DNA of 64,000 nt from an uncultured cyanobacterium. GTDB lineage: Bacteria; Cyanobacteriota; Cyanobacteriia; PCC-6307; Cyanobiaceae. Below are positions 1 through 64,000 of this stretch, in pieces. A model generated the notes under the pieces. That model saw nothing but the letters and a program-made list of their open reading frames with translations. It ran no database searches and had not been told where the DNA came from. The DNA lies in the NCBI GenBank assembly GCA_963765575.1, contig CAVXWZ010000008.1:32001-96000 (forward strand), written 5' to 3'. Every line of letters starts with the position of its first letter. Within the stretch, counting starts at the first letter, position 1. The position numbers were made by a program, and so were the translations under genes.

Positions 1-2572
1 ACTCCGATCGGCTGGGCCGTGTTGCTCACCAGCAGTTGGTCCTGCTCCAGCCGGAGACCCTGGCGAGCCAGGGTCTGGGCCGCCAGCTCGGCGCTGATCT
101 CCAGGTCGTGGTCCTGGTGGGCCGCCAGCTCCACCAGCTCGCCGATGGTGCGGGTCACGGTGCGATCGGCGCACTCCACCCTGGCGGGGTACTGCAGGAT
201 CATCTGCAGGCAGCGCTGCTCATCGGCCAGCTCGGTGCTCTGGCTGTAGCTCTCCCACTCGTGGGAAGCGATGCAGAGCTCGGCCTCCGCTTCTGTGGGG
301 GCGACATCACTGAGCAGTGACCAGGCGCCCGCCAGCAGGGTGCCGTACTGATCGCCGAGGCGCTGGGAGTCGAAATGCCGCGCCGCCGCGCGGGTGAACA
401 CCCCGGCGGCCTGACGGATCATCGGGATCAGGCCCACGGTGCGGGCGATCAGCCGCCGGCCCAGCTCTGGGGTGATGTGGCGCTCGAGGTCCCGATCCAA
501 CCCAGCCCAGTGGGCCTCGCGTTCGGCTTTGGGCAGATCGGCGGGGTTGCGCAGGCTGAGCTGGGCAAAGCGGCTGTGGTCGGCCCCCTGCTTGAGGGCG
601 GTGGCGATCGAACTGAGCAGGAACATCGAGCGCACCCGATAGCGGCTCACCTCACCGCTGGGAGAACCCTTGAGCAGGGCGGCGCCGCTCTCACTGCTGG
701 CCACCCGCGCCAACGCCAGGATGCCCTGCATGCGCTGCTGATCCGGCCGCTCGTTGCTCTCGGCCTCGTCAAACACCACCGGCACCGCATCGGAGCCGAT
801 CGACTGGCGCAGCCCCGCTTCTGTGGTGGAACCGCTCACCAGCAGGGCGAAGTCGCCCAGCAGGGGGGTGACGTAGCGATCGAGGATGGCGCTCTTGCCG
901 GAACCGGCGCCGGCGGTGAGCCAGATGTGGGGTCGCCAGCGCAGCGAGCCGCAGATCGGGCCCAGCACCACCCAGCCCACCAGCAGGGTGCCGGAGGCCG
1001 GCACATCCCAGCGGAAGCGGTTGGCGATGCTCAACGATCACCGCCGCCTCCTGCACCGAAAGCGGTGCCACATCACCGGGCCCATCAAGGCGTGACATGC
1101 GCTGATAGACGAACCGCGAGCGATAGGGGGCCGTGATCGGCTGATCACCGTCCGGGGTGACCAGGCGATCACCGAGATGCAGCAGCGGCCGGCCGTCGTC
1201 CCACCAGGCCCCGCGGCCGCGGATGCGCTCCGGGCAGAAGAGGCCGGCGGCGATCGAGCGCTCGTAGAGGTCGCTGGCCACCGCCGCCCAGTTCACCCCC
1301 GTGCGGCTGGGGTAGAGGGTTTCCCAGTGGGCCAGCGGTGCCAGGGCCACCAGGTGGGTGGCGGTGTGGGCGGAGCGGGCCAGGCGCAGCACCTGGCCGC
1401 TGCGGCCGGAGCGGTAGTAGCTGGCCTCACCGTCGTAGCCGAGGCACTGAAACGGAGCCCTGGAGGGTGCGGTGGCCTGAGCCTCGGCTGCCGGCGTTGG
1501 GGTGTCGCCTGCCTCCTCTACCTCTATGCCGCTGAGCTGGTGATCCTCCGGGTTGAGCCATGGCTTCAGCCACTGCTGCAGGTGTTCGGCCGCCTGGGTG
1601 GAGCTCCAGTCGGCATCGGCCAGATCCCAACCCTGGGGCAGATCGGCTGGCGGTTCCACCAGCTGCAGCCGGCAGCCCTGCTCGGCGAGCAGAGCGGCCA
1701 GCCGCGTCATCGCCTTGCGGCCCGGTGCATCGGCATCGGGCCAGAGCGTCACCGATCGCCCCGCCAGCGGACTCCAGTCGGTCTTGGCGATGGCGTTGGT
1801 GCCGTTGACCCAGCTGATCACCACCTGCTCCGGGAAGAGAGCCGCCGCGGCATCGGCTGTGCCCTCACCCTCCACCACCAGCACCGAAGCGTTGGGACGT
1901 TGGCTCAGGCCCGCCAGGCCGTAGAGGGGCCTGGGCGCAGGCCACTCACATGAGAAGGGGTCGCGGCGGCTGGGCCGGTGCCAGCCACCATCGAGCCACA
2001 CCCGATGCAGGAAGGCCTTACGGCTGCTGCGGCCGCCAGCACAGGCGCTGGATCCAGAACAACTGCGCGCCGCTGGCGTCGCAGTAGCACCACTGGGCGA
2101 TGGCGCCTTGAGCCAGGGCAGGCGGCGAGGCATCGGCTGGCGGCACCTCGGGTTGGCGCCAGGGCCGGCCGCCATGGCCGGGAAGCCCAGTCGCTGCAGC
2201 TGGTGCTGCTGCCGGCCTGCCGCAGGAGCCGTTGGCAGAGGCAGCGGGCTGGGGGCGGTGACGGACATCCGCTTCCGGCACCAGGCCCAGGTAGCTCTCC
2301 ACCTCCTGGCAGGCCTGGCGGAAGCTCCAGTGGCGCACCCGCATCAGCAGGTCCATCCCCGAGCCAGCGCCGCCCAGGTGGTTTTTGCCGCCGCACTGGT
2401 TGCAGAACCAGGAACCGCTGCCGTCTTTGTCGTCAAAGCGGTAGCGATCCCGGCCGCCGCAGATGGGGCAGGGCTGATGGCGGTTGCACAGCTGCTCGGG
2501 CCGCAGCCCGGCCAGAGCGCTGAGGATCTCGCACCAGCGGCCCGTAGCCGCGGTGATCAGGTCGGTTGCCAT
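1..2572 (-). CDS. Primase-helicase (Zn-ribbon + TOPRIM + AAA+ P-loop); frameshifts near 2045 and 1034; runs off the left edge
   Basis: CPICGGRDRYRF..WFCNQC zinc ribbon; VVEGE..WPDAD TOPRIM; third frame read by hand gives AGAGSGKS (Walker A), VVFDEAE (Walker B) and DHSRF. Confidence 0.85.
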
Positions 2573-2587
2573 GGGTGTCGCCTCAGA

Positions 2588-2785
2588 TCAGCGCTGGGCA
2601 GCGACCGTGGCCAGGAGAGCCGGGGAAGGCCCACCGGCACCCCCCTGCTCCGCGGCGATGGTGGCATCGAGCACCTGCCGTAGCGCCGCCGAGCGGCTGA
2701 GGGCGCCGTGGCGGCGACGCTGGTCAAGCCAAGCCAACTGCTCCTCGGTGATCGAGAAGCTCAGAGGTGGAGCAAAGGAAGCCAT
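2588..2785 (-). CDS. Small ribbon-helix-helix (CopG-like) DNA-binding protein
   Basis: 65 aa; LSFSITEEQLAWLD..SRSAALRQVLD fits the RHH pattern; directly upstream of the primase. Confidence 0.65.
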   Translation of the reverse strand: MASFAPPLSFSITEEQLAWLDQRRRHGALSRSAALRQVLDATIAAEQGGAGGPSPALLATVAAQR

Positions 2786-2888
2786 ATCAGCTAGGAATCT
2801 GCAGTGCAGCCTAAGGGCACAGGGCAAGGCTTGATAACCTGAACCTTGCTGAGCGGCGCGTCTCAGTGCCAAGCCTGTCGTTCCCTCC

Positions 2889-4351
2889 ATGGCCCAGATC
2901 GTCCTGCGCGACTACCAGCAACACCTGCTCGCCGATCTCCGCGCCGCCCTCAGAGACCCACCGGCGGGTCTGCGCTGTCATGCCCACCGGCGCCGGCAAG
3001 GGCCAGACGATCGGCGCGATCGCCCGCGGCGCTGCCGGCAAGGGCCGGCGGGTGCTGGTGCTGGCCCACCGGGCTGAGCTGATCGAGCAGCTCACCGGCA
3101 CCGTGCGGGCCTGGGGGCTGGAGCCCGACGTGATCGCCCCCGGCCACCGGCTGCAGGGCCGGCAGGTCGCCGTGGGCTCGGTGCAGACCGTGGCCCGGCG
3201 CCTGGCCCAGCTGCCGCCGCCGGATCTGATCATTCAGGACGAGGCCCACCACCTGGTGGCCGGCAACATCTGGGGCCGGATCATCAACGCCTGGCCAGGC
3301 GCCCATCTGATCGGCAAGACCGCCACCCCCGAGCGGCTCGATGGCAAAGGGTTGGGCGTGGAGGCCGGCGGCTTCTTTGAAGCCTTGGTGCTGGGGCCTT
3401 CAGCGGCCTGGCTGGTGGAGCAGGGCTGGCTGGCCCGGCCCAAAGTCTTCTCCTGGCCAGGCGCCCGCAACAGCCAGGGGCATAGCCCCGGGGGGCAGGA
3501 CCCCGAGGGGCATAGCCCCGAACTCCGCCAGCGGATGGGGGAGTTCGATCTCGAGCAGGCGGCCCACGCCTTTGGGAATCGGGCCGCCATCGGCGATGCC
3601 GTCTCGCATTACCGGCGCCGGCTGCACCCGGCCACGGCCATCTGCTTCTGCTGCACCATCGAGCATGCCGAGCAAATGGCGACTGCGTTCCGTGCCGATG
3701 GCATCCGGGCTGCGGCGGTGAGCGGCAGCACCCCCGCCGAGGAGAGGAGGCGCCTGATCGCCGGGCTGGGCACGGGTGAGGTGGAGGTTCTCACCAGCTG
3801 CATGATCATTTCCGAGGGCACCGACATCCCCTCGGTGGGCGGCGCGATCCTGATGCGCCCCACCGCCAGCCTCAGCCTCTATCTGCAGATGGTCGGCCGC
3901 GCCCTGCGGCCCGCACCCGGCAAGCACGAGGCGGTGATCCTCGATCATGTCGGCAACGCCCACCGCCATGGCCTGCCCACCGATGAGCGGCAGTGGAACC
4001 TGGCCGGAAGGCGGCGCCGGGAAGGTGTCTCCATCCCGATCAAGGACTGCCCGCTCTGTTTCTGCAGTTGTCCCAGTGCTGCGCAGGTGTGCCCGGACTG
4101 CGGCCACCTGTTCCTGACCGAGCGAGCGCGATGAGCAGCGGCGCGGGATCCAGCAACTGGAGGGCGAGCTGGTTGAAGTCAAGGGAGCAGCCCGCCACCG
4201 GCCCCAATCCAACCAGCAGCAGAGGCCCCGGCGCACGCACCCAGCAGCCGGCTGCCGCACCTTCGAGCAGCTGCTGGAGCGGGAGCACGAGCGGGGCTAC
4301 AAGAGCGGCTGGGCCAGGCATGTGTGGGCGGCCAGGCAGCGAAGTACTTAA
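2889..4351 (+). CDS. Phage-type SF2 (DEAH) helicase with C-terminal Zn ribbon; frameshifts near 2955 and 4128
   Basis: LRDYQ Q-motif, PTGAGK, DEAHH, TATP, QMVGRALR, CPLC..CPDC; final frame ends GYKSGWARHVWAARQRST*. Confidence 0.85.
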
Positions 4352-4794
4352 TCCCTGACTGGCTTGCCGCCTGCTCCCAGGAGTTCAGCCTCCAGGCCCA
4401 GCTGTTGGGCCGCGGCCACAAACGGAGCATCCAGGCTGCAGAGGGTGGCGCCACGGCCGCTGGCGATGGCCAGGTGCAAGGCGTCGGCCGCTCGCAGGGA
4501 CGTGCTCCAGCCGCGCAGGCAGGCGTTGGCATTGCGGAAGTCCTGCGACTCCAGTTCCAGCACCAGCAGGCCCGGCGCCAGGCTGCGCTCATAACCCTGC
4601 AGCACCGCCTCGGCTTGGGCCTGGGTTAGGGCCTTGGTGCGCACCTTCAGGCCGAGGGCGGAATGCAGCTCAGTGACACTCCATGAGCTGATCGCCAGCG
4701 GTGCACTGGCCTCAGCGAGAAACGCCGTCGCCGTGGCGGAATGCGCTTCCGGCGTCAGCACCGCCAGCAGCACGCAAGTGTCGATGTAGAGCAT
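4348..4794 (-). CDS. vapC: Type II TA toxin, VapC (PIN domain)
   Basis: MLYIDTCVL N-terminus, LRAADALHLAIA, SLD; coupled to the upstream antitoxin. Confidence 0.9.
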   Translation of the reverse strand: MLYIDTCVLLAVLTPEAHSATATAFLAEASAPLAISSWSVTELHSALGLKVRTKALTQAQAEAVLQGYERSLAPGLLVLELESQDFRNANACLRGWSTSLRAADALHLAIASGRGATLCSLDAPFVAAAQQLGLEAELLGAGGKPVRD

Positions 4795-5030
4795 CAGGCG
4801 CCGGGCTCATCCCGCAACGCCCGCATGGTCTCCACGCCGCTGGTCGGCTGCTCAGGCAAGGAGGCGCGCAGGGCCTCGAGTTGCGGCAGCAGATCACGGA
4901 CGCTGCAACGCGGCACCAGCTCGGCGATGGCCTTGCCGCGGCGGGTGATCACCACCGCCTGCCCAGCCTCCACCGCATCCAGAAGGCTGGAGAGCTGGGT
5001 CTTGGCTTCTGCCACCGTCACCTGCACCAT
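4794..5030 (-). CDS. Type II TA antitoxin, Phd/YefM family
   Basis: VTVAEAKTQLSSLLDAVEAGQAVVITRRGKAIAELVP. Confidence 0.9.
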   Translation of the reverse strand: MVQVTVAEAKTQLSSLLDAVEAGQAVVITRRGKAIAELVPRCSVRDLLPQLEALRASLPEQPTSGVETMRALRDEPGA

Positions 5031-5082
5031 GGCCGTTGACCACCTAGATGACCAACTCTAGGCCGGGTGCGCGGCACAGAAG

Positions 5083-5120
5083 CAGGGGGCATGGCCTTCT
5101 CCCAGCGAGCACGACAACCA
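5083..5120 (+). repeat. Diverged copy of the VRR-NUC gene 5' end (RBS and first codons; source 6763-6802)
   Basis: caggGggcAtggcctTct--cccagcgaGcacgaCaAcca vs caggAggcGtggcctCctcccccagcgaAcacgaGaTcca: 32/38 identical with one 2-nt gap. Confidence 0.75.
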
Positions 5121-5132
5121 ACCATCGACTCA

Positions 5133-5153
5133 GCCGCTCGTCAGCGCAGCACT
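5133..5153 (+). repeat. Diverged copy of the SF2 helicase 3' end (source 4328-4348)
   Basis: gcc gct cgt cag cgc agc act vs gcg gcc agg cag cga agt act: both encode AARQRST and all 6 differences are synonymous. Confidence 0.7.
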
Positions 5154-5193
5154 TGCTCCCTACTGGGATGGCTACGCGCGGTCAGAGGCCTTA

Positions 5194-5218
5194 GCACTGA
5201 CAGCATTGCCGTCAGCGC
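5194..5218. promoter_or_regulatory. Inverted-repeat operator candidate upstream of the FitA-like antitoxin
   Basis: GCACTGAC-N9-GTCAGCGC, imperfect inverted repeat just upstream of the ATG. Confidence 0.45.
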
Positions 5219-5233
5219 AAGCGAGAGTCGTCA

Positions 5234-5470
5234 ATGACCACGCTCACGATCCGCAACCTCGACGAGCACACCAAGGAGCAGCTGCGCATTCAGGCCGCCC
5301 GCCATGGTCGATCGATGGAGGAGGAAGCCCGCACGATCCTCCGCTCCGCCCTCGAAGCCCGGCAGCCCCCCGCAGGTGGCAAGGGCCTGGGCAGTCGCAT
5401 CCATGCACACTTCGCCCTGCTCGGCGGCGTGGAGCTGGAGCTGACTGAGTCCTCCTCGCCAACCCTTTAA
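5234..5470 (+). CDS. FitA/StbC-like RHH antitoxin (orphan, no toxin follows)
   Basis: MTTLTIRNLDEHTKEQLRIQAARHGRSMEEEARTIL; its end runs into the convergent GNAT gene. Confidence 0.85.
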   Translation: MTTLTIRNLDEHTKEQLRIQAARHGRSMEEEARTILRSALEARQPPAGGKGLGSRIHAHFALLGGVELELTESSSPTL

Positions 5471-5967
5471 CCGCCGGCGATGCCCTGCAGATCCTTGAGC
5501 AGCACGAACAGGTGCAGCGGGTCAGTGGGCGAGGGCCGGAAGCCGAAATGCTCGTAGAAACCTCGGGCCCGTTCATCTTTGGCATGCACCGCCATGGCGC
5601 GGATGCCGGCGATATCGGCCGCCGCCAGCGTCCGAACGATCGCGTCTTTCAGCAAGGCGGCGCCAAGGCCCTTCCCCTGGTGCTCAACCGCCACGGCCAG
5701 CCGGGCCAGCACCATCAGCGGAATCGGATGCCGCGCCAACCCCTTGCTGATCCGCTCTGGTGCCTGCTCTGGACTCACCTCACCTACCACCAGGGTGTGG
5801 AAGCCAACGACGACGTTGCCATCCAGCGCCACGTAGGTGCGGCTGGCCCGCGCTCGCTGATTCGCCAGGGCAAAGCGGACCAGGAAGCGGTTCAGGGGTT
5901 CCTCACCACAATCAAAGGCCTCCAAGGCATGGTTGGCCTGGAGCGGTTCGATCCGGTAGCGGCTCAC
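5467..5967 (-). CDS. GNAT acetyltransferase toxin (AtaT/TacT-like)
   Basis: FDCGEEPLNRFL, LARLAV..QGKGLG, VHAKDERARGFYEHFGF; GTG start overlaps the antitoxin stop. Confidence 0.9.
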   Translation of the reverse strand: MSRYRIEPLQANHALEAFDCGEEPLNRFLVRFALANQRARASRTYVALDGNVVVGFHTLVVGEVSPEQAPERISKGLARHPIPLMVLARLAVAVEHQGKGLGAALLKDAIVRTLAAADIAGIRAMAVHAKDERARGFYEHFGFRPSPTDPLHLFVLLKDLQGIAGG

Positions 5968-6278
5968 TCGGCGCCACCAGCAGGCGGCTGTTCCGCAACA
6001 CCCCGCTCCAGCACGCTCGGCTCCAGCAGCAACCGCGCCAGCCGCGGATGCTGCTGGGGTGGAGCATCCAGGGCGGCCACGAAAGCCTCCCACTGCTGCC
6101 CATCGAGCTGGAAGCTCTGCCGATCAGCCAGGGTTTCGGCCGCGCTGGCCAGGGCGCTCTCCAACACAAACTCACTCACGCTGCACTGGGCCGCCGCGGC
6201 TGCCCGCTGCAGGGTCTGCTTGGCACCGGGCGTCAGCCGCAGGTCAAGCTTCTCGCTTCTCAAAGGAGCTGAGGTCAT
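5964..6278 (-). CDS. DUF1778 (TacA/AtaR-like) antitoxin
   Basis: RSEKLDLRLTPGAKQTLQRAA..SVSEFVLESA..WEAFVAALDAPP. Confidence 0.9.
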   Translation of the reverse strand: MTSAPLRSEKLDLRLTPGAKQTLQRAAAAAQCSVSEFVLESALASAAETLADRQSFQLDGQQWEAFVAALDAPPQQHPRLARLLLEPSVLERGVAEQPPAGGAE

Positions 6279-6321
6279 CACGGCACCGTCTTCCGCCACC
6301 TTAGCCCTGCCCGCCCGACAA

Positions 6322-6331
6322 TGTCATGACA
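6322..6331. promoter_or_regulatory. Palindrome TGTCATGACA, probable operator for the DUF1778-GNAT module
   Basis: Perfect 10-bp palindrome in the divergent intergenic region. Confidence 0.4.
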
Positions 6332-6397
6332 ACTCCGCCGGTCCTTCACAGAATCGTCAGCAGCAATACGCTTTCACGGACTGGTAGCAGGAGCGCC

Positions 6398-6640
6398 ATG
6401 GCCTCCGTTTCAGCCGCAGAAGCCCGCAAGCGGCTCCACGCCCTGATTGACGAGGTGGAGCAGTCCCACGAGCCGGTGCTGATCATTGGGAAGCAGGGCA
6501 ACGCTGTTCTGCTGGGGGAAGATCACTGGCGCGCAATCTGGGAGACGCTCCATCTGGTCTCGATTCCCGGGATGCGCACGTCGATCCTCGATGGCATAGC
6601 CACCGAGGTGACTGAGTTGAGCCGAGAAGCGCTTTGGTGA
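6398..6640 (+). CDS. yefM: YefM-family antitoxin (orphan, yoeB absent)
   Basis: SAAEARKRLHALIDEV..HEPVLIIGKQGNAVLL..WETLHLVSIPGMRTSI; followed by a hairpin (6642-6673), not a toxin ORF. Confidence 0.85.
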   Translation: MASVSAAEARKRLHALIDEVEQSHEPVLIIGKQGNAVLLGEDHWRAIWETLHLVSIPGMRTSILDGIATEVTELSREALW

Positions 6641-6770
6641 CCTCGGTCGGCAGCAGCTGGCTGGCCGACCGAGCTATTGCCCGCCGAGGCAATTCGGCGA
6701 ATACCTGACACGTTTTGGCAAAACAGCCAATACCTGCCAATCGCTGACAACCAGCCCGGCAACAGGAGGC

Positions 6771-7149
6771 GTGGCCTCCTCCCCCAGCGAACACGAGATC
6801 CAGCAGCGCATCCGCCTGGCCTGCGGCCGCGGGGCGGTGCGGCTCTGGCGGAACAACACCGGCGGTCTGGTCGATCAGCAGGGGCGCTTCGTGCGCTTCG
6901 GGCTGTGCAGGGGCAGCAGCGACCTGATCGGCCTGCGGTCGCTGGAGGTGACGCCCGATCTGGTGGGTCAGCGGATCGCCCAGTTCGTCGCCCTGGAGAT
7001 CAAGACGCCCCATGGCGCCGTCAGCCCGTGAGCAGCGGGCGTTTCTGGAGCTGGTCGAGCAGCTCGGGGGTGTGGCGGCCGTCTGCCGCTCCGTCGAGGA
7101 GGCCGAGCAGGCGCTCGCCAAGAGGAGTCACACGCAGTCCTGCCGCTGA
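6771..7149 (+). CDS. VRR-NUC domain nuclease; frameshift near 7029
   Basis: SEHEIQQRI..RNNTG..GSSDLIG..FVALEIKT, continuing EQRAFLELVEQLGGVAAVCRS. Confidence 0.85.
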
Positions 7150-7328
7150 TGGATCCGGCGGAACTGCAGCGGCGGCTCAGGCGGCTGGCCCAGGCCCACC
7201 CCGGCGAGCACCCCTACACCCTGGCTTTGAGATTGCAGGTGGAGACAGGGAAGGTGATCACTGGCCAGCAGGCCAAGCACATCCTCAACAGGCTTGGTGA
7301 TGACCTGTCCAGACATACCAAGGCATGA
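7149..7328 (+). CDS. Small hypothetical protein, 59 aa (below the ORF track cut-off)
   Basis: MDPAELQRRLRRLAQAHPGEHPYTLALRLQVETGKVITGQQAKHILNRLGDDLSRHTKA; ATG overlaps the VRR-NUC TGA. Confidence 0.6.
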   Translation: MDPAELQRRLRRLAQAHPGEHPYTLALRLQVETGKVITGQQAKHILNRLGDDLSRHTKA

Positions 7329-7391
7329 CAGGCTCTGGCTGCGCTTGCCAAGTTTGTATTAGCTTCCCGCTAAGAACTCGGAATTCAGATC

Positions 7392-8112
7392 GTGGTCGTC
7401 ACCTACGCGGAGCTGCTTGAGCACCAGGAGGAGAACCGCGCATGCATTCGGTCGCATGCTGCTCAACTGGCGCCGGGGCAACGGTTGGACCCAGTACACC
7501 GCCTGCAGCTGGGCGGAAGAGGTGGGCTTCGAGACGATCTCCTACGGCAACCTCTCGGTGATCGAGCAGGGCAAGGCCGGCGAGCTGCGCCAGAAGGCTT
7601 TCTGGCAGCTGGGAGAACTCAACCGCCGCATCGCCGACCAGGACTGGGGCTCTGTGAAGGATCAGGCGATCAAGGAGAAGCTCGAGGGCGCCGTTCCTCT
7701 CGGGGACAACGACTGCCCGGTCTGGACGCCGCTGGAGTTCTGGGCCTGCTACTGCGGTCTGCGCGAGGTGCCGGATGCCTTCCGCACCACACCGGCCCCC
7801 ACCATCGGCCAGCGCAAGGCCACGGAGCTCTCGAGCAAGTGGCGCAACCAGATGCGCCGCGTGGTCGACGAGTGCGGTCTCGAACCCAGCGACGCCCTCA
7901 ACTCCCTGGCGGCAGAAGCCAGCGAGGAGCACCGCAAACGCTTCTATGCGGTCCTCACGGGTTTTGGCGACTACAAGCCCGAGGAGCTCGCTCCCCTCTG
8001 GATCGAGGGGGACTCGTATCAGCCCAAGCGCTGGCTGGACCAATGGGAGGCCGCGAACCGCCAGCCACGCAAACCCGGCAGCCGCAAGGGCAAGAAGCCA
8101 GTCTCGGCCTGA
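7392..8112 (+). CDS. Putative XRE-type HTH regulator; probable frameshift near 7440
   Basis: AFGRMLLNWRRGNGWTQ..ISYGNLSVIEQGK resembles an XRE HTH. Confidence 0.55.
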
Positions 8113-8202
8113 TGGCTAGGAATTAACAGCCGCTACTCATGCGGCTTCCAGCGGAAAGCCCTAAGATCCGGATCAGCGGGCAACCGCCCGATCTGATTCC
8201 CC

Positions 8203-8960
8203 ATGGTCACACCGTCCAGGCCCTTGGAGGCCCAGTGTCATCACCCCCCTGAGCAACAGCTCACCCACGCCCTGGCCTGCTTTCAGGCCGAGGTATCCGC
8301 CATCTCCTCCCCCGACCTGGGCGCCGTCGCGGAAGCTGCCCGACCTGCCTTCCGCCAGGGCATCGGCTGGTTCGCCCAACTGGGCGAGCAGCACGGCCGG
8401 CCCAGGCTGCAGGTCACGGTGAGGCATGCAGCGGGTGCCGAGCTCAGCAGCGAGGCCTGGGCCGATGAGCCCAGCGCTCTGTCGGACATGACCGGCTTGA
8501 TGCTGGCCATGCTGCTGGGCATTCCCGTGTCCGCCCAGGCTAGGGCTGCAAAGCTCTGTTCTGATGTGGAGCAATGCGTGGCCGACAAGCCTGAAGGCCC
8601 GCTGGTGCCTGCGGATCGGCCGGAGCCCGATGGCGAGTCGGAAGCACCAGACCAGCACACCCAGGCGCTGTCCAGGCCCAGGCCAGCAGTGGTGGCACCC
8701 CCGATGGGAGCGGCGATCCAGCCTTACTTCCCCTGACGCCGGAGGAGATCAGCGGCTATCACCGCCGCGTGCTGGATCTGCCGCAGGCCTCCCGCCGGGA
8801 GCTCACCCATGCGTTCCGCGAGCACTTCCAGGTGCCGCGCAGCGCCCGCTCGATCGGTGATCGCATCACCCAGCGCCAGCACGGCGACTTCATCGAGCGC
8901 TTCCTCGAGGAGGTCCAGGGCCAGGCGCTGGAGAACGTTCCCTCGCCGCCAGCCGCATGA
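8203..8960 (+). CDS. ERF-like single-strand annealing protein candidate; frameshift near 8725
   Basis: LTHALACFQAEV..DLGAVAEAARPAFRQGIGWFAQ..LQVTVRHAAGAELSS resembles the ERF N-domain; lies next to an SSB. Confidence 0.45.
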
Positions 8961-9202
8961 GCAGCAGCCATCGTCCCAGGCCTCCCCGTCGCTATGGGGA
9001 GCAGCCCCGCTCAGTGGCCGGCCGCCACTTCATCCAGACCCAGGTGCGCACCGACGTCTACCTGCGCATCCGCGAGCTGATGGAGGCCCGCAACCTCTCA
9101 GCCAGCGGAGCGGTGCACCACCTGCTGAGGGAGCGCTTTGGCCTGCCACCGCTTCCTCCCTTCGATCAAGACCCCATGTCGACCGATTCACCCCATGGCT
9201 AA
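8957..9202 (+). CDS. Small hypothetical DNA-binding (RHH-like) protein
   Basis: IQTQVRTDVYLRIRELMEARNLSASGAVHHLLRE; ATGA overlap with the upstream gene. Confidence 0.5.
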   Translation: MSSSHRPRPPRRYGEQPRSVAGRHFIQTQVRTDVYLRIRELMEARNLSASGAVHHLLRERFGLPPLPPFDQDPMSTDSPHG

Positions 9203-9788
9203 AGACCTGTTTCGCACGCCCCTCGCCCCGGTGCGCTGGGCCCACCTGATCACCCCCCGCCATCAGCTCGATCGGAGCAAGCCGCTGGCCTGGACCTGTG
9301 ATCTGCTCCTTCCCAACGCCGACGAGAAGGCCCAGGCCTTTCTGCTGGCGATGGAGGACCAGTTCATCGCCCTGCACGGCAGCCGTAAGCGCCGGGCGGA
9401 GAAGGGCTTCCCCTGGAAGGCCGACAAGGACAAGCCCAGCGAGCTCACCGTGGTGCGCTTCAAGATCCCGCAGTTCCAGCGGCGCGACGGCTCCCTCTCG
9501 GAAGGGCCCCGCATCGTCGATGCCAAGAAGCAGCCCTGGGATGGGGCCGCCATCGGCAACGGCTCGAAGGTGATCGTCGCTTTCGACATCTACGACTGGG
9601 ACGGCGAGAACGGCTGCGGCATGACCTTCCAGCCCAGGGCCGTCCAGGTGGTCGAGTTCGTGCCCTACGAGCAGGTCGATCCCACCGACGGCTTCGACGA
9701 GCTGGATGGCTACTCCGCGGCCAGTGCTCCAGCCGGCTCCGGCTCCAGCGGCTGGGCCGCCGATGTCGACGAGGAGGCACCGTTCTGA
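9195..9788 (+). CDS. T7 gp2.5-like ssDNA-binding protein
   Basis: FRTP..RWAHL, PRIVDAK..IGNGSKV, AVQVVEF; acidic tail ending DEEAPF. Confidence 0.8.
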   Translation: MAKDLFRTPLAPVRWAHLITPRHQLDRSKPLAWTCDLLLPNADEKAQAFLLAMEDQFIALHGSRKRRAEKGFPWKADKDKPSELTVVRFKIPQFQRRDGSLSEGPRIVDAKKQPWDGAAIGNGSKVIVAFDIYDWDGENGCGMTFQPRAVQVVEFVPYEQVDPTDGFDELDGYSAASAPAGSGSSGWAADVDEEAPF

Positions 9789-10138
9789 TGACGCACCTCC
9801 ATAGCGTCCGCGGCGGCGTAGGCGGCGGCCGGCCACCAGAGGGGCAAACCCCAGCTGCCGGCCTTCTGCCGCACCCGCCGGCCCACCACCACCGTCACGG
9901 TGAGCAGCCTGCGGTGCATCTACCGGCTGCTGCTGCTGGTCCTGGTGTTCCAGCTGAGCACCCTGCTGCTGGTGATCGCCGGGCCTGTCCCGCCGCGGCT
10001 GCCCCCGGCCACAGCCACCAACGTCCTCCGCCCCGATGCCGGCACTGCCGCCGGTGGGGCTCCCTTCGTCGTGACACCGCTTCCAGATCGATGAGCAGAA
10101 CAACGACCTGGCCCTGTCCACCAACGCCCCTCGTCCCG

Positions 10139-10381
10139 ATGGATCACCTCTCCCTCGTCTCCCGTTCCTGGAACGGCACACCGATCTCACGGCGCTTCAC
10201 CGATGGCTACGTCACTGCCACAGCGATGTGCAAGGCGAACAAGAAACGGTGGTCTGACTACCGCGAGTCAGACCGCTGCCAGCAGTCCGTCGATGGTGCT
10301 CCCCGCCAGGTCAAGAGCAACCGCCGCTCCTGGTTGATCAACACCTTCGAGCGCTTTGGCGCTCTGGTGGCAGGAGGCTGA
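10139..10381 (+). pseudogene. Truncated KilA-N domain gene
   Basis: WNGTPISRRFTDGYVTATAMCKANKKRWSDY, then lacks the distal GTWVHP part of the domain. Confidence 0.7.
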
Positions 10382-10617
10382 TGGACACCCCAACACCGAC
10401 ATCCCGCCAGCGGGTCTGGATCAGCACCGCCGAGGCCTGCGAAGTGCTGGGCATGAGCCGAGAGTCCCTCCGCCAGCTGCGGCTGCGGGGAGTACTGCAA
10501 CCCGGGAAGCACTACCGCCGCTGGGGCTGCACCCAGGGCCGTGGGCCGTTGCAGTGGCACCTTGAGAACGTGGAGGCCACCATCACCGGTTGGAGCCGGC
10601 GCCACCTGAGGCAATAA
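10381..10617 (+). CDS. Excisionase-like HTH DNA-binding protein
   Basis: WISTAEACEVLGMSRESLRQLR..LQPGKHYRR; last gene before the att region. Confidence 0.75.
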   Translation: MDTPTPTSRQRVWISTAEACEVLGMSRESLRQLRLRGVLQPGKHYRRWGCTQGRGPLQWHLENVEATITGWSRRHLRQ

Positions 10618-10656
10618 AAGCGTTGCGACCCCATGGGATCAGCAGGCACTGTCCTG

Positions 10657-10959
10657 AACCCGATCACGTCCCCCTCTCCTCTAATCGGGGATCGGGTTGC
10701 GTGATCGGGTTGTTGTTTGGGCCCTGGTCCTGCCGGCGCGGTGACACCCCGATCCAGCACCAACTTTTGCTCCGGGTTTGCTCACGTCCCCGCTCCAAGC
10801 AGTCCTGGAGGGCCCGCCCAGGCCGAGGTTGAGCAGATCACTGATCCACAGATCAGCGATGACTCTGCGGGTTCGCCAGAGCCAAATTCCGAGGCGGGGA
10901 CTGGAGCGGGCGAGCCAGATAAGTGAGCAAGGCGGCGATTTGCTCACCTGTTTGCTCAC
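10657..10959. repeat. Two families of short repeats, candidate integrase arm-type sites
   Basis: AACCCGATCACG (10657) with its exact inverse at 10700 and GATCGGGTTG twice; TTTGCTC(AC) pairs near 10766/10777 and at 10939/10951, plus inverse GTGAGCAA at 10923. Confidence 0.6.
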
Positions 10960-10989
10960 ATCCCCCTTGGCCAATCCCTGAAAAGTCAG

Positions 10990-11063
10990 TCGGGGCGACA
11001 GGATTCGAACCTGCGACCTAGTGCTCCCAAAGCACCCGCGCTACCAAGCTGCGCCACGCCCCG
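10990..11063 (-). tRNA. trnP: tRNA-Pro (TGG)
   Basis: CGGGGCGTGGCGCAGCTTGGTAGCGCGGGTGCTTTGGGAGCACTAGGTCGCAGGTTCGAATCCTGTCGCCCCGA folds as a cloverleaf. Confidence 0.97.
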
Positions 11064-11195
11064 AACGGGCTCAGCATACGGACTGAAAGATCCGGTAAGA
11101 CCTTCGCGCCCGGGCGGTCACGGCTCGGTCACAGGCCAGCGCTTGTGTTGGAGCTGCCCCCCAGCCAGGGGGCCGTTCCTCACCCCGCCTCAACC

Positions 11196-11615
11196 ATGAC
11201 GATCCTCCAAAGCCTGCGTGCCTCGGCGCCCCGACTGGCCCTGGCCGCCGGACTGCTGCTCCCCTTGTTGGCCCCCACCCAGGCCCAGGCCCAGCCCTAC
11301 GGCCGCGGCTGGCAGCGCGGCTATCGCTCCGTGCCGGTGCAGCGCTGGCAACCGGCTCCGTACCAGCAGCAGCAGCGGCGTTTCTATGACGACCCCAGCA
11401 TCCAGGCCTACGGCGGCCAGCCGGTGGTCTACGGCCCCGACGCCCGGGCGCAGCGCTGCAACCAGGGCCGCCTGGTGGGCGGACTCCTGGGCGGCGGCGC
11501 CGGTTATGCCCTGGCCAACGGCCGCGACCGGGTATGGGCCACGCCGCTGGGGGCTCTGCTCGGTTCCCAGATGGGCTGCAACGTCGGCCAGGGCAATGCA
11601 CCACTGCCCTGGTGA
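11196..11615 (+). CDS. Exported glycine-zipper protein
   Basis: Signal peptide; CNQGRLVGGLLGGGAGY..PLGALLGSQMGC. Confidence 0.7.
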   Translation: MTILQSLRASAPRLALAAGLLLPLLAPTQAQAQPYGRGWQRGYRSVPVQRWQPAPYQQQQRRFYDDPSIQAYGGQPVVYGPDARAQRCNQGRLVGGLLGGGAGYALANGRDRVWATPLGALLGSQMGCNVGQGNAPLPW

Positions 11616-11618
11616 AGC

Positions 11619-12020
11619 TCAGCTCGCCACGGCGATGCAGTCGATCTCCACCCGGGCCCCCTTGGGCAGGGCTGCCACCTGCACACAGGCCCGGGCCGGG
11701 GCCACCCCGGCAGCAAAGCGTTCGGCGTAGAGGGCGTTGACCCGCTCGAAATCGGCCAGGTCGGCCAGGAACACGGTGGTACGCACCACCTGGGCAGGCG
11801 AGAGCCCGGCTGCGGCCAGCACCGCGGCCAGGTTGTCGAGCACCTGCCGGGTTTCGGCCTCCACATCGCCGCCGCCCACCAGCACGCCGGTGCGGGGATC
11901 GAGGGCGATCTGGCCGGAGCAGAACAGCAACCCGCCAGCTCTCACGGCCTGGTTGTAGGGCCCCACCGGTGCCGGCGCGCCGGCGGTGTTCACGGCCTGG
12001 GCTGACTCCGCTGGGTTCAT
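11619..12020 (-). CDS. ridA: RidA family enamine/imine deaminase
   Basis: APAPVGPYNQAV, SGQIALDP, PARACVQVAALPKGARVEIDCIA. Confidence 0.92.
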   Translation of the reverse strand: MNPAESAQAVNTAGAPAPVGPYNQAVRAGGLLFCSGQIALDPRTGVLVGGGDVEAETRQVLDNLAAVLAAAGLSPAQVVRTTVFLADLADFERVNALYAERFAAGVAPARACVQVAALPKGARVEIDCIAVAS

Positions 12021-12268
12021 GCCGTTTTGAGCTGGAGTGCGAGCCTATGGCCCGTGGCTCAGCTGCGGCGCAGCAGCAGCAGCAGCAGGGTGCAGGCGCT
12101 CCAGCAGCCGCTGGCCAGCCTCGACCGCTTGCGGGCCGCTCCGGGCCGGGGCACCAGCCGACTCCAGACACCATCCCGATGCCGATCAGCACTCCCCGGC
12201 GGGCGTTGCTTTCGGTTCGATCAAGCCCACGGCAGGGGAGGCGTCGTGCCAGGGCTCGGGGCCTGGCC

Positions 12269-13078
12269 CTAGGTGGCTGGAGCGGTCCAGTGGTCCTTGC
12301 TCTGGCGCAGCCGGCCCAGCTCGCTGGCGTCGCTGGCCCGCACAAACAGATTGGTGGCCCGCTCCGCGCCGATGCTGCTGGGCACGGTGGCCTGGCCGGC
12401 GGCCCGCTGGCGCAGCACCGCGGCCAGCCGCTGGGCGATCGCCTTGTCCGTGGGGGCGGTGGCCGCCGCCCAGCGCAGGTTGGCCTCGGTGTACTCGTGG
12501 GCGCACCACACCCGGGTGGACGCGGGCAGGGCGGCCAGCCGCTGCAGGGAGGCGTGCATCTGGGCCGGGGAGCCCTCGAACAGCCGGCCGCAGCCACCCA
12601 CAAAAAGGGTGTCGCCGCAGAACAGATGGCCGCTGCGGGGCAACCAGAAGGCGATGTGGGCGCGGGTGTGGCCGGGCACGTCGATCACTTCCACCGGCTC
12701 GCCCAGCACCTCCAGCCGGTCGCCGCCCGCCACCCCGACGGTCTGCAGGGGGATGCGCTCGCGATCGGCGGCGGCGGCGATCACCGCCGCTCCGGGCCAC
12801 CGCTGCAGCAGCTCCGGGGTGCCGCCGATGTGGTCGCTGTGGTGGTGCGTGTGCAGGATCGCCTCCAGCTCCAGCCCGCGCTGCTCCAGGGCGCGGGCCA
12901 CCGGAGCGCCCACGGCCGGATCCACCACGGCGGCCCGGCGGCCCCGCTGCAGCACCATCACGTAGTTGTCGCGGAGCACCGGGATCAGCCAGGCCGCCAG
13001 CGGATCGATGGCCCGACCTTCGCCGCCGGGGCTGCTCGCGGCGGGCCCGGGGCTGGTCTCGTGGCGTTGCGGTCCCAT
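12269..13078 (-). CDS. gloB: Hydroxyacylglutathione hydrolase
   Basis: [34 protein letters not shown]. Confidence 0.92.
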
Positions 13079-13130
13079 CGTTACAGTCCGCTCAGCGGTC
13101 CAGTTCCATGATCACCGCTGCCGTCCCTGC

Positions 13131-13847
13131 ATGAGCGCACCGGTCCCAGCCCCGGCACCGTCCCCGGTTCCCACCACCGTGGCCCTGGCCAAGGGGGCCC
13201 TGCTCGGCGATGCCGTGCGGCGTTTCGCGGCCGCGGGCCTCGACTTCGCGGCGGTGCTGGAGCCCGGCAACCGCCAGCTGATGGTGCCCAGTGCCTGCGG
13301 CCGCGCCCGGGCCCTGCTGGTGCGCAACGCCGATGTGCCGGTCTACGTGGCCTACGGCCAGGCCCAGCTCGGGGTGGTGGGCTACGACGTGCTGCGCGAG
13401 CACCAGCTGCCGGTGGCCCAGCTGGTGGACCTCGGCTTCGGTGGCTGCCGCATGAGCGTGGCGGTGAAGGCCAGCAGCCCCTACCGCCGGGTTGCCGACC
13501 TGCCGGCCCACTGCCGCATCGCCAGCAAGTTCACCCGCTGCGCCGAGGAGTTCTTCGCGGCCCTCGACCTGCCGGTGGAACTGATCCACCTGGCCGGATC
13601 GGTGGAGCTGGGGCCGATCACGGGCATGAGTGAGGCGATCGTGGATCTGGTGGCCAGCGGCCGCACCCTGCAGGACAACGGCCTGATCGCCATCGAAGAC
13701 CTCTTCCACTCCACCGCCCGCCTGGTGGCCCATCCCCTGGCCCTGCGCCTGGACGACGGCCGCTTGCAGGCGATCGTCGATCGGGTGGCCGCCGTCGGCG
13801 TTGCCGCCGCTGGCCCCAGGCCGCAGCCCGCGGCGCTCCCGGCCTGA
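13131..13847 (+). CDS. hisG: ATP phosphoribosyltransferase (short form)
   Basis: [37 protein letters not shown]. Confidence 0.93.
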
Positions 13848-15647
13848 TGGCGTCCCTCGATCGTCAGCGCCTGCTGCGGCTGCTTCCCTACGCCGCCAGC
13901 GACCGTGGCCGCCTGCTGCTCACCCTGCTGCTGCTGATCCCGGTGGCGGGGGCGGCGGCGATCCAGCCCCTGCTGGTGGGCCAGGCGATCGCCGTGCTGC
14001 GCGCCGAGCCCACCCTGCCCTGGCTGCAGGGCATGGCGGTGCCGGAGGCGCTGCGGCTGCTGGTGCTGACCCTGCTGGTGGCGGTGCTGGTGCGCCTCGG
14101 CCTGCAGGGCGTGCAGACCTTCAACGTCCAGGCGGTGGGCCAGCGGCTCACGGCGCGCATCCGCGACGACCTGTTCGCCCATGCCATGGCGCTGTCGCTG
14201 CGGTTCCACGACCGCATGCCGGTGGGCAAGCTGCTCACCCGGCTCACCAGCGACGTCGATGCCCTGGCCGAGGTGTTCGGCAGCGGCGCCGTGGGGGTGC
14301 TGGCCGACCTGGTGACGCTGCTGGTGATCGCCGTCACCATGCTTCTGATCGAATGGCGCCTGGCCCTGCTGCTGCTCGCCGCCCAGGTGCCGGTGGTGCT
14401 CGGCATGCTCTGGCTGCAGCAGCGCTACCGCCGCGCCAACTACCGGGTGCGGGAGGAGCTCAGCCAGCTCAACGCCGACCTGCAGGAAAACCTCCAGGGG
14501 CTGGAGGTGGTGCAGATGTTCCGCCGCGAGGCCGTGAACAGCGCCCGCTTCGCCGAAACCACCGACCGCTACCGCCGGGCGGTGGCCGGCACGATCTTCT
14601 ACGACAGCGCCATTTCCGCCTTCATCGAGTGGGTGGCCCTGGTTGCCGTCGCTGCGGTGCTGGCCCTGGGGGGCGCCATGGTCACCACCGGCGCCCTCGG
14701 CCTGGGCACGCTCACCACCTTCATCCTCTACTCCCAGCGCCTGTTCGACCCCCTGCGCCAGCTGGCTGAGCGCTTCACCCAGATCCAGGGCGGCCTGACG
14801 GCGGTGGAGCGGATCGGCGAGCTGCTGGAGCAGCCGATCGAGATCGACGACCTGCCCCACGAGCAGCGCTCGGCCCTGGCCCGCCGCAGTGGCGAGCAAC
14901 GTCGCAGCGCCGGCGAGGTGATCTTCGAGCGCGTGTCCTTTGCCTACCGCCCCGACGAACCGATCCTCAGCGACCTCAGCTTCCGGATCGCCCCCGGGGA
15001 ACACGTGGCCCTGGTGGGCCCCACCGGCTCCGGCAAGACCACCGTGATCCGTCTGCTCTGCCGGCTTTACGAGCCCCAGCAGGGCCGCATCCTGCTCGAT
15101 GGCGTCGACATCCGTGAACTGCCCACCGACACCCTCCGCCGCCGCCTCGGCGTGGTGCTGCAGGACACCTTCCTGTTCAGCGGCAGCGTGGCCGACAACC
15201 TGCGCCTCGACGCTCCCATCTCCAGCGATCGAGCTGCGCCGGCTCTGCGCGGAGCTGGGGCTGGCGCCGCTGCTGGCCCGCCTGCCCGATGGCCTGGCCA
15301 CGGAGCTGCGCGAGCGCGGCGCCAACCTCTCCTCCGGCGAACGCCAGCTGCTGGCGGTGGCGCGGGTGGCGATCCGGGACCCCTCGGTGCTGGTGATGGA
15401 CGAGGCCACCGCCTTCATGGATCCCTCCACCGAGGCCACCCTGCAGGCGGATCTGGACCGGCTGCTGCAGCAGCGCACCGCCGTGGTGATCGCCCACCGC
15501 CTGGCAACGGTGGAGGCCGCCGATCGCATCCTGGTGCTGCGCCGCGGCCGCCTGATCGAGCAGGGCAATCACCGCCAGCTGCGCGCCGCCGGTGGGCTCT
15601 ATGCCCAGCTGGCCGACCTGCAGGAGCGGGGCCTGGCCGCCCTCTGA
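13847..15647 (+). CDS. ABC exporter (TM + NBD); frameshift near 15226
   Basis: TM domain, GPTGSGKT; second frame has LSSGERQ and MDEAT. Confidence 0.9.
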
Positions 15648-15654
15648 ACCCGGC

Positions 15655-16431
15655 TCAGGGCCCTGGCGCCAGCGCCGCCGAGCCGGGCGCCAGCGGCAGC
15701 TCCTCCAGCCAGTCGCCCAGGCAGGCCGCCAGCCGCCCGGGCATCTGCAGCATCGGCAGGTGGCCCGCCCCCTCCAGCACCCTGATCTGGTGCCGCGGTG
15801 CGTAGCCCGCCAGATGGCGCACGTAGCGGGGCTCCATCACGGTGTCGCGGCTGCCGGCGATCCAGAGGCTCGGCACCGTCAGTTCGCTGGTGAGCAGCGG
15901 CAGGGCGCCCACGGCGCTGCGGCGCAGGCTGCAGGCCAGCAGTCCCCGGGCCGCGTGCAGGTCGGCGAGCAGGGGGCTGCGCAGGCCATCGCTGCCGGGC
16001 AGCTGCAGCAGCCAGCGCGGCCGCCAGCGCAGGATCAGGCTGCCGCCGCGCCGCACCCGCGCGAACGCCCTCGGCTGGTACACCCCTCCGCCGGCGGCGA
16101 TCTGCACCACGCCCGCCAGTTGGCCACCGAGCTGGCGGGCGGCATGCAGGGCGATGCTGCCCCCGAGGGAATGGCCCACCAGCACCACCTGGCCGCCATG
16201 GCGCTGCCGGCACTGCTCGGCCAGCCAGGCGCCGTAGCTGGCCAGGCTGGGCTGAAGGCCGCGGGGCCGCAGGCTGCCGCCGAACCCGGGCAGATCGGGG
16301 CTCCAGAACGGCCAGCGGGGCTCCAGCTCGCGGGCCAGGGGCTGCCACAGCCGCCCGGACAGCAGCCAGCCATGCACCCCCACCAGCAGCGGGCGGGCTG
16401 GGGTGGGAACGTCGCCGGCAGGGATCTCCAT
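15655..16431 (-). CDS. Alpha/beta hydrolase
   Basis: HGWLLS, DLPGFG, GHSLGG, GAGHLPM. Confidence 0.85.
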   Translation of the reverse strand: MEIPAGDVPTPARPLLVGVHGWLLSGRLWQPLARELEPRWPFWSPDLPGFGGSLRPRGLQPSLASYGAWLAEQCRQRHGGQVVLVGHSLGGSIALHAARQLGGQLAGVVQIAAGGGVYQPRAFARVRRGGSLILRWRPRWLLQLPGSDGLRSPLLADLHAARGLLACSLRRSAVGALPLLTSELTVPSLWIAGSRDTVMEPRYVRHLAGYAPRHQIRVLEGAGHLPMLQMPGRLAACLGDWLEELPLAPGSAALAPGP

Positions 16432-16464
16432 CAGTCAGGATCGTGCCACCCCGTCTGCGCGGCC

Positions 16465-16953
16465 GTGCCCCCGGTGGACCTGCTCACCTCGCTCTATGGC
16501 ACCGGTCATCGCCGCTGCGAGACCCCCAACGCCCAGCTCAGCCTGGTGCTGAGCAGCGAGCGGCCGATCGATCTGTTTGAACTCGAGCAGCTCTGCGATG
16601 CGGTGGGCTGGAGCCGCCGCCCCGTGCGGCGGGTGCGCAAGGCCCTCCAGAACAGCCTGCTGCGGGTGGGTCTGTGGCGCCACGATCCGCGCCTTCCCCG
16701 GCTGGTGGGCTTTGCCCGCTGCACCGGCGACGGCGTTGTGGAGGCCACGGTCTGGGATGTTGCCGTGCACCCGCACTACCAGGGCGCCGGGCTGGGGCGC
16801 TCGCTGATGGACTACGTGCTCGAGCAGCTGCGCGACCTGGAGGTGCAGCGGGTGAACCTGTTTGCCGACCCCGGGGTGGTGGGCTTCTACCAGGGACAGG
16901 GCTGGGAGCTGGAACCGCTGCAGCGCCGCTGCGCCTTCTGGTACGCCCCCTGA
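16465..16953 (+). CDS. GNAT N-acetyltransferase (Ycf52-like)
   Basis: LEQLCDAVGWSRRP, WDVAVHPHYQGAGLG, AFWY. Confidence 0.85.
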   Translation: MPPVDLLTSLYGTGHRRCETPNAQLSLVLSSERPIDLFELEQLCDAVGWSRRPVRRVRKALQNSLLRVGLWRHDPRLPRLVGFARCTGDGVVEATVWDVAVHPHYQGAGLGRSLMDYVLEQLRDLEVQRVNLFADPGVVGFYQGQGWELEPLQRRCAFWYAP

Positions 16954-16964
16954 GCGAGGCCGGC

Positions 16965-17648
16965 TCAGGCGTCGTAGTAGCGCCGGGCCAGCAACTCCAG
17001 GGATTCACCCCGCCGCCAGGCCCGCCGCAGGCCCGCGTTCTCCACGGTGGTGCGCCACACCCCCAGCCGCCGCCAGCGGCGCTCATCCACCGACACCGCC
17101 GCCCCCAGGCTGCGCAGCCGGGCCCGCCGGCCCAGGCGCTGGGCCAGATCCAGGTCCTCCATCAACGGCAGGGGGCGCATGCCGCCGGCGGCCTCGTAGA
17201 GGTCGCGGCTGAGCAGCAACCCCTGGTCGCCGTAGGGCAACTGGCGCCAGCGGCTGCGCAGGGCCACGCCCAGTTCCACCAGGCGCAGGGCGGGATCCCG
17301 GCCGGCAATGGCCAAATCGAAATACCAGGCCAGCCCGTCGCCGGCCCCGATCGCCTGCCCAATCCGCTCGGCCCAGCGCAGCGGCAGCTGCACGTCGGCG
17401 TGGAGCAGCAGCAGCCAGGCACCCTGGGCCTCGGCGGCACCGAGGGCCAGCTGGCGGCCGCGGCCTGGGGCGCTGTGCAGCAGCCGTGCCCCGGCCAACC
17501 GGCTCACCAGGGCCGTGGCGTCGTCGCTGCCGCCATCCACCACCAGCACCTCCCGCACCAGCCCCGGCCGTTGTGCCAGCTGGGCCAGCAGTGCCGGCAG
17601 CCGGGAGCTCTCGTTGCGGGCTGCGATCACCGCGCTCAGCCCGTCCAT
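16965..17648 (-). CDS. Family 2 glycosyltransferase (TIGR04283-like)
   Basis: VVDGGSDD, LLHAD, LPYGDQGL, PLMED. Confidence 0.88.
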   Translation of the reverse strand: MDGLSAVIAARNESSRLPALLAQLAQRPGLVREVLVVDGGSDDATALVSRLAGARLLHSAPGRGRQLALGAAEAQGAWLLLLHADVQLPLRWAERIGQAIGAGDGLAWYFDLAIAGRDPALRLVELGVALRSRWRQLPYGDQGLLLSRDLYEAAGGMRPLPLMEDLDLAQRLGRRARLRSLGAAVSVDERRWRRLGVWRTTVENAGLRRAWRRGESLELLARRYYDA

Positions 17649-17654
17649 GGCCGC

Positions 17655-18266
17655 TCAGCGCCAGGCGGCCAGGTCGGCCGGCCGGTCGAGGTCGTGGCGG
17701 CAACTGAGCCACTGGGGCTCGAGCCCCAGCCTGGCCGCCGCGCGGCTGGTGTGCTCCAGCACCCCGGGGCCACCCCAGGGGATGCCGCTGAACAGCTCCG
17801 GCCACGACCCATTCAGGCCGATCAGCCAGTAGCCCCCATCGGCGGCCGGCCCGAGCACCAGCGGGCCCGTGTCCAGGGCCCGGAAGGCCCGCTCCAGTTC
17901 GGCGGCCTCCAGCTGCGGCAGATCACTGCCCACCAGCACCAGCTGCTGGATCCCCCGGCGGCGGGCCTGCAGCACCTGGCGCTGCAGCCGCAGCCCGAGG
18001 CTGCCGGGGCCCTGCGGCACCGCCCGATCACATCCCAGTGCCGCTCCCCAGCGCCCCAGGGCCCGGGGGGCCAGCCCCTGGACCGCCAACACCAGCTCGA
18101 AGCCCAGGTGCCGCCGCGCCTGCGCGGCCACGGCGCAGGTGTGGCGGCAGAGTCCGCGTTGCACGGCGGCGGCCCGCCGCCGGCCGATGCCGGCGGCCAG
18201 CCGGCTCTTGCAGCGGCCTGGCGCCGGCCAGCGCGCCATCACCACCAACTCCCGCGTGGCCGTCAA
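17655..18266 (-). CDS. DUF2064 / TIGR04282-like transferase
   Basis: PAPGRCKSRL, GSDLP, GPAADGGYWLIG. Confidence 0.85.
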   Translation of the reverse strand: MTATRELVVMARWPAPGRCKSRLAAGIGRRRAAAVQRGLCRHTCAVAAQARRHLGFELVLAVQGLAPRALGRWGAALGCDRAVPQGPGSLGLRLQRQVLQARRRGIQQLVLVGSDLPQLEAAELERAFRALDTGPLVLGPAADGGYWLIGLNGSWPELFSGIPWGGPGVLEHTSRAAARLGLEPQWLSCRHDLDRPADLAAWR

Positions 18267-19411
18267 CCCTGCCGGGGCAGTTCGGCGGGCTTGAGCGTGA
18301 GGCTGCGGCTCTCCTCGCCGCGCTGCACAACGATGACCAGCTCGTCCCCCACGTTCACCCGATCCACGCCCAGCTGCACCTCCGAGGGATTGCGCACCGC
18401 TTCGCCCCCCACCTTCTCGATCAGGTCGCAGGGTCGGATGCCGCCCCGGTCGGCGGGACTTTCGGCCATCACGTCCACGACCACAACCCCATTGACTTCA
18501 GGCAGGCGGCACTGATCGGTGCTGGCGTTGATCTCGCGGGCCAGCTGGGGGGTGATCGCCTGCAGTCGCACGCCGATGTAGGGGTGGCTGGCGTAGCCCC
18601 GCTCGAGGATCTGGGCCGCGATCTGGCGCGCCACATCGATCGGGATCGCGAAGCTGAGGCCGGCGCCGGGGGCCTGGCGGATGGCGGTGTTGATGCCGAT
18701 CACCTGGCCGCGGTCGTTGATCAGTGGTCCGCCGCTGTTGCCCGGATTCACGGCGGCGTCGGTCTGGATGTAGGGCACCCGCTGGCCCTCCCCCACGGCG
18801 TTGGTGCGCTGGATGGCACTGATGATTCCGGCGGTCACGGTGTTGTCGAGCCCGAGGGGGTTGCCGATGGCGATCGCCCATTCGCCCGGCCGCACCCGGG
18901 TGGAATCGCCCAGCGGCGCCACCGGCAGCTTGCTGGCCACCACCTTCACCACTCCCACATCGGTGAGCGGGTCGGTGCCGAGCACCTTGCCGCTGAAGCT
19001 GCGGCCGTCGGGAAGGGTGATGGTCACGTCACTGGCGCCCTCCACCACGTGGGCGTTGGTGAGGATCACCCCGTCGGAGCGGGTGATGAAACCCGAGCCC
19101 TGGCCCTGCTCCTGCTGGATGGTGGGTCCGCGGCCGAACAGCCCCCCCAGGGGATTGATCACCCGCTTGGTGGTGTCGATCCGCACCACCGCCGGCCCCA
19201 CCTTCTCCACCGCCTCCACGATCACGTTGCTGCTGGCCTGCAGCGGTGCCGCCGGGGGGGCGTCGCTGATGCGCACCGTCTCTTCGCCGCTCTCCCCCGG
19301 CAGGCGCGGCAGGCCCGGGATGGTGCGGACGCCGCAACCGCTCAGCACGGCCAGCGCGGCGATCAGACCAGCCAGGCCGGCGTGGCGGTGGCTGGGAATG
19401 GGGCGAGGCAT
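18263..19411 (-). CDS. HtrA/DegP-family serine protease with PDZ domain
   Basis: TNAHVV, GNSGGPL, C-terminal PDZ; LSGC lipobox. Confidence 0.92.
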   Translation of the reverse strand: MPRPIPSHRHAGLAGLIAALAVLSGCGVRTIPGLPRLPGESGEETVRISDAPPAAPLQASSNVIVEAVEKVGPAVVRIDTTKRVINPLGGLFGRGPTIQQEQGQGSGFITRSDGVILTNAHVVEGASDVTITLPDGRSFSGKVLGTDPLTDVGVVKVVASKLPVAPLGDSTRVRPGEWAIAIGNPLGLDNTVTAGIISAIQRTNAVGEGQRVPYIQTDAAVNPGNSGGPLINDRGQVIGINTAIRQAPGAGLSFAIPIDVARQIAAQILERGYASHPYIGVRLQAITPQLAREINASTDQCRLPEVNGVVVVDVMAESPADRGGIRPCDLIEKVGGEAVRNPSEVQLGVDRVNVGDELVIVVQRGEESRSLTLKPAELPRQG

Positions 19412-19515
19412 GGAGGACGGGGCGGGTGCGGCGGATGCGCAGGCATTCCGCTTCATTAAAGACCGTGCACCGCGATGCCTCTGCGTAGAGTTCGGCACTT
19501 GCGTGGCGTTGATCG

Positions 19516-20981
<1,466 letters not shown>

Positions 20982-20998
20982 GCCGGGGCGCGGGCCAA

Positions 20999-21499
20999 TC
21001 AGGTGCAGCCCTGCACGGAGATGCGATAGCTGAAGCCGAGAGCGTTGGGATCATCGCTGGCGCCCACCTTGAAATTCATCTGGCTGGCCTGCTTCTCCGG
21101 CACGGCGGGGAAGGGGCCGAACTCTTGGCCTTGTCCGATCGGTGGATTCATGGTGGCGTTTATCACCTGAAGGCTGGTGCCATCGGTGAACTTCATGAAT
21201 CCCTCCACGGGATATTTCGCATTGGCATCGGAGGAATTTGCCGTGAAGAAGAACTTGTAGCTTTTGTACGGCTGATCCACGATGAAATCGGTGTTCCAGT
21301 TCGTCTTGCCGAGCAGCTTGGCCCTGCCCACTGTCTTCGACACCACAGGATTGCTGCCATCCCCACCGATCGGTTGGAGGAAGGTGCAGGTTTCTGCGTG
21401 GGCGGCACCGGCGGTCGCCAGTGGCAGGCTGCAGGCCAGGGCCAGCATGGGGAGATGGTGGCCGAAACCGGAGCGGAAACTGGCGAGTCTGTTGATCAT
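20999..21499 (-). CDS. Exported beta-rich hypothetical protein, paralog A
   Basis: Signal peptide ending AHA-ETC; C-terminal ISVQGC; homologous to 21727-22230. Confidence 0.8.
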   Translation of the reverse strand: MINRLASFRSGFGHHLPMLALACSLPLATAGAAHAETCTFLQPIGGDGSNPVVSKTVGRAKLLGKTNWNTDFIVDQPYKSYKFFFTANSSDANAKYPVEGFMKFTDGTSLQVINATMNPPIGQGQEFGPFPAVPEKQASQMNFKVGASDDPNALGFSYRISVQGCT

Positions 21500-21533
21500 G
21501 GTGGCTGAAATACTGGCTTTGAAATCGTAGATG

Positions 21534-21659
21534 AGCGGCCGGGCCGGATCGAGACCCTCCACTTCACCCTGGAACACCCGGCTGGCGGTGATGTCCTCCG
21601 CTTCGATCGTCATCAGGTCGAGCTTCGTCACCGCCGTGCCCATGCCGCTGAACAGGCGG
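21534..21659. repeat. Exact 126-bp copy of the cbbX 3' region (22291-22416)
   Basis: Base-by-base comparison, no mismatch seen. Confidence 0.95.
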
Positions 21660-21715
21660 CAGGTGCAGCAGGTGCGCGACCTGCTGCAGATCGATTGCCG
21701 CCGCCGGCGCTGAGC
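21660..21715. repeat. 56-bp copy of the dnaA 3' end (20928-20983)
   Basis: 55/56 identical (ATT vs ATC); includes the stop codon. Confidence 0.95.
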
Positions 21716-21726
21716 TGGCCCTGGGA

Positions 21727-22230
21727 TCAGTTGCAGCCCTGCACCGAGATGCGATAGCTGAAGCCTGTCGCATCAGGATCTTTGCTGGCGCCCACCTTGA
21801 AGTTGATCTGGCTGGTGGTCTTGCCGGGAACAGCCTTGAAGGGCCCGTACATCTTGCCGGTGCCGACTGGAGGACTGATCTCTTCATCAAAGAGATTGAG
21901 ACTGGAATTGTCCGTGAACTTCATAAACCCGCGTACGGGGTATTTGGCCTTGGCATCGGTCGAGTCTGCAGTGAAGAAGAGCTTGTAGCTCTTGTAGGGC
22001 TTGTTGACAGCGAAATCGGTGTCCCAGTTGGTGCGGCCCAGCAGCATCCCCAGGGGACCGACCTTTGGTCGCTCAACCCGTTTGGAGACGATGTCGGATG
22101 TTCCGTCTCCACCGATCGGCTTCAGGAAGGTGCACGTCTCCGCCCGGACACTGCCAGCGGCCACAACCGGCAGGCTGCAGCCCAGGGCCAGGGGCAGCAG
22201 ATGACGAAGAAACATGGAGGCGGGGCGCAT
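21727..22230 (-). CDS. Exported beta-rich hypothetical protein, paralog B
   Basis: ETCTFLKPIGGDG..TNWDTDF..FSYRISVQGCN; roughly two-thirds identical to paralog A by eye. Confidence 0.8.
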   Translation of the reverse strand: MRPASMFLRHLLPLALGCSLPVVAAGSVRAETCTFLKPIGGDGTSDIVSKRVERPKVGPLGMLLGRTNWDTDFAVNKPYKSYKLFFTADSTDAKAKYPVRGFMKFTDNSSLNLFDEEISPPVGTGKMYGPFKAVPGKTTSQINFKVGASKDPDATGFSYRISVQGCN

Positions 22231-22262
22231 GGCGCGTTTGGGCTGTGAGACTGCTTCTTGAG

Positions 22263-23219
22263 TCAAGCATCCTGGTGGGAAGCCTGAATCAGCGGCCGGG
22301 CCGGATCGAGACCCTCCACTTCACCCTGGAACACCCGGCTGGCGGTGATGTCCTCCGCTTCGATCGTCATCAGGTCGAGCTTCGTCACCGCCGTGCCCAT
22401 GCCGCTGAACAGGCGGTTGGCCTGGCGCATGCGGGCCCGGTCGATGGCGTTGCGGATCGAGCGGGCATTGGCGAAGAAGGGCAGCTGCATGCGTCGCTGG
22501 ATGTAATCAGCAAAGGCGCCGCGTGCCTCATCGCTGAAGCGGTAGTTTTCGGCTGCGAGGATCAGCTGGGAGATCGCCAGCAGCTCGTCGCCACTGTAAT
22601 CCGGGAAATCGATGTGGTTTGCCACCCGCGACGAGAGGCCTGGATTGCTCTGGTAGAACACATCCATACGCTCTTTGTAGCCGGCGAAGATCACCACCAG
22701 ATCATCGCGGTTGTTCTCCATCACCTGCAGCAGGATCTCAATGGCTTCGGCTCCGTAGTCCCGCTCGTTCTCAGGCCTGTAGAGGTAATAGGCCTCATCG
22801 ATGAACAGCACTCCACCCATGGCCTTCTTGAGCATCTCGCGCGTCTTCGGGGCGGTGTGACCGATGTACTGACCCACCAGGTCGTCGCGGGTGGCGGTGA
22901 CCACATGGCCCTTGCGCACATACCCCAAGCCGTGCAGGATCCTGCTCATGCGCTCGGCCACGGTGGTCTTGCCCGTGCCGGGCCTGCCCGTGAACGACAT
23001 GTGCAGGCTGGGGGGAGCGGTGTCCAGCCCCACCTGCTGCCGGGCCCGGTTGACCACCAGCAGCGCCGCGATCTCGCGGATGCGGGCCTTCACCGGTTTG
23101 AGGCCCACCAGCTCCCGATCGAGCTCATCCAGCACCGCCTGCACCCCGGCACCTTCATACGCCGCCCGCAGGTCCACCACTGCTGGCCCATCCAGCGGTG
23201 GCCTGGCCGGGGATGTCAT
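22263..23219 (-). CDS. cbbX: Rubisco activase CbbX (AAA+)
   Basis: [43 protein letters not shown]. Confidence 0.96.
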
Positions 23220-23488
23220 GGCTGGGGGTCGACGGGCAGAAGGGCGTCGATGGCGGCGGCGAAATCACCCTCCGTCGCTCCCACCCTGGCGCCTTCGGTC
23301 TCGGCGCGCAGGGTGAGGTTCACATAGGTGCGGCCGAAGCTGATGTCAGGAAACCGCTGCCGGGCTTCGCAGAGATCGTTGAGGCGCTCGAGAAAGTCGC
23401 GGGTGGCGGCGTAGTCGCTGAACTCCAGACGCCGCTCCAGCCACTCGGCCTGGTCCTGGCGGGGGCGGGGTGTCCAGGGCTGCTCCAT
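23216..23488 (-). CDS. Pterin-dehydratase-like protein (acRAF/Raf2 family)
   Basis: [31 protein letters not shown] in the cso locus. Confidence 0.85.
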
Positions 23489-23497
23489 GGGCTGACC

Positions 23498-24658
23498 CTA
23501 GGCCAGCACTGGCCTGGGGCCGGCGAGGCAATCGCTGCGGGCCACCGCCAGCCGGGCGGCCCAGGCCTCGGCATGGGCCCGGTTGGCCCGCCGCTGGGCG
23601 GGGTCGCGGCTGGTGGAGGGGTGGGGCATGGTGCCGTCGATGGTGGCGTTGGTGACGCAGAACATCGCCTTCTGGAAGCTGCGGCAGATCTTCACGTGGA
23701 TGTCCCCCTCGCCCCGGCCGCACTGCTGATACCAGCGCTGCAGCGCAGCCGGCAAGTGGCGATACATGTCCTGCATCAGCAGGCTGGGGGGGATGCCGGC
23801 GCCCATGGTGGGCAGGGGATCGGCGTAGAGGGCTCCGTAGGCAAAACGGGCCTGGTCGGGGGAGATCTGCTCGGCCTGGGCGTTGAAACTCACGGTGCCG
23901 AAGAAGGGTGTGCCGCGCAGGAACACCGCCTCCACGTAGGGCAGGGCCACATCCACCAGGAAGCTGAGCCCGGCCTGGGGCGGCAACACCCACTGGCGCT
24001 GAGCGCCGATCTCCACGGCATAGGTGATCGGCTGGGCGGCGGCGGCCACCAGCCCGTCCTTGATGAACGTCACCACCGCCGGGATCGAGCGCACGCGGCC
24101 GTCGCGCTCAGCGGCGGCCAGGGCCAGGAACAGATCGCTCATCACGCGCCAGAACTGGCCGAGCGCGTGGCTGGTGGCAGCCGCACGGATCAGCTCCGGC
24201 AGGAAGGCGGGGGCCAGGGGATGCAGCAGAAACAGCAGCGCGTCCTGGCGTCGCTTGCTGGCGATGATCGCTCCACAGGAGTCGGTGAAGGCCGCGCTGT
24301 CGAGATAGGCATCAAGGCCGCCGGTGCCATGCCAGAGCATGGTTTTCATGCAGTACTCGGCGTATTCAAAATTGATGCGGTCGTGGTTGAGATACGTCCA
24401 GATCTTGGCGGGGCTGATGCTGCCGTTGAAATACTTGAATACCGGAAAGGGATTGAGAAACTGCCGCTCCGCCTGAAAGATCAGGTTGGTGCTGTAGGCA
24501 TCCAGCACCTCGCCGTAGCTCTCCAGCACCCCCACCACCTCCAGCAGGTGATCCGGGGTGTCCGCCAGCAGCGGCCCTGCGCCGAGCAGGCGCTGCACCA
24601 GTTCGCTGGCCGCCGGCATGTCCCCATCGCGGGTGAGATCGGCGGAGATCACCGGCAT
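23498..24658 (-). CDS. cupB: CO2 hydration protein CupB/ChpX
   Basis: EVVGVLESYG, DRINFEYAEYC, GAGIPPSLLMQDM; ~386 aa fits CupB. Confidence 0.88.
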   Translation of the reverse strand: MPVISADLTRDGDMPAASELVQRLLGAGPLLADTPDHLLEVVGVLESYGEVLDAYSTNLIFQAERQFLNPFPVFKYFNGSISPAKIWTYLNHDRINFEYAEYCMKTMLWHGTGGLDAYLDSAAFTDSCGAIIASKRRQDALLFLLHPLAPAFLPELIRAAATSHALGQFWRVMSDLFLALAAAERDGRVRSIPAVVTFIKDGLVAAAAQPITYAVEIGAQRQWVLPPQAGLSFLVDVALPYVEAVFLRGTPFFGTVSFNAQAEQISPDQARFAYGALYADPLPTMGAGIPPSLLMQDMYRHLPAALQRWYQQCGRGEGDIHVKICRSFQKAMFCVTNATIDGTMPHPSTSRDPAQRRANRAHAEAWAARLAVARSDCLAGPRPVLA

Positions 24659-26205
24659 CAGCCCAGCCCCGCCCCGAGCCGGGCCGCCACCAGCACCGGC
24701 AGCTCCGCCATGGCCGTGCTGGTGGCTTCGCTGAGGTAGCCCAGGCTGGCGGGCAGCAGACCCAGGGCCAGCACCGCCGCCGCCAGGGCCATGGCGGGCA
24801 GGGTTTCGCGCGGCGCCACCGATGGCAGCTCGATGTCCAGCCGGCTGTGGCGCAGCGGCTCCTGCAGTGGCGTGACCGCCAGCCGCCCGAAGAAGGCCCG
24901 GTTCACCAGCAAGAGGAAATACACGGCCGTCAGACCCGAGCCCACCATGGACAGCAGGGTGGCCACGGGGAAGGCGTTGAGGCTGCCGCGGAACACCAGG
25001 AACTCGGAGATGAACCCCGCCATCCCCGGCAGCCCCGCACTGGCCATCACCGCCAGGATCATCAGGCTGCCCGTGAGCGGCAGGCCGCGCTGGGGATTCA
25101 GCAGGCCGCGCAGCACCTCCAGATCCCGGCTGCCGGTTTTGCGGTACACGGTGCCCACCAGCAGGAACAGCAGGGCTGAGATCAGGCCGTGGCTGACCAT
25201 CTGAAACTCGGCCCCCAGCAAGGCCACCGGCGTGGCGGCGGCGGCGGCCAGCAGCACATAGCCCATGTGTCCCACCGAGCTGTAGGCCACCATGCGCTTC
25301 ATGTCCCGCTGGGCGATGGCGGCCAGCGAGCCGAACACCACCGACACCGCCGCCCAGATTGCCAGGCCAGGCGCCAGCCGTGCCCAGGCCTCGGGGAATA
25401 GCCCCAGGCCGAAGCGCAGCAGCCCGTAGGTGCCGAGTTTGAGCAGCACCCCCGCCAGCAGCACCGACACCGGCGTGGAGGCCTGGGTGTGGGCGTCCGG
25501 CAGCCAGGTGTGGAAGGGCACCAGGGGCATCTTGATGCCGAACCCCACCAGCAGCGCCGCCAGCAGCAGCAGCTGACTGCCCATCGACAGCTGTTCGCTG
25601 GTCACGGCCCTGAGGCTGAAGTCCACCGTGCCGGTGAGCAGGGCCAGACCGAGAAAGGCACCCAGGATCAGCATCCCCGAGACGGCCGTGAAGATCAGGA
25701 ACTTGGTGGCGGCGGCGGCCCTGCCGGCACCGCCCCAGATTGAGATCAGCAGCCACAGCGGGATCAGCTCCAGCTCGTAGAAGAGGAAGAACAGCAGCAG
25801 GTTGTCCGCCAGGAAGGCCCCGTTCACGGCGCCGCTGATCAGCAGCAACAGGGAGAAGTAGAGGCGGGGCCGGCGGCTGAATTCCCGCGTGCACACCACC
25901 GCCACCAGGGTCAGGGCACCGTTGATCAGCACCAGCGGCAGCGACAGGCCATCGACGCCAAGGCGGTAGTTGAGGCCGATCCCCGGCAGCCAGGGGTGAA
26001 TCTCGCGCAGCTGCAGCTCCGGGTTGAGCGGATCGAAGGGCACCAGCATCAGCAGGCTGATGAGGATCTGGGCCGTGATCACGGCGATCGCCACGCTGCG
26101 CAGTCGCGCCGGTGGCGGCTGGCCCGGCCACAGGATCATCGCCAGGCTGCCCGCGAGCGGAACCGCCAGCAGCAGGGACAGCAGGGGCAGCTCGGCCAGG
26201 GTCAT
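24658..26205 (-). CDS. ndhD4: NDH-1 subunit D4
   Basis: FYELELIP, PFHTWLPDAH, LLKLGTYG; lies between ndhF and cup. Confidence 0.85.
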   Translation of the reverse strand: MTLAELPLLSLLLAVPLAGSLAMILWPGQPPPARLRSVAIAVITAQILISLLMLVPFDPLNPELQLREIHPWLPGIGLNYRLGVDGLSLPLVLINGALTLVAVVCTREFSRRPRLYFSLLLLISGAVNGAFLADNLLLFFLFYELELIPLWLLISIWGGAGRAAAATKFLIFTAVSGMLILGAFLGLALLTGTVDFSLRAVTSEQLSMGSQLLLLAALLVGFGIKMPLVPFHTWLPDAHTQASTPVSVLLAGVLLKLGTYGLLRFGLGLFPEAWARLAPGLAIWAAVSVVFGSLAAIAQRDMKRMVAYSSVGHMGYVLLAAAAATPVALLGAEFQMVSHGLISALLFLLVGTVYRKTGSRDLEVLRGLLNPQRGLPLTGSLMILAVMASAGLPGMAGFISEFLVFRGSLNAFPVATLLSMVGSGLTAVYFLLLVNRAFFGRLAVTPLQEPLRHSRLDIELPSVAPRETLPAMALAAAVLALGLLPASLGYLSEATSTAMAELPVLVAARLGAGLG

Positions 26206-28088
26206 CGCAGCAGCTCCCCTGGAACGACGCTCAGGGCTCCCCACCAGCTGAGGCCGCAGAGCAGCAGCACGATCGCCACCACCACGGTGAACACATACGA
26301 CTGCAACCGCCCGCTGACGCTGAGCCGCAGGGTCTCGGCGCTCTGCAGCGACAACTGACCGATGCCGTTCACCAGGCCATTCACCAGTCGCTGGTCCACC
26401 CAGTCGGTGCAGCGGGCGGCGGCCGCCACGAAGGCCACCACCGTGTTGCGGTAGAGGCGCTCGGTGTAGAAGTCGTGGGAGAGCAGATCCTGCAGCCGGC
26501 GCAACGGGTGAACGGCGGGGTGGGAGCGGAATTGATCCAGGGGCAGCAGGCGCCCCAGCAGCACCCCCGCCAGACCACTGGCCACGACGGCCAGGGCCAC
26601 TGGCAGGGAGAACGAGGCGATGCCCGGCACCGGGTCGATGCGCTGCATCAGCAGTGGGGTGAGCAGCACCATCACCGTGAGGCTCACCATCGGCAGCGCC
26701 ATCAGCCAGCTCACTTCCGGGGTGCGGCGGGTCTTGGGCATCGGCGCCCGCAGGAACAGGCAGCGGAACACCCGGGTGAGGTTCGCTGCCGTGAGCAGGT
26801 TGGTGAGCAGAAACACGGCGGCGAAGGGCAGGGCCGCGGGGCTGAGGACCTCCACGGCCTGGCCATAGCACCAGAAACAGCCGAGGGGCAGCAGGCCCAC
26901 CAGCCCGGCGGCCGCCACCAGGTAGGCGCTCAGGGTGGCGGGCATGCGTCGGCCGATGCCGCCGAGTTCATTGAGGTTCTGGCAGTTGGTGGTGGCGATC
27001 ACGGCGCCCACGGCCATGAACAGCAGGGCCTTGGCCAGTCCGTGACAGAGCAGCAGCAGCAGGGCGATGGCCGGCTGCTGCAGGGCGATGGCCACGAACA
27101 CCAGCCCCAGGCAGGAGCTGGTGGAGTAGGAGAAGGCGCGCTTGAGATCCACCTGGGCCAGGGCCACCAGCGCTCCGCCCACGGCACTGATGGTGCCCAC
27201 CACCAGCAGCACGTCGGTGGCGATCAGGGACAGCTGCAGCAGGGGCATCAGTTTCATCAGCACCAGCGCACCGGCCGTCACCACCACCGAATTGCGCAGG
27301 ATCGAGGCCGGGTTGGGGCCCTCCATGGCCTCATCCAGCCACAGGTGCATGGGGAACTGGGCGCACTTGCCCATGGGACCGGCGATCAGCCCCAGGCCCA
27401 GCAGGGTGCCGGTCAGGGGGCTGATGCTGCCGCTGAGCCTGGCCTCTGCCGCCCAGCTGTAGAGGTCGGTGAACTCCATCGACCCCGACCTGGCCGCCAG
27501 CGTCACCACGCCCATCAGCAGCAGCACATCGCCCACCCGCTTGGTGAGGAAGGCGTCGCGGGCGGCTGTGACCACCAGCGGCTGGGCGTACCAGAAGCCC
27601 ACCAGCAGGTAGGTGGAGAGGGTGAGCATCTCCAGCAGGAAATAGCTCAGCACCAGGTTGCTGCTCAGCACCAACCCCGCCAGGGCGCCTTCAAAGAAAC
27701 CCAGCAGGCCGAAGAAGCGGGCCAGCGACCACTCCTTGTCCAGGTAGCCGAGGGCGAAGACCTGGGCCAGCAGGCTCATCACGGTCACCAGCTCCAGGGC
27801 GGCGAGGGTGTTGGCCGAGAACTCCAGACCGATGCGCAGCTGCAGATCCGCCGCCGCAAACCAGTCCAGATTGAGGTGCTGCGGCCCGCTGAAGCCCACG
27901 GCGCGCAGGGCCAGGCTGCCGTGCAACACGGCCAGCAGGGTCACGAGGATGTTGAGGTAGGCAGCCGGCCGCTGGCCGCGGCGCGGGAAGAGGTTGCAGG
28001 CCCAGGGCAGGGCCAGCAGCAGGCCGCTGAAGCCGTAGAGCGGAATCAGCCAGGCGAAGCGGAGGCTCAGGGGCAAGGAGTCGGCCAA
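26202..28088 (-). CDS. ndhF4: NDH-1 subunit F4
   Basis: QRPAAYLN, ARDAFLTKRVGD, KCAQFPMHLWLDEAMEGPNPAS. Confidence 0.87.
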   Translation of the reverse strand: MADSLPLSLRFAWLIPLYGFSGLLLALPWACNLFPRRGQRPAAYLNILVTLLAVLHGSLALRAVGFSGPQHLNLDWFAAADLQLRIGLEFSANTLAALELVTVMSLLAQVFALGYLDKEWSLARFFGLLGFFEGALAGLVLSSNLVLSYFLLEMLTLSTYLLVGFWYAQPLVVTAARDAFLTKRVGDVLLLMGVVTLAARSGSMEFTDLYSWAAEARLSGSISPLTGTLLGLGLIAGPMGKCAQFPMHLWLDEAMEGPNPASILRNSVVVTAGALVLMKLMPLLQLSLIATDVLLVVGTISAVGGALVALAQVDLKRAFSYSTSSCLGLVFVAIALQQPAIALLLLLCHGLAKALLFMAVGAVIATTNCQNLNELGGIGRRMPATLSAYLVAAAGLVGLLPLGCFWCYGQAVEVLSPAALPFAAVFLLTNLLTAANLTRVFRCLFLRAPMPKTRRTPEVSWLMALPMVSLTVMVLLTPLLMQRIDPVPGIASFSLPVALAVVASGLAGVLLGRLLPLDQFRSHPAVHPLRRLQDLLSHDFYTERLYRNTVVAFVAAAARCTDWVDQRLVNGLVNGIGQLSLQSAETLRLSVSGRLQSYVFTVVVAIVLLLCGLSWWGALSVVPGELLR

Positions 28089-28182
28089 GGGCGGTCGAGG
28101 CGGAGGGACTCCCGGCTGGAGCTCCGGCGCAGAAATTTAGGGTTGGCCCAGGGTCGCCGCCGGGCCGCCGCGCCGTTCCGCT

Positions 28183-28656
28183 CTAAAACGTTGCCCGCTG
28201 CAGCGCACCCGGGGGGGCAGCCCTGAGCTCGCGCAGCCAGGCACCGAGGTCCTCGGCGTGGTGCTGCTCGTCGTCCCACAGCTGGCGGAAGAAGGACTCG
28301 CTGGCCTCGTCCCCCACCAGCAGGCAGAAGCGCACGGCCTCGGCATAGAGCTGCACCAGGTCGTCCTCCAGCGCCATGTTCTGGCGCAGCAGTCCGGCCA
28401 GATCGGTGGCGTGGCTCGCGGGCCGCAACTGGGAGGCGGCTGGGCCCACCCCCAGGCTGAGCATGCGCTTCACGATCGCCTCGGCGTGGCGCATCTCCTC
28501 CACCGTTTCCTGGCGGAAGCGCTGGGCGGCTTCCGTGTCGCCCCACTGCTCCACCAGGCAGGCCTGGGTCATGTACTGCTGCACGGCGGTGAGCTCAAGG
28601 CTCAGGGCGCGGCCGAGATAACCCAGGACGCGCGGATGGACGGCGTCTGTGGGCAT
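28183..28656 (-). CDS. Bacterioferritin-like protein of the cso locus
   Basis: ELTAVQQY, EEMRH and DEQHH di-iron-type motifs. Confidence 0.85.
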   Translation of the reverse strand: MPTDAVHPRVLGYLGRALSLELTAVQQYMTQACLVEQWGDTEAAQRFRQETVEEMRHAEAIVKRMLSLGVGPAASQLRPASHATDLAGLLRQNMALEDDLVQLYAEAVRFCLLVGDEASESFFRQLWDDEQHHAEDLGAWLRELRAAPPGALQRATF

Positions 28657-29279
28657 CAGAGGCGGCGGGTGATGCCGCTGTTGCGCAGCGCCGGCTCCAC
28701 TTCACCGTGGGGACGGGCAATGATGTGGGCCGCCACCAGGCCATCACCCACCCGTTCACAGGCGTCGGCACCAGCCCGCACCGCGGCGTTCACGGCTCCC
28801 GTTTCACCGCGCACGAGCACGGTGACATAGCCTCCGCCCACGAATTCGCGCCCCACCAGGCTCACCTCGGCGGCTTTGGTCATGGCGTCGGCCGCCTCGA
28901 TGGCGGGCACGAGTCCGCGGGTTTCGATCATGCCCAGGGCGATCCCGCGCACAACTTGCGGCTCCTCCCGGGCCGGGGTGGCGGGGCGCTTGCCGCCACC
29001 GCCGGCACCAGCTGTGCCGCTGCTGCCCCGCCGGGTTCCGGTGCTGCTGCTGGCCCGGCGGCTGCCCACCGGCGCACTGCGCCGGCTGGCCGCCGCTGCG
29101 GGCAGGGCCCGGGTTGTGCGGCCAGCGGCAGCTGGGGCGGCTGCTGGAGGCTTCTCGGCGGCCGCTGGGCTTGGTGCTGGCGAGTCAGCGCTGGCTGCCG
29201 GCTTCGCCGCCGCGGGGGCAGACGGGGCGGGGCTGGAGTCGGTGTTGGGGCGGGGGCTGGCGGCCATGGGGGCGGACAT
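28656..29279 (-). CDS. csoS1E: BMC shell protein with long N-terminal extension (CsoS1E)
   Basis: Ala/Pro/Arg-rich N-terminus, then [22 protein letters not shown]. Confidence 0.85.
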
Positions 29280-29316
29280 TGGGAAGGAAATGAATCAGCG
29301 CAGGGGCGGCCCCGCT

Positions 29317-29625
29317 TCAGGGTGGCGGCGTCACGGGCGGTGGCGTTCCGGGCGGTGGCGCCGGTGCCGGCTCAGGGACCTCCGGCTCCCAGAAATCAAT
29401 GATTCCACCGATCGTCAGGTCGGTGAAGACATCGGGGTTGGGACAGGCCCAGCGGGCGGCCGAGCCGCTGGCGGTGAACACCCAGTTGCCGGGCGAAGCC
29501 CCCACCGGATCCACCGCCACACTGAACTTGCCCTTGTTGTTGCGCAGCACGCGCAGTTGGGAATGGTCCAGTCCGCCCACCCTGTGGGTGCAGACCAGCG
29601 AGTTGATCACCTGCATGATCTCCAT
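29317..29625 (-). CDS. csoS4B: Carboxysome vertex pentamer CsoS4B
   Basis: MEIMQV..VAVDPVGA..GSAAR..DLTIGGIID. Confidence 0.92.
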   Translation of the reverse strand: MEIMQVINSLVCTHRVGGLDHSQLRVLRNNKGKFSVAVDPVGASPGNWVFTASGSAARWACPNPDVFTDLTIGGIIDFWEPEVPEPAPAPPPGTPPPVTPPP

Positions 29626-29912
29626 TACTGGGCACCCCCGTTGAGGCGGGTGGCCTCGTTCCGGGCCGCCTGGGGATCCCAGTGGTCGATGATGCCCACG
29701 ATCGTCAGATCGCTGGGATACGACTTGCTGCCGGCGGCCTCGCGGGCCGCGGAACTGCCCACGCAGATCACCCAGTCGCCGGGGATGGCCCCCACCGCAT
29801 CCACAGCCACCTTCTGGGTGCTGCCGTCCAGCACCACCTGCAGGTGCTTGTGCTCAAAACCGGGAATGCGGTTGGTGGACACCAGCGGTTTCACCACCTG
29901 ACAGATCAGCAT
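29625..29912 (-). CDS. csoS4A: Carboxysome vertex pentamer CsoS4A
   Basis: MLICQVVKPLVSTNRIPGFEHKHLQVV. Confidence 0.93.
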   Translation of the reverse strand: MLICQVVKPLVSTNRIPGFEHKHLQVVLDGSTQKVAVDAVGAIPGDWVICVGSSAAREAAGSKSYPSDLTIVGIIDHWDPQAARNEATRLNGGAQ

Positions 29913-29914
29913 CC

Positions 29915-31603
29915 TCAGTGACCTCCCACGGTCGCGAAGGTGATGGTCGAGCCCACCGTTTCGGCGGCGGCATGGCGATCCTGATCGCGCACCGTCAGCA
30001 GGGCATGGAGCAGCCCCTGCTGAAACAGCTGGCTGTAGCGATTCTCGATCGCCGCCTGCACCCGCTGGCAATGGCGAATCGCCCGCTCCCGGGCTCCGGG
30101 CACCTTGCCGTGGTAATCGAAGCGCACCACCACCGGCACGGGCAGCCCGCGCGAGACATTCAGACCCTTGAAGATCTTCACGCCCACATCCAGGTCTGGA
30201 GCCCCTTCTTCGACGGTGTCCATGTGGGCAAAGTAGGTGAGGTTGCGCAGGTGGATCTCCTTGAAGCCGATGCCCAGGCCGATGAAGCGCTCACCGTGGC
30301 CGTCCTCGCTGTAGTGGCCCCCGTGGTACTGACGCACGTAGTCGATCTGGGAGAGGTTGTGCTCCAGCAGCCGGCTCACCAGCTGCACCATGCCGGGATC
30401 CGGCGCTGAGGCTGCGGCCGCCTGCACCAGGTCGGCGATCTGCTGGCGGCCGCGCTCAGGCTCCAGCTGGCGGGTCTGCTCATAGACATCGCGGGCATCC
30501 AGCCAGCGATCCAGGTGGGTGGTGCCGTCCAGGCCGGGCACATGCACCCGGATGGCATCCGTGTCGGTGTCGATCCCCATCAGCAGCAGATCCACCGAGG
30601 CACCGCAACAGAAGCTGTTCTCCACCGCCTGCTGGAAGTCATCCAGTCGCGCCAGACCGCAGGACGCCGCCAGGGCATCGTTGCTGCCGTGGGCGGCGCA
30701 GCCTTCATGGCTGGGGTCGAGCGAGCTGAAGTGATACAGCACCACCTTCAGGTAGCGGGTGGGGTCATGGGCCGCGTTCGGCACCCCTTCGCGGTAGCGG
30801 CCGTGTTCGGTCTTCACCCAGCGGTTCACCGTCGACTCCACATCGAACAGGGCACCGGCGTGGGGCCTGCGGCGCACGGAGCTGAAGGGCAGGCGCAGGC
30901 CGTAGGCGATGGCATGGGCCAGGCGGCCATCGGCGCAAGGGGAGATGTCCAACAGATGGAAGCCGCAGCTGAGCAGGAAGGCGTCAAAACTCTCGGCCGC
31001 AGCGCTGCCCGGTCGTCCGTGCAGCGGGTCGCTGTTGAAGAAGCTGGCACTGGTGTGCTCATAGGCCTCGAACACGCACCAGGCGAACAGGGTGCGCATG
31101 TCCAGCTGACTCACCCAGGCGCTCTCCAGCACCGGCAAGGGCAGCCCATGGTCGAGTTCGCGCAGGGCGAGGTTCTGGGCCCGCTCCACGAATTGATCCT
31201 GGTGCTGGAGGCCGGCGATCTGCTGCAGCACCGGCACGATGCGTTCGAAGCGGTGCTTGACCTGCTGGTCGTAGGCCCGCAGGGCCTGGTTGGCCGCCTG
31301 GTCGGTGAGCGGGTGCGCGGCGGCCGTCGGCAGGCTGCTCAGCGGCCTGGGGCCCTCACCCCTGGGGCGATTCGTCGGGGCGCCGCTGCCCTGGCGCCGG
31401 CCGCGCACCGGCCGCAGGTTGGCGGGGGTGCTGGGGGTCCGGGCCTGTTGCAGGACCGTGCGGGCCCTGGTGCCGCGCAGGGGCGGGTTGCCGGCCGTGG
31501 TGGGTGCGGTGTCGGTGTCCTGGGGGGGCAGGGGAGCTCCGGGCCGCCGCCGTGGAGCCGTTGGCGCCAGGGGGCGATCGGCGGATGCTGAACGGCGGGG
31601 CAT
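29915..31603 (-). CDS. csoSCA: Carboxysomal carbonic anhydrase
   Basis: PCADGRLAH, HFSS..GCAAHGS. Confidence 0.95.
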   Translation of the reverse strand: MPRRSASADRPLAPTAPRRRPGAPLPPQDTDTAPTTAGNPPLRGTRARTVLQQARTPSTPANLRPVRGRRQGSGAPTNRPRGEGPRPLSSLPTAAAHPLTDQAANQALRAYDQQVKHRFERIVPVLQQIAGLQHQDQFVERAQNLALRELDHGLPLPVLESAWVSQLDMRTLFAWCVFEAYEHTSASFFNSDPLHGRPGSAAAESFDAFLLSCGFHLLDISPCADGRLAHAIAYGLRLPFSSVRRRPHAGALFDVESTVNRWVKTEHGRYREGVPNAAHDPTRYLKVVLYHFSSLDPSHEGCAAHGSNDALAASCGLARLDDFQQAVENSFCCGASVDLLLMGIDTDTDAIRVHVPGLDGTTHLDRWLDARDVYEQTRQLEPERGRQQIADLVQAAAASAPDPGMVQLVSRLLEHNLSQIDYVRQYHGGHYSEDGHGERFIGLGIGFKEIHLRNLTYFAHMDTVEEGAPDLDVGVKIFKGLNVSRGLPVPVVVRFDYHGKVPGARERAIRHCQRVQAAIENRYSQLFQQGLLHALLTVRDQDRHAAAETVGSTITFATVGGH

Positions 31604-31610
31604 GATCCGC

Positions 31611-33956
31611 TCAGCCTCGGGCTCCACCAGACACCGTGATCAGGGATCCGGAGCTGGTGTTGCCGCTGGAGCCGGTGACACGACACACGGGCTCAGGCAC
31701 CTCCTCGTTGCGCTTGGACTGGAAGCCGGGCATGGCCGTCATCGGTCCGGGGCGGGAGGGGTTGCGGCGCCGGGCCGAGGCCCCTTCGGTGCCGGTGACG
31801 TGCTCGCCCCGATCCCAGTCATCGCCTGTGATCGACAGGCCCGTGGAGAGTCCCTCGCCGGTCACCCGGGAGGTGGGACGGGCCGTTGCCGGCTCACTGG
31901 CCGCCGCCTTGCCGAGTTCGATCGGACCCCGGGAAAACTGGGCGCCGCGACGGTCGAAGCGAAACTGCTCGGTGCCCGTGACCTTGCCGCCGGCGAGGTC
32001 GAAGGGGCCGGTGACGCGGTTGCCCTCTTCGTAGGTGGTGCCGGTCACGGCCCCGGAGCGATCGCGGGAGGTCTGGGCCACGCGGGCCGGCGACTGCACG
32101 CTGAAGCGCTGCCAGGGCTCAGTGCCGTCGATCGGCTGGGGGAAGTCGGCCTCGCCCACGGCGGCGGCACCGCAGGCCTGCAGCTGCTGGTCGCTGCCCA
32201 CATAGGGGGTGCCGGTGACGTCTTCGCAGGCGCCGCGCTCAGCCCCGGTCATCACGCCGCCGATTCCGGGCTGGATGCCACTCATGCGGCTGGCGCCGCG
32301 CAGGGGTGTGCGCGAACGGATCGTGCGCACCTGGGGAGTGGCGCAGTAGTCGGAGGCCTGCTCGAGGCCGGCGTAGGGGGTGCCGGTGACCGCCTTGCAG
32401 GTGCCCGGCTCATCGCCGGTGACGTTCTCACTGCGGCCGGTGCGGGTGCCGCTCACCACCTGGGCCCGGTTGGTGACGCTGAATCCCACCTTGGCGGCCT
32501 CGGCCCGGGGCCGTTCACCGCAAAAGCGCTCGTACTGCTGGCTGCCGATGTACTCGTCGCCGGTGACCATGCGGCAGCTGCCGGGCTCATCGCCGGTGAC
32601 GCGCTCGCTGCGACCCACGTGGGTGCCGGTGATGCCGGTGCCCCGCAGGGTCTGGAGGCTGGCCACCTTGGCGGGGGCGGTGCCGGTGCCCGGTGCCTCG
32701 CGGCCCAGGTACTGGTCGCCGGTGAGCTGCAGACCCGACCCGGGCTCGTCGCCGGTGACGCGCTCGCTGCGGCCCACCATCACCCCGGACACCTGCTGGC
32801 CACCGAGCGTGGCGCTCTGGCCGACCTTGCGGGGGGTGGGGCTGACCGAGCCGCAGTAGCTCGCCGACTGGTTGGCGGAGACGTATTCGGTGCCGGTCAC
32901 GAGCTTGCAGGTGCCGGGCTCATCGCCGGTGACCTTCTCGGAGCGGCCCACCTCGTTGCCCGTGACCCGGTTGCCATGGCCCGTGGCGCTGACGCGCACC
33001 TTGGCGGGCTGACGGGTCGGGGCCTCGCTCTGGCAGAAGGTCTGGAACACTTCGGCCCCCAGGTATTCGGTGCCGGTGATCGGGCGGCAGGTGGCCGCCT
33101 CATTGCCGGTGGTCTTGGGCGAGCGGTTGGCCTGGGTGCCGGTGACCACCTGACCGCCGCTGGTTTCACTTTCACCCACCTTCCAGTGGGCATCGGCGGC
33201 GGCCATCTGGCGGGCGCCGTGGCGGTTGGGGCCGGTGGGGCGGGTGCCGCCGTTGCGGGAGCAGCCGGCGCTGCCGACCTTGCTCTTGAGATCGCGCACC
33301 TTCTGGGCCAGTTCGCGGGTGCTCATGTCGGGGTGGCTCTGACGGGCCACGGTGGCCGCCATGCCGCCGCTGGGGAGGGCTGCCGACTTGCCTCGGCGGG
33401 ACATCGCTTCCCGGCGCGCCAGCGCCAGGGAACGGCTGGGGTTGTACTGCACCGCTGCGCGGCGCTGCTGGCCGCGGCGGTCTCTGATCCCCGACTCGAA
33501 GCTGGCGCCCCCGAGGCTGCCGTCACCGGTCCTGGCTGCCGGGCGAGCTGGCGGTGCCACTGGGGTCGACTGCTGCGACGACGGACTGGGGAGGGCGGCC
33601 CGGAACAGGTCGGAGCGGATGCGGTCTTTGGAGCTGTTGGCGCGTTTGCCGCCCCGGCTGAGGGCCTCGCGACGGGCCAGCACCAGCTCCCGGCTGGGAT
33701 TGTTGAGGCGTTGCTGGGGCCGGCTGCGGGGCCCGGGGCTGGCCAGGGGCGCGGCCGCTGCTGCCGGCGTCGATGGCGGACGGCTGCTGGACACCTCCGG
33801 CGTGCTCACTGGGGTGACCGTGCGGCTGGGGCGAGCATCAGCGGCCGTACGCACGCGCCCGCCGCCGGAGCTGAAGCGAGCGGCAGCCTTCTTGCCAGCG
33901 CTGGTGAGCGCGCGGCGACGCTCCAGTGCTGCTTCACGGCTTGATGTGCTGGCCAT
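31611..33956 (-). CDS. csoS2: Carboxysome scaffold CsoS2
   Basis: SRE..ARR..GK N-repeats, six VTG M-repeats, C-terminal ITVSGGARG. Confidence 0.96.
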   Translation of the reverse strand: MASTSSREAALERRRALTSAGKKAAARFSSGGGRVRTAADARPSRTVTPVSTPEVSSSRPPSTPAAAAAPLASPGPRSRPQQRLNNPSRELVLARREALSRGGKRANSSKDRIRSDLFRAALPSPSSQQSTPVAPPARPAARTGDGSLGGASFESGIRDRRGQQRRAAVQYNPSRSLALARREAMSRRGKSAALPSGGMAATVARQSHPDMSTRELAQKVRDLKSKVGSAGCSRNGGTRPTGPNRHGARQMAAADAHWKVGESETSGGQVVTGTQANRSPKTTGNEAATCRPITGTEYLGAEVFQTFCQSEAPTRQPAKVRVSATGHGNRVTGNEVGRSEKVTGDEPGTCKLVTGTEYVSANQSASYCGSVSPTPRKVGQSATLGGQQVSGVMVGRSERVTGDEPGSGLQLTGDQYLGREAPGTGTAPAKVASLQTLRGTGITGTHVGRSERVTGDEPGSCRMVTGDEYIGSQQYERFCGERPRAEAAKVGFSVTNRAQVVSGTRTGRSENVTGDEPGTCKAVTGTPYAGLEQASDYCATPQVRTIRSRTPLRGASRMSGIQPGIGGVMTGAERGACEDVTGTPYVGSDQQLQACGAAAVGEADFPQPIDGTEPWQRFSVQSPARVAQTSRDRSGAVTGTTYEEGNRVTGPFDLAGGKVTGTEQFRFDRRGAQFSRGPIELGKAAASEPATARPTSRVTGEGLSTGLSITGDDWDRGEHVTGTEGASARRRNPSRPGPMTAMPGFQSKRNEEVPEPVCRVTGSSGNTSSGSLITVSGGARG

Positions 33957-33992
33957 CGGCGCCCTCGCGAGAAATTCTGGTGGGAAGTGAGA

Positions 33993-34016
33993 GGGTCCCG
34001 GCTGAAGCCGGGACCC
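33993..34016 (-). terminator. Stem-loop between rbcS and csoS2
   Basis: GGGTCCCGGC-TTCA-GCCGGGACCC, perfect stem on the minus strand; no clear U-tract. Confidence 0.6.
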
Positions 34017-34055
34017 GGAACGATCCGCAGGGGATCGCAGAGGCTGGGGCGGGGC

Positions 34056-34397
34056 TCAGCGGCCCTCGAACACCACGAAGCAGGCACCCTGGCTCTGGGT
34101 GTAGGCGTCGTAGCCCACCAGGCGCACGTGGTGGTCGGGATAGGCCCGATGGCAGGCCTCCAGCTCACTGACAATCACACCCAGATCCTTCTCACCAAAG
34201 AAGGGCAGCTTCCAGAACGACCAGTAGGTGGCCATGGAGCGGCTGGGGTGTACGTGCTCGATCAGGGGGCTCCAACCCTGGGCAATGATGTAGGCGATCT
34301 GGTCATAGATCTCGTCCTGGGTCATCGGCGGGAGGAAGCCGAAGGTCTCCAGGGTGGCGACTGTTTGATAGTCACCCACGGTGCTCTTGAAGGGCAT
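34056..34397 (-). CDS. rbcS: Rubisco small subunit, Form IA
   Basis: MPFKSTVGDYQTVATLETFGFLPPM..YWSFWKLPFF. Confidence 0.98.
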   Translation of the reverse strand: MPFKSTVGDYQTVATLETFGFLPPMTQDEIYDQIAYIIAQGWSPLIEHVHPSRSMATYWSFWKLPFFGEKDLGVIVSELEACHRAYPDHHVRLVGYDAYTQSQGACFVVFEGR

Positions 34398-34491
34398 GGG
34401 GATCCTGTTGCGGATGGAATGAATGGATGCGGTTCTTGATCACCGGGGCAGCAGGGAGATGGTCTCGCCTGCTCACCCCCTCATGGTGTGA

Positions 34492-35904
34492 TCAGTTGAC
34501 GTCGAGCTTGTCGACGGTGTCGAACTCGAACTTGATCTCCTTCCAGGTCTCGAGAGCGATCGCCAGCTCGGGGCTGTGCTTGGCCGCTTCCATGAGGATG
34601 TCGCGGCTTTCCTTCTCGATCTCCCGACCGGCGTTGCGGGCCTTGACGCAGGCTTCCAGGGCCACGCGGTTGGCTGCGGCACCAGCGGCCGAACCCCAGG
34701 GGTGACCGTGGGTACCACCACCGAATTGGAGCACCGAATCGTCGCCGAAGATGGCCACCAGGGCCGGCATGTGCCACACGTGGATACCGCCGGAGGCCAC
34801 GGCGAACACGCCGGGCATCGAGCCCCAGTCCTGATCGAAGAAGTTGCCGCGGCTGCGGTCCTCAGGAATGAAGGATTCGCGCAGCTGGTCGATGAAGCCC
34901 AGCGTCGTCTGGCGGTCACCTTCCAGCTTGCCCACCACGGTGCCGGTGTGCAGCTGGTCACCACCGGAGAGGCGCAGGCACTTGGCCAGCACCCGGAAGT
35001 GGATGCCGTGCTTGGGGTGACGGTCGATCACCGCGTGCATGGCACGGTGAATGTGCAGCAGCATGCCGTTCTTGCGGCACCACTTCGACAGACCGGTGTT
35101 GGCCGTGAAGCCACCGGTGATGTAGTCGTGCATGATGATCGGCTGACCCAGTTCCTTCGCGAACTCGGCCCGCTCATACATCTCTTCGGGAGTGGAAGCG
35201 GTGCAGTTGAGGTAGTGCCCCTTCTTCTCGCCGGTTTCCTCCTGGGCAAGTTGAACGGCCTCGGCCACGAACTCGAAGCGGTTCTGCCAGCGCTGGAAGG
35301 GCTGGGAGTTGATGTTCTCGTCGTCCTTGGTGAAGTCGAGACCGCCGCGCAGGCACTCGTAGACGACCCGGCCGTAGTTCTTGCCGGAGAGGCCGAGCTT
35401 GGGCTTGATCGTGCAGCCCAGCAGGGGACGGCCGTACTTGTTCATCCGGTCGCGCTCGACGCAGATGCCGTTCGGCGGTCCGGGGCAGGTCTTGATGAAG
35501 GCCATCGGGAAGCGGATGTCCTCCAGGCGGAGGTGCCGCAGGGCCTTGAAGCCGAAGACGTTGCCGACCAGGGAGGTCAGCACGTTGGTGACGGAGCCTT
35601 CCTCAAACAGGTCGAGGGGATAGGCGATGAAGGCGTAGAACGACTCCTTGTCGCCGGGCACATCTTCGATGCGGTAGCAGCGGCCCTTGTAAAAATCCAG
35701 GTCGGTGAGGAGTTCGGACCACACTGTGGACCAGGTGCCGGTGGACGATTCGGCAGCCACGGCGGCGGCCACTTCTTCCTTGGGAACGCCTTCTTGACCG
35801 GTGACCTTGAAACAGGCCAGCAGGTCGGTGTCGAGGGGAACGTAATCAGGAGTCCAATACGTGTCGCGGTACTCCTTAACCCCTGCGTCGTACTTCTTGC
35901 TCAT
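34492..35904 (-). CDS. rbcL: Rubisco large subunit, Form IA
   Basis: [23 protein letters not shown]. Confidence 0.99.
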
Positions 35905-35980
35905 GGGGATGGTGCGGTTGGGTCGGGGACGTGGATGAGAGAGCTTCTTGCCTGAAGGGCTGAGTCAGGCCTCAGACGAC

Positions 35981-36295
35981 TCAGTCCTTGGAACCGACGA
36001 AACCGGCACTTCCGCTCAGGGCAGGCTCCACTTCGCGATGGGGGCGGGCAATGATGTGGGCGGCCACCAGTCCATCGCCAACGCGCTCGCAGGCATCAGC
36101 GCCGGCACGCACAGCAGCGTTCACGGCACCGGTTTCACCGCGCACCATCACGGTGACGTAGCCGCCGCCGACGAACTCGCGGGCAATCAGGCGCACCTCG
36201 GCGGCCTTGGTCATGGCGTCAGCCGCTTCAATAGCCGGCACCAGACCGCGGGTTTCGATCATGCCGAGGGCGATGCCCATGGTTTCGTTAGCCAT
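35981..36295 (-). CDS. csoS1: Major carboxysome shell hexamer CsoS1
   Basis: [32 protein letters not shown]. Confidence 0.97.
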   Translation of the reverse strand: MANETMGIALGMIETRGLVPAIEAADAMTKAAEVRLIAREFVGGGYVTVMVRGETGAVNAAVRAGADACERVGDGLVAAHIIARPHREVEPALSGSAGFVGSKD

Positions 36296-36400
36296 ATCCG
36301 GTTGGGATGGAGGGGGGAAAGGGGCCGCACCAACACTCGGACTTCAGAGCACCCCCCGTCAAGCGATCCGAGCGGTTATGACCATCACCGTTTCGGGCCT

Positions 36401-36423
36401 CACTGATAAGCAGCACTGATTAG
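36401..36423. promoter_or_regulatory. Candidate LysR-type site upstream of the cso operon
   Basis: ATAA-N7-TGAT (T-N11-A) overlapping two CACTGATWAG repeats. Confidence 0.35.
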
Positions 36424-36515
36424 TGCCTCACAATTCGTTAGGGAATGCTTGGGCACTGGCGCGTGTGGGCTCTGGGACACAATGGCGGCTGCTGCCGCTG
36501 CCAATGCCAATGCCG

Positions 36516-37100
36516 ATGCCGGTGCTGGTCATTGCCAGTGGCAATCCCCACAAGGTGGCCGAGCTGGGCGGGATGCTCGCAGCGGTGGATCTCGACGTGC
36601 GCCAACAGCCCCGGGGCCTGGAGATCGAGGAGACAGGATCCACCTATGCCGAGAACGCCCGCCTCAAGGCCGAGGCGGTGGCAGCGCTCACCGGCCAGTG
36701 GACCCTCGCCGATGATTCCGGGCTGGAGGTGGACGCCCTGGGAGGCGCCCCGGGCATCTACTCGGCCCGCTACGCCCCCAGCGATCGCCAGCGCCTGCAC
36801 CGGCTGCTGAGCGAACTGGGTGACACCCCCTACCGCGGCGCTCGTTCCGTGACGGCCATGGCCCTCGCCGATCCCACGGGCGTCACGGTGCTGGAGTCGG
36901 AGGGGCTGTGCCACGGGCTGGTGCTGCAGGAACCCGATGGCGCCGGCGCCGGCTACGAGCCGATCTTCTATGTGCGCGAAGCCGGCAGCAGCTACGCCCG
37001 CATGGGCCAGCACCTTCGCAACCGCCTCGGCAGCCGCGGCAAGGCCGCCCAGCAGCTGGCCCCGGGGCTGCGCCAGCTGCTCGGGCTGGATCAGCCCTGA
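36516..37100 (+). CDS. HAM1-family non-canonical purine NTP pyrophosphatase
   Basis: IASGNPHK, ENARLKA, ADDSGLEVDAL. Confidence 0.9.
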   Translation: MPVLVIASGNPHKVAELGGMLAAVDLDVRQQPRGLEIEETGSTYAENARLKAEAVAALTGQWTLADDSGLEVDALGGAPGIYSARYAPSDRQRLHRLLSELGDTPYRGARSVTAMALADPTGVTVLESEGLCHGLVLQEPDGAGAGYEPIFYVREAGSSYARMGQHLRNRLGSRGKAAQQLAPGLRQLLGLDQP

Positions 37101-37116
37101 GCTGTGTCGTTGATGC

Positions 37117-37932
37117 TCAGCCCTGAGCAGTGGCGTTGATGTGGTGGATGGCGCGCATCGCCGCCGCCGCCGCTTCCTCTACATCCCCTTCACGCCCGGC
37201 CAGGGTGAGGCGGCCGAACGCCCCCACAGCCTTCACGTCCACCACCGTGATGTTGGACGACTTCTCCGCTTCGTTGGCGGCAATCAGCACATAACCGGCC
37301 GGCTCCGTTTCGAGGATGAACATGCTCATCCCCGCCTGGATCATCGATCCTCTGCGGTTCTGACGGTTGATCAGCACAGCATGGTCGGGGGTGATGGCGC
37401 GGATGATCTCGGTCCAGCTCACGTCGCAGCGGCTGCGCTGCTGCACGGTGTTGCCGATCGCCTCCAGCACCACATCGCCGGAGTGGAGCACATTGCTCTG
37501 GTCACGGTGATAGAGGGCCAGGGAGCCGAACGCCCGCTCCACGATCATCTGGCCGAGCCGCACGGTGCTGGCCTTGAGGGCGATGTCCGTGACCCGGTGC
37601 ACGGCCATTCCAGGAGACACCTCCAGCCAGAGGCAGGCGTCGCCGGGGATCGGCAGAAAGCCCTGGCTCACGGTGCCCATGTAGGCCGCCAGCTGGGGCT
37701 GCAGCGAATCAAGGAACACGTAGGTGCGCAGCGCGATCGACTGCACATGGCTGTCCAGCCGAGCCAGGCGACTGCCCTCGCTGTCGGTGGTGATCACACA
37801 GCTGGCGCCGTCGCCGCCGACGTCGATGGCGGTGCCGGTGATCCTCGCAGCCCCGCTGTTCAGCCCAGCCGTCTCAAGCCCCTTGCGCCGCCGGATCGCC
37901 AGGTTCTCTCGTGAACGGCTGGGCGAAGGCAA
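37117..37932 (-). CDS. csoS1D: Tandem-BMC shell protein CsoS1D
   Basis: [26 protein letters not shown]. Confidence 0.93.
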
Positions 37933-38085
37933 AGGAAAGGGGCTGCGTGAGCGGGGTGGGCGCGGTGGTGAGCGGTGCTACTCAGGCGAGCCTGGTGCTG
38001 GCGCGGATCTTACCGTCCGGCCCCGGCTGGCCCTTGCTCAGACCCTCAGAGCCGGTACCGTCCCGGCAGCGGCAACTGGAGTTCC

Positions 38086-38577
38086 ATGGCTGGCAGGCAC
38101 AACCCCGTTGAGGCCCCCCCGCGCAGCACGATCCCCACGGAAACCCTGCCCCACGGCTCCGGCTTCCCGCCAGTGGCCGACTGGCTGGCCGAGGCCAGCG
38201 CCCAGGGCATCCAGCCGGAGCAGGCGCTGGCCCTGATCGGCTTCGGCCTGTTCCAGCGGCTGCGCAGTTCCGGTGACGCACCCACGTGGGTCTGGAACGA
38301 AGCCGAAGACGGCGGCAGTGCCGATCTGTCCGGCCTGCGCCAGCGCCTCGAACTCACCCGCCTGGCGATTGAGACCGGAGCACCCCTGAGCACCGCGGAG
38401 GTCACGACCCTGCTGGGCGCCCGGCCTGGCAGCGCCGTGGTGGAGCGGGGCGGCCTGCGCGCGCGCCGCCTGAGCCGCAATGTCTGGAAGCTCAGCCAGG
38501 CCGATGGCAGCAACGACGATGGCCGCGACGACGGCTATGGAGGTGGGTTCGGCAGCAGCTTCCGCCGCCGCCTCTGA
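38086..38577 (+). CDS. Conserved hypothetical protein
   Basis: Coherent ORF (PEQALALIG..LRQRLELTRLAIETGAPL..SRNVWKL) next to csoS1D. Confidence 0.7.
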   Translation: MAGRHNPVEAPPRSTIPTETLPHGSGFPPVADWLAEASAQGIQPEQALALIGFGLFQRLRSSGDAPTWVWNEAEDGGSADLSGLRQRLELTRLAIETGAPLSTAEVTTLLGARPGSAVVERGGLRARRLSRNVWKLSQADGSNDDGRDDGYGGGFGSSFRRRL

Positions 38578-38608
38578 CCTTGATGATCTGGGCTGCGTTC
38601 GGTTCGGC

Positions 38609-39625
<1,017 letters not shown>

Positions 39626-39703
39626 TTACGGAGGGGGGCGTTCAAGCCTGCCGCCCGGACCGGCTGCTCAACACAGAGTAAAAACACCAGAACGCTGGCC
39701 CGA

Positions 39704-40213
39704 TCAGCCGGGCGCCTGGCTGGCGGGCGCTGTTGTGCCGGGGGAGGTGTCAGCTGCCTCGGCTGGCGCCGGAGCGGTGGCCGGGGGTTGTTTCCACACC
39801 ACCCTGAGGCGATTGGGCGCGATCCACTGGTTCTGCTCGCGGATCAGCCGTTGCTCGCCATCCACCCTGAACAGGGCGTCGAAGCGCTTGCGAGCCCGGG
39901 CCAGCTTGACCTGCTCCAGCTGGAGCACTGCCGCCAGTTCGCCCTGGCGATCCATGCGCTCGCGATAGACACCGGCCAGGCGGGCCAGGCTGATGCCGAC
40001 CACAGCCACCAGACCGAGCTTGACGGTGAGGCCGATCAGGCTGCAGATCAGGTCGCGGCGCTCGCTGGAGAGGCTGGCGGCAGCCCCGGCCTCGATCAGG
40101 GACGGGCGAGCGGTGGCTCTGGGAGCGCTGGCTCGGGAAGCGGCCGCCGGCTCGGTGGCGGCGGGCTCGGTGGCGGCCATGAATGGTGAGCCCGCCACCG
40201 ATGGCGTGGCCAT
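39704..40213 (-). CDS. Conserved hypothetical protein
   Basis: One TM segment, coiled coil, EQNQWIAPNRLRVVW. Confidence 0.65.
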   Translation of the reverse strand: MATPSVAGSPFMAATEPAATEPAAASRASAPRATARPSLIEAGAAASLSSERRDLICSLIGLTVKLGLVAVVGISLARLAGVYRERMDRQGELAAVLQLEQVKLARARKRFDALFRVDGEQRLIREQNQWIAPNRLRVVWKQPPATAPAPAEAADTSPGTTAPASQAPG

Positions 40214-40436
40214 GGAGGGTGTGGCCACGGAGGAGATGGCGGCCTGCCAGGGATGGCGCTTGGAGGCACGGCCCCCGCGGGGCGATCGCCGCTGAGGGGC
40301 GCTCAAGGCTCTAGGGGACGTTGTTCCCACGCTTTTAGCGCTCCAGCGTCTGTCTGCCAAGGGTGGAGTCTGCCAAGGCGGCCAGTCTGCCCAGGGGCCA
40401 GCCTGCTTAGGGCCAGCGCCCTGATCGGCGAGCGGA

Positions 40437-40541
40437 TCAGGATTTGTAGAGGCTGACACTGAGGCGCACCGCCAGGACGCCGGCGTGGGCGGCCACCACC
40501 AAGGCGATAAGGATCTGGGCCTGGCTGAGGGAAGAGACCAT
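40437..40541 (-). CDS. psaM: Photosystem I subunit XII (not in the ORF track)
   Basis: Hand translation MVSSLSQAQILIALVVAAHAGVLAVRLSVSLYKS. Confidence 0.92.
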   Translation of the reverse strand: MVSSLSQAQILIALVVAAHAGVLAVRLSVSLYKS

Positions 40542-40679
40542 GGCGGGCAGACAAACGGAAGACCGGCACCATTCTTCGGCCCTATCCCGCTACGGTCCAG
40601 CTCCGGATGGGGCGCTGTCACAGCTCTTGACGCTGCAGCCCCTGTCCGCTCCCCTGGCCCCCATCCCCTGCCCTGTCCT

Positions 40680-41189
40680 GTGCCCGCTGACTGCGACCCG
40701 TCTTCCGCAGATCGATCCCTGCGCATTTCCGCCGCGGCGATCCGCAACCTCGACCTCGCGCCCCTCGCTGGCTGGGCGGCCTGCACACCTGCGCAGATCC
40801 TCGCTGCCGTCGGCAGCCTGGAGCTCGACTACGACTGGCCGCGCGCGGATGACGACCCCCGCGAGCTCTCTGAGATCCCCGAGCTGCGCCTGTGGACCCT
40901 GCGGGCCGATGCCCATTTCCCCTGGTTGCCGCTGGTGATCGAGCGCGGCAGCGGCCAGCTCACCCGGCACGTGGCCATGCTCCTGCCCCATGGCTTCAGC
41001 CGCAGCGAAGGGATTCGCTTCGCCCCGGAGGCCCTGGAGCTGTGGCTCACCCATCGCCTCTATCTCCTGGACCACTGGGCCGGCGCTCAGGGATTGAACT
41101 GTCGCCAGGGGCTGGCTCAGATGGCGGCGGTGTTGGGCCTGGAACTCGATGCCAGCTTCTGGGATCAGCTCGACCGCAGCGCCGGCTGA
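40680..41189 (+). CDS. CRR6-family NDH assembly factor (DUF1817)
   Basis: DDPRELSEIPELRLW..PWLPL..GIRFAPEALELW. Confidence 0.85.
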   Translation: MPADCDPSSADRSLRISAAAIRNLDLAPLAGWAACTPAQILAAVGSLELDYDWPRADDDPRELSEIPELRLWTLRADAHFPWLPLVIERGSGQLTRHVAMLLPHGFSRSEGIRFAPEALELWLTHRLYLLDHWAGAQGLNCRQGLAQMAAVLGLELDASFWDQLDRSAG

Positions 41190-41992
41190 TGGCCGGGCGC
41201 CGCTTGCCCACGCTCAACCTGGGGGGCGCCTGGCAGATGGCGATCGATGCCTGGCTGCTGGATCAGCGGCAGCCGGCCCTGCGCCTCTACCGCTGGCAAC
41301 GCCCCTGCCTGTCGCTGGGGCTTCACCTGCGGCGCCTGCCCCAGACCTGGTGGGACCTGGCCACCGGCGACCAGCTTGAGCTGGTGCGCCGCCCCAGTGG
41401 CGGCGGCGCCGTGCTCCATGGCGGAGACCTGGCCTATGCCCTGGTCTGGCCAGACCCGCCTGGCAACCGGCGGCAGTCCTACCGCCAGGCCTGCCGCTGG
41501 CTGCAGGAGGCGTTCCAGGCCTTGGGCCAGCCTCTTGGCTTCGGCGACCAGCCCGCCGGCCTGGCCGCGGTCAGTTGTTTTGCCACCAGCACCGCGGCCG
41601 ATCTCATCCACGCCAGTGGTGTCAAGCGCATCGGCAGCGCCCAGCACTGGCGGGCGGGCTGCCTGCTGCAGCACGGCTCGATCCAGCTGGCCCCCGATGC
41701 CTGCCTCTGGCCGCGGCTGTTCGGCAGCCCAGCGCCCTGCCTGCCGGCGCTGCCGGTCACGGATGGCGAGCTTGAGGCCGCCCTGATCGCCGCCGCTGCC
41801 CGTTGGTTGCCCCTGCCGCCCCTGCAGCACCAGCCGCTCAGCGCTGCAGAGCTGGCGGCCATCGCCGCCAGGCTGGATCAGATGCGCCCCGAGGCTGGCT
41901 GGCCGACCGCTGAATCCGCGGCCGAATCGTCCACTTCGCCCGAGGCCAGCATCGAGCGCACCACCTGGGGCAACGCCAGGCCGAGGGGATAG
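41189..41992 (+). CDS. Lipoate-protein ligase family protein
   Basis: QMAID, RRPSGGGAVLH, KRIGSAQ, LQHGS. Confidence 0.88.
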   Translation: MAGRRLPTLNLGGAWQMAIDAWLLDQRQPALRLYRWQRPCLSLGLHLRRLPQTWWDLATGDQLELVRRPSGGGAVLHGGDLAYALVWPDPPGNRRQSYRQACRWLQEAFQALGQPLGFGDQPAGLAAVSCFATSTAADLIHASGVKRIGSAQHWRAGCLLQHGSIQLAPDACLWPRLFGSPAPCLPALPVTDGELEAALIAAAARWLPLPPLQHQPLSAAELAAIAARLDQMRPEAGWPTAESAAESSTSPEASIERTTWGNARPRG

Positions 41993-43176
41993 GCGTTGTG
42001 GAGCCGGGCGGTCTCCAGCAGCGGGGCCGGCAGCTTCAGCCCCAGCTTGCTGAGCACCGCCTCGCCCAGGCCAGGCCGATCGATGGTGCCGCTGGGCAGT
42101 CCCGCCGGACTGAGCACCAGCAGGCGCTCGCTGTTGTTGTCCTCCAGCCGCTGCACGGCCTGCCAGAGCGGGGCTTCGGCGTCGATCGCGGTGAGGCTGT
42201 TGAGGGGTTTGAGGTGATCGCCCACCCGGTCGCTGTCCCAGCGCTGCACCGGCAGTTCCTGCAGGGTGGCGTCATCGATCAGGCCGCGCCAGCGGCCCCG
42301 GTCGCACACCAGCAGCCAGTCGGCGGGGCCCACCGGACTGGGCTCGCCGAGCCTGCTGTTGCTGAGTTGCCGCAGGCTGTCGCTGGCCTCGAGCACCCGG
42401 AAGCGACGGCCAGCCGCGTCCTTCACCCGCAGGCTGGTGAGGGCGCTCTGGAGGCTCAGCAGTTGCTGTTGATTGCGCACTGCGCCGAGGCCGAACCACC
42501 CCAGCAGGATCAGCCAGGCCCCGCTGATGCCCCCTCCCCGCAGCAGCACCACGGTGCCGATGCCGATGGCCATAAAGGCCAGCAGCCGCCCGCAGGCATT
42601 GGCCACCTCCACGCCACGGCGCTGGCTGCCGGTGACCTGCCACACCATCGCCTTGACGATCAGGCCGCCATCGAGGGGCAGTCCGGGCAGCAGGTTGAAC
42701 AGGGCCAGCACCAGGTTGAGAGTGCCCAGTTCCTTGACCATGGCGCCGAGCAGCGGCGAGAGGTGAGCCGCCGCATGGGTGCTGGCCAGCAGCCCCAGGC
42801 CCAGCGCCAGACTCACCGCCGGTCCCGCCGCCGCCACCATCAGGGCGCCGATGGCGGTGCTGGATTCCCGCTCCACGCTGGCTACCCCGCCGAGCAGGAA
42901 CAGGGTGATGCTGCGCACCTTCACGCCCTGGCTGAGCGCCACCAGGGAATGGCCCAGTTCGTGCAGCAGCACCGACACGAACAGCAGCAGCGCGGTGGCA
43001 AGACCCAAGGCCCAGAGCAGTCCCTGGCCTCCGGTGGCGGGCAGGTCAGCCGCCTCGACGCTGAGGCTGTAGTACTGCTGAAAGGCCAGGGTGGCCACCG
43101 CCAGGATCACAAACCAGCTGGGGTGGATGCGCAGGGGGATGCCGCGAATCTTCAGCAGTTGCCAGCCTTCTCCCAC
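41878..43176 (-). CDS. Site-2 protease (M50) with CBS-like C-terminus
   Basis: HELGH, NLLPGLPLDGG. Confidence 0.92.
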   Translation of the reverse strand: MGEGWQLLKIRGIPLRIHPSWFVILAVATLAFQQYYSLSVEAADLPATGGQGLLWALGLATALLLFVSVLLHELGHSLVALSQGVKVRSITLFLLGGVASVERESSTAIGALMVAAAGPAVSLALGLGLLASTHAAAHLSPLLGAMVKELGTLNLVLALFNLLPGLPLDGGLIVKAMVWQVTGSQRRGVEVANACGRLLAFMAIGIGTVVLLRGGGISGAWLILLGWFGLGAVRNQQQLLSLQSALTSLRVKDAAGRRFRVLEASDSLRQLSNSRLGEPSPVGPADWLLVCDRGRWRGLIDDATLQELPVQRWDSDRVGDHLKPLNSLTAIDAEAPLWQAVQRLEDNNSERLLVLSPAGLPSGTIDRPGLGEAVLSKLGLKLPAPLLETARLHNAYPLGLALPQVVRSMLASGEVDDSAADSAVGQPASGRI

Positions 43177-43227
43177 ACTCCGCTCCCCGATGCTTGGTGG
43201 TGGTCCAGGCCCAATCCTAGAAAGGTC

Positions 43228-43914
43228 ATGCCGTCCCCAGAACCGCCGTTGTCGCCAGCCCCCCTCCTGAAGATCTGCGGTCTGCGCGACCAGGGGCAGG
43301 CACGGGCGGTGGCAGCGCTGGGGGCCGATGCCATCGGCGTGATTGGCGTGGCGGGTTCACCCCGCTATGTGCCCCCCGGCGACCGCGGGGCCCTGTTCGC
43401 TGCCGTGCACGCTGGGGCGCCGGATTGCCAGGGGGTGCTGGTGGTGGCCGATCCCCAGGCCGATCAGCTGGCGGAGCTGGACCCGGCCCGTGGGCACCAG
43501 GTGATTCAGCTGCACGGCTCGGAGGACCCCGAGACCTGCCAACGGCTGCGCCAGCGGCTGGACTGCACCGTATGGAAGGCGTTGCGGCTGCGCAGCCCGG
43601 ATGACCTGCAGCGAGCCGAGGCCTATGCCGAGGCTGTTGACGCCCTGCTGCTGGATGCCTGGCTGCCGGGGCAGCTGGGGGGCACGGGTCAGGCGATTCC
43701 CCTGGACTGGCTTGAGGGCTGGAGCAGTCCCCTGCCCTGGTGGCTCGCCGGAGGCGTGCGGGCCGCGCGCGTGGCCGGATTGCTGGGCCGGGTGCATCCC
43801 ACCGGCCTGGATGCCTCCAGCTCCGTGGAGCGCAGCCCAGGCGACAAGGATCTGGAGCTGGTCAGCCAGCTGGTGGCTGCGCTGCCAGGCCGGTCTGGAG
43901 TCGGACCGGCCTAG
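43228..43914 (+). CDS. trpF: Phosphoribosylanthranilate isomerase
   Basis: KICGL, QLHGSE, GGTG, DASSSVE..PGDKD. Confidence 0.9.
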   Translation: MPSPEPPLSPAPLLKICGLRDQGQARAVAALGADAIGVIGVAGSPRYVPPGDRGALFAAVHAGAPDCQGVLVVADPQADQLAELDPARGHQVIQLHGSEDPETCQRLRQRLDCTVWKALRLRSPDDLQRAEAYAEAVDALLLDAWLPGQLGGTGQAIPLDWLEGWSSPLPWWLAGGVRAARVAGLLGRVHPTGLDASSSVERSPGDKDLELVSQLVAALPGRSGVGPA

Positions 43915-43985
43915 ACAGCACCAGCTGGCCTAGGCAACACCAGCGCTGGGCTTCAGAAGGGTTGGCTTTGCAGACCGATTGGAGC

Positions 43986-44729
43986 TCAGGTGGCGAGCAG
44001 GGCTTCCTGATGCCTCACCAGCTCAAAGAATTCAGCCTTGAGGCTGGAATCGGTGCGGAAATCTCCGCGGACGACAGAATTCATCATGCTGGTTTGGGGC
44101 TCTTTAACACCGCGCCACTTCATGCAGTAGTGCTGAGCTTTCAGCAGAATGGCCAGGCCCTGGGGTTCGCAGAGGCGCTCGATTTCATCGGCAAGAATCA
44201 TGACGGCCTCCTCCTGGATGTGGGGCCTCGAAAACACCCAGTCGGCCACACGGGTGAATTTGGACAGTCCGATCACCCGGGCGCCAGGCTTGATGCCGAT
44301 CCAGCAGTTTCCCAGAATCGGAACCAGATGATGCGAGCAGGCGGACCGTACCGAGATGGGTCCAACGGTGTAGATCTCATCCAGCTTCTTGACGTTGGGG
44401 AAGCTGGCGATTTTGGGCTGATGGTGGTAACGACCCTTGAACACCTCGTGGAGGTACATGCGCGCTACGCGCTCGGCGGTCTCTTCGGTGTTGTGATCGT
44501 TGTCGATGTCGATCACGAGGCTGCGCAGCAGCTCACGCACCTTGCCGGCAACCTCGATTTCCAGCTGATCGAGATCACCCTCCTGCAAATGGTGGGCAAT
44601 GTTGTCGTTGGCGAGATAGGGCACTCCCGCAGCGTCCAACCGCTCGCGAATGCGCAGACTCACAGGCCGGGGACCTGCGTCGGGCGTGGCTTCAGCGGCG
44701 CTGAAAGTCGAGGGAATGGTGGACGTCAT
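43986..44729 (-). CDS. folE: GTP cyclohydrolase I
   Basis: SACSHHLVP, IGLSKF, HYCMKWRGV. Confidence 0.94.
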   Translation of the reverse strand: MTSTIPSTFSAAEATPDAGPRPVSLRIRERLDAAGVPYLANDNIAHHLQEGDLDQLEIEVAGKVRELLRSLVIDIDNDHNTEETAERVARMYLHEVFKGRYHHQPKIASFPNVKKLDEIYTVGPISVRSACSHHLVPILGNCWIGIKPGARVIGLSKFTRVADWVFSRPHIQEEAVMILADEIERLCEPQGLAILLKAQHYCMKWRGVKEPQTSMMNSVVRGDFRTDSSLKAEFFELVRHQEALLAT

Positions 44730-44737
44730 GGTTGAAC

Positions 44738-45448
44738 TCAGAGCGCGCCTGCGGCGGGCATGAGGGTAAGGTCTTCCACCACCTGAGTGGCGGGTTGCTG
44801 GGCGAGGAAGAGCAAGGCATCGGCAGCTCGACCCGGATCAAGCATGGCACGCCGATCAAAGGAACTGTCGACTGTTTCGGTATCCCAGAGTGGTGTATTC
44901 ACCGCACCGAGGGTGAGGGTGCTCACCCGGATGCCATGGCTGCGCTCTTCAACTGCCAGGCAGCGGCTGAGGGAGCTCAGGGCCGCCTTGCTGACGCAAT
45001 AGGCCCCCCAGTCGGGGAAGGCCTGGTGAGCGGCGTGACTGCTCACGTTGATGATCTGCCCGTGGCCCCGGGCCCGCAGGCCCGGAATCACGGCCTGGCA
45101 AACCTGGAATACAGCCGTGAGGTTGAGCTGCATCAGGGTCAGCCACTGGCTGAGGGGCATGGCCGCCAGGGCTCCGGTGTAGGCCATGCCGGCATTGTTG
45201 ATGACCACATCCGGCGTGCCCCCCTGCTGGGTGAGGGCCTCAACAGCCGGAGCGATGGCCTCGGGGTCGCTGAGGTCCACCCCACGGGTGTGGACGGGGC
45301 AGTCGCTGCTGGCCAGGTCGGCAGCGAGCAGATCGAGGTCACTCGACGGACGGGCCATCAGCATCAGCTGGTAGCCGGCTGCCGAGAAGCGACGGGCCGT
45401 GGCGGCACCGATGCCCCTTGAGGCTCCAGTGATCAGGACGGAGGGCAA
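44738..45448 (-). CDS. SDR-family oxidoreductase
   Basis: TGASRGIG, NNAG, YCVSK. Confidence 0.9.
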   Translation of the reverse strand: MPSVLITGASRGIGAATARRFSAAGYQLMLMARPSSDLDLLAADLASSDCPVHTRGVDLSDPEAIAPAVEALTQQGGTPDVVINNAGMAYTGALAAMPLSQWLTLMQLNLTAVFQVCQAVIPGLRARGHGQIINVSSHAAHQAFPDWGAYCVSKAALSSLSRCLAVEERSHGIRVSTLTLGAVNTPLWDTETVDSSFDRRAMLDPGRAADALLFLAQQPATQVVEDLTLMPAAGAL

Positions 45449-45505
45449 ACGGTACAGGGCGGACAGAAGGATCAGACCAAGGGCCGGGTGATCCCGATGG
45501 AAACC

Positions 45506-46495
45506 TTAAAAGGTGGGGGCCAGCTCTGTGGCGGGCTCCTCCAGGAACCGGCCGATGCGCCGGTATTTCTGGTAGCGAGCCTCGAGCAGGTCGGATGGGC
45601 TGTAGCGATCGAGTTGCTCGAGCTGCAGCAGCAGGGCCGTTTTGAGCGTGTCGGCAGCCTCCAGGGGCGCCCAGTGGTTGCCGCCGGAGGGCTCGCTCAG
45701 CACTTCATCCACGATCCCGAGCTGCAGCAGGTCGGAGCCGGTGATCTTCAGCGCTTCGGCCGCCACCGAGGCCTTGGCGGCATCGCGCCAGAGGATCGAG
45801 GCGCAGGCCTCAGGGCTGGCCACCGTGTACACGCTGTGCTCGAACATCAGCAGCCGGTCGGCGACGCCGATGCCCAGGGCACCGCCGGAGCCCCCTTCGC
45901 CGATCACCGTGGCCACAATCGGCACCCTCAGGCGGAACATCTCCCGCAGGTTCTTGGCGATGGCCTCACCCTGCCCCTGTTCCTCGGCCAGCACTCCGGC
46001 GTAGGCCCCGGGGGTGTCGATGAAGCTGAAGATCGGCAGCCCGAAGCGATCAGCGTGGTCCATCAGCCGCATCGCCTTGCGGTAGCCGCCGGGCGACGCC
46101 ATGCCGAAGTTGCGGGCCACGTTCTCCTTGGTGTCGCGGCCCTTCTGGTGGCCGAGGAGCATCACGCCACGATCGCCGATGCGGCCGATGCCCCCCACCA
46201 GCGCCTGGTCGTCGCCACCACAGCGGTCGCCGTGCAGTTCCACGAACTCATCGCAGATCACCTGGATGTAATCCAGGGTGCTCGGCCGCTGGGGATGGCG
46301 GGCCACCTGAATCTTCTGGGACGGACTGAGGGCTTCGAAGATCTCCTTGCGCCGCTTGGTGGCGAGGGTCTCGAGCTGCAGCAGCTGCTGGCTCACGTCC
46401 ACCTCCGAGTCCCGTGCCAGCTGACGGATCTGCTCGATCTGCTCCTCCAGTTCCACCAGAGGTTTTTCGAAGTCCAGCAGGGCGCGACGGGCCAT
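45506..46495 (-). CDS. accA: Acetyl-CoA carboxylase carboxyltransferase alpha
   Basis: [28 protein letters not shown]. Confidence 0.96.
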
Positions 46496-46538
46496 GGCGT
46501 GGAGGGGCGGCGAGGGAACGGTTGGGACTGGTGCCTGA

Positions 46539-47588
46539 TCAGGCGCTGGCCATGGCCGGAGCGGAACGGTCGGCCGGCTCCAGCTCCAGGGACCGGAAGC
46601 CATGGCGGATGGAGGCGGCACCGATGTGGTCCATGGCCTCAAGGGTGATGTTGTTGCGACCCCAGCTGAAATTGGTGTGAATCTGCTCGAAGTCGAGCAG
46701 GATTCCCTCGGCGAAACAGGCGAACATCTGGCGCTGGGGAACCGCCATCTCGGCCAGTTCCATCATCTGCCAGCCGATGTCCTGCCAGAACTCCACGATT
46801 CCACCCTTGAGCACGCGCACCCCGGGGGCTGACGCCTTGCTGTCGAGGTTCTTGGGGTAGCCGCCGTCGATCATCAGGCAGGGGTTGCGCAGCCGCTTGG
46901 TGTCGATCTCGAGGCTCTGGGGAAGGCTGGCCACCCACACCACCACGTCGGCCTCGGGCAGGGCCTCCTCGAGGCTGAGCACCTGGCCTTCGCCGAGGCT
47001 GGCATGCAGTTCGGCCAGGGGTTGGGGGCGACGGGCCACCAGCAGCAGCTCACCCACACCGCGGCGCTGCAACCAGCGGCAGACGGCGCTGCCGATGTCA
47101 CCGGTGGCTCCCACCACCGCGACCCGGGCCTGCTTCAGATCGATGCCGAGTTGCGGTGCGTTTGTTTCGACCTGCTGGCAGATCACCCAGGCGGTGTGGG
47201 TGTTGCCGGTCGTGAAGCGCTGCCAGTCGAGTTCAACGGCACTGACGCGCTGTTCCCGCAGCAAGTTCATGTCCTCGAAAATAATCGAGGTGAAGCCCCC
47301 CAGGGCCGTGATGTCGATGCCGGAGCGCTGGGCCAGCTCCATGGCCTTGAGCACCTTGCGCTTGGCGGTTTTGAAGCGGCGCAGCATCTCAGGAACGAAC
47401 ACCGAATCGATGTAGGCGCCCTTGATGGTCTGGCCGGTGCGGCTGGTGACCTCGATCCGTTCCACCAGCTGGGGCGGCGCGGCGCACCACATGTCGAGAT
47501 CGCCGTCGGCGAAGGCATCGAACCCCAGGGTGCGGGCCTTCAGGCGGGCCTCCTCAAAACTGGTGGAGTGACCGATCAGCCCGAACAT
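46539..47588 (-). CDS. aar: Acyl-ACP reductase
   Basis: [32 protein letters not shown]. Confidence 0.95.
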
Positions 47589-47665
47589 GCGGCAGGTTGG
47601 GAGGTGTGGCGGACGCTACATCCTCCCACGCATGCTTGGACGCTAGGGCCAGCCACGGCGAAGGC

Positions 47666-48418
47666 TCAGGCCGTCAGTGCGGCGGCCGCCATGCGGGCGA
47701 TCTCCCGGCTGCTGAGGCCGATATCCATCAGGGTTTCCTGATAGCAGCTCAGGAAATCAGCCATCAGGTCCTCCTGCTCCATGTGCAGCACGGCAGCGTC
47801 CTCGGACACCTGCTCCAGCATGCGGCGCACCAGGGGCAGATTGGCGCGGTTCGCTTCCATCAGCTCCTCCCGCACGGTTTCGAGATTGGCCTTCAGCCAC
47901 TCCTGGCCGTAGTTGAGGTGGGTGTACTCGTCCTTCACTACACCTTCGGTGATCCTGCGGGCGAAGGGATCGGCGACAGGGATATAGATGTGATAAGCGG
48001 AGATGGCGAAGGCCTCAATGAGGATGGCCTGGATCAGCAGACAGGTGGTCACCTTGCCTTCGGCCAGGGCCTTCTGGAAATTGTTGTGCAGCGGGGAGAA
48101 GAACTCCTTGGCAAAGGGCATGTCGGCGGTCACGCCGAGGTTGTTGGCGCAAGCGGTAAAGCCCTTTTTGTGCTTGAGCTCCATGCGCGCCAGGCGGGCC
48201 AGCTCGTCGGCCTGGTCGCTGAGCAGGGTGCCGAGGGCGATGTAGTTGTCGTGGGCCTCCTGTTCGCCCTCGATCACGATGGCATTGATGCGGCTGTAGG
48301 CGTCCTTGTAGCTGATGCTGCCGAAGTCGGGCAGACCGCCGTCCTCGCTCGCGGTGACGTCGGGGTGGAGTGCCTGGGGCTCAGGCGCGGTCTGGGTGTC
48401 GGAGGACAGCATCACCAT
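47666..48418 (-). CDS. ado: Aldehyde-deformylating oxygenase
   Basis: [28 protein letters not shown]. Confidence 0.96.
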
Positions 48419-48463
48419 GGGGAACGCGGCTTCGTGGACGAATAAGGGTGACTGTAACCAGCC

Positions 48464-49291
48464 TCATCCCGATTCAGGTCCAGGCGGAGTCGAGAGGGCC
48501 GTACCCGGAGGCCAGTCGCTGGCCAGCAGGTTCTCGAAGCGTTGGCGCCATCCCTGCAGCAGCCGCTCGGCCAGGGCACGGCCGAGCCCGGCGTCGGCGC
48601 CACGGGCATCACCCACCACACCGCTGCTGCTGAGGTCGCCCATCAACCAGGCGCTGGGGGCCGCCCCCTCCAGGCTCCAGCCCGCTGGGGGCGGTGGCAC
48701 CGGCTGGCCGTCGCAGGGTCGTTGGGGACCCACCAGCTCGGGCGCCAGATGCAGCATCAGGCTGGTTTCCGCCAGGGCGGCATGCAGGCCCCCCTGGCGT
48801 TCTGCCGTGGGCAGCAGCTCGGCGATCCCCTCGATGCCGCTCCAGAGGAAGCAGGGCAGCACCCCAAGGGCGGGCACCTGCACGCGCAGCTGGCGGGCGG
48901 CGGTCTGCAGCAGGGCGATCTGCCCCCCGTGGGCGTTGAACAGCACCAGCCGCTGGAAGCCGCAGTCGGCCAGTTGGCGGCCGACGCTGCACACCGTCTC
49001 GATCAGCAGGTTGGGCGGCAGGCTGAGGCTGCCCGCGAAGGACAGGTGCTCGGGGGAGAAGCCGATCGCCTGCAGGGGCAGGCGCCAGATCGGCTGGTGC
49101 TCCCCCAGCTCCTCGAGCACCGCATCCAGCAGCCGATCAGCGAACAGTCCGTCGGTGGCCAGGGGCAGCTGGGGGCCGTGCTGCTCCACCGCGCCCCAGG
49201 GCCACACCACGGTGCTGCCCCGGCGCCGGGCGGCCTCCTGCACCTGGGGCCAGGCGAGGTGGTCGAGGTGGCGCTGGGCCGGCATGGGCAT
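48464..49291 (-). CDS. Creatininase family protein
   Basis: GAVEQHGPQLPLATD, NAHGG, HAALAETS. Confidence 0.88.
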   Translation of the reverse strand: MPMPAQRHLDHLAWPQVQEAARRRGSTVVWPWGAVEQHGPQLPLATDGLFADRLLDAVLEELGEHQPIWRLPLQAIGFSPEHLSFAGSLSLPPNLLIETVCSVGRQLADCGFQRLVLFNAHGGQIALLQTAARQLRVQVPALGVLPCFLWSGIEGIAELLPTAERQGGLHAALAETSLMLHLAPELVGPQRPCDGQPVPPPPAGWSLEGAAPSAWLMGDLSSSGVVGDARGADAGLGRALAERLLQGWRQRFENLLASDWPPGTALSTPPGPESG

Positions 49292-49335
49292 CGGATCGAA
49301 TCCCTACAGTGTGGGGCTCCCAGCCCGAGGTGCAG

Positions 49336-50652
49336 ATGGCCGGATCCGGCAAGCAACCGCCCCCGTCCTCCGCCCGTCCCGTGCCCCCCGGTCGTCCCCT
49401 GCCCCCAGGTCCCGCCCGTCCTCCCGAGGCAACGGCGCCGGTGCGCAGGCCGCCCCAGGTGCTGATGATCAAGAAGGACGAGCCCCGCTCCGCCGAGGTG
49501 CCTTCCTCATCTGCGCACGAGCCCCAGCAGCCCCAGGCTGCGGCGCCCCCCGTGCGCGGCTCGGTCAGCCCCGTTTCGGGCCGCTCTGACACTGGCCGCT
49601 CTGACTCTGGCCGACCCGACGAGGAGCGTTTCGGCATGGGCGCGCTGGAGGGCCTGTCGATGGCCGACCTGCTTGGCCCCGAGCCCGGCCGTGGCCGCTC
49701 CCAGGATGGGCGCAAGGCTGGCGGCCCGTCCCCGGCGCCAGCGGCCCAGTCCCGCAGCGTCGATGACTTCGACTTCGATGAGGAGGCCTTCCTGGCCGCC
49801 CTTGATGAACAGGCCTTCGTGGGCAGCGCCGGCGAGGTGGTGCGCGGCACGGTGGTGGGCCTCGACGGCGACGGGGTCTATGTGGACATCGGTGGCAAGG
49901 CCCCCGGCTTCATGCCCAAGAAGGAGAGCGGGCTGGGGGTGATCAGCAACCTCAAGGAGCGCTTCCCCAGCGGTGTGGAGGTGGAGGTGCTCGTCACCCG
50001 GGAGCAGAACGCCGACGGCATGGTCACGGTGAGTGCCCGTGCCCTGGCCCTGCGCCAGAGCTGGGCCACGGTGCGGTCTCTGGAGAAGGAGGGCCGGGTG
50101 GTGCAGGTGAAGGTGACCGGTTTCAACCGCGGTGGTGTGACCTGCGATCTCGAAGGCCTGCGGGGGTTCGTGCCCCGCTCCCAGCTGATCGACGGCGCCA
50201 ACCATGAGTCCCTGGTGGGCCGCACCCTGGGGGTGACCTTCCTGGAGGTGAATTCCGAGACCAGCAAGCTGGTGCTCTCCGAGAAGAAGGCCGCCAGCGC
50301 CGCCCGCTTTGCCCAGCTGGAGGTGGGCCAGCTGGTGGAGGGCGTGGTGGTGTCGGTGAAGCCCTACGGCCTGTTCGTCGACCTGGGCGGCATCAGCGGC
50401 CTGCTGCACCAGAGCTGCATCACCGGCGGCCAGCTGCGCTCGCTGCGGGAGGTGTTCGACCAGGGCGATCGCCTCAAGGCCCTGATCACCGACCTGGATC
50501 CGGGCCGGGGTCGTATCGCTCTCAATACCGCCATGCTCGAAGGGGAGCCCGGTGAGCTGCTGGTGGATCGCCAGCGGGTGCTGGAGGAGGCGGGCGATCG
50601 GGCCCATCGCGCCCGCTCCCTGCTGCGCCAACAGGAGCAGCAGGCCGGATGA
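49336..50652 (+). CDS. Ribosomal protein S1 homolog (three S1 domains)
   Basis: VYVDIGGK, FNRGG..LRGFVP, KPYGLFVDLGG. Confidence 0.88.
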   Translation: MAGSGKQPPPSSARPVPPGRPLPPGPARPPEATAPVRRPPQVLMIKKDEPRSAEVPSSSAHEPQQPQAAAPPVRGSVSPVSGRSDTGRSDSGRPDEERFGMGALEGLSMADLLGPEPGRGRSQDGRKAGGPSPAPAAQSRSVDDFDFDEEAFLAALDEQAFVGSAGEVVRGTVVGLDGDGVYVDIGGKAPGFMPKKESGLGVISNLKERFPSGVEVEVLVTREQNADGMVTVSARALALRQSWATVRSLEKEGRVVQVKVTGFNRGGVTCDLEGLRGFVPRSQLIDGANHESLVGRTLGVTFLEVNSETSKLVLSEKKAASAARFAQLEVGQLVEGVVVSVKPYGLFVDLGGISGLLHQSCITGGQLRSLREVFDQGDRLKALITDLDPGRGRIALNTAMLEGEPGELLVDRQRVLEEAGDRAHRARSLLRQQEQQAG

Positions 50653-51578
50653 TCGCCACCCCGAACAGCAACTCCGGCGTCAGCGCCGCCAAGGGCCAGA
50701 ACCTGGCACCGGACTGGGAACTCGATTTCTATTCGCGGCCGATCCTCGAATCCGACGGCAAAAAACGCTGGGAGCTGCTGATCTGCTCCACCCCTGCCGT
50801 CGGCCCCGATGGGAGTCAGATGGGACCCGAGTTCCGCTGGCTGCGGGCCTGTCCCGCCACCAGCGTCAATTCGATCTGGCTGCGCGAGGCCCTCGAGCAG
50901 GCCCTGACCGAGGCCGCTGCTGCGGGCCTGGGGGTGCCGCGACGGCTGCGGTGCTGGCGGGCCTCGATGCGCACGATGGTGCAGCGCGCCGCTGAGGGCC
51001 TGGGCATGGAGCTGGTGCCCAGCCGCCGCACCTATTCCCTGGTGGGCTGGCTGCAGCAGCGGGAGCGGGAGGTGTATCCCACCGAAGCGGGATACCTGGC
51101 CGGCCCCCTGGCGCCACCTCCCACCGCGATCCGGCCGCTGCCCGTGCCCCTGCCGGAGGCGGCCCGTGGCCAGAGCTGGACCTGGGCCAGCCTGCCGCTC
51201 GCGGTGCTCGCCGAAGCTGGTGGCTGGGACGCGGCCTTCGCCGCCCTCGTGCCCCTGCCTGAGGGCGCCGATCCGGAGGCCCCGGTGCCCGGAATCCGCC
51301 TGTTCGGGGCCGGCCGGGCGTTGGCGATCGCCGGCTGGCTGGCCGGCCTCGAGCCGGTGCGGCTGGAGATTGATGGCGACAAGCTCGTGCTCGAAGCGGG
51401 CCTGGAAGATCGCTGGCTGTTGGGCAGCCTGGCCGGCGAGGAGGCCGAAGCCGCCGCGGCCGCTTTCGCCACGGCCCGCGACCAGGTGGGCGGCCTGCAG
51501 TTTCTGGCCGTGCAGGCCGGAGCGGACGACCAACGCTTTGAGGGGTTCTGGCTGCTGCGCGACCTCCCCGACGCCTGA
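50649..51578 (+). CDS. Tab2/Atab2 RNA-binding protein
   Basis: WELDFYSRPILESDGKKRWELLIC..FEGFWLL. Confidence 0.9.
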   Translation: MIATPNSNSGVSAAKGQNLAPDWELDFYSRPILESDGKKRWELLICSTPAVGPDGSQMGPEFRWLRACPATSVNSIWLREALEQALTEAAAAGLGVPRRLRCWRASMRTMVQRAAEGLGMELVPSRRTYSLVGWLQQREREVYPTEAGYLAGPLAPPPTAIRPLPVPLPEAARGQSWTWASLPLAVLAEAGGWDAAFAALVPLPEGADPEAPVPGIRLFGAGRALAIAGWLAGLEPVRLEIDGDKLVLEAGLEDRWLLGSLAGEEAEAAAAAFATARDQVGGLQFLAVQAGADDQRFEGFWLLRDLPDA

Positions 51579-51612
51579 TCCAGCCCCGTCCAGCCCTCCC
51601 TCCCTTCCCGCC

Positions 51613-52416
51613 ATGGCCGAGGCCATCGACCCCCCCTTCGATCGTCCCGATGTGGGCTTCAACGACCTGCCCGGCTGGACCTGGGTGGGTTGCTACGGGG
51701 GCTACTACCTCCAGGCCGATCTGCTCGCGGACTTCGAGCACGGGTTCTTCACCCGCCAGTGGCAGGGCCGCGAGCCGGAGGTGCTGGCCGGCTACCTCAG
51801 TGCCGGGGTCAGCGTGCACCGCCCCCGCCAGGTGCATGGCGCCGCGGTGCTGGCGGCCTCCCGGGCCCGCCCGGACCCCTGGCCCGAGGCCGATGGCCTC
51901 TGCAGTGATGCCGGCGGCCAGAGCCTGTGGGTGTGTGGTGCCGACTGCACGCCGGTGCTTCTGGCCGACCCGGTGCGCGGCGCCGTGGCGGCCTGCCATG
52001 CGGGTTGGCGCGGCGTCGCCGCACGCATCCTGGCGGTGGCGGTGCAGGCGCTGGAGGCGGCCGGCAGCCACCGCGACGACCTGCTCGTGGCCCTCGGCCC
52101 GGCCGTGAGCGGCGCCGCCTACCAGGTGGAGCGACCGGTCAGTGTCCAGGTGGCCAGCAGCATCGCCGCCTCTGCCGCCCCTGCCGCTCTGGCAGCCCTG
52201 CGGCAGGCCGGTGGTCTGCTGGACGACCCCGACCCCAGCCGGGATCGGCTCGACATCCGCACCGCCGCCCGTCTGCAGCTGCAGCAGCTGGGCGTGGCGG
52301 AGGATCGCATCAGTGTGTGCCCCCTGTGCACCGTCTCGCAGCCGGAGTTGTTCCACTCCTGGCGCCGTGATCAGGTGAAGGCGGTGCAGTGGAGCGGCAT
52401 CGTTTCCCAGGCCTGA
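51613..52416 (+). CDS. pgeF: PgeF/YfiH family protein
   Basis: HGFFTR, QVHG, ADCTPVL, HAGWRG, HSWRR. Confidence 0.88.
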   Translation: MAEAIDPPFDRPDVGFNDLPGWTWVGCYGGYYLQADLLADFEHGFFTRQWQGREPEVLAGYLSAGVSVHRPRQVHGAAVLAASRARPDPWPEADGLCSDAGGQSLWVCGADCTPVLLADPVRGAVAACHAGWRGVAARILAVAVQALEAAGSHRDDLLVALGPAVSGAAYQVERPVSVQVASSIAASAAPAALAALRQAGGLLDDPDPSRDRLDIRTAARLQLQQLGVAEDRISVCPLCTVSQPELFHSWRRDQVKAVQWSGIVSQA

Positions 52417-52434
52417 ACCGCTCCGGCCAGGCCC

Positions 52435-54132
52435 TCAGCCCGTCGGCCCCTGTGGCTGGTTCCAGAGCTCCAGCTGAACGGTGCCGGAGCTGGCCTCAGC
52501 CGCCCGGCGTCGCCGGCGGCCCGGGGGTGGCGTGGCTGGCCGGCGCTCCAGGGGGCGGCTGGGGCTGAACCAGCTGGCCAGATCACCCTGGGCCTGCTGG
52601 TCGAGCTGCTCCAGCGGCAGGGCGGCGGGAAACAGCTCCGGCGCCTGATCGCCGGCCCAGGCCACCGCCGCTCCTGCGATCCGTTCGGCGCCGAAGGGGG
52701 TGAGATCCGCGGGCAGGGGGCTGAAGCCGGGGCGACTCCAGCCCCGGCGCTGCTCCGCCAGCTCGGCTAGGCGCCGGCGCCTGGCGCTCTCGTAGTCGAG
52801 CAGGGGCCGGGGGTAGGCGGCCATCGGCGGCACGGCGCCCAGCTGGTCGTTGGTGAGCTGGGCCAGCTCCGGCAGCCAGCGGCGGATGAACACCCCCTGG
52901 GGATCGCAGCGATCCACCGCCACCTGGCCCGGGTGATAGATGCGGCTCCAGCCGCCGCTGCGGCCACCGGGCGCTGCCGTCACTCCCGCCTGCATGGCCC
53001 ACTGGTAGTGATCGATGCAGCAGTCGCCGTCGATCAGGTGGCGCATGTAATGCAGAGCGCCGTAGCGCCAGTCGATGCCGCAGAGGTTGGTGAGGAAGCT
53101 GGCGTGGATGGCCCGGCTGCGGAAATTGAGATCCAGCCAGCCGCCACCGGCCAGCAGGCAACGGGACGCCGCATCGACGATCGCAAAGCCGGTGTGGCCG
53201 CTCTGCCAGGCCCGGTACAGCTCCTCCTGCTCGGGATTGAGGCTGTTCTCCTGGCTGTAGCACTGCCACAGGGGCCTGAGTTCCAGCTGGGGCAGATAGC
53301 GGAACCGCTGGGCCATGCCGGCCCCCCAGCGCAGGCGGCTCACCAACTGGCGCCAGCTGCGCCGCTCGCTGGCGCTGCCCTGGCGCAACGCCGCGATCGT
53401 GTGCAGCACGCGGCGGTGGCTCAGCATCCCGAATTTCAGGTGTGGCCCCAGGCCAGTCGTGACCCGTGCCGATGGCTGGCTCAGCTGCCAGAAGTAGCGC
53501 GCGGCGGCCCCGCCGGCGCAGAACTCCGCCAGCCGCTCCAGGGCTGCTTCGCTGCCGGCGGCTGGGATCGGTTTGCCATCGGCCCTCAGGCCCAGGGCCG
53601 CCAGCGTCGGCAGCGTTGGCTCTGGACCCTGGCCCAGGATTTCCGGCGCCGGGGTTGCGATCCGACTCGGGGCGCTCAACGGCTCCAGGGCCATCTGGCC
53701 GTGCCAGTGCCGCCGGTAGTGGGGATAGGACACCAGCTCGGCGCAACCCCCGGGTGGCTCCAGCCAGCGCAGTGGGATGCCGGCCGCCGCCAGGCTGCGG
53801 CTCACCCGGGCGTCCCGCACCCGGCCCACGAGGCGTTCGGCGTCGATGTGGGCCACCACCCCGGCGGCTCCGCTCTGGCGCACCACCGCCTCCAGCACCG
53901 CCGCCGGCTCGCCGTGGCGCAGCAGCAGCCAGGAGCCACGGCGGCGCAGCTCGCCATCCAGGGCTCGTAGTCCCGCCAGCAGGAAGGCCACCCGGGCGGG
54001 GCCGGTCTCGGGATGGTGGAGCAGGTGGGGATCGAGGATGAACAGGGGCAGCACCGGCCCCCGCCGGCAGGCCTCGAGCAGGGCCGGATGGTCGTCGAGG
54101 CGCAGGTCACGCCGGAACCACAGCACCTGCAT
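52435..54132 (-). CDS. Cryptochrome/photolyase family protein with C-terminal extension
   Basis: WFRRDLRLDDH, GHTGFAIVDA, IDWR, DGD, DPQGVFIRRWLPEL. Confidence 0.88.
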   Translation of the reverse strand: MQVLWFRRDLRLDDHPALLEACRRGPVLPLFILDPHLLHHPETGPARVAFLLAGLRALDGELRRRGSWLLLRHGEPAAVLEAVVRQSGAAGVVAHIDAERLVGRVRDARVSRSLAAAGIPLRWLEPPGGCAELVSYPHYRRHWHGQMALEPLSAPSRIATPAPEILGQGPEPTLPTLAALGLRADGKPIPAAGSEAALERLAEFCAGGAAARYFWQLSQPSARVTTGLGPHLKFGMLSHRRVLHTIAALRQGSASERRSWRQLVSRLRWGAGMAQRFRYLPQLELRPLWQCYSQENSLNPEQEELYRAWQSGHTGFAIVDAASRCLLAGGGWLDLNFRSRAIHASFLTNLCGIDWRYGALHYMRHLIDGDCCIDHYQWAMQAGVTAAPGGRSGGWSRIYHPGQVAVDRCDPQGVFIRRWLPELAQLTNDQLGAVPPMAAYPRPLLDYESARRRRLAELAEQRRGWSRPGFSPLPADLTPFGAERIAGAAVAWAGDQAPELFPAALPLEQLDQQAQGDLASWFSPSRPLERRPATPPPGRRRRRAAEASSGTVQLELWNQPQGPTG

Positions 54133-54147
54133 GCCTGTGGGTGTTGC

Positions 54148-55854
54148 TCAGGGCCGTTCACTGTGGCGGGCGGCCACGGCCCGGCGCGCCACCTGCTCGG
54201 CCACCTTGATGCCATCGATCGCCGCCGAGAGGATGCCGCCGGCGTAGCCGGCCCCCTCCCCTGCCGGAAACAGTCCGGGCGTGTTCAGCGACTCGAGGCT
54301 GTGGTCATCGCGGTCCAGGCGGAGCGGCGAGGAGGTGCGTGTCTCCACCCCGGTGAGCACCGCATCCGCCTGGCAGAACCCCGGGATCCGTCGCTGGAAC
54401 TGGGGCAGGGCCTCACGGATCGCCGCCACCACGAAGGCCGGCAGACAGGGGCTGAGGTCGGTGAACACCACCCCGGGTTGGTAGGACGGCACCACCTCGC
54501 CGGGCCCCTGGCGAGGTGGTACGGCGGCGAGGAAATCGTCCAGCCGCTGGGCCGGGGCCCTCAGGCTGCAGCCACCGGCCTCGAAGGCCCGCCGCTCCCA
54601 GTGGCGCTGGAAGGCCACCCCCGCCAGGGGATCACCCGGTCCGTCGCCGTAGGGCTCCAGATCGGCCAGGTCCACAGTCACCACCAGGCCACTGTTGGCG
54701 TTGCGCTCATTGCGGGTGTGCTGACTCATGCCGTTGGTGACCACGGCCTCCGCCTCCGAGGTGGCCCCCACCACCAGCCCGCCGGGGCACATGCAGAAGC
54801 TGTAGACGCTGCGGCCGCTGAGCCCGGCCCCGCGGCAGTGGTGCACGAGCTTGTATTCCGCGGCGCCGAGCCGGGGATGGCCCGCCTGCTCTCCCCAGCG
54901 GGCGCGATCGATCAGGGGCTGGGGATGTTCGATCCGCAGCCCCACCGCGAAGGCTTTGGCCCGCATGCTCACGCCCGTCTGCTGCAGCCAGGTGAAGGTG
55001 TCGCGGGAGCTGTGGCCCACCGCCAGCACCACGGCGTCGGTGGCCAGCCGTCGGCCATCGGCGAGCAGCACCCCCCGCACCCGCCGGCTGCCGGGTTCGA
55101 GATCCAGGCCGCTCACCCGGCACTCGAACCACACCTCTCCGCCCAGGCTCTCGATGCGTCGGCGCAGGCCCCGCACCACCGTGGCCAGCTTGAAGGTACC
55201 GATGTGGGGCCGGTGCAGGGTGAGGATCTCCGGGTTGGCGCCGGCCTCCACCAGCTCCTCCAGCACCCGGCGCCCATAGGCCTTGGGCTCGCTCACCTGG
55301 CTGTAGAGCTTGCCGTCGGAGAAGGTGCCGGCGCCGCCCTCGCCAAACTGGGCGTTGGACTCCGGGTTGAAGGGACGTTGGCCTTTCCAGAAGCCGAAGG
55401 TGTCGGCACTGCGCTGCTTCACGGGCCGGCCCCGTTCCAGCAGCAGGGGCCGCAGGCCCATGCGGGCCAGCATCAAGGCGGCGAAGTAGCCGCAGGGACC
55501 GGTCCCCACCACCACCGGCCGCAGGCTTGGTGCCTCGGCGGCTGAGAGCTGCACCGGCAGGTGGTGGCGATCGTCGGGGCTTGGTCTGAGCTGGGGATCG
55601 TCGCGGAAGCGGCGCCTGAGCCTGGCCTCCACGGCCTGCTCGAACTCCAGATCGAGGCTGTACACCAGGCTGATCGCCCCGGCCTTGCGGGCGTCGACGC
55701 TGCGTTTCACCAGCCGCTGGCCCAGCAGCTGATCGGGGTGCAGACGCAGGCGGCGGCAGATCGCCGCCGTCAGGTCGGCCCCGTCGTGGTCGAGGGGCAG
55801 CTTGAGCTCGCTCAGCCGCAGCACGGCAGCCTCTCCGCTGATGGATGACTGCAT
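54148..55854 (-). CDS. NAD(P)/FAD-dependent oxidoreductase
   Basis: GTGPCG, GEGGAGTFSDGKL, GEGAGYAGGI. Confidence 0.9.
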   Translation of the reverse strand: MQSSISGEAAVLRLSELKLPLDHDGADLTAAICRRLRLHPDQLLGQRLVKRSVDARKAGAISLVYSLDLEFEQAVEARLRRRFRDDPQLRPSPDDRHHLPVQLSAAEAPSLRPVVVGTGPCGYFAALMLARMGLRPLLLERGRPVKQRSADTFGFWKGQRPFNPESNAQFGEGGAGTFSDGKLYSQVSEPKAYGRRVLEELVEAGANPEILTLHRPHIGTFKLATVVRGLRRRIESLGGEVWFECRVSGLDLEPGSRRVRGVLLADGRRLATDAVVLAVGHSSRDTFTWLQQTGVSMRAKAFAVGLRIEHPQPLIDRARWGEQAGHPRLGAAEYKLVHHCRGAGLSGRSVYSFCMCPGGLVVGATSEAEAVVTNGMSQHTRNERNANSGLVVTVDLADLEPYGDGPGDPLAGVAFQRHWERRAFEAGGCSLRAPAQRLDDFLAAVPPRQGPGEVVPSYQPGVVFTDLSPCLPAFVVAAIREALPQFQRRIPGFCQADAVLTGVETRTSSPLRLDRDDHSLESLNTPGLFPAGEGAGYAGGILSAAIDGIKVAEQVARRAVAARHSERP

Positions 55855-55863
55855 AGTCAAAGC

Positions 55864-55908
55864 GTTGGCCAGAAAACAGTTGGCCAGGAAACAGTTGGCC
55901 AGGAACTG
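55864..55908. repeat. Three 15-bp tandem repeats, GTTGGCCAGRAAACA (third copy degenerate)
   Basis: Copies start at 55864, 55879 and 55894. Confidence 0.85.
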
Positions 55909-55970
55909 TTGCGCCGCCGCCGCTGTGGGCGCTGTTCTGCCAGGCTGGGAGTCCATGCTGGACGGGGCCC

Positions 55971-56120
55971 ATGTCACTCACCCACTGCCCGCTCTGCATT
56001 GCCCTGGGCGTGCTCAGCGTGTCCCGGGCCGTCAACTTCGGCCTCCTGCTCTGGGTGCTCCTGAAGGGCCCGGATGATCAGCCGGCGCTGTTCTCGGCCC
56101 CGACCTCGGCCCTGTCCTGA
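55971..56120 (+). CDS. Small CxxC membrane peptide, 49 aa (not in the ORF track)
   Basis: MSLTHCPLCIALGVLSVSRAVNFGLLLWVLLKGPDDQPALFSAPTSALS; TGA overlaps the ATG of the next gene. Confidence 0.6.
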   Translation: MSLTHCPLCIALGVLSVSRAVNFGLLLWVLLKGPDDQPALFSAPTSALS

Positions 56121-56881
56121 TGGTTGCCGCCACCTATTTCGGCGCCAACGGCTGGCTGCTGGAGTTCGATGGCCTGCGGGTGCTCGTGGACCCGTGGCTC
56201 TGCGGTGAGCTGGTGTTCCCGCCCGGGCGCTGGTTCTTCGCCGGCAGCCTTCCCCATCCCTGGCCCGTTCCCGCCGCCCTGGATCTGCTGCTGCTCACCC
56301 AGGGACTGCCGGACCACTGCCATCCCCCCAGCCTGGCGCTTCTCGATCGCTCCCTGCCGGTGGTGGGTTCGGCCACGGCCGCCAAGCGGGTGCGGCAGCT
56401 GGGCTTCGCCGATGTCACGGCGCTGGCGCCGGGCCAGTGCCACCGGCTGGGGGCGCTCTCGATCCGGGCCACAGCCGGCGCACCGGTTCCCCAGGTGGAG
56501 AACGGCTATCGCCTCGACCACCCGGCCGGCAGCCTCTACCTCGAACCCCACGGCTATCTGGATGCCGACCTGCCGCCCGAACCCCTCGCTGCGGTGATCA
56601 CGCCCGTGGTGGATCTGGCCCTGCCGTTGGCTGGTGCCTTTGTGCGCGGCCGCCAGGTGCTGCCGCTGCTGCTCGAGCGTTTCCGGCCGGCAGTGGTGTT
56701 GGCGAGCACCGCCGGCGGTGACGTGCGTTTTGCCGGGCTGCTCACCCGTGCCCTCAGCCAACTGGGCAGCAACGAGGAGGCCGCGGCCCTGGCTGCCGCT
56801 GCTGCCGCCAGCGGTCAGGCACCGACGCGCTTCATCGATCCGATCCCAGGGCAGGCCTACCGGCTCGCCCCACCGGCCTGA
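56120..56881 (+). CDS. Metallo-beta-lactamase-fold protein
   Basis: GANGWLLE..VLVDPW, LTQGLPDHCH, YLEPHG. Confidence 0.82.
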   Translation: MVAATYFGANGWLLEFDGLRVLVDPWLCGELVFPPGRWFFAGSLPHPWPVPAALDLLLLTQGLPDHCHPPSLALLDRSLPVVGSATAAKRVRQLGFADVTALAPGQCHRLGALSIRATAGAPVPQVENGYRLDHPAGSLYLEPHGYLDADLPPEPLAAVITPVVDLALPLAGAFVRGRQVLPLLLERFRPAVVLASTAGGDVRFAGLLTRALSQLGSNEEAAALAAAAAASGQAPTRFIDPIPGQAYRLAPPA

Positions 56882-56910
56882 CCCACCACCGGGCAGATCA
56901 CCCCCGCGTT

Positions 56911-57831
56911 ATGGCTGCCTCTTTCCCGCCACTGCCGTCCTGGTTGAGCGATCCCCTGGTCGCCAAGTTGGCCGCGGCGGCGGTGGTGCTGGTAGGCGTG
57001 AGCGTTCTGATCCGGGTGAGTCAGATGTCGCTCACCCCCTACCTGCGGGATCCGGACACTCGCTATTACACCCGCAAACTCGTGGCCCTGAGCGGCTACT
57101 TCGTGGCGGCGGTGGCGATCACGGTGATTTTCAAAGACCGCCTCGGGGGGCTCACCGTGGCCCTCGGGGTGGCTGGTGCGGGCATCGCCTTTGCCCTGCA
57201 GGAGGTGATCGGCAGTGTGGCCGGCTGGATCGCCATCTCCTTCGGCGGCTTTTACCGGCCTGGGGATCGGGTGCAGCTCGGTGGCATCAAGGGAGACGTC
57301 ATCGACATCGGCATCCTGCGCACCACCTTGATGGAGCTTGGGGAGTGGGTGAATTCGGATCTCTACAACGGGCGCATTGTGCGCATCGCCAATAGCTTCG
57401 TGTTCAAGCAGCCGGTGTTCAATTATTCCGGCGACTTTCCGTTCCTCTGGGATGAGTTGCGCCTGCCGGTGCAGTACGGCAGTGATCACCGCCTGGTGCG
57501 CCAGATCCTGGAGAGGATCGGGGCGGAGATCGCCCCCCAGGCGTTCACGGAATCGGTGCGCTCAGCCTGGAGCGCGATGGTTCGCAAGTATCTGCTGGAG
57601 AACGCCGGCGTGCAGCCCCAAGTCACGCTGGCGCTCACCGATAACTGGATGGAGTTCACCCTGCGCTACGTGGTCGACGTCAAGACCCGCCGTTCCACAA
57701 AAGACGAGCTCTATCTCAGGATCCTGGAGGAATTCGAGCGTGCCGGCGATCAGGCCCGCATCGCCTCCAGCACCGTTCAGCTGGTGCAGGTCCCCCCGTT
57801 GCAGGTGCGCCTGGAGAAATCCGGGGATTAG
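56911..57831 (+). CDS. MscS-family mechanosensitive channel
   Basis: GAGIAFALQE, PGDRVQLGGIKGDVIDIG. Confidence 0.9.
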   Translation: MAASFPPLPSWLSDPLVAKLAAAAVVLVGVSVLIRVSQMSLTPYLRDPDTRYYTRKLVALSGYFVAAVAITVIFKDRLGGLTVALGVAGAGIAFALQEVIGSVAGWIAISFGGFYRPGDRVQLGGIKGDVIDIGILRTTLMELGEWVNSDLYNGRIVRIANSFVFKQPVFNYSGDFPFLWDELRLPVQYGSDHRLVRQILERIGAEIAPQAFTESVRSAWSAMVRKYLLENAGVQPQVTLALTDNWMEFTLRYVVDVKTRRSTKDELYLRILEEFERAGDQARIASSTVQLVQVPPLQVRLEKSGD

Positions 57832-57853
57832 GGGCCAGGCCTCAGCGCCGCGA

Positions 57854-60349
<2,496 letters not shown>

Positions 60350-60441
60350 GGAGCGGGGGCAGCCATCCCCACTCTTGCCCCTGGGCGCGGTGGTGGCCGC
60401 AACTGTGAACGGCACGCTGCCCTCGGTCAGGGAGGAAACGG

Positions 60442-60903
60442 GTGGCACAGTGGGTCCAACCCTCCTACGCCCCGTTCGTGCTCCGCCCTCCCCACGTCTG
60501 GATCGCTTCGGCTGCTCTCACCCTGGCGGCGGTGCTGCCACTCCCCGCTGTTGCCCAGGCCCAGGCCGCTCCTGCTGGTCCGATCTCCCAGCAGTCCATG
60601 GGCGACATGGCCCTGGCTGCGGCCGTGAACGTGTGCGAACTGGCCGTGGAAGAGAAGATTCCCGTCCAGAAAACGGTGCTGGCGATGGCCAAGGCCATGA
60701 CCTACGTCGTCACCAATCGCTACGGCGCCCAGGTGGCCGGCGCGGGCAAACTCCAGCCTGAGCAGATCGCCAACGGCAGCATCGTGCAGGTGGTGGGCCG
60801 GGTGCGCCAGGGCTGTTACGACAAGCTCAACGCCACCGACAAGAAGTTTGTCGATGACGTGCTCAGTGAGGTCAACCGGGCGATGGGCAGCCAGGGCAAC
60901 TGA
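60442..60903 (+). CDS. Exported hypothetical protein
   Basis: Signal-peptide-like N-terminus, two Cys, coherent ORF. Confidence 0.65.
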   Translation: MAQWVQPSYAPFVLRPPHVWIASAALTLAAVLPLPAVAQAQAAPAGPISQQSMGDMALAAAVNVCELAVEEKIPVQKTVLAMAKAMTYVVTNRYGAQVAGAGKLQPEQIANGSIVQVVGRVRQGCYDKLNATDKKFVDDVLSEVNRAMGSQGN

Positions 60904-60928
60904 GCCAGGGCTGGGCCATCGCGGCTCG

Positions 60929-61168
60929 CTAGTTCTCTTTCTGCTGATCAGGGGCCTGCGGCTCAGCCCCCTGCTGCTCCGGAGTGGGCTCCGGCAGCAG
61001 TTGGGCGAGCAGGCCCCCGCCCATCAGCACGCCACCAAGGGCCAGAGCCAGGCTGCGGTTGGCGGCAGCAGCTCCCTCCCCACTCCAGGCGGCGGCGGCG
61101 AGGAAGGCCCCCCCGAGCAGCAGGCAGGGCACCAGCACGATGCCCTTGGCGGTGCGGTTGAGGCTCAT
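60929..61168 (-). CDS. Small membrane protein (GIVxVP type)
   Basis: NRTAKGIVLVPCLLLGGAFL; two hydrophobic segments. Confidence 0.75.
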   Translation of the reverse strand: MSLNRTAKGIVLVPCLLLGGAFLAAAAWSGEGAAAANRSLALALGGVLMGGGLLAQLLPEPTPEQQGAEPQAPDQQKEN

Positions 61169-61536
61169 CGCTTCAGCTCCGCGCAGGCCTGGGGGTCGGC
61201 CTGCGCCAGGGGTGCGGCCAGCCCCTCGGCCACCAGAGCCGCCCCAAGATCCAGCGCCGGGTGCGAGCGGTCGGCGATGGTGCTCACCCGGGCCAACAGC
61301 TGTCCATCGCGTTGATCCACCGGCCGCAGGTTCACCCGGGTGCCACGCGGAGCATGCTGACGCAACCAGTCCACAGCCTCGTCTTCCCTGGCCGGATCCA
61401 CGCCCACACAGGCGAGTTCCACGGCGTAGCTGCGGTTGCTGTCACCCACCTGCAGCACGGTGGCAGTGCGCACCTGCAGCACCTGGGCGGCGGCTGCAGC
61501 GCCAGGTGCCAGAAGGATCGTCAGCGCCAGCACCAT
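61165..61536 (-). CDS. Thermonuclease-like (SNase fold) protein
   Basis: VLQVR..QVGDSNRSYAVELAC..RVNLRP..DLGAALVAEGLA. Confidence 0.65.
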   Translation of the reverse strand: MVLALTILLAPGAAAAAQVLQVRTATVLQVGDSNRSYAVELACVGVDPAREDEAVDWLRQHAPRGTRVNLRPVDQRDGQLLARVSTIADRSHPALDLGAALVAEGLAAPLAQADPQACAELKR

Positions 61537-61586
61537 GCTGACGAAGAGGGCTGGCAGCAGTGGGCGCTGCAGGGCGCGGCAGGGGT

Positions 61587-63476
61587 TCAGAGCTTGGCGC
61601 CGCAACTGGGGCAGAACAGGTGAGCGCTGGCGGTGGTAGCGCCGCACTGGCCGCACTGCCTGCTGGTGTCAATAGCCAGTTCGGGGTGGCTGGGCAGCCC
61701 CACCATCTGGGCGTTGCTGGCGCCGGGGGGCACCATCGGATAGCAGTTCTCGTTGCGGCGCACCTTGACGTCGATGAAGGCCGGACCGGGATGGTCCAGT
61801 GCCTCCTGCAGCTGCTGGCGCAGGTTGGCCCGCTCGCTGATGAGCACGCCGCGCAAGCCGAATGATTCGGCCAGGCGCTTGAAGTCGGGCATGCCGCCCA
61901 TCATCTCCGAGGCTGAGTAGCGCTCTCCGTAGAAGCTTTCCTGCCACTGGCGCACCATGCCCTGCCAGCCGTTGTTGATCACCACCACCTTCACCGCCAG
62001 GTCGTACTGGGCCAGGGTGCCGAGCTCCTGGATGTTCATCAGGATGCTGGCGTCGCCGGCGATGCAGATCACCTGCTCGGAGGGATAGGCGGTCTGCACC
62101 CCCATGGCGGCGGGCATGCCGAAGCCCATCGTGCCCAGACCGGCGGAGCTGATCCAGCGCCGGGGGCCGTTGTGCAGAAACTGGGCGGCCCACATCTGGT
62201 GCTGCCCCACATCGGTGGTGTAGAAGGCATCCGGCGCCAGCTCCCGCAGGGCCACCATCACCTCCTGGGGTGAGATCTCGCCCACCGCTGCCGGCACCAC
62301 CAGGGGATAGTGCTGTTTCCAGCTGGCGATGCGATCCAGCCAGGCCTCGGTGCGGCCCTCGGAGCCCTCACCCGAACTGCAGGCGAGCAGGGCCTCAAGG
62401 GCCTGCGTCACATCGCCCACCACCGGCACCTCGGGAACCCGTGTTTTGCCCACTTCAGCCGCATCGATGTCGATGTGGATCACCTGGGCACGCGGGGCGA
62501 AGCCATCGAGCCGGCCGGTGACCCGATCGTCGAAGCGGGCGCCGGCGGCGATCAGCAGATCGCACTCGGTGACGGCGAAATTGGCGTAGGCGGTGCCGTG
62601 CATGCCGAGCATGCCGAGGGCGAGCGGATGCTTCTCGTCAAAGGCCCCCTTGCCCATCAGCGTGGTGGTCACCGGCAGCCGGAAGCGTTCTGCCAGCTCC
62701 AGCAGGGCGCCGTGGGCGCCGCTGCTGATGGCGCCGCCACCCACGTAGAGCAGGGGCCTGCGGGCCTGGCGGATCAGCTCGATGGCCTGTTGGATCGCCT
62801 CCGCAGCCGGGGGGGCGGGCAGCCGGTAGCCCTTGGGCAACGATGTGCCCGGTTCCACAGGCACGTAGTCGAACTCCTCCAGCCCAACGTCCTTGGGCAC
62901 GTCGATGAGCACCGGACCGGGCCGGCCACTGGCGGCGATCAGGAAGGCCTCGGCCACGATGCGGCCGATCTCCCGGGGGTCCCGCACCACCCAGGAGTGC
63001 TTCACGATCGGCAGGGTGATGCCGAAGATGTCAGTTTCCTGGAAGGCATCGGTGCCGATTGAGGCCCGCGGCACCTGGCCGCTGATCACCACCATCGGCA
63101 CCGAATCCATGTGGGCGGTGGCGATGCCCGTGACCAGGTTGGTGGCGCCGGGCCCGGAGGTCCCGAAGCACACGCCCACCTTGCCGGTGGCGCGGGCGTA
63201 GGCGTCGGCGGCGTGGGTGCCGCCCTGCTCATGGCGCACCAGGATGTGCTTCAGCCAGCCCCGAGCCTCGGCCTTGTGGAGCTCGTCGTAGATGGGCAGG
63301 ATGGCGCCGCCCGGATAGCCGAAGATGTGCTTCACCCCGTGGCGGCGCAGGGCATCCATCAGGGCATAGCCCCCGTTCACCCGCTGCGGTTGGTCGCCGC
63401 CCCGCTCAGCCGCCTGAGGCGGTTTGCGTTCACGAATGCTGGTTTGGGCGGCAGAGGTGAGGGGCGAGAGCGTCAC
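61587..63476 (-). CDS. ilvB: Acetolactate synthase large subunit
   Basis: [34 protein letters not shown]. Confidence 0.96.
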
Positions 63477-63570
63477 GGCTGCGGCGGCCAAGCAGCTGGC
63501 CAATGGATGAGGTGAGCCAACCCTAGGCGTTGCCTGGGCATCTCGGTTCCGTGCGCTGGCTTCCGCTTGC

Positions 63571-64000
63571 TCACTGGCGGGCCTGGGCCATGGCCCGCAG
63601 CACCAGGGCCGGATCCAGCCATTCGTCGCGGAAGCGCATGCCCCAGTGCAGGTGCGGGCCGGTGCTGCGGCCGCTGACCCCCACGTGGCCGATCAGCTCA
63701 CCACTGCGCACCGGCTGGCCGGAGCGGATCGCCACCGGTCCGCTGCGGTACACCCCGCCCGAGGCCGATCCGGAGAGGTGGCAATAGATGTGTTCGTAGT
63801 CGCCGGAGCGGATCACCAGGCCCACGCCACAGGTGCCGTCGTTGATCACGCTCGTCACCACCCCGCCCCACCAGTTGCGGATCGGTGAACCCATCGGGGC
63901 GGCGATGTCGAGGCCGTAGTGGGGCTCCACTGCCCCCCAGGGGCCGCTGCGGGTGCCGAAATGGCTGGTGTACCCGGCGAAGTTCACCACCGGGAAGACG
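63571..64000 (-). CDS. M23 family metallopeptidase (5' end outside the window)
   Basis: [17 protein letters not shown]. Confidence 0.88.

Follow-up and report, generated by a model that had tools for sequence, protein, structure and literature searches.

Adjoining alternative cassettes and two-sided flank scars at variable slots of a picocyanobacterial genome

The window, a stretch of 64,000 nucleotides from an uncultured cyanobacterium (genome G000), contains two loci at which a pair of conserved flank genes (A and B) encloses two cargoes (X and Y) separated by a scar of flank fragments (B' and A'). By sequence comparison, the order A-X-B'A'-Y-B is present at both the helicase-VRR-NUC locus (locus 1) and the dnaA-cbbX locus (locus 2; Table 1). 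This architecture, put forward in the original prediction, is confirmed by alignments, shuffled sequences and the recurrence of the locus 1 spacer in relatives. Numbers with C denote contigs of G000, and the remaining G and L numbers denote relatives' genomes.

Table 1 Flanks, cargoes and scar fragments at the two loci in the window (positions are those of the window).
Feature	Position	Strand	Basis or remark
Locus 1, flank A: superfamily-2 helicase	2889..4352	+	Pfam ResIII/Helicase_C, PHROG 16
Locus 1, cargo X: PIN toxin and Phd/YefM antitoxin (vapBC-type)	4348..5030	-	Pfam
Locus 1, B': decayed VRR-NUC ribosome-binding site and first codons	5076..5135	+	match to VRR-NUC start
Locus 1, A': last helicase codons (about 5133-5153) and upstream region of helicase-fitAB allele	5133..5233	+	
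Locus 1, cargo Y: fitA-like antitoxin (toxin lost), TacA-GNAT pair, YefM-like antitoxin (toxin lost)	5234..6640	.	Pfam
Locus 1, flank B: VRR-NUC gene	6771..7130	+	85% identical to G015 gene
Locus 2, flank A: dnaA	19516..20981	+	Pfam Bac_DnaA; frameshifts in assembly
Locus 2, cargo X: small cyanobacterial protein, signal-peptide-like start, lineage mosaic	20999..21499	-	sliding identities
Locus 2, B': cbbX 3' fragment	21531..21659	-	99% identical to cbbX 3' end 22288-22416
Locus 2, A': dnaA 3' fragment with stop codon	21657..21718	+	95% identical to dnaA 3' end 20925-20986
Locus 2, cargo Y: diverged homologue of X	21727..22230	-	long branch, different clade from X
Locus 2, flank B: AAA ATPase, cbbX-type	22263..23219	-	Pfam AAA, AAA_lid_6

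The helicase gene of locus 1, whose frame is broken near 4120-4135 in the assembly, appears from its sequence context to belong to a decayed phage- or satellite-like island, with a primase and a Gp2.5-like SSB as neighbours and a tRNA-Pro border at 10989-11063; no integrase or tRNA repeat was found at this island. A terminase-like frame to the left of the island was judged by eye only. The VRR-NUC frame carries a premature stop (7029-7031) in the assembly and has no Pfam match, and its intact homologue in G015 is Pfam VRR_NUC. Between the cargoes, positions 5074-5135 align to the VRR-NUC start (6754-6816) with a score reached by none of 500 shuffles. The profile score of the B' fragment is 22.9 bits, whereas the null never exceeds 7.2; the fragment is also found in G009, G170, G303 and L098. 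The helicase fragment is weak when taken alone: its score (5115-5233 vs 4250-4400, a window picked after seeing the claim) was reached by 2 of 1000 shuffles, the whole spacer aligned differently to the helicase end with a score reached by 37 of 500, and a helicase-end profile misses it at 11 bits. However, positions 5133-5236 score 68–97 against the six helicase ends that precede fitA, with no score above 44 for the remaining 22 ends, and these best matches lend support to the otherwise weak fragment. The predicted short matches near 5.1 kb thus hold against shuffled sequence in their VRR-NUC part, whereas the helicase part draws its backing from the relatives. The spacer is 207/209 identical in G170, a one-contig genome of another genus; microhomology is not readable at the decayed joint.

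At locus 2, flank B is presumably cbbX, Pfam itself giving only AAA and AAA_lid_6. Contigs of runs X3 and X4 lack the dnaA frameshift at 20452. Cargo X has no Pfam match, its Atlas clusters are unnamed and cyanobacterial, and its core groups with G002 in a tree (support 95/84). The cbbX 3' fragment reads TAC at the position of the TAG stop of six close relatives, and is therefore in frame into cargo X. B' and A' overlap by three bases (CGG) at the joint, and their cores differ from the flank genes at 0/126 and 1/56 bases, respectively. Donor and resident flanks are indistinguishable here, so that the direction of the event is unreadable. The cargoes are 74–77% alike as genes and identical at 104 of 160 aligned residues (65%) as proteins, and they sit in different clades of single-copy orthologues. 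Among the dnaA loci of 29 relatives, both flanks were seen in 26; 23 of these hold one homologue and three hold none, and the A'/B' repeat occurs in none of the 26.

A third case lies on contig C4 of the same genome, in the order TPR gene, SH3-mlaE-mlaD, bcp'-TPR', other genes, and bcp (peroxiredoxin). Comparison of bcp' with bcp shows 61 differences over 346 bases, 43 of them at third codon positions, and since this synonymous divergence continues right up to the joint, a foreign bcp was used in it. The joint is a 14-base word that matches TPR at 14/14 and bcp at 13/14 positions. The end of TPR' resembles the sister genome G008, whereas the end of the full TPR gene resembles G012, and mlaE-mlaD adjoin bcp in G012 and G011. 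In a tree built from bcp 3' ends, bcp' grouped with no donor, and the B'A' pair is absent from the TPR-bcp side regions of 20 relatives.

Among 104 helicase-VRR loci examined, 60 had both the helicase end and the VRR start; nine of these slots are empty, 36 hold a single cargo and 15 hold several. Flank fragments were found in none of the 36 single-cargo slots but in 7 of the 15 multi-cargo slots, representing about five independent events, and truncated cargo genes occur in several of the latter. A vapBC-type pair is the sole known cargo in 13/60 slots, and fitAB alone occupies the slot in L237, L267 and L270. With these X-only, Y-only and empty alleles, here and at the dnaA loci, the proposal that X and Y already existed as alternatives for the same slot is supported. 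Only two independent two-sided B'A' joints were seen in this slot. One of them, in G015, lies between yefM-yoeB and vapBC; both cargoes are whole, as they are at dnaA, and the joint falls within CCGGCTGG, which matches the helicase at 8/8 and VRR at 7/8 positions. One-sided scars of 45–297 bases with variable joints are present in L100, L105, L259 and L273. Internal yefM-type helicase tails (L100, L112, L120, L129 and G022) were excluded from the A' count, since the upstream region of the cassette itself overlaps them, and a degenerate VRR pattern gave no matches in the genome contigs.

The microhomologies at the three readable joints measure 3 (CGG), 8 (7/8 on one side) and 14 bases (13/14 on one side). 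No common motif links CGG, CCGGCTGG and the 14-base word, and the spacers are gene fragments lacking attC/attI-like repeats, in line with the prediction that no att sites are involved. Longest shared words are nine bases between the TPR gene and bcp, and ten between the dnaA and cbbX ends. Three integrase-family (PF00589) matches were detected in the genome (C2:325205, C8:98264 and C1:347582), none of them at the three loci; ComEC and DprA genes are present. A self-comparison of the genome at 36 bits returned 17 pairs in B'A' order vs 16 in control order, and the two real cases were distinct only once multi-copy repeat regions had been removed by inspection. A looser self-comparison, in which more than 100 pairs arose by chance and locus 2 collapsed to a single alignment, was dropped. 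Repeats that we take from their translations to be cpcBA, large repeat proteins and, at the end of a contig, ligA-like were set aside as other repeat kinds. Relatives' DNA (1.9 Mb in all, scanned in pieces of at most 20 kb) yielded no further B'A' case in 0.69 Mb (the TPR-bcp sides in 20 relatives plus 0.4 Mb of G012) or in 1.20 Mb of G002, G013 and G008. The expected recurrence of the pattern is upheld by the third locus and by the independent events in relatives, but not by this wider scan.

Our preferred reading, to which we assign a probability of roughly 0.55, is that two pre-existing alleles were joined by one homologous crossover and one out-of-register microhomology joint. Each site is a variable slot between two conserved genes, and two alternative alleles of the slot would have met in one cell; an ordinary homologous crossover in a flank gene, combined with an out-of-register joint at short microhomology, would leave the B'A' scar. 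The second allele may arrive as linear DNA, by transformation or from a co-resident element or chromosome copy, and the joints would land at near-random places. Recombination would remove long duplicated flanks while both flank genes have to remain whole, which would leave the short scars in place. Cassettes that are usually alternatives at one spot now adjoin, and the incoming one was likely added rather than swapped, by ordinary recombination. Post-segregational killing by toxin-antitoxin systems is established, and by extension retention of an old antitoxin probably favours addition over replacement for such cargo. The joints lie inside the homologous flank, a position that the simplest anchor model does not predict.

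Judging from sequence matches, the fragments correspond to the allele of the adjoining cargo, which indicates an origin from a different allele and not from decayed self-duplication. The A' of G015 scores 62–76 against vapBC-type helicase ends vs 41 against its own helicase, and together with C4 this supports an origin in different alleles over plain duplication. The same two cases speak against an A'-Y-B' tandem duplication formed at microhomology, one copy of which was later swapped for a foreign allele by double crossover: in G015, A' represents the downstream cargo's allele and not the element's own helicase, and the C4 joint used the foreign bcp. We regard that sequence of events as quite improbable, even though the locus 2 fragments are near-identical to the resident genes and near-identical tandem duplications do occur in these genomes (G016, 2515 bases, 99.7%). 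Closure of a donor A'-cargo-B' into a circle at microhomology, followed by a single crossover in A' or B', would produce the same final structure, and it agrees with a C4 B' that is foreign up to the joint and with A and A' ending in the states of different alleles. It would also fit the VRR body of G015, which soon after its start is 97–100% like the yefM-type allele (+60 to +360), as though the crossover had been confined to the short B'; this is not decisive because the vapBC-type is closer beyond +460. However, a linear donor or second chromosome copy gives an identical product, the circle requires a crossover within 47–66 bases in G015 and 56–126 at dnaA, and it cannot yield the 8 of 15 multi-cargo slots without a detectable flank fragment, often with truncated cargo genes, which a linear anchor and an illegitimate joint explain. 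We therefore consider the circle unlikely.

Two further readings concern the dnaA-cbbX locus, and we hold both to be very improbable. If it were an old tandem duplication in which the two cargo copies drifted apart on the spot and gene conversion held B' and A' to the sequences of cbbX and dnaA, the homology of X and Y would follow, and a tandem pair that we take to be mgtE-like, with the same spacing in G000 and G013 and patchy 94–99% identity, suggests that conversion occurs. Yet X and Y fall in different single-copy orthologue clades, the gene is duplicated in none of 26 relatives, and loci with unrelated cargoes receive no account. The stack could instead be a long-read assembly chimera of two strains' alleles, given the frameshifts in the assembly and at least one false-looking duplication around G-rich junk (C8:113252-114015). 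None of the contigs listed from runs X1–X4 (contigs, not raw reads) bridges 21657-21660, and among the best 150 matches to the 190-base junction in 400 family genomes (368 weaker ones besides) only G000 spans it. Against a chimera, contigs of run X2 match X (21189-21343), the X-B' border with the lost stop (21416-21566) and Y (21756-22050) with 0 differences, locus 1 recurs in separately assembled genomes, and a three-base joint would be unlike an overlap-type misjoin. Contigs near-identical to cargo Y occur in all four runs, and thin coverage of cargo X in X1, X3 and X4 hints at Y-only strains, absent cover in itself being no evidence.

Turnover at bacterial slots between core genes is usually thought of as replacement. 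The scars instead show addition, resolved to the single base, and the slot is available in its empty, single and stacked forms, so that the growth of toxin-antitoxin and defence hotspots without integrases becomes testable. They also carry a warning that tandem 'paralogues', such as the pair between dnaA and cbbX, can be captured alleles and not in-place duplicates. A bolder and rather doubtful extension is that picocyanobacteria routinely build integrase-free arrays by taking up alternative alleles of variable slots via small A'-cargo-B' circles or inter-copy crossovers, both alleles becoming fixed in a cell as in a permanent heterozygote. If so, B'A' scars would allow additive gene transfer to be dated and traced across the genome, and cargoes could loop out again through the copied flanks. 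Two-sided B'A' scars in picocyanobacteria were not described in the literature searched, most subscription papers being outside its coverage.

Integrons accumulate accessory genes, including toxin-antitoxin pairs, at one place. The loci described here differ from them: the stacks are shallow, the joints vary, and there is neither an attC-like repeat nor an integrase next to the array. With stacks mostly two units deep and close precedents in print, the original term 'integron-like' was overstated, and the interpretation behind it is partly supported as a whole. Additive slot capture with a two-sided scar is a variant of an already known displacement-array kind. Displacement in the T6SS effector-immunity arrays of Vibrio cholerae and in the CDI orphan arrays of Acinetobacter is attributed to homology-facilitated illegitimate recombination: a homologous anchor and an illegitimate joint bring a new module into a fixed slot and push the old cargo aside, with no integrase known, and the authors already drew the comparison with integrons (PMC5361080, PMC6336857). 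Both features are found here, namely a homologous anchor in the conserved flank of alternative alleles and an illegitimate joint at short microhomology. In those arrays the old effector gives way and only immunity genes or toxin tips are left, whereas here both cargoes can remain intact between flanks that are housekeeping or replication genes, and the scar combines fragments of the two flanks in an order opposite to that of the flanks themselves.

Insertion with long target duplication likewise places cargo within long, variable direct repeats of unique sequence with no mobility gene; it involves restriction-modification genes, mostly in naturally competent species including Microcystis (PMC2853133). 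A/A' and B'/B are comparable direct repeats of more than 30 bases of unique sequence without a mobility gene. The published insertions enter an empty site and duplicate one stretch (PMC2853133), whereas in the two-sided stacks the slot was already occupied, copies of both flanks surround it, and no restriction-modification genes are carried; only one-sided cases, e.g., fghA-gidA, show a single repeat copy at an empty allele and one duplicated stretch. Merodiploids generated by transformation in Streptococcus pneumoniae arise by unequal crossing-over that creates a tandem duplication holding two alleles of one locus, at long pre-existing repeats (IS861) and over about 100–900 kb (PMC3784515); by comparison, the units here are 0.7–3 kb, the joints 3–14 bases, and long pre-existing repeats are lacking. 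Heterogeneous duplications in eukaryotes, such as that of mosquito ace-1, are also reported to fix two pre-existing alleles side by side on one chromosome, but in diploid animals and for homologous alleles only, whereas the cargoes brought together in these cyanobacterial slots can be unrelated (10.1101/2023.05.10.539957).

The original prediction described two cargos separated by a fragment of the downstream flank (B') followed by one of the upstream flank (A'), and this arrangement is present in the sequence at both loci named: between a helicase and a VRR-NUC gene (locus 1) and between dnaA and cbbX (locus 2). The genome (G000; 11 contigs, 2.7 Mb, 69% GC; window on contig C8) is affected by frameshifts and by one or more duplications that look spurious, so an artefactual origin needed testing. 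Within the repeat cores of locus 2, 0 of 126 and 1 of 56 bases are mismatched, and the two genes between the repeats are a mere 74–77% alike; at the protein level 104 of 160 residues are identical, and third codon positions account for 85 of the 157 base differences. Of the two pieces near 5.1 kb at locus 1, the VRR-NUC-like one scores above 500 of 500 shuffled sequences, whereas the adjoining helicase-like one is weak alone, reaching 2/1000 in a post hoc window but no significance over the whole spacer.

Locus 1 is a variable slot within a phage- or satellite-like island. Related VRR genes occur in 66 of 401 family genomes, and the sources of the loci were genomes of the genus and the family (40 family-genome matches retrieved) together with metagenomes and viral contigs. 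Helicase end and VRR start were both seen in 60 of 104 loci examined, comprising 9 empty, 36 single-cargo and 15 multi-cargo slots. Single cargos were yefM-yoeB (15), vapBC (13), fitAB (3), an ATPase-like gene (3) and unknown genes (2); relatives with one cargo alone between these flanks, as anticipated, thus exist for vapBC and fitAB. Internal flank fragments of at least 11 bits were found in 0 of 36 single-cargo but 7 of 15 multi-cargo slots (maximum 7.2 bits in reversed and opposite-strand controls). The slot counts may include duplicate rows, and kin are not independent; the seven represent about five events. The other eight multi-cargo slots yielded no detected fragment, and truncated cargo genes are frequent there. 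With its many toxin-antitoxin pairs and unknown genes, the slot may be a defence hotspot.

The window's own stack recurs in relatives G009 and G303 (84–95%), on stretch L098 and in G170, which belongs to another genus, is assembled as one contig and matches the spacer region at 207 of 209 bases; this rules out both an artefact and a recent origin. The A' region of the window's stack scores 68–97 against six helicase ends preceding fitA and at most 44 against the other 22. A separate, fresher and differently ordered stack is found in G015 (helicase, yefM-yoeB, 69-base B', 47-base A', vapBC, VRR). Here A' scores 62–76 against vapBC-type helicase ends and 41 against the genome's own helicase, B' tracks yefM-type alleles, and the joint sits in a word with an 8/8 helicase and a 7/8 VRR match. 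One-sided scars occur in the same slot, both of VRR starts (about 200 and 250 bases; L100, L105) and of helicase ends (297, about 120 and about 45 bases; L259, L273).

At locus 2, both flanks were seen in 26 of 29 relatives, with one cargo homologue in 23, none in 3, and no repeated flank in any of the 26. The dnaA and cbbX tree places G000 next to its sister genome G008. The core of X clusters with G002 (95/84), in a different clade from G008, although the spacer and the 3' end of X are G008-like; Y forms a long branch close to G010/G027. These positions indicate cargo alleles of separate history. Among the matches listed, no relative's cbbX end exceeds 92% identity to this region of G000, so the identical B'/B pair reflects same-species ancestry or conversion, of unreadable direction. 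B' carries TAC at the position of the TAG stop in six close relatives. Contigs of sequencing run X2 show zero differences to X, the X–B' border (stop-loss bases included) and Y; among the matches listed, no sequencing-run contig bridges the joint, and no junction-spanning match was found elsewhere in 400 genomes. The X/Y protein family had no Pfam match.

Strict self-comparison of G000 returned 17 B'A'-order and 16 control-order pairs, of which two B'A' pairs remained outside multi-copy repeat regions (excluded by inspection): locus 2 and C4:37256-43571. In the latter, peroxiredoxin (bcp) and TPR fragments of 347 and 124 bases, respectively, meet at a 14-base word matched completely by TPR and at 13 bases by bcp. 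Of 346 bases compared in the bcp fragment, 61 differ (43 third-position, one stop), and this mainly third-position divergence, reaching the joint, indicates a once-functional foreign allele; a tree resolved no donor. The mlaE-mlaD genes adjoin bcp in G012 and G011, and the TPR fragment end is G008-like, that of the whole gene G012-like. The stacks are real and recurrent in one mobile-element slot and two chromosomal loci of G000. No B'A' pair was seen in 0.69 + 1.20 Mb of relatives' DNA, scanned as pieces of at most 20 kb; as about one pair is expected at the rate of G000, this null result neither favours nor opposes a genus-wide habit.

Features and side observations (G000, genome of the window; other G numbers, relatives; L, DNA stretches; C, contigs)
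Location	Feature	Remark
Window 21531-21659 and 22288-22416	Locus 2 repeat	99% identity (repeat finder)
Window 21657-21718 and 20925-20986	Locus 2 repeat	95% identity (repeat finder)
Window 21499-21643	cbbX stop loss in B'	Predicted 214-codon frame, 48 codons added to X
G000:C4:46384-47022; C1 about 212500 and 273000	More distant X/Y paralogues	
Window 1-11063 and G000:C8 about 27000-32000	Decayed phage- or satellite-like island bordered by tRNA-Pro	Primase, helicase, VRR-NUC, Gp2.5-like SSB; also HTH genes, terminase-like frame
G170:C1:2202300-2205000 (L238)	Window's cargo stack in another genus, 99-100% identity	Begins within vapC, without helicase; recent cross-genus transfer
G000:C4:36444-43863 (L133, L142)	TPR gene, SH3, mlaE-like, mlaD, bcp'/TPR' scar, other genes, intact bcp	Two-sided stack
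G000:C11:6274-11856 (L139)	Esterase gene, decayed gidA-like fragment (about 10730-10813), ACP and P450-like cargo, intact gidA-like gene	Flanks adjacent in at least five relatives; likely one-sided
L188:11428-16457 (G016:C8)	2515-base tandem duplication, 99.7%, over bcp and part of htpG	Real or assembly error; at slot border shared with C4 stack
G000:C2:630078-632525; L303 (G013)	mgtE-like tandem pair, 1407-1409 base spacing	Patchy 94-99% identity suggests old duplication, similarity maintained by conversion
G000:C1:388085-390532; C11:462216-465390; C1:271872-272404	Locally repeated short stretches of gene starts or interiors next to defence-like or toxin-antitoxin genes; 266-base small-gene tandem	
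G000:C8:113252-114015; C7:1-2309; C8:373670-376417	Duplications near G-rich junk or contig ends	Resemble long-read assembly errors

Alternative alleles, allele-specific fragments and variable joints with short microhomology are the observations that a mechanism has to accommodate. A single homologous crossover in a flank gene combined with a single out-of-register joint would generate such a stack. The second allele could have arrived as linear DNA, resided on another element in the same cell or belonged to a further copy of the chromosome, and all three routes would yield the same product; polyploidy occurs in cyanobacteria, and G000 carries ComEC and DprA genes. The circle originally proposed, a donor A'-cargo-B' integrating by one crossover, would also give this product, and in its favour the VRR body of G015 is 97–100% identical to a yefM-type allele from +60 to +360. 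We prefer the linear route because it also accounts for stacks whose joints lie inside cargo. Duplication followed by later replacement of one copy fits locus 2, but not the other loci.

The original prediction further likened the stacks to an integron-like array built without a dedicated integrase. No integrase was found at the three loci and no motif common to the joints, and the stacks are not an integron. They operate like the T6SS immunity arrays (PMC5361080) and CDI orphan arrays (PMC6336857), which are attributed to homology-facilitated illegitimate recombination and have been compared to integrons. Insertion with long target duplication is known from restriction-modification genes, chiefly in competent species (PMC2853133), and pneumococcal merodiploids depend on long repeats (PMC3784515); general background is found in PMC2884548, PMC13344027 and PMC13732712. 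We found no literature account of a two-sided scar in picocyanobacteria. Overall, the stacks are mechanistically close to known processes, and what differs from these precedents is the duplication of both flanks with both cargos retained.
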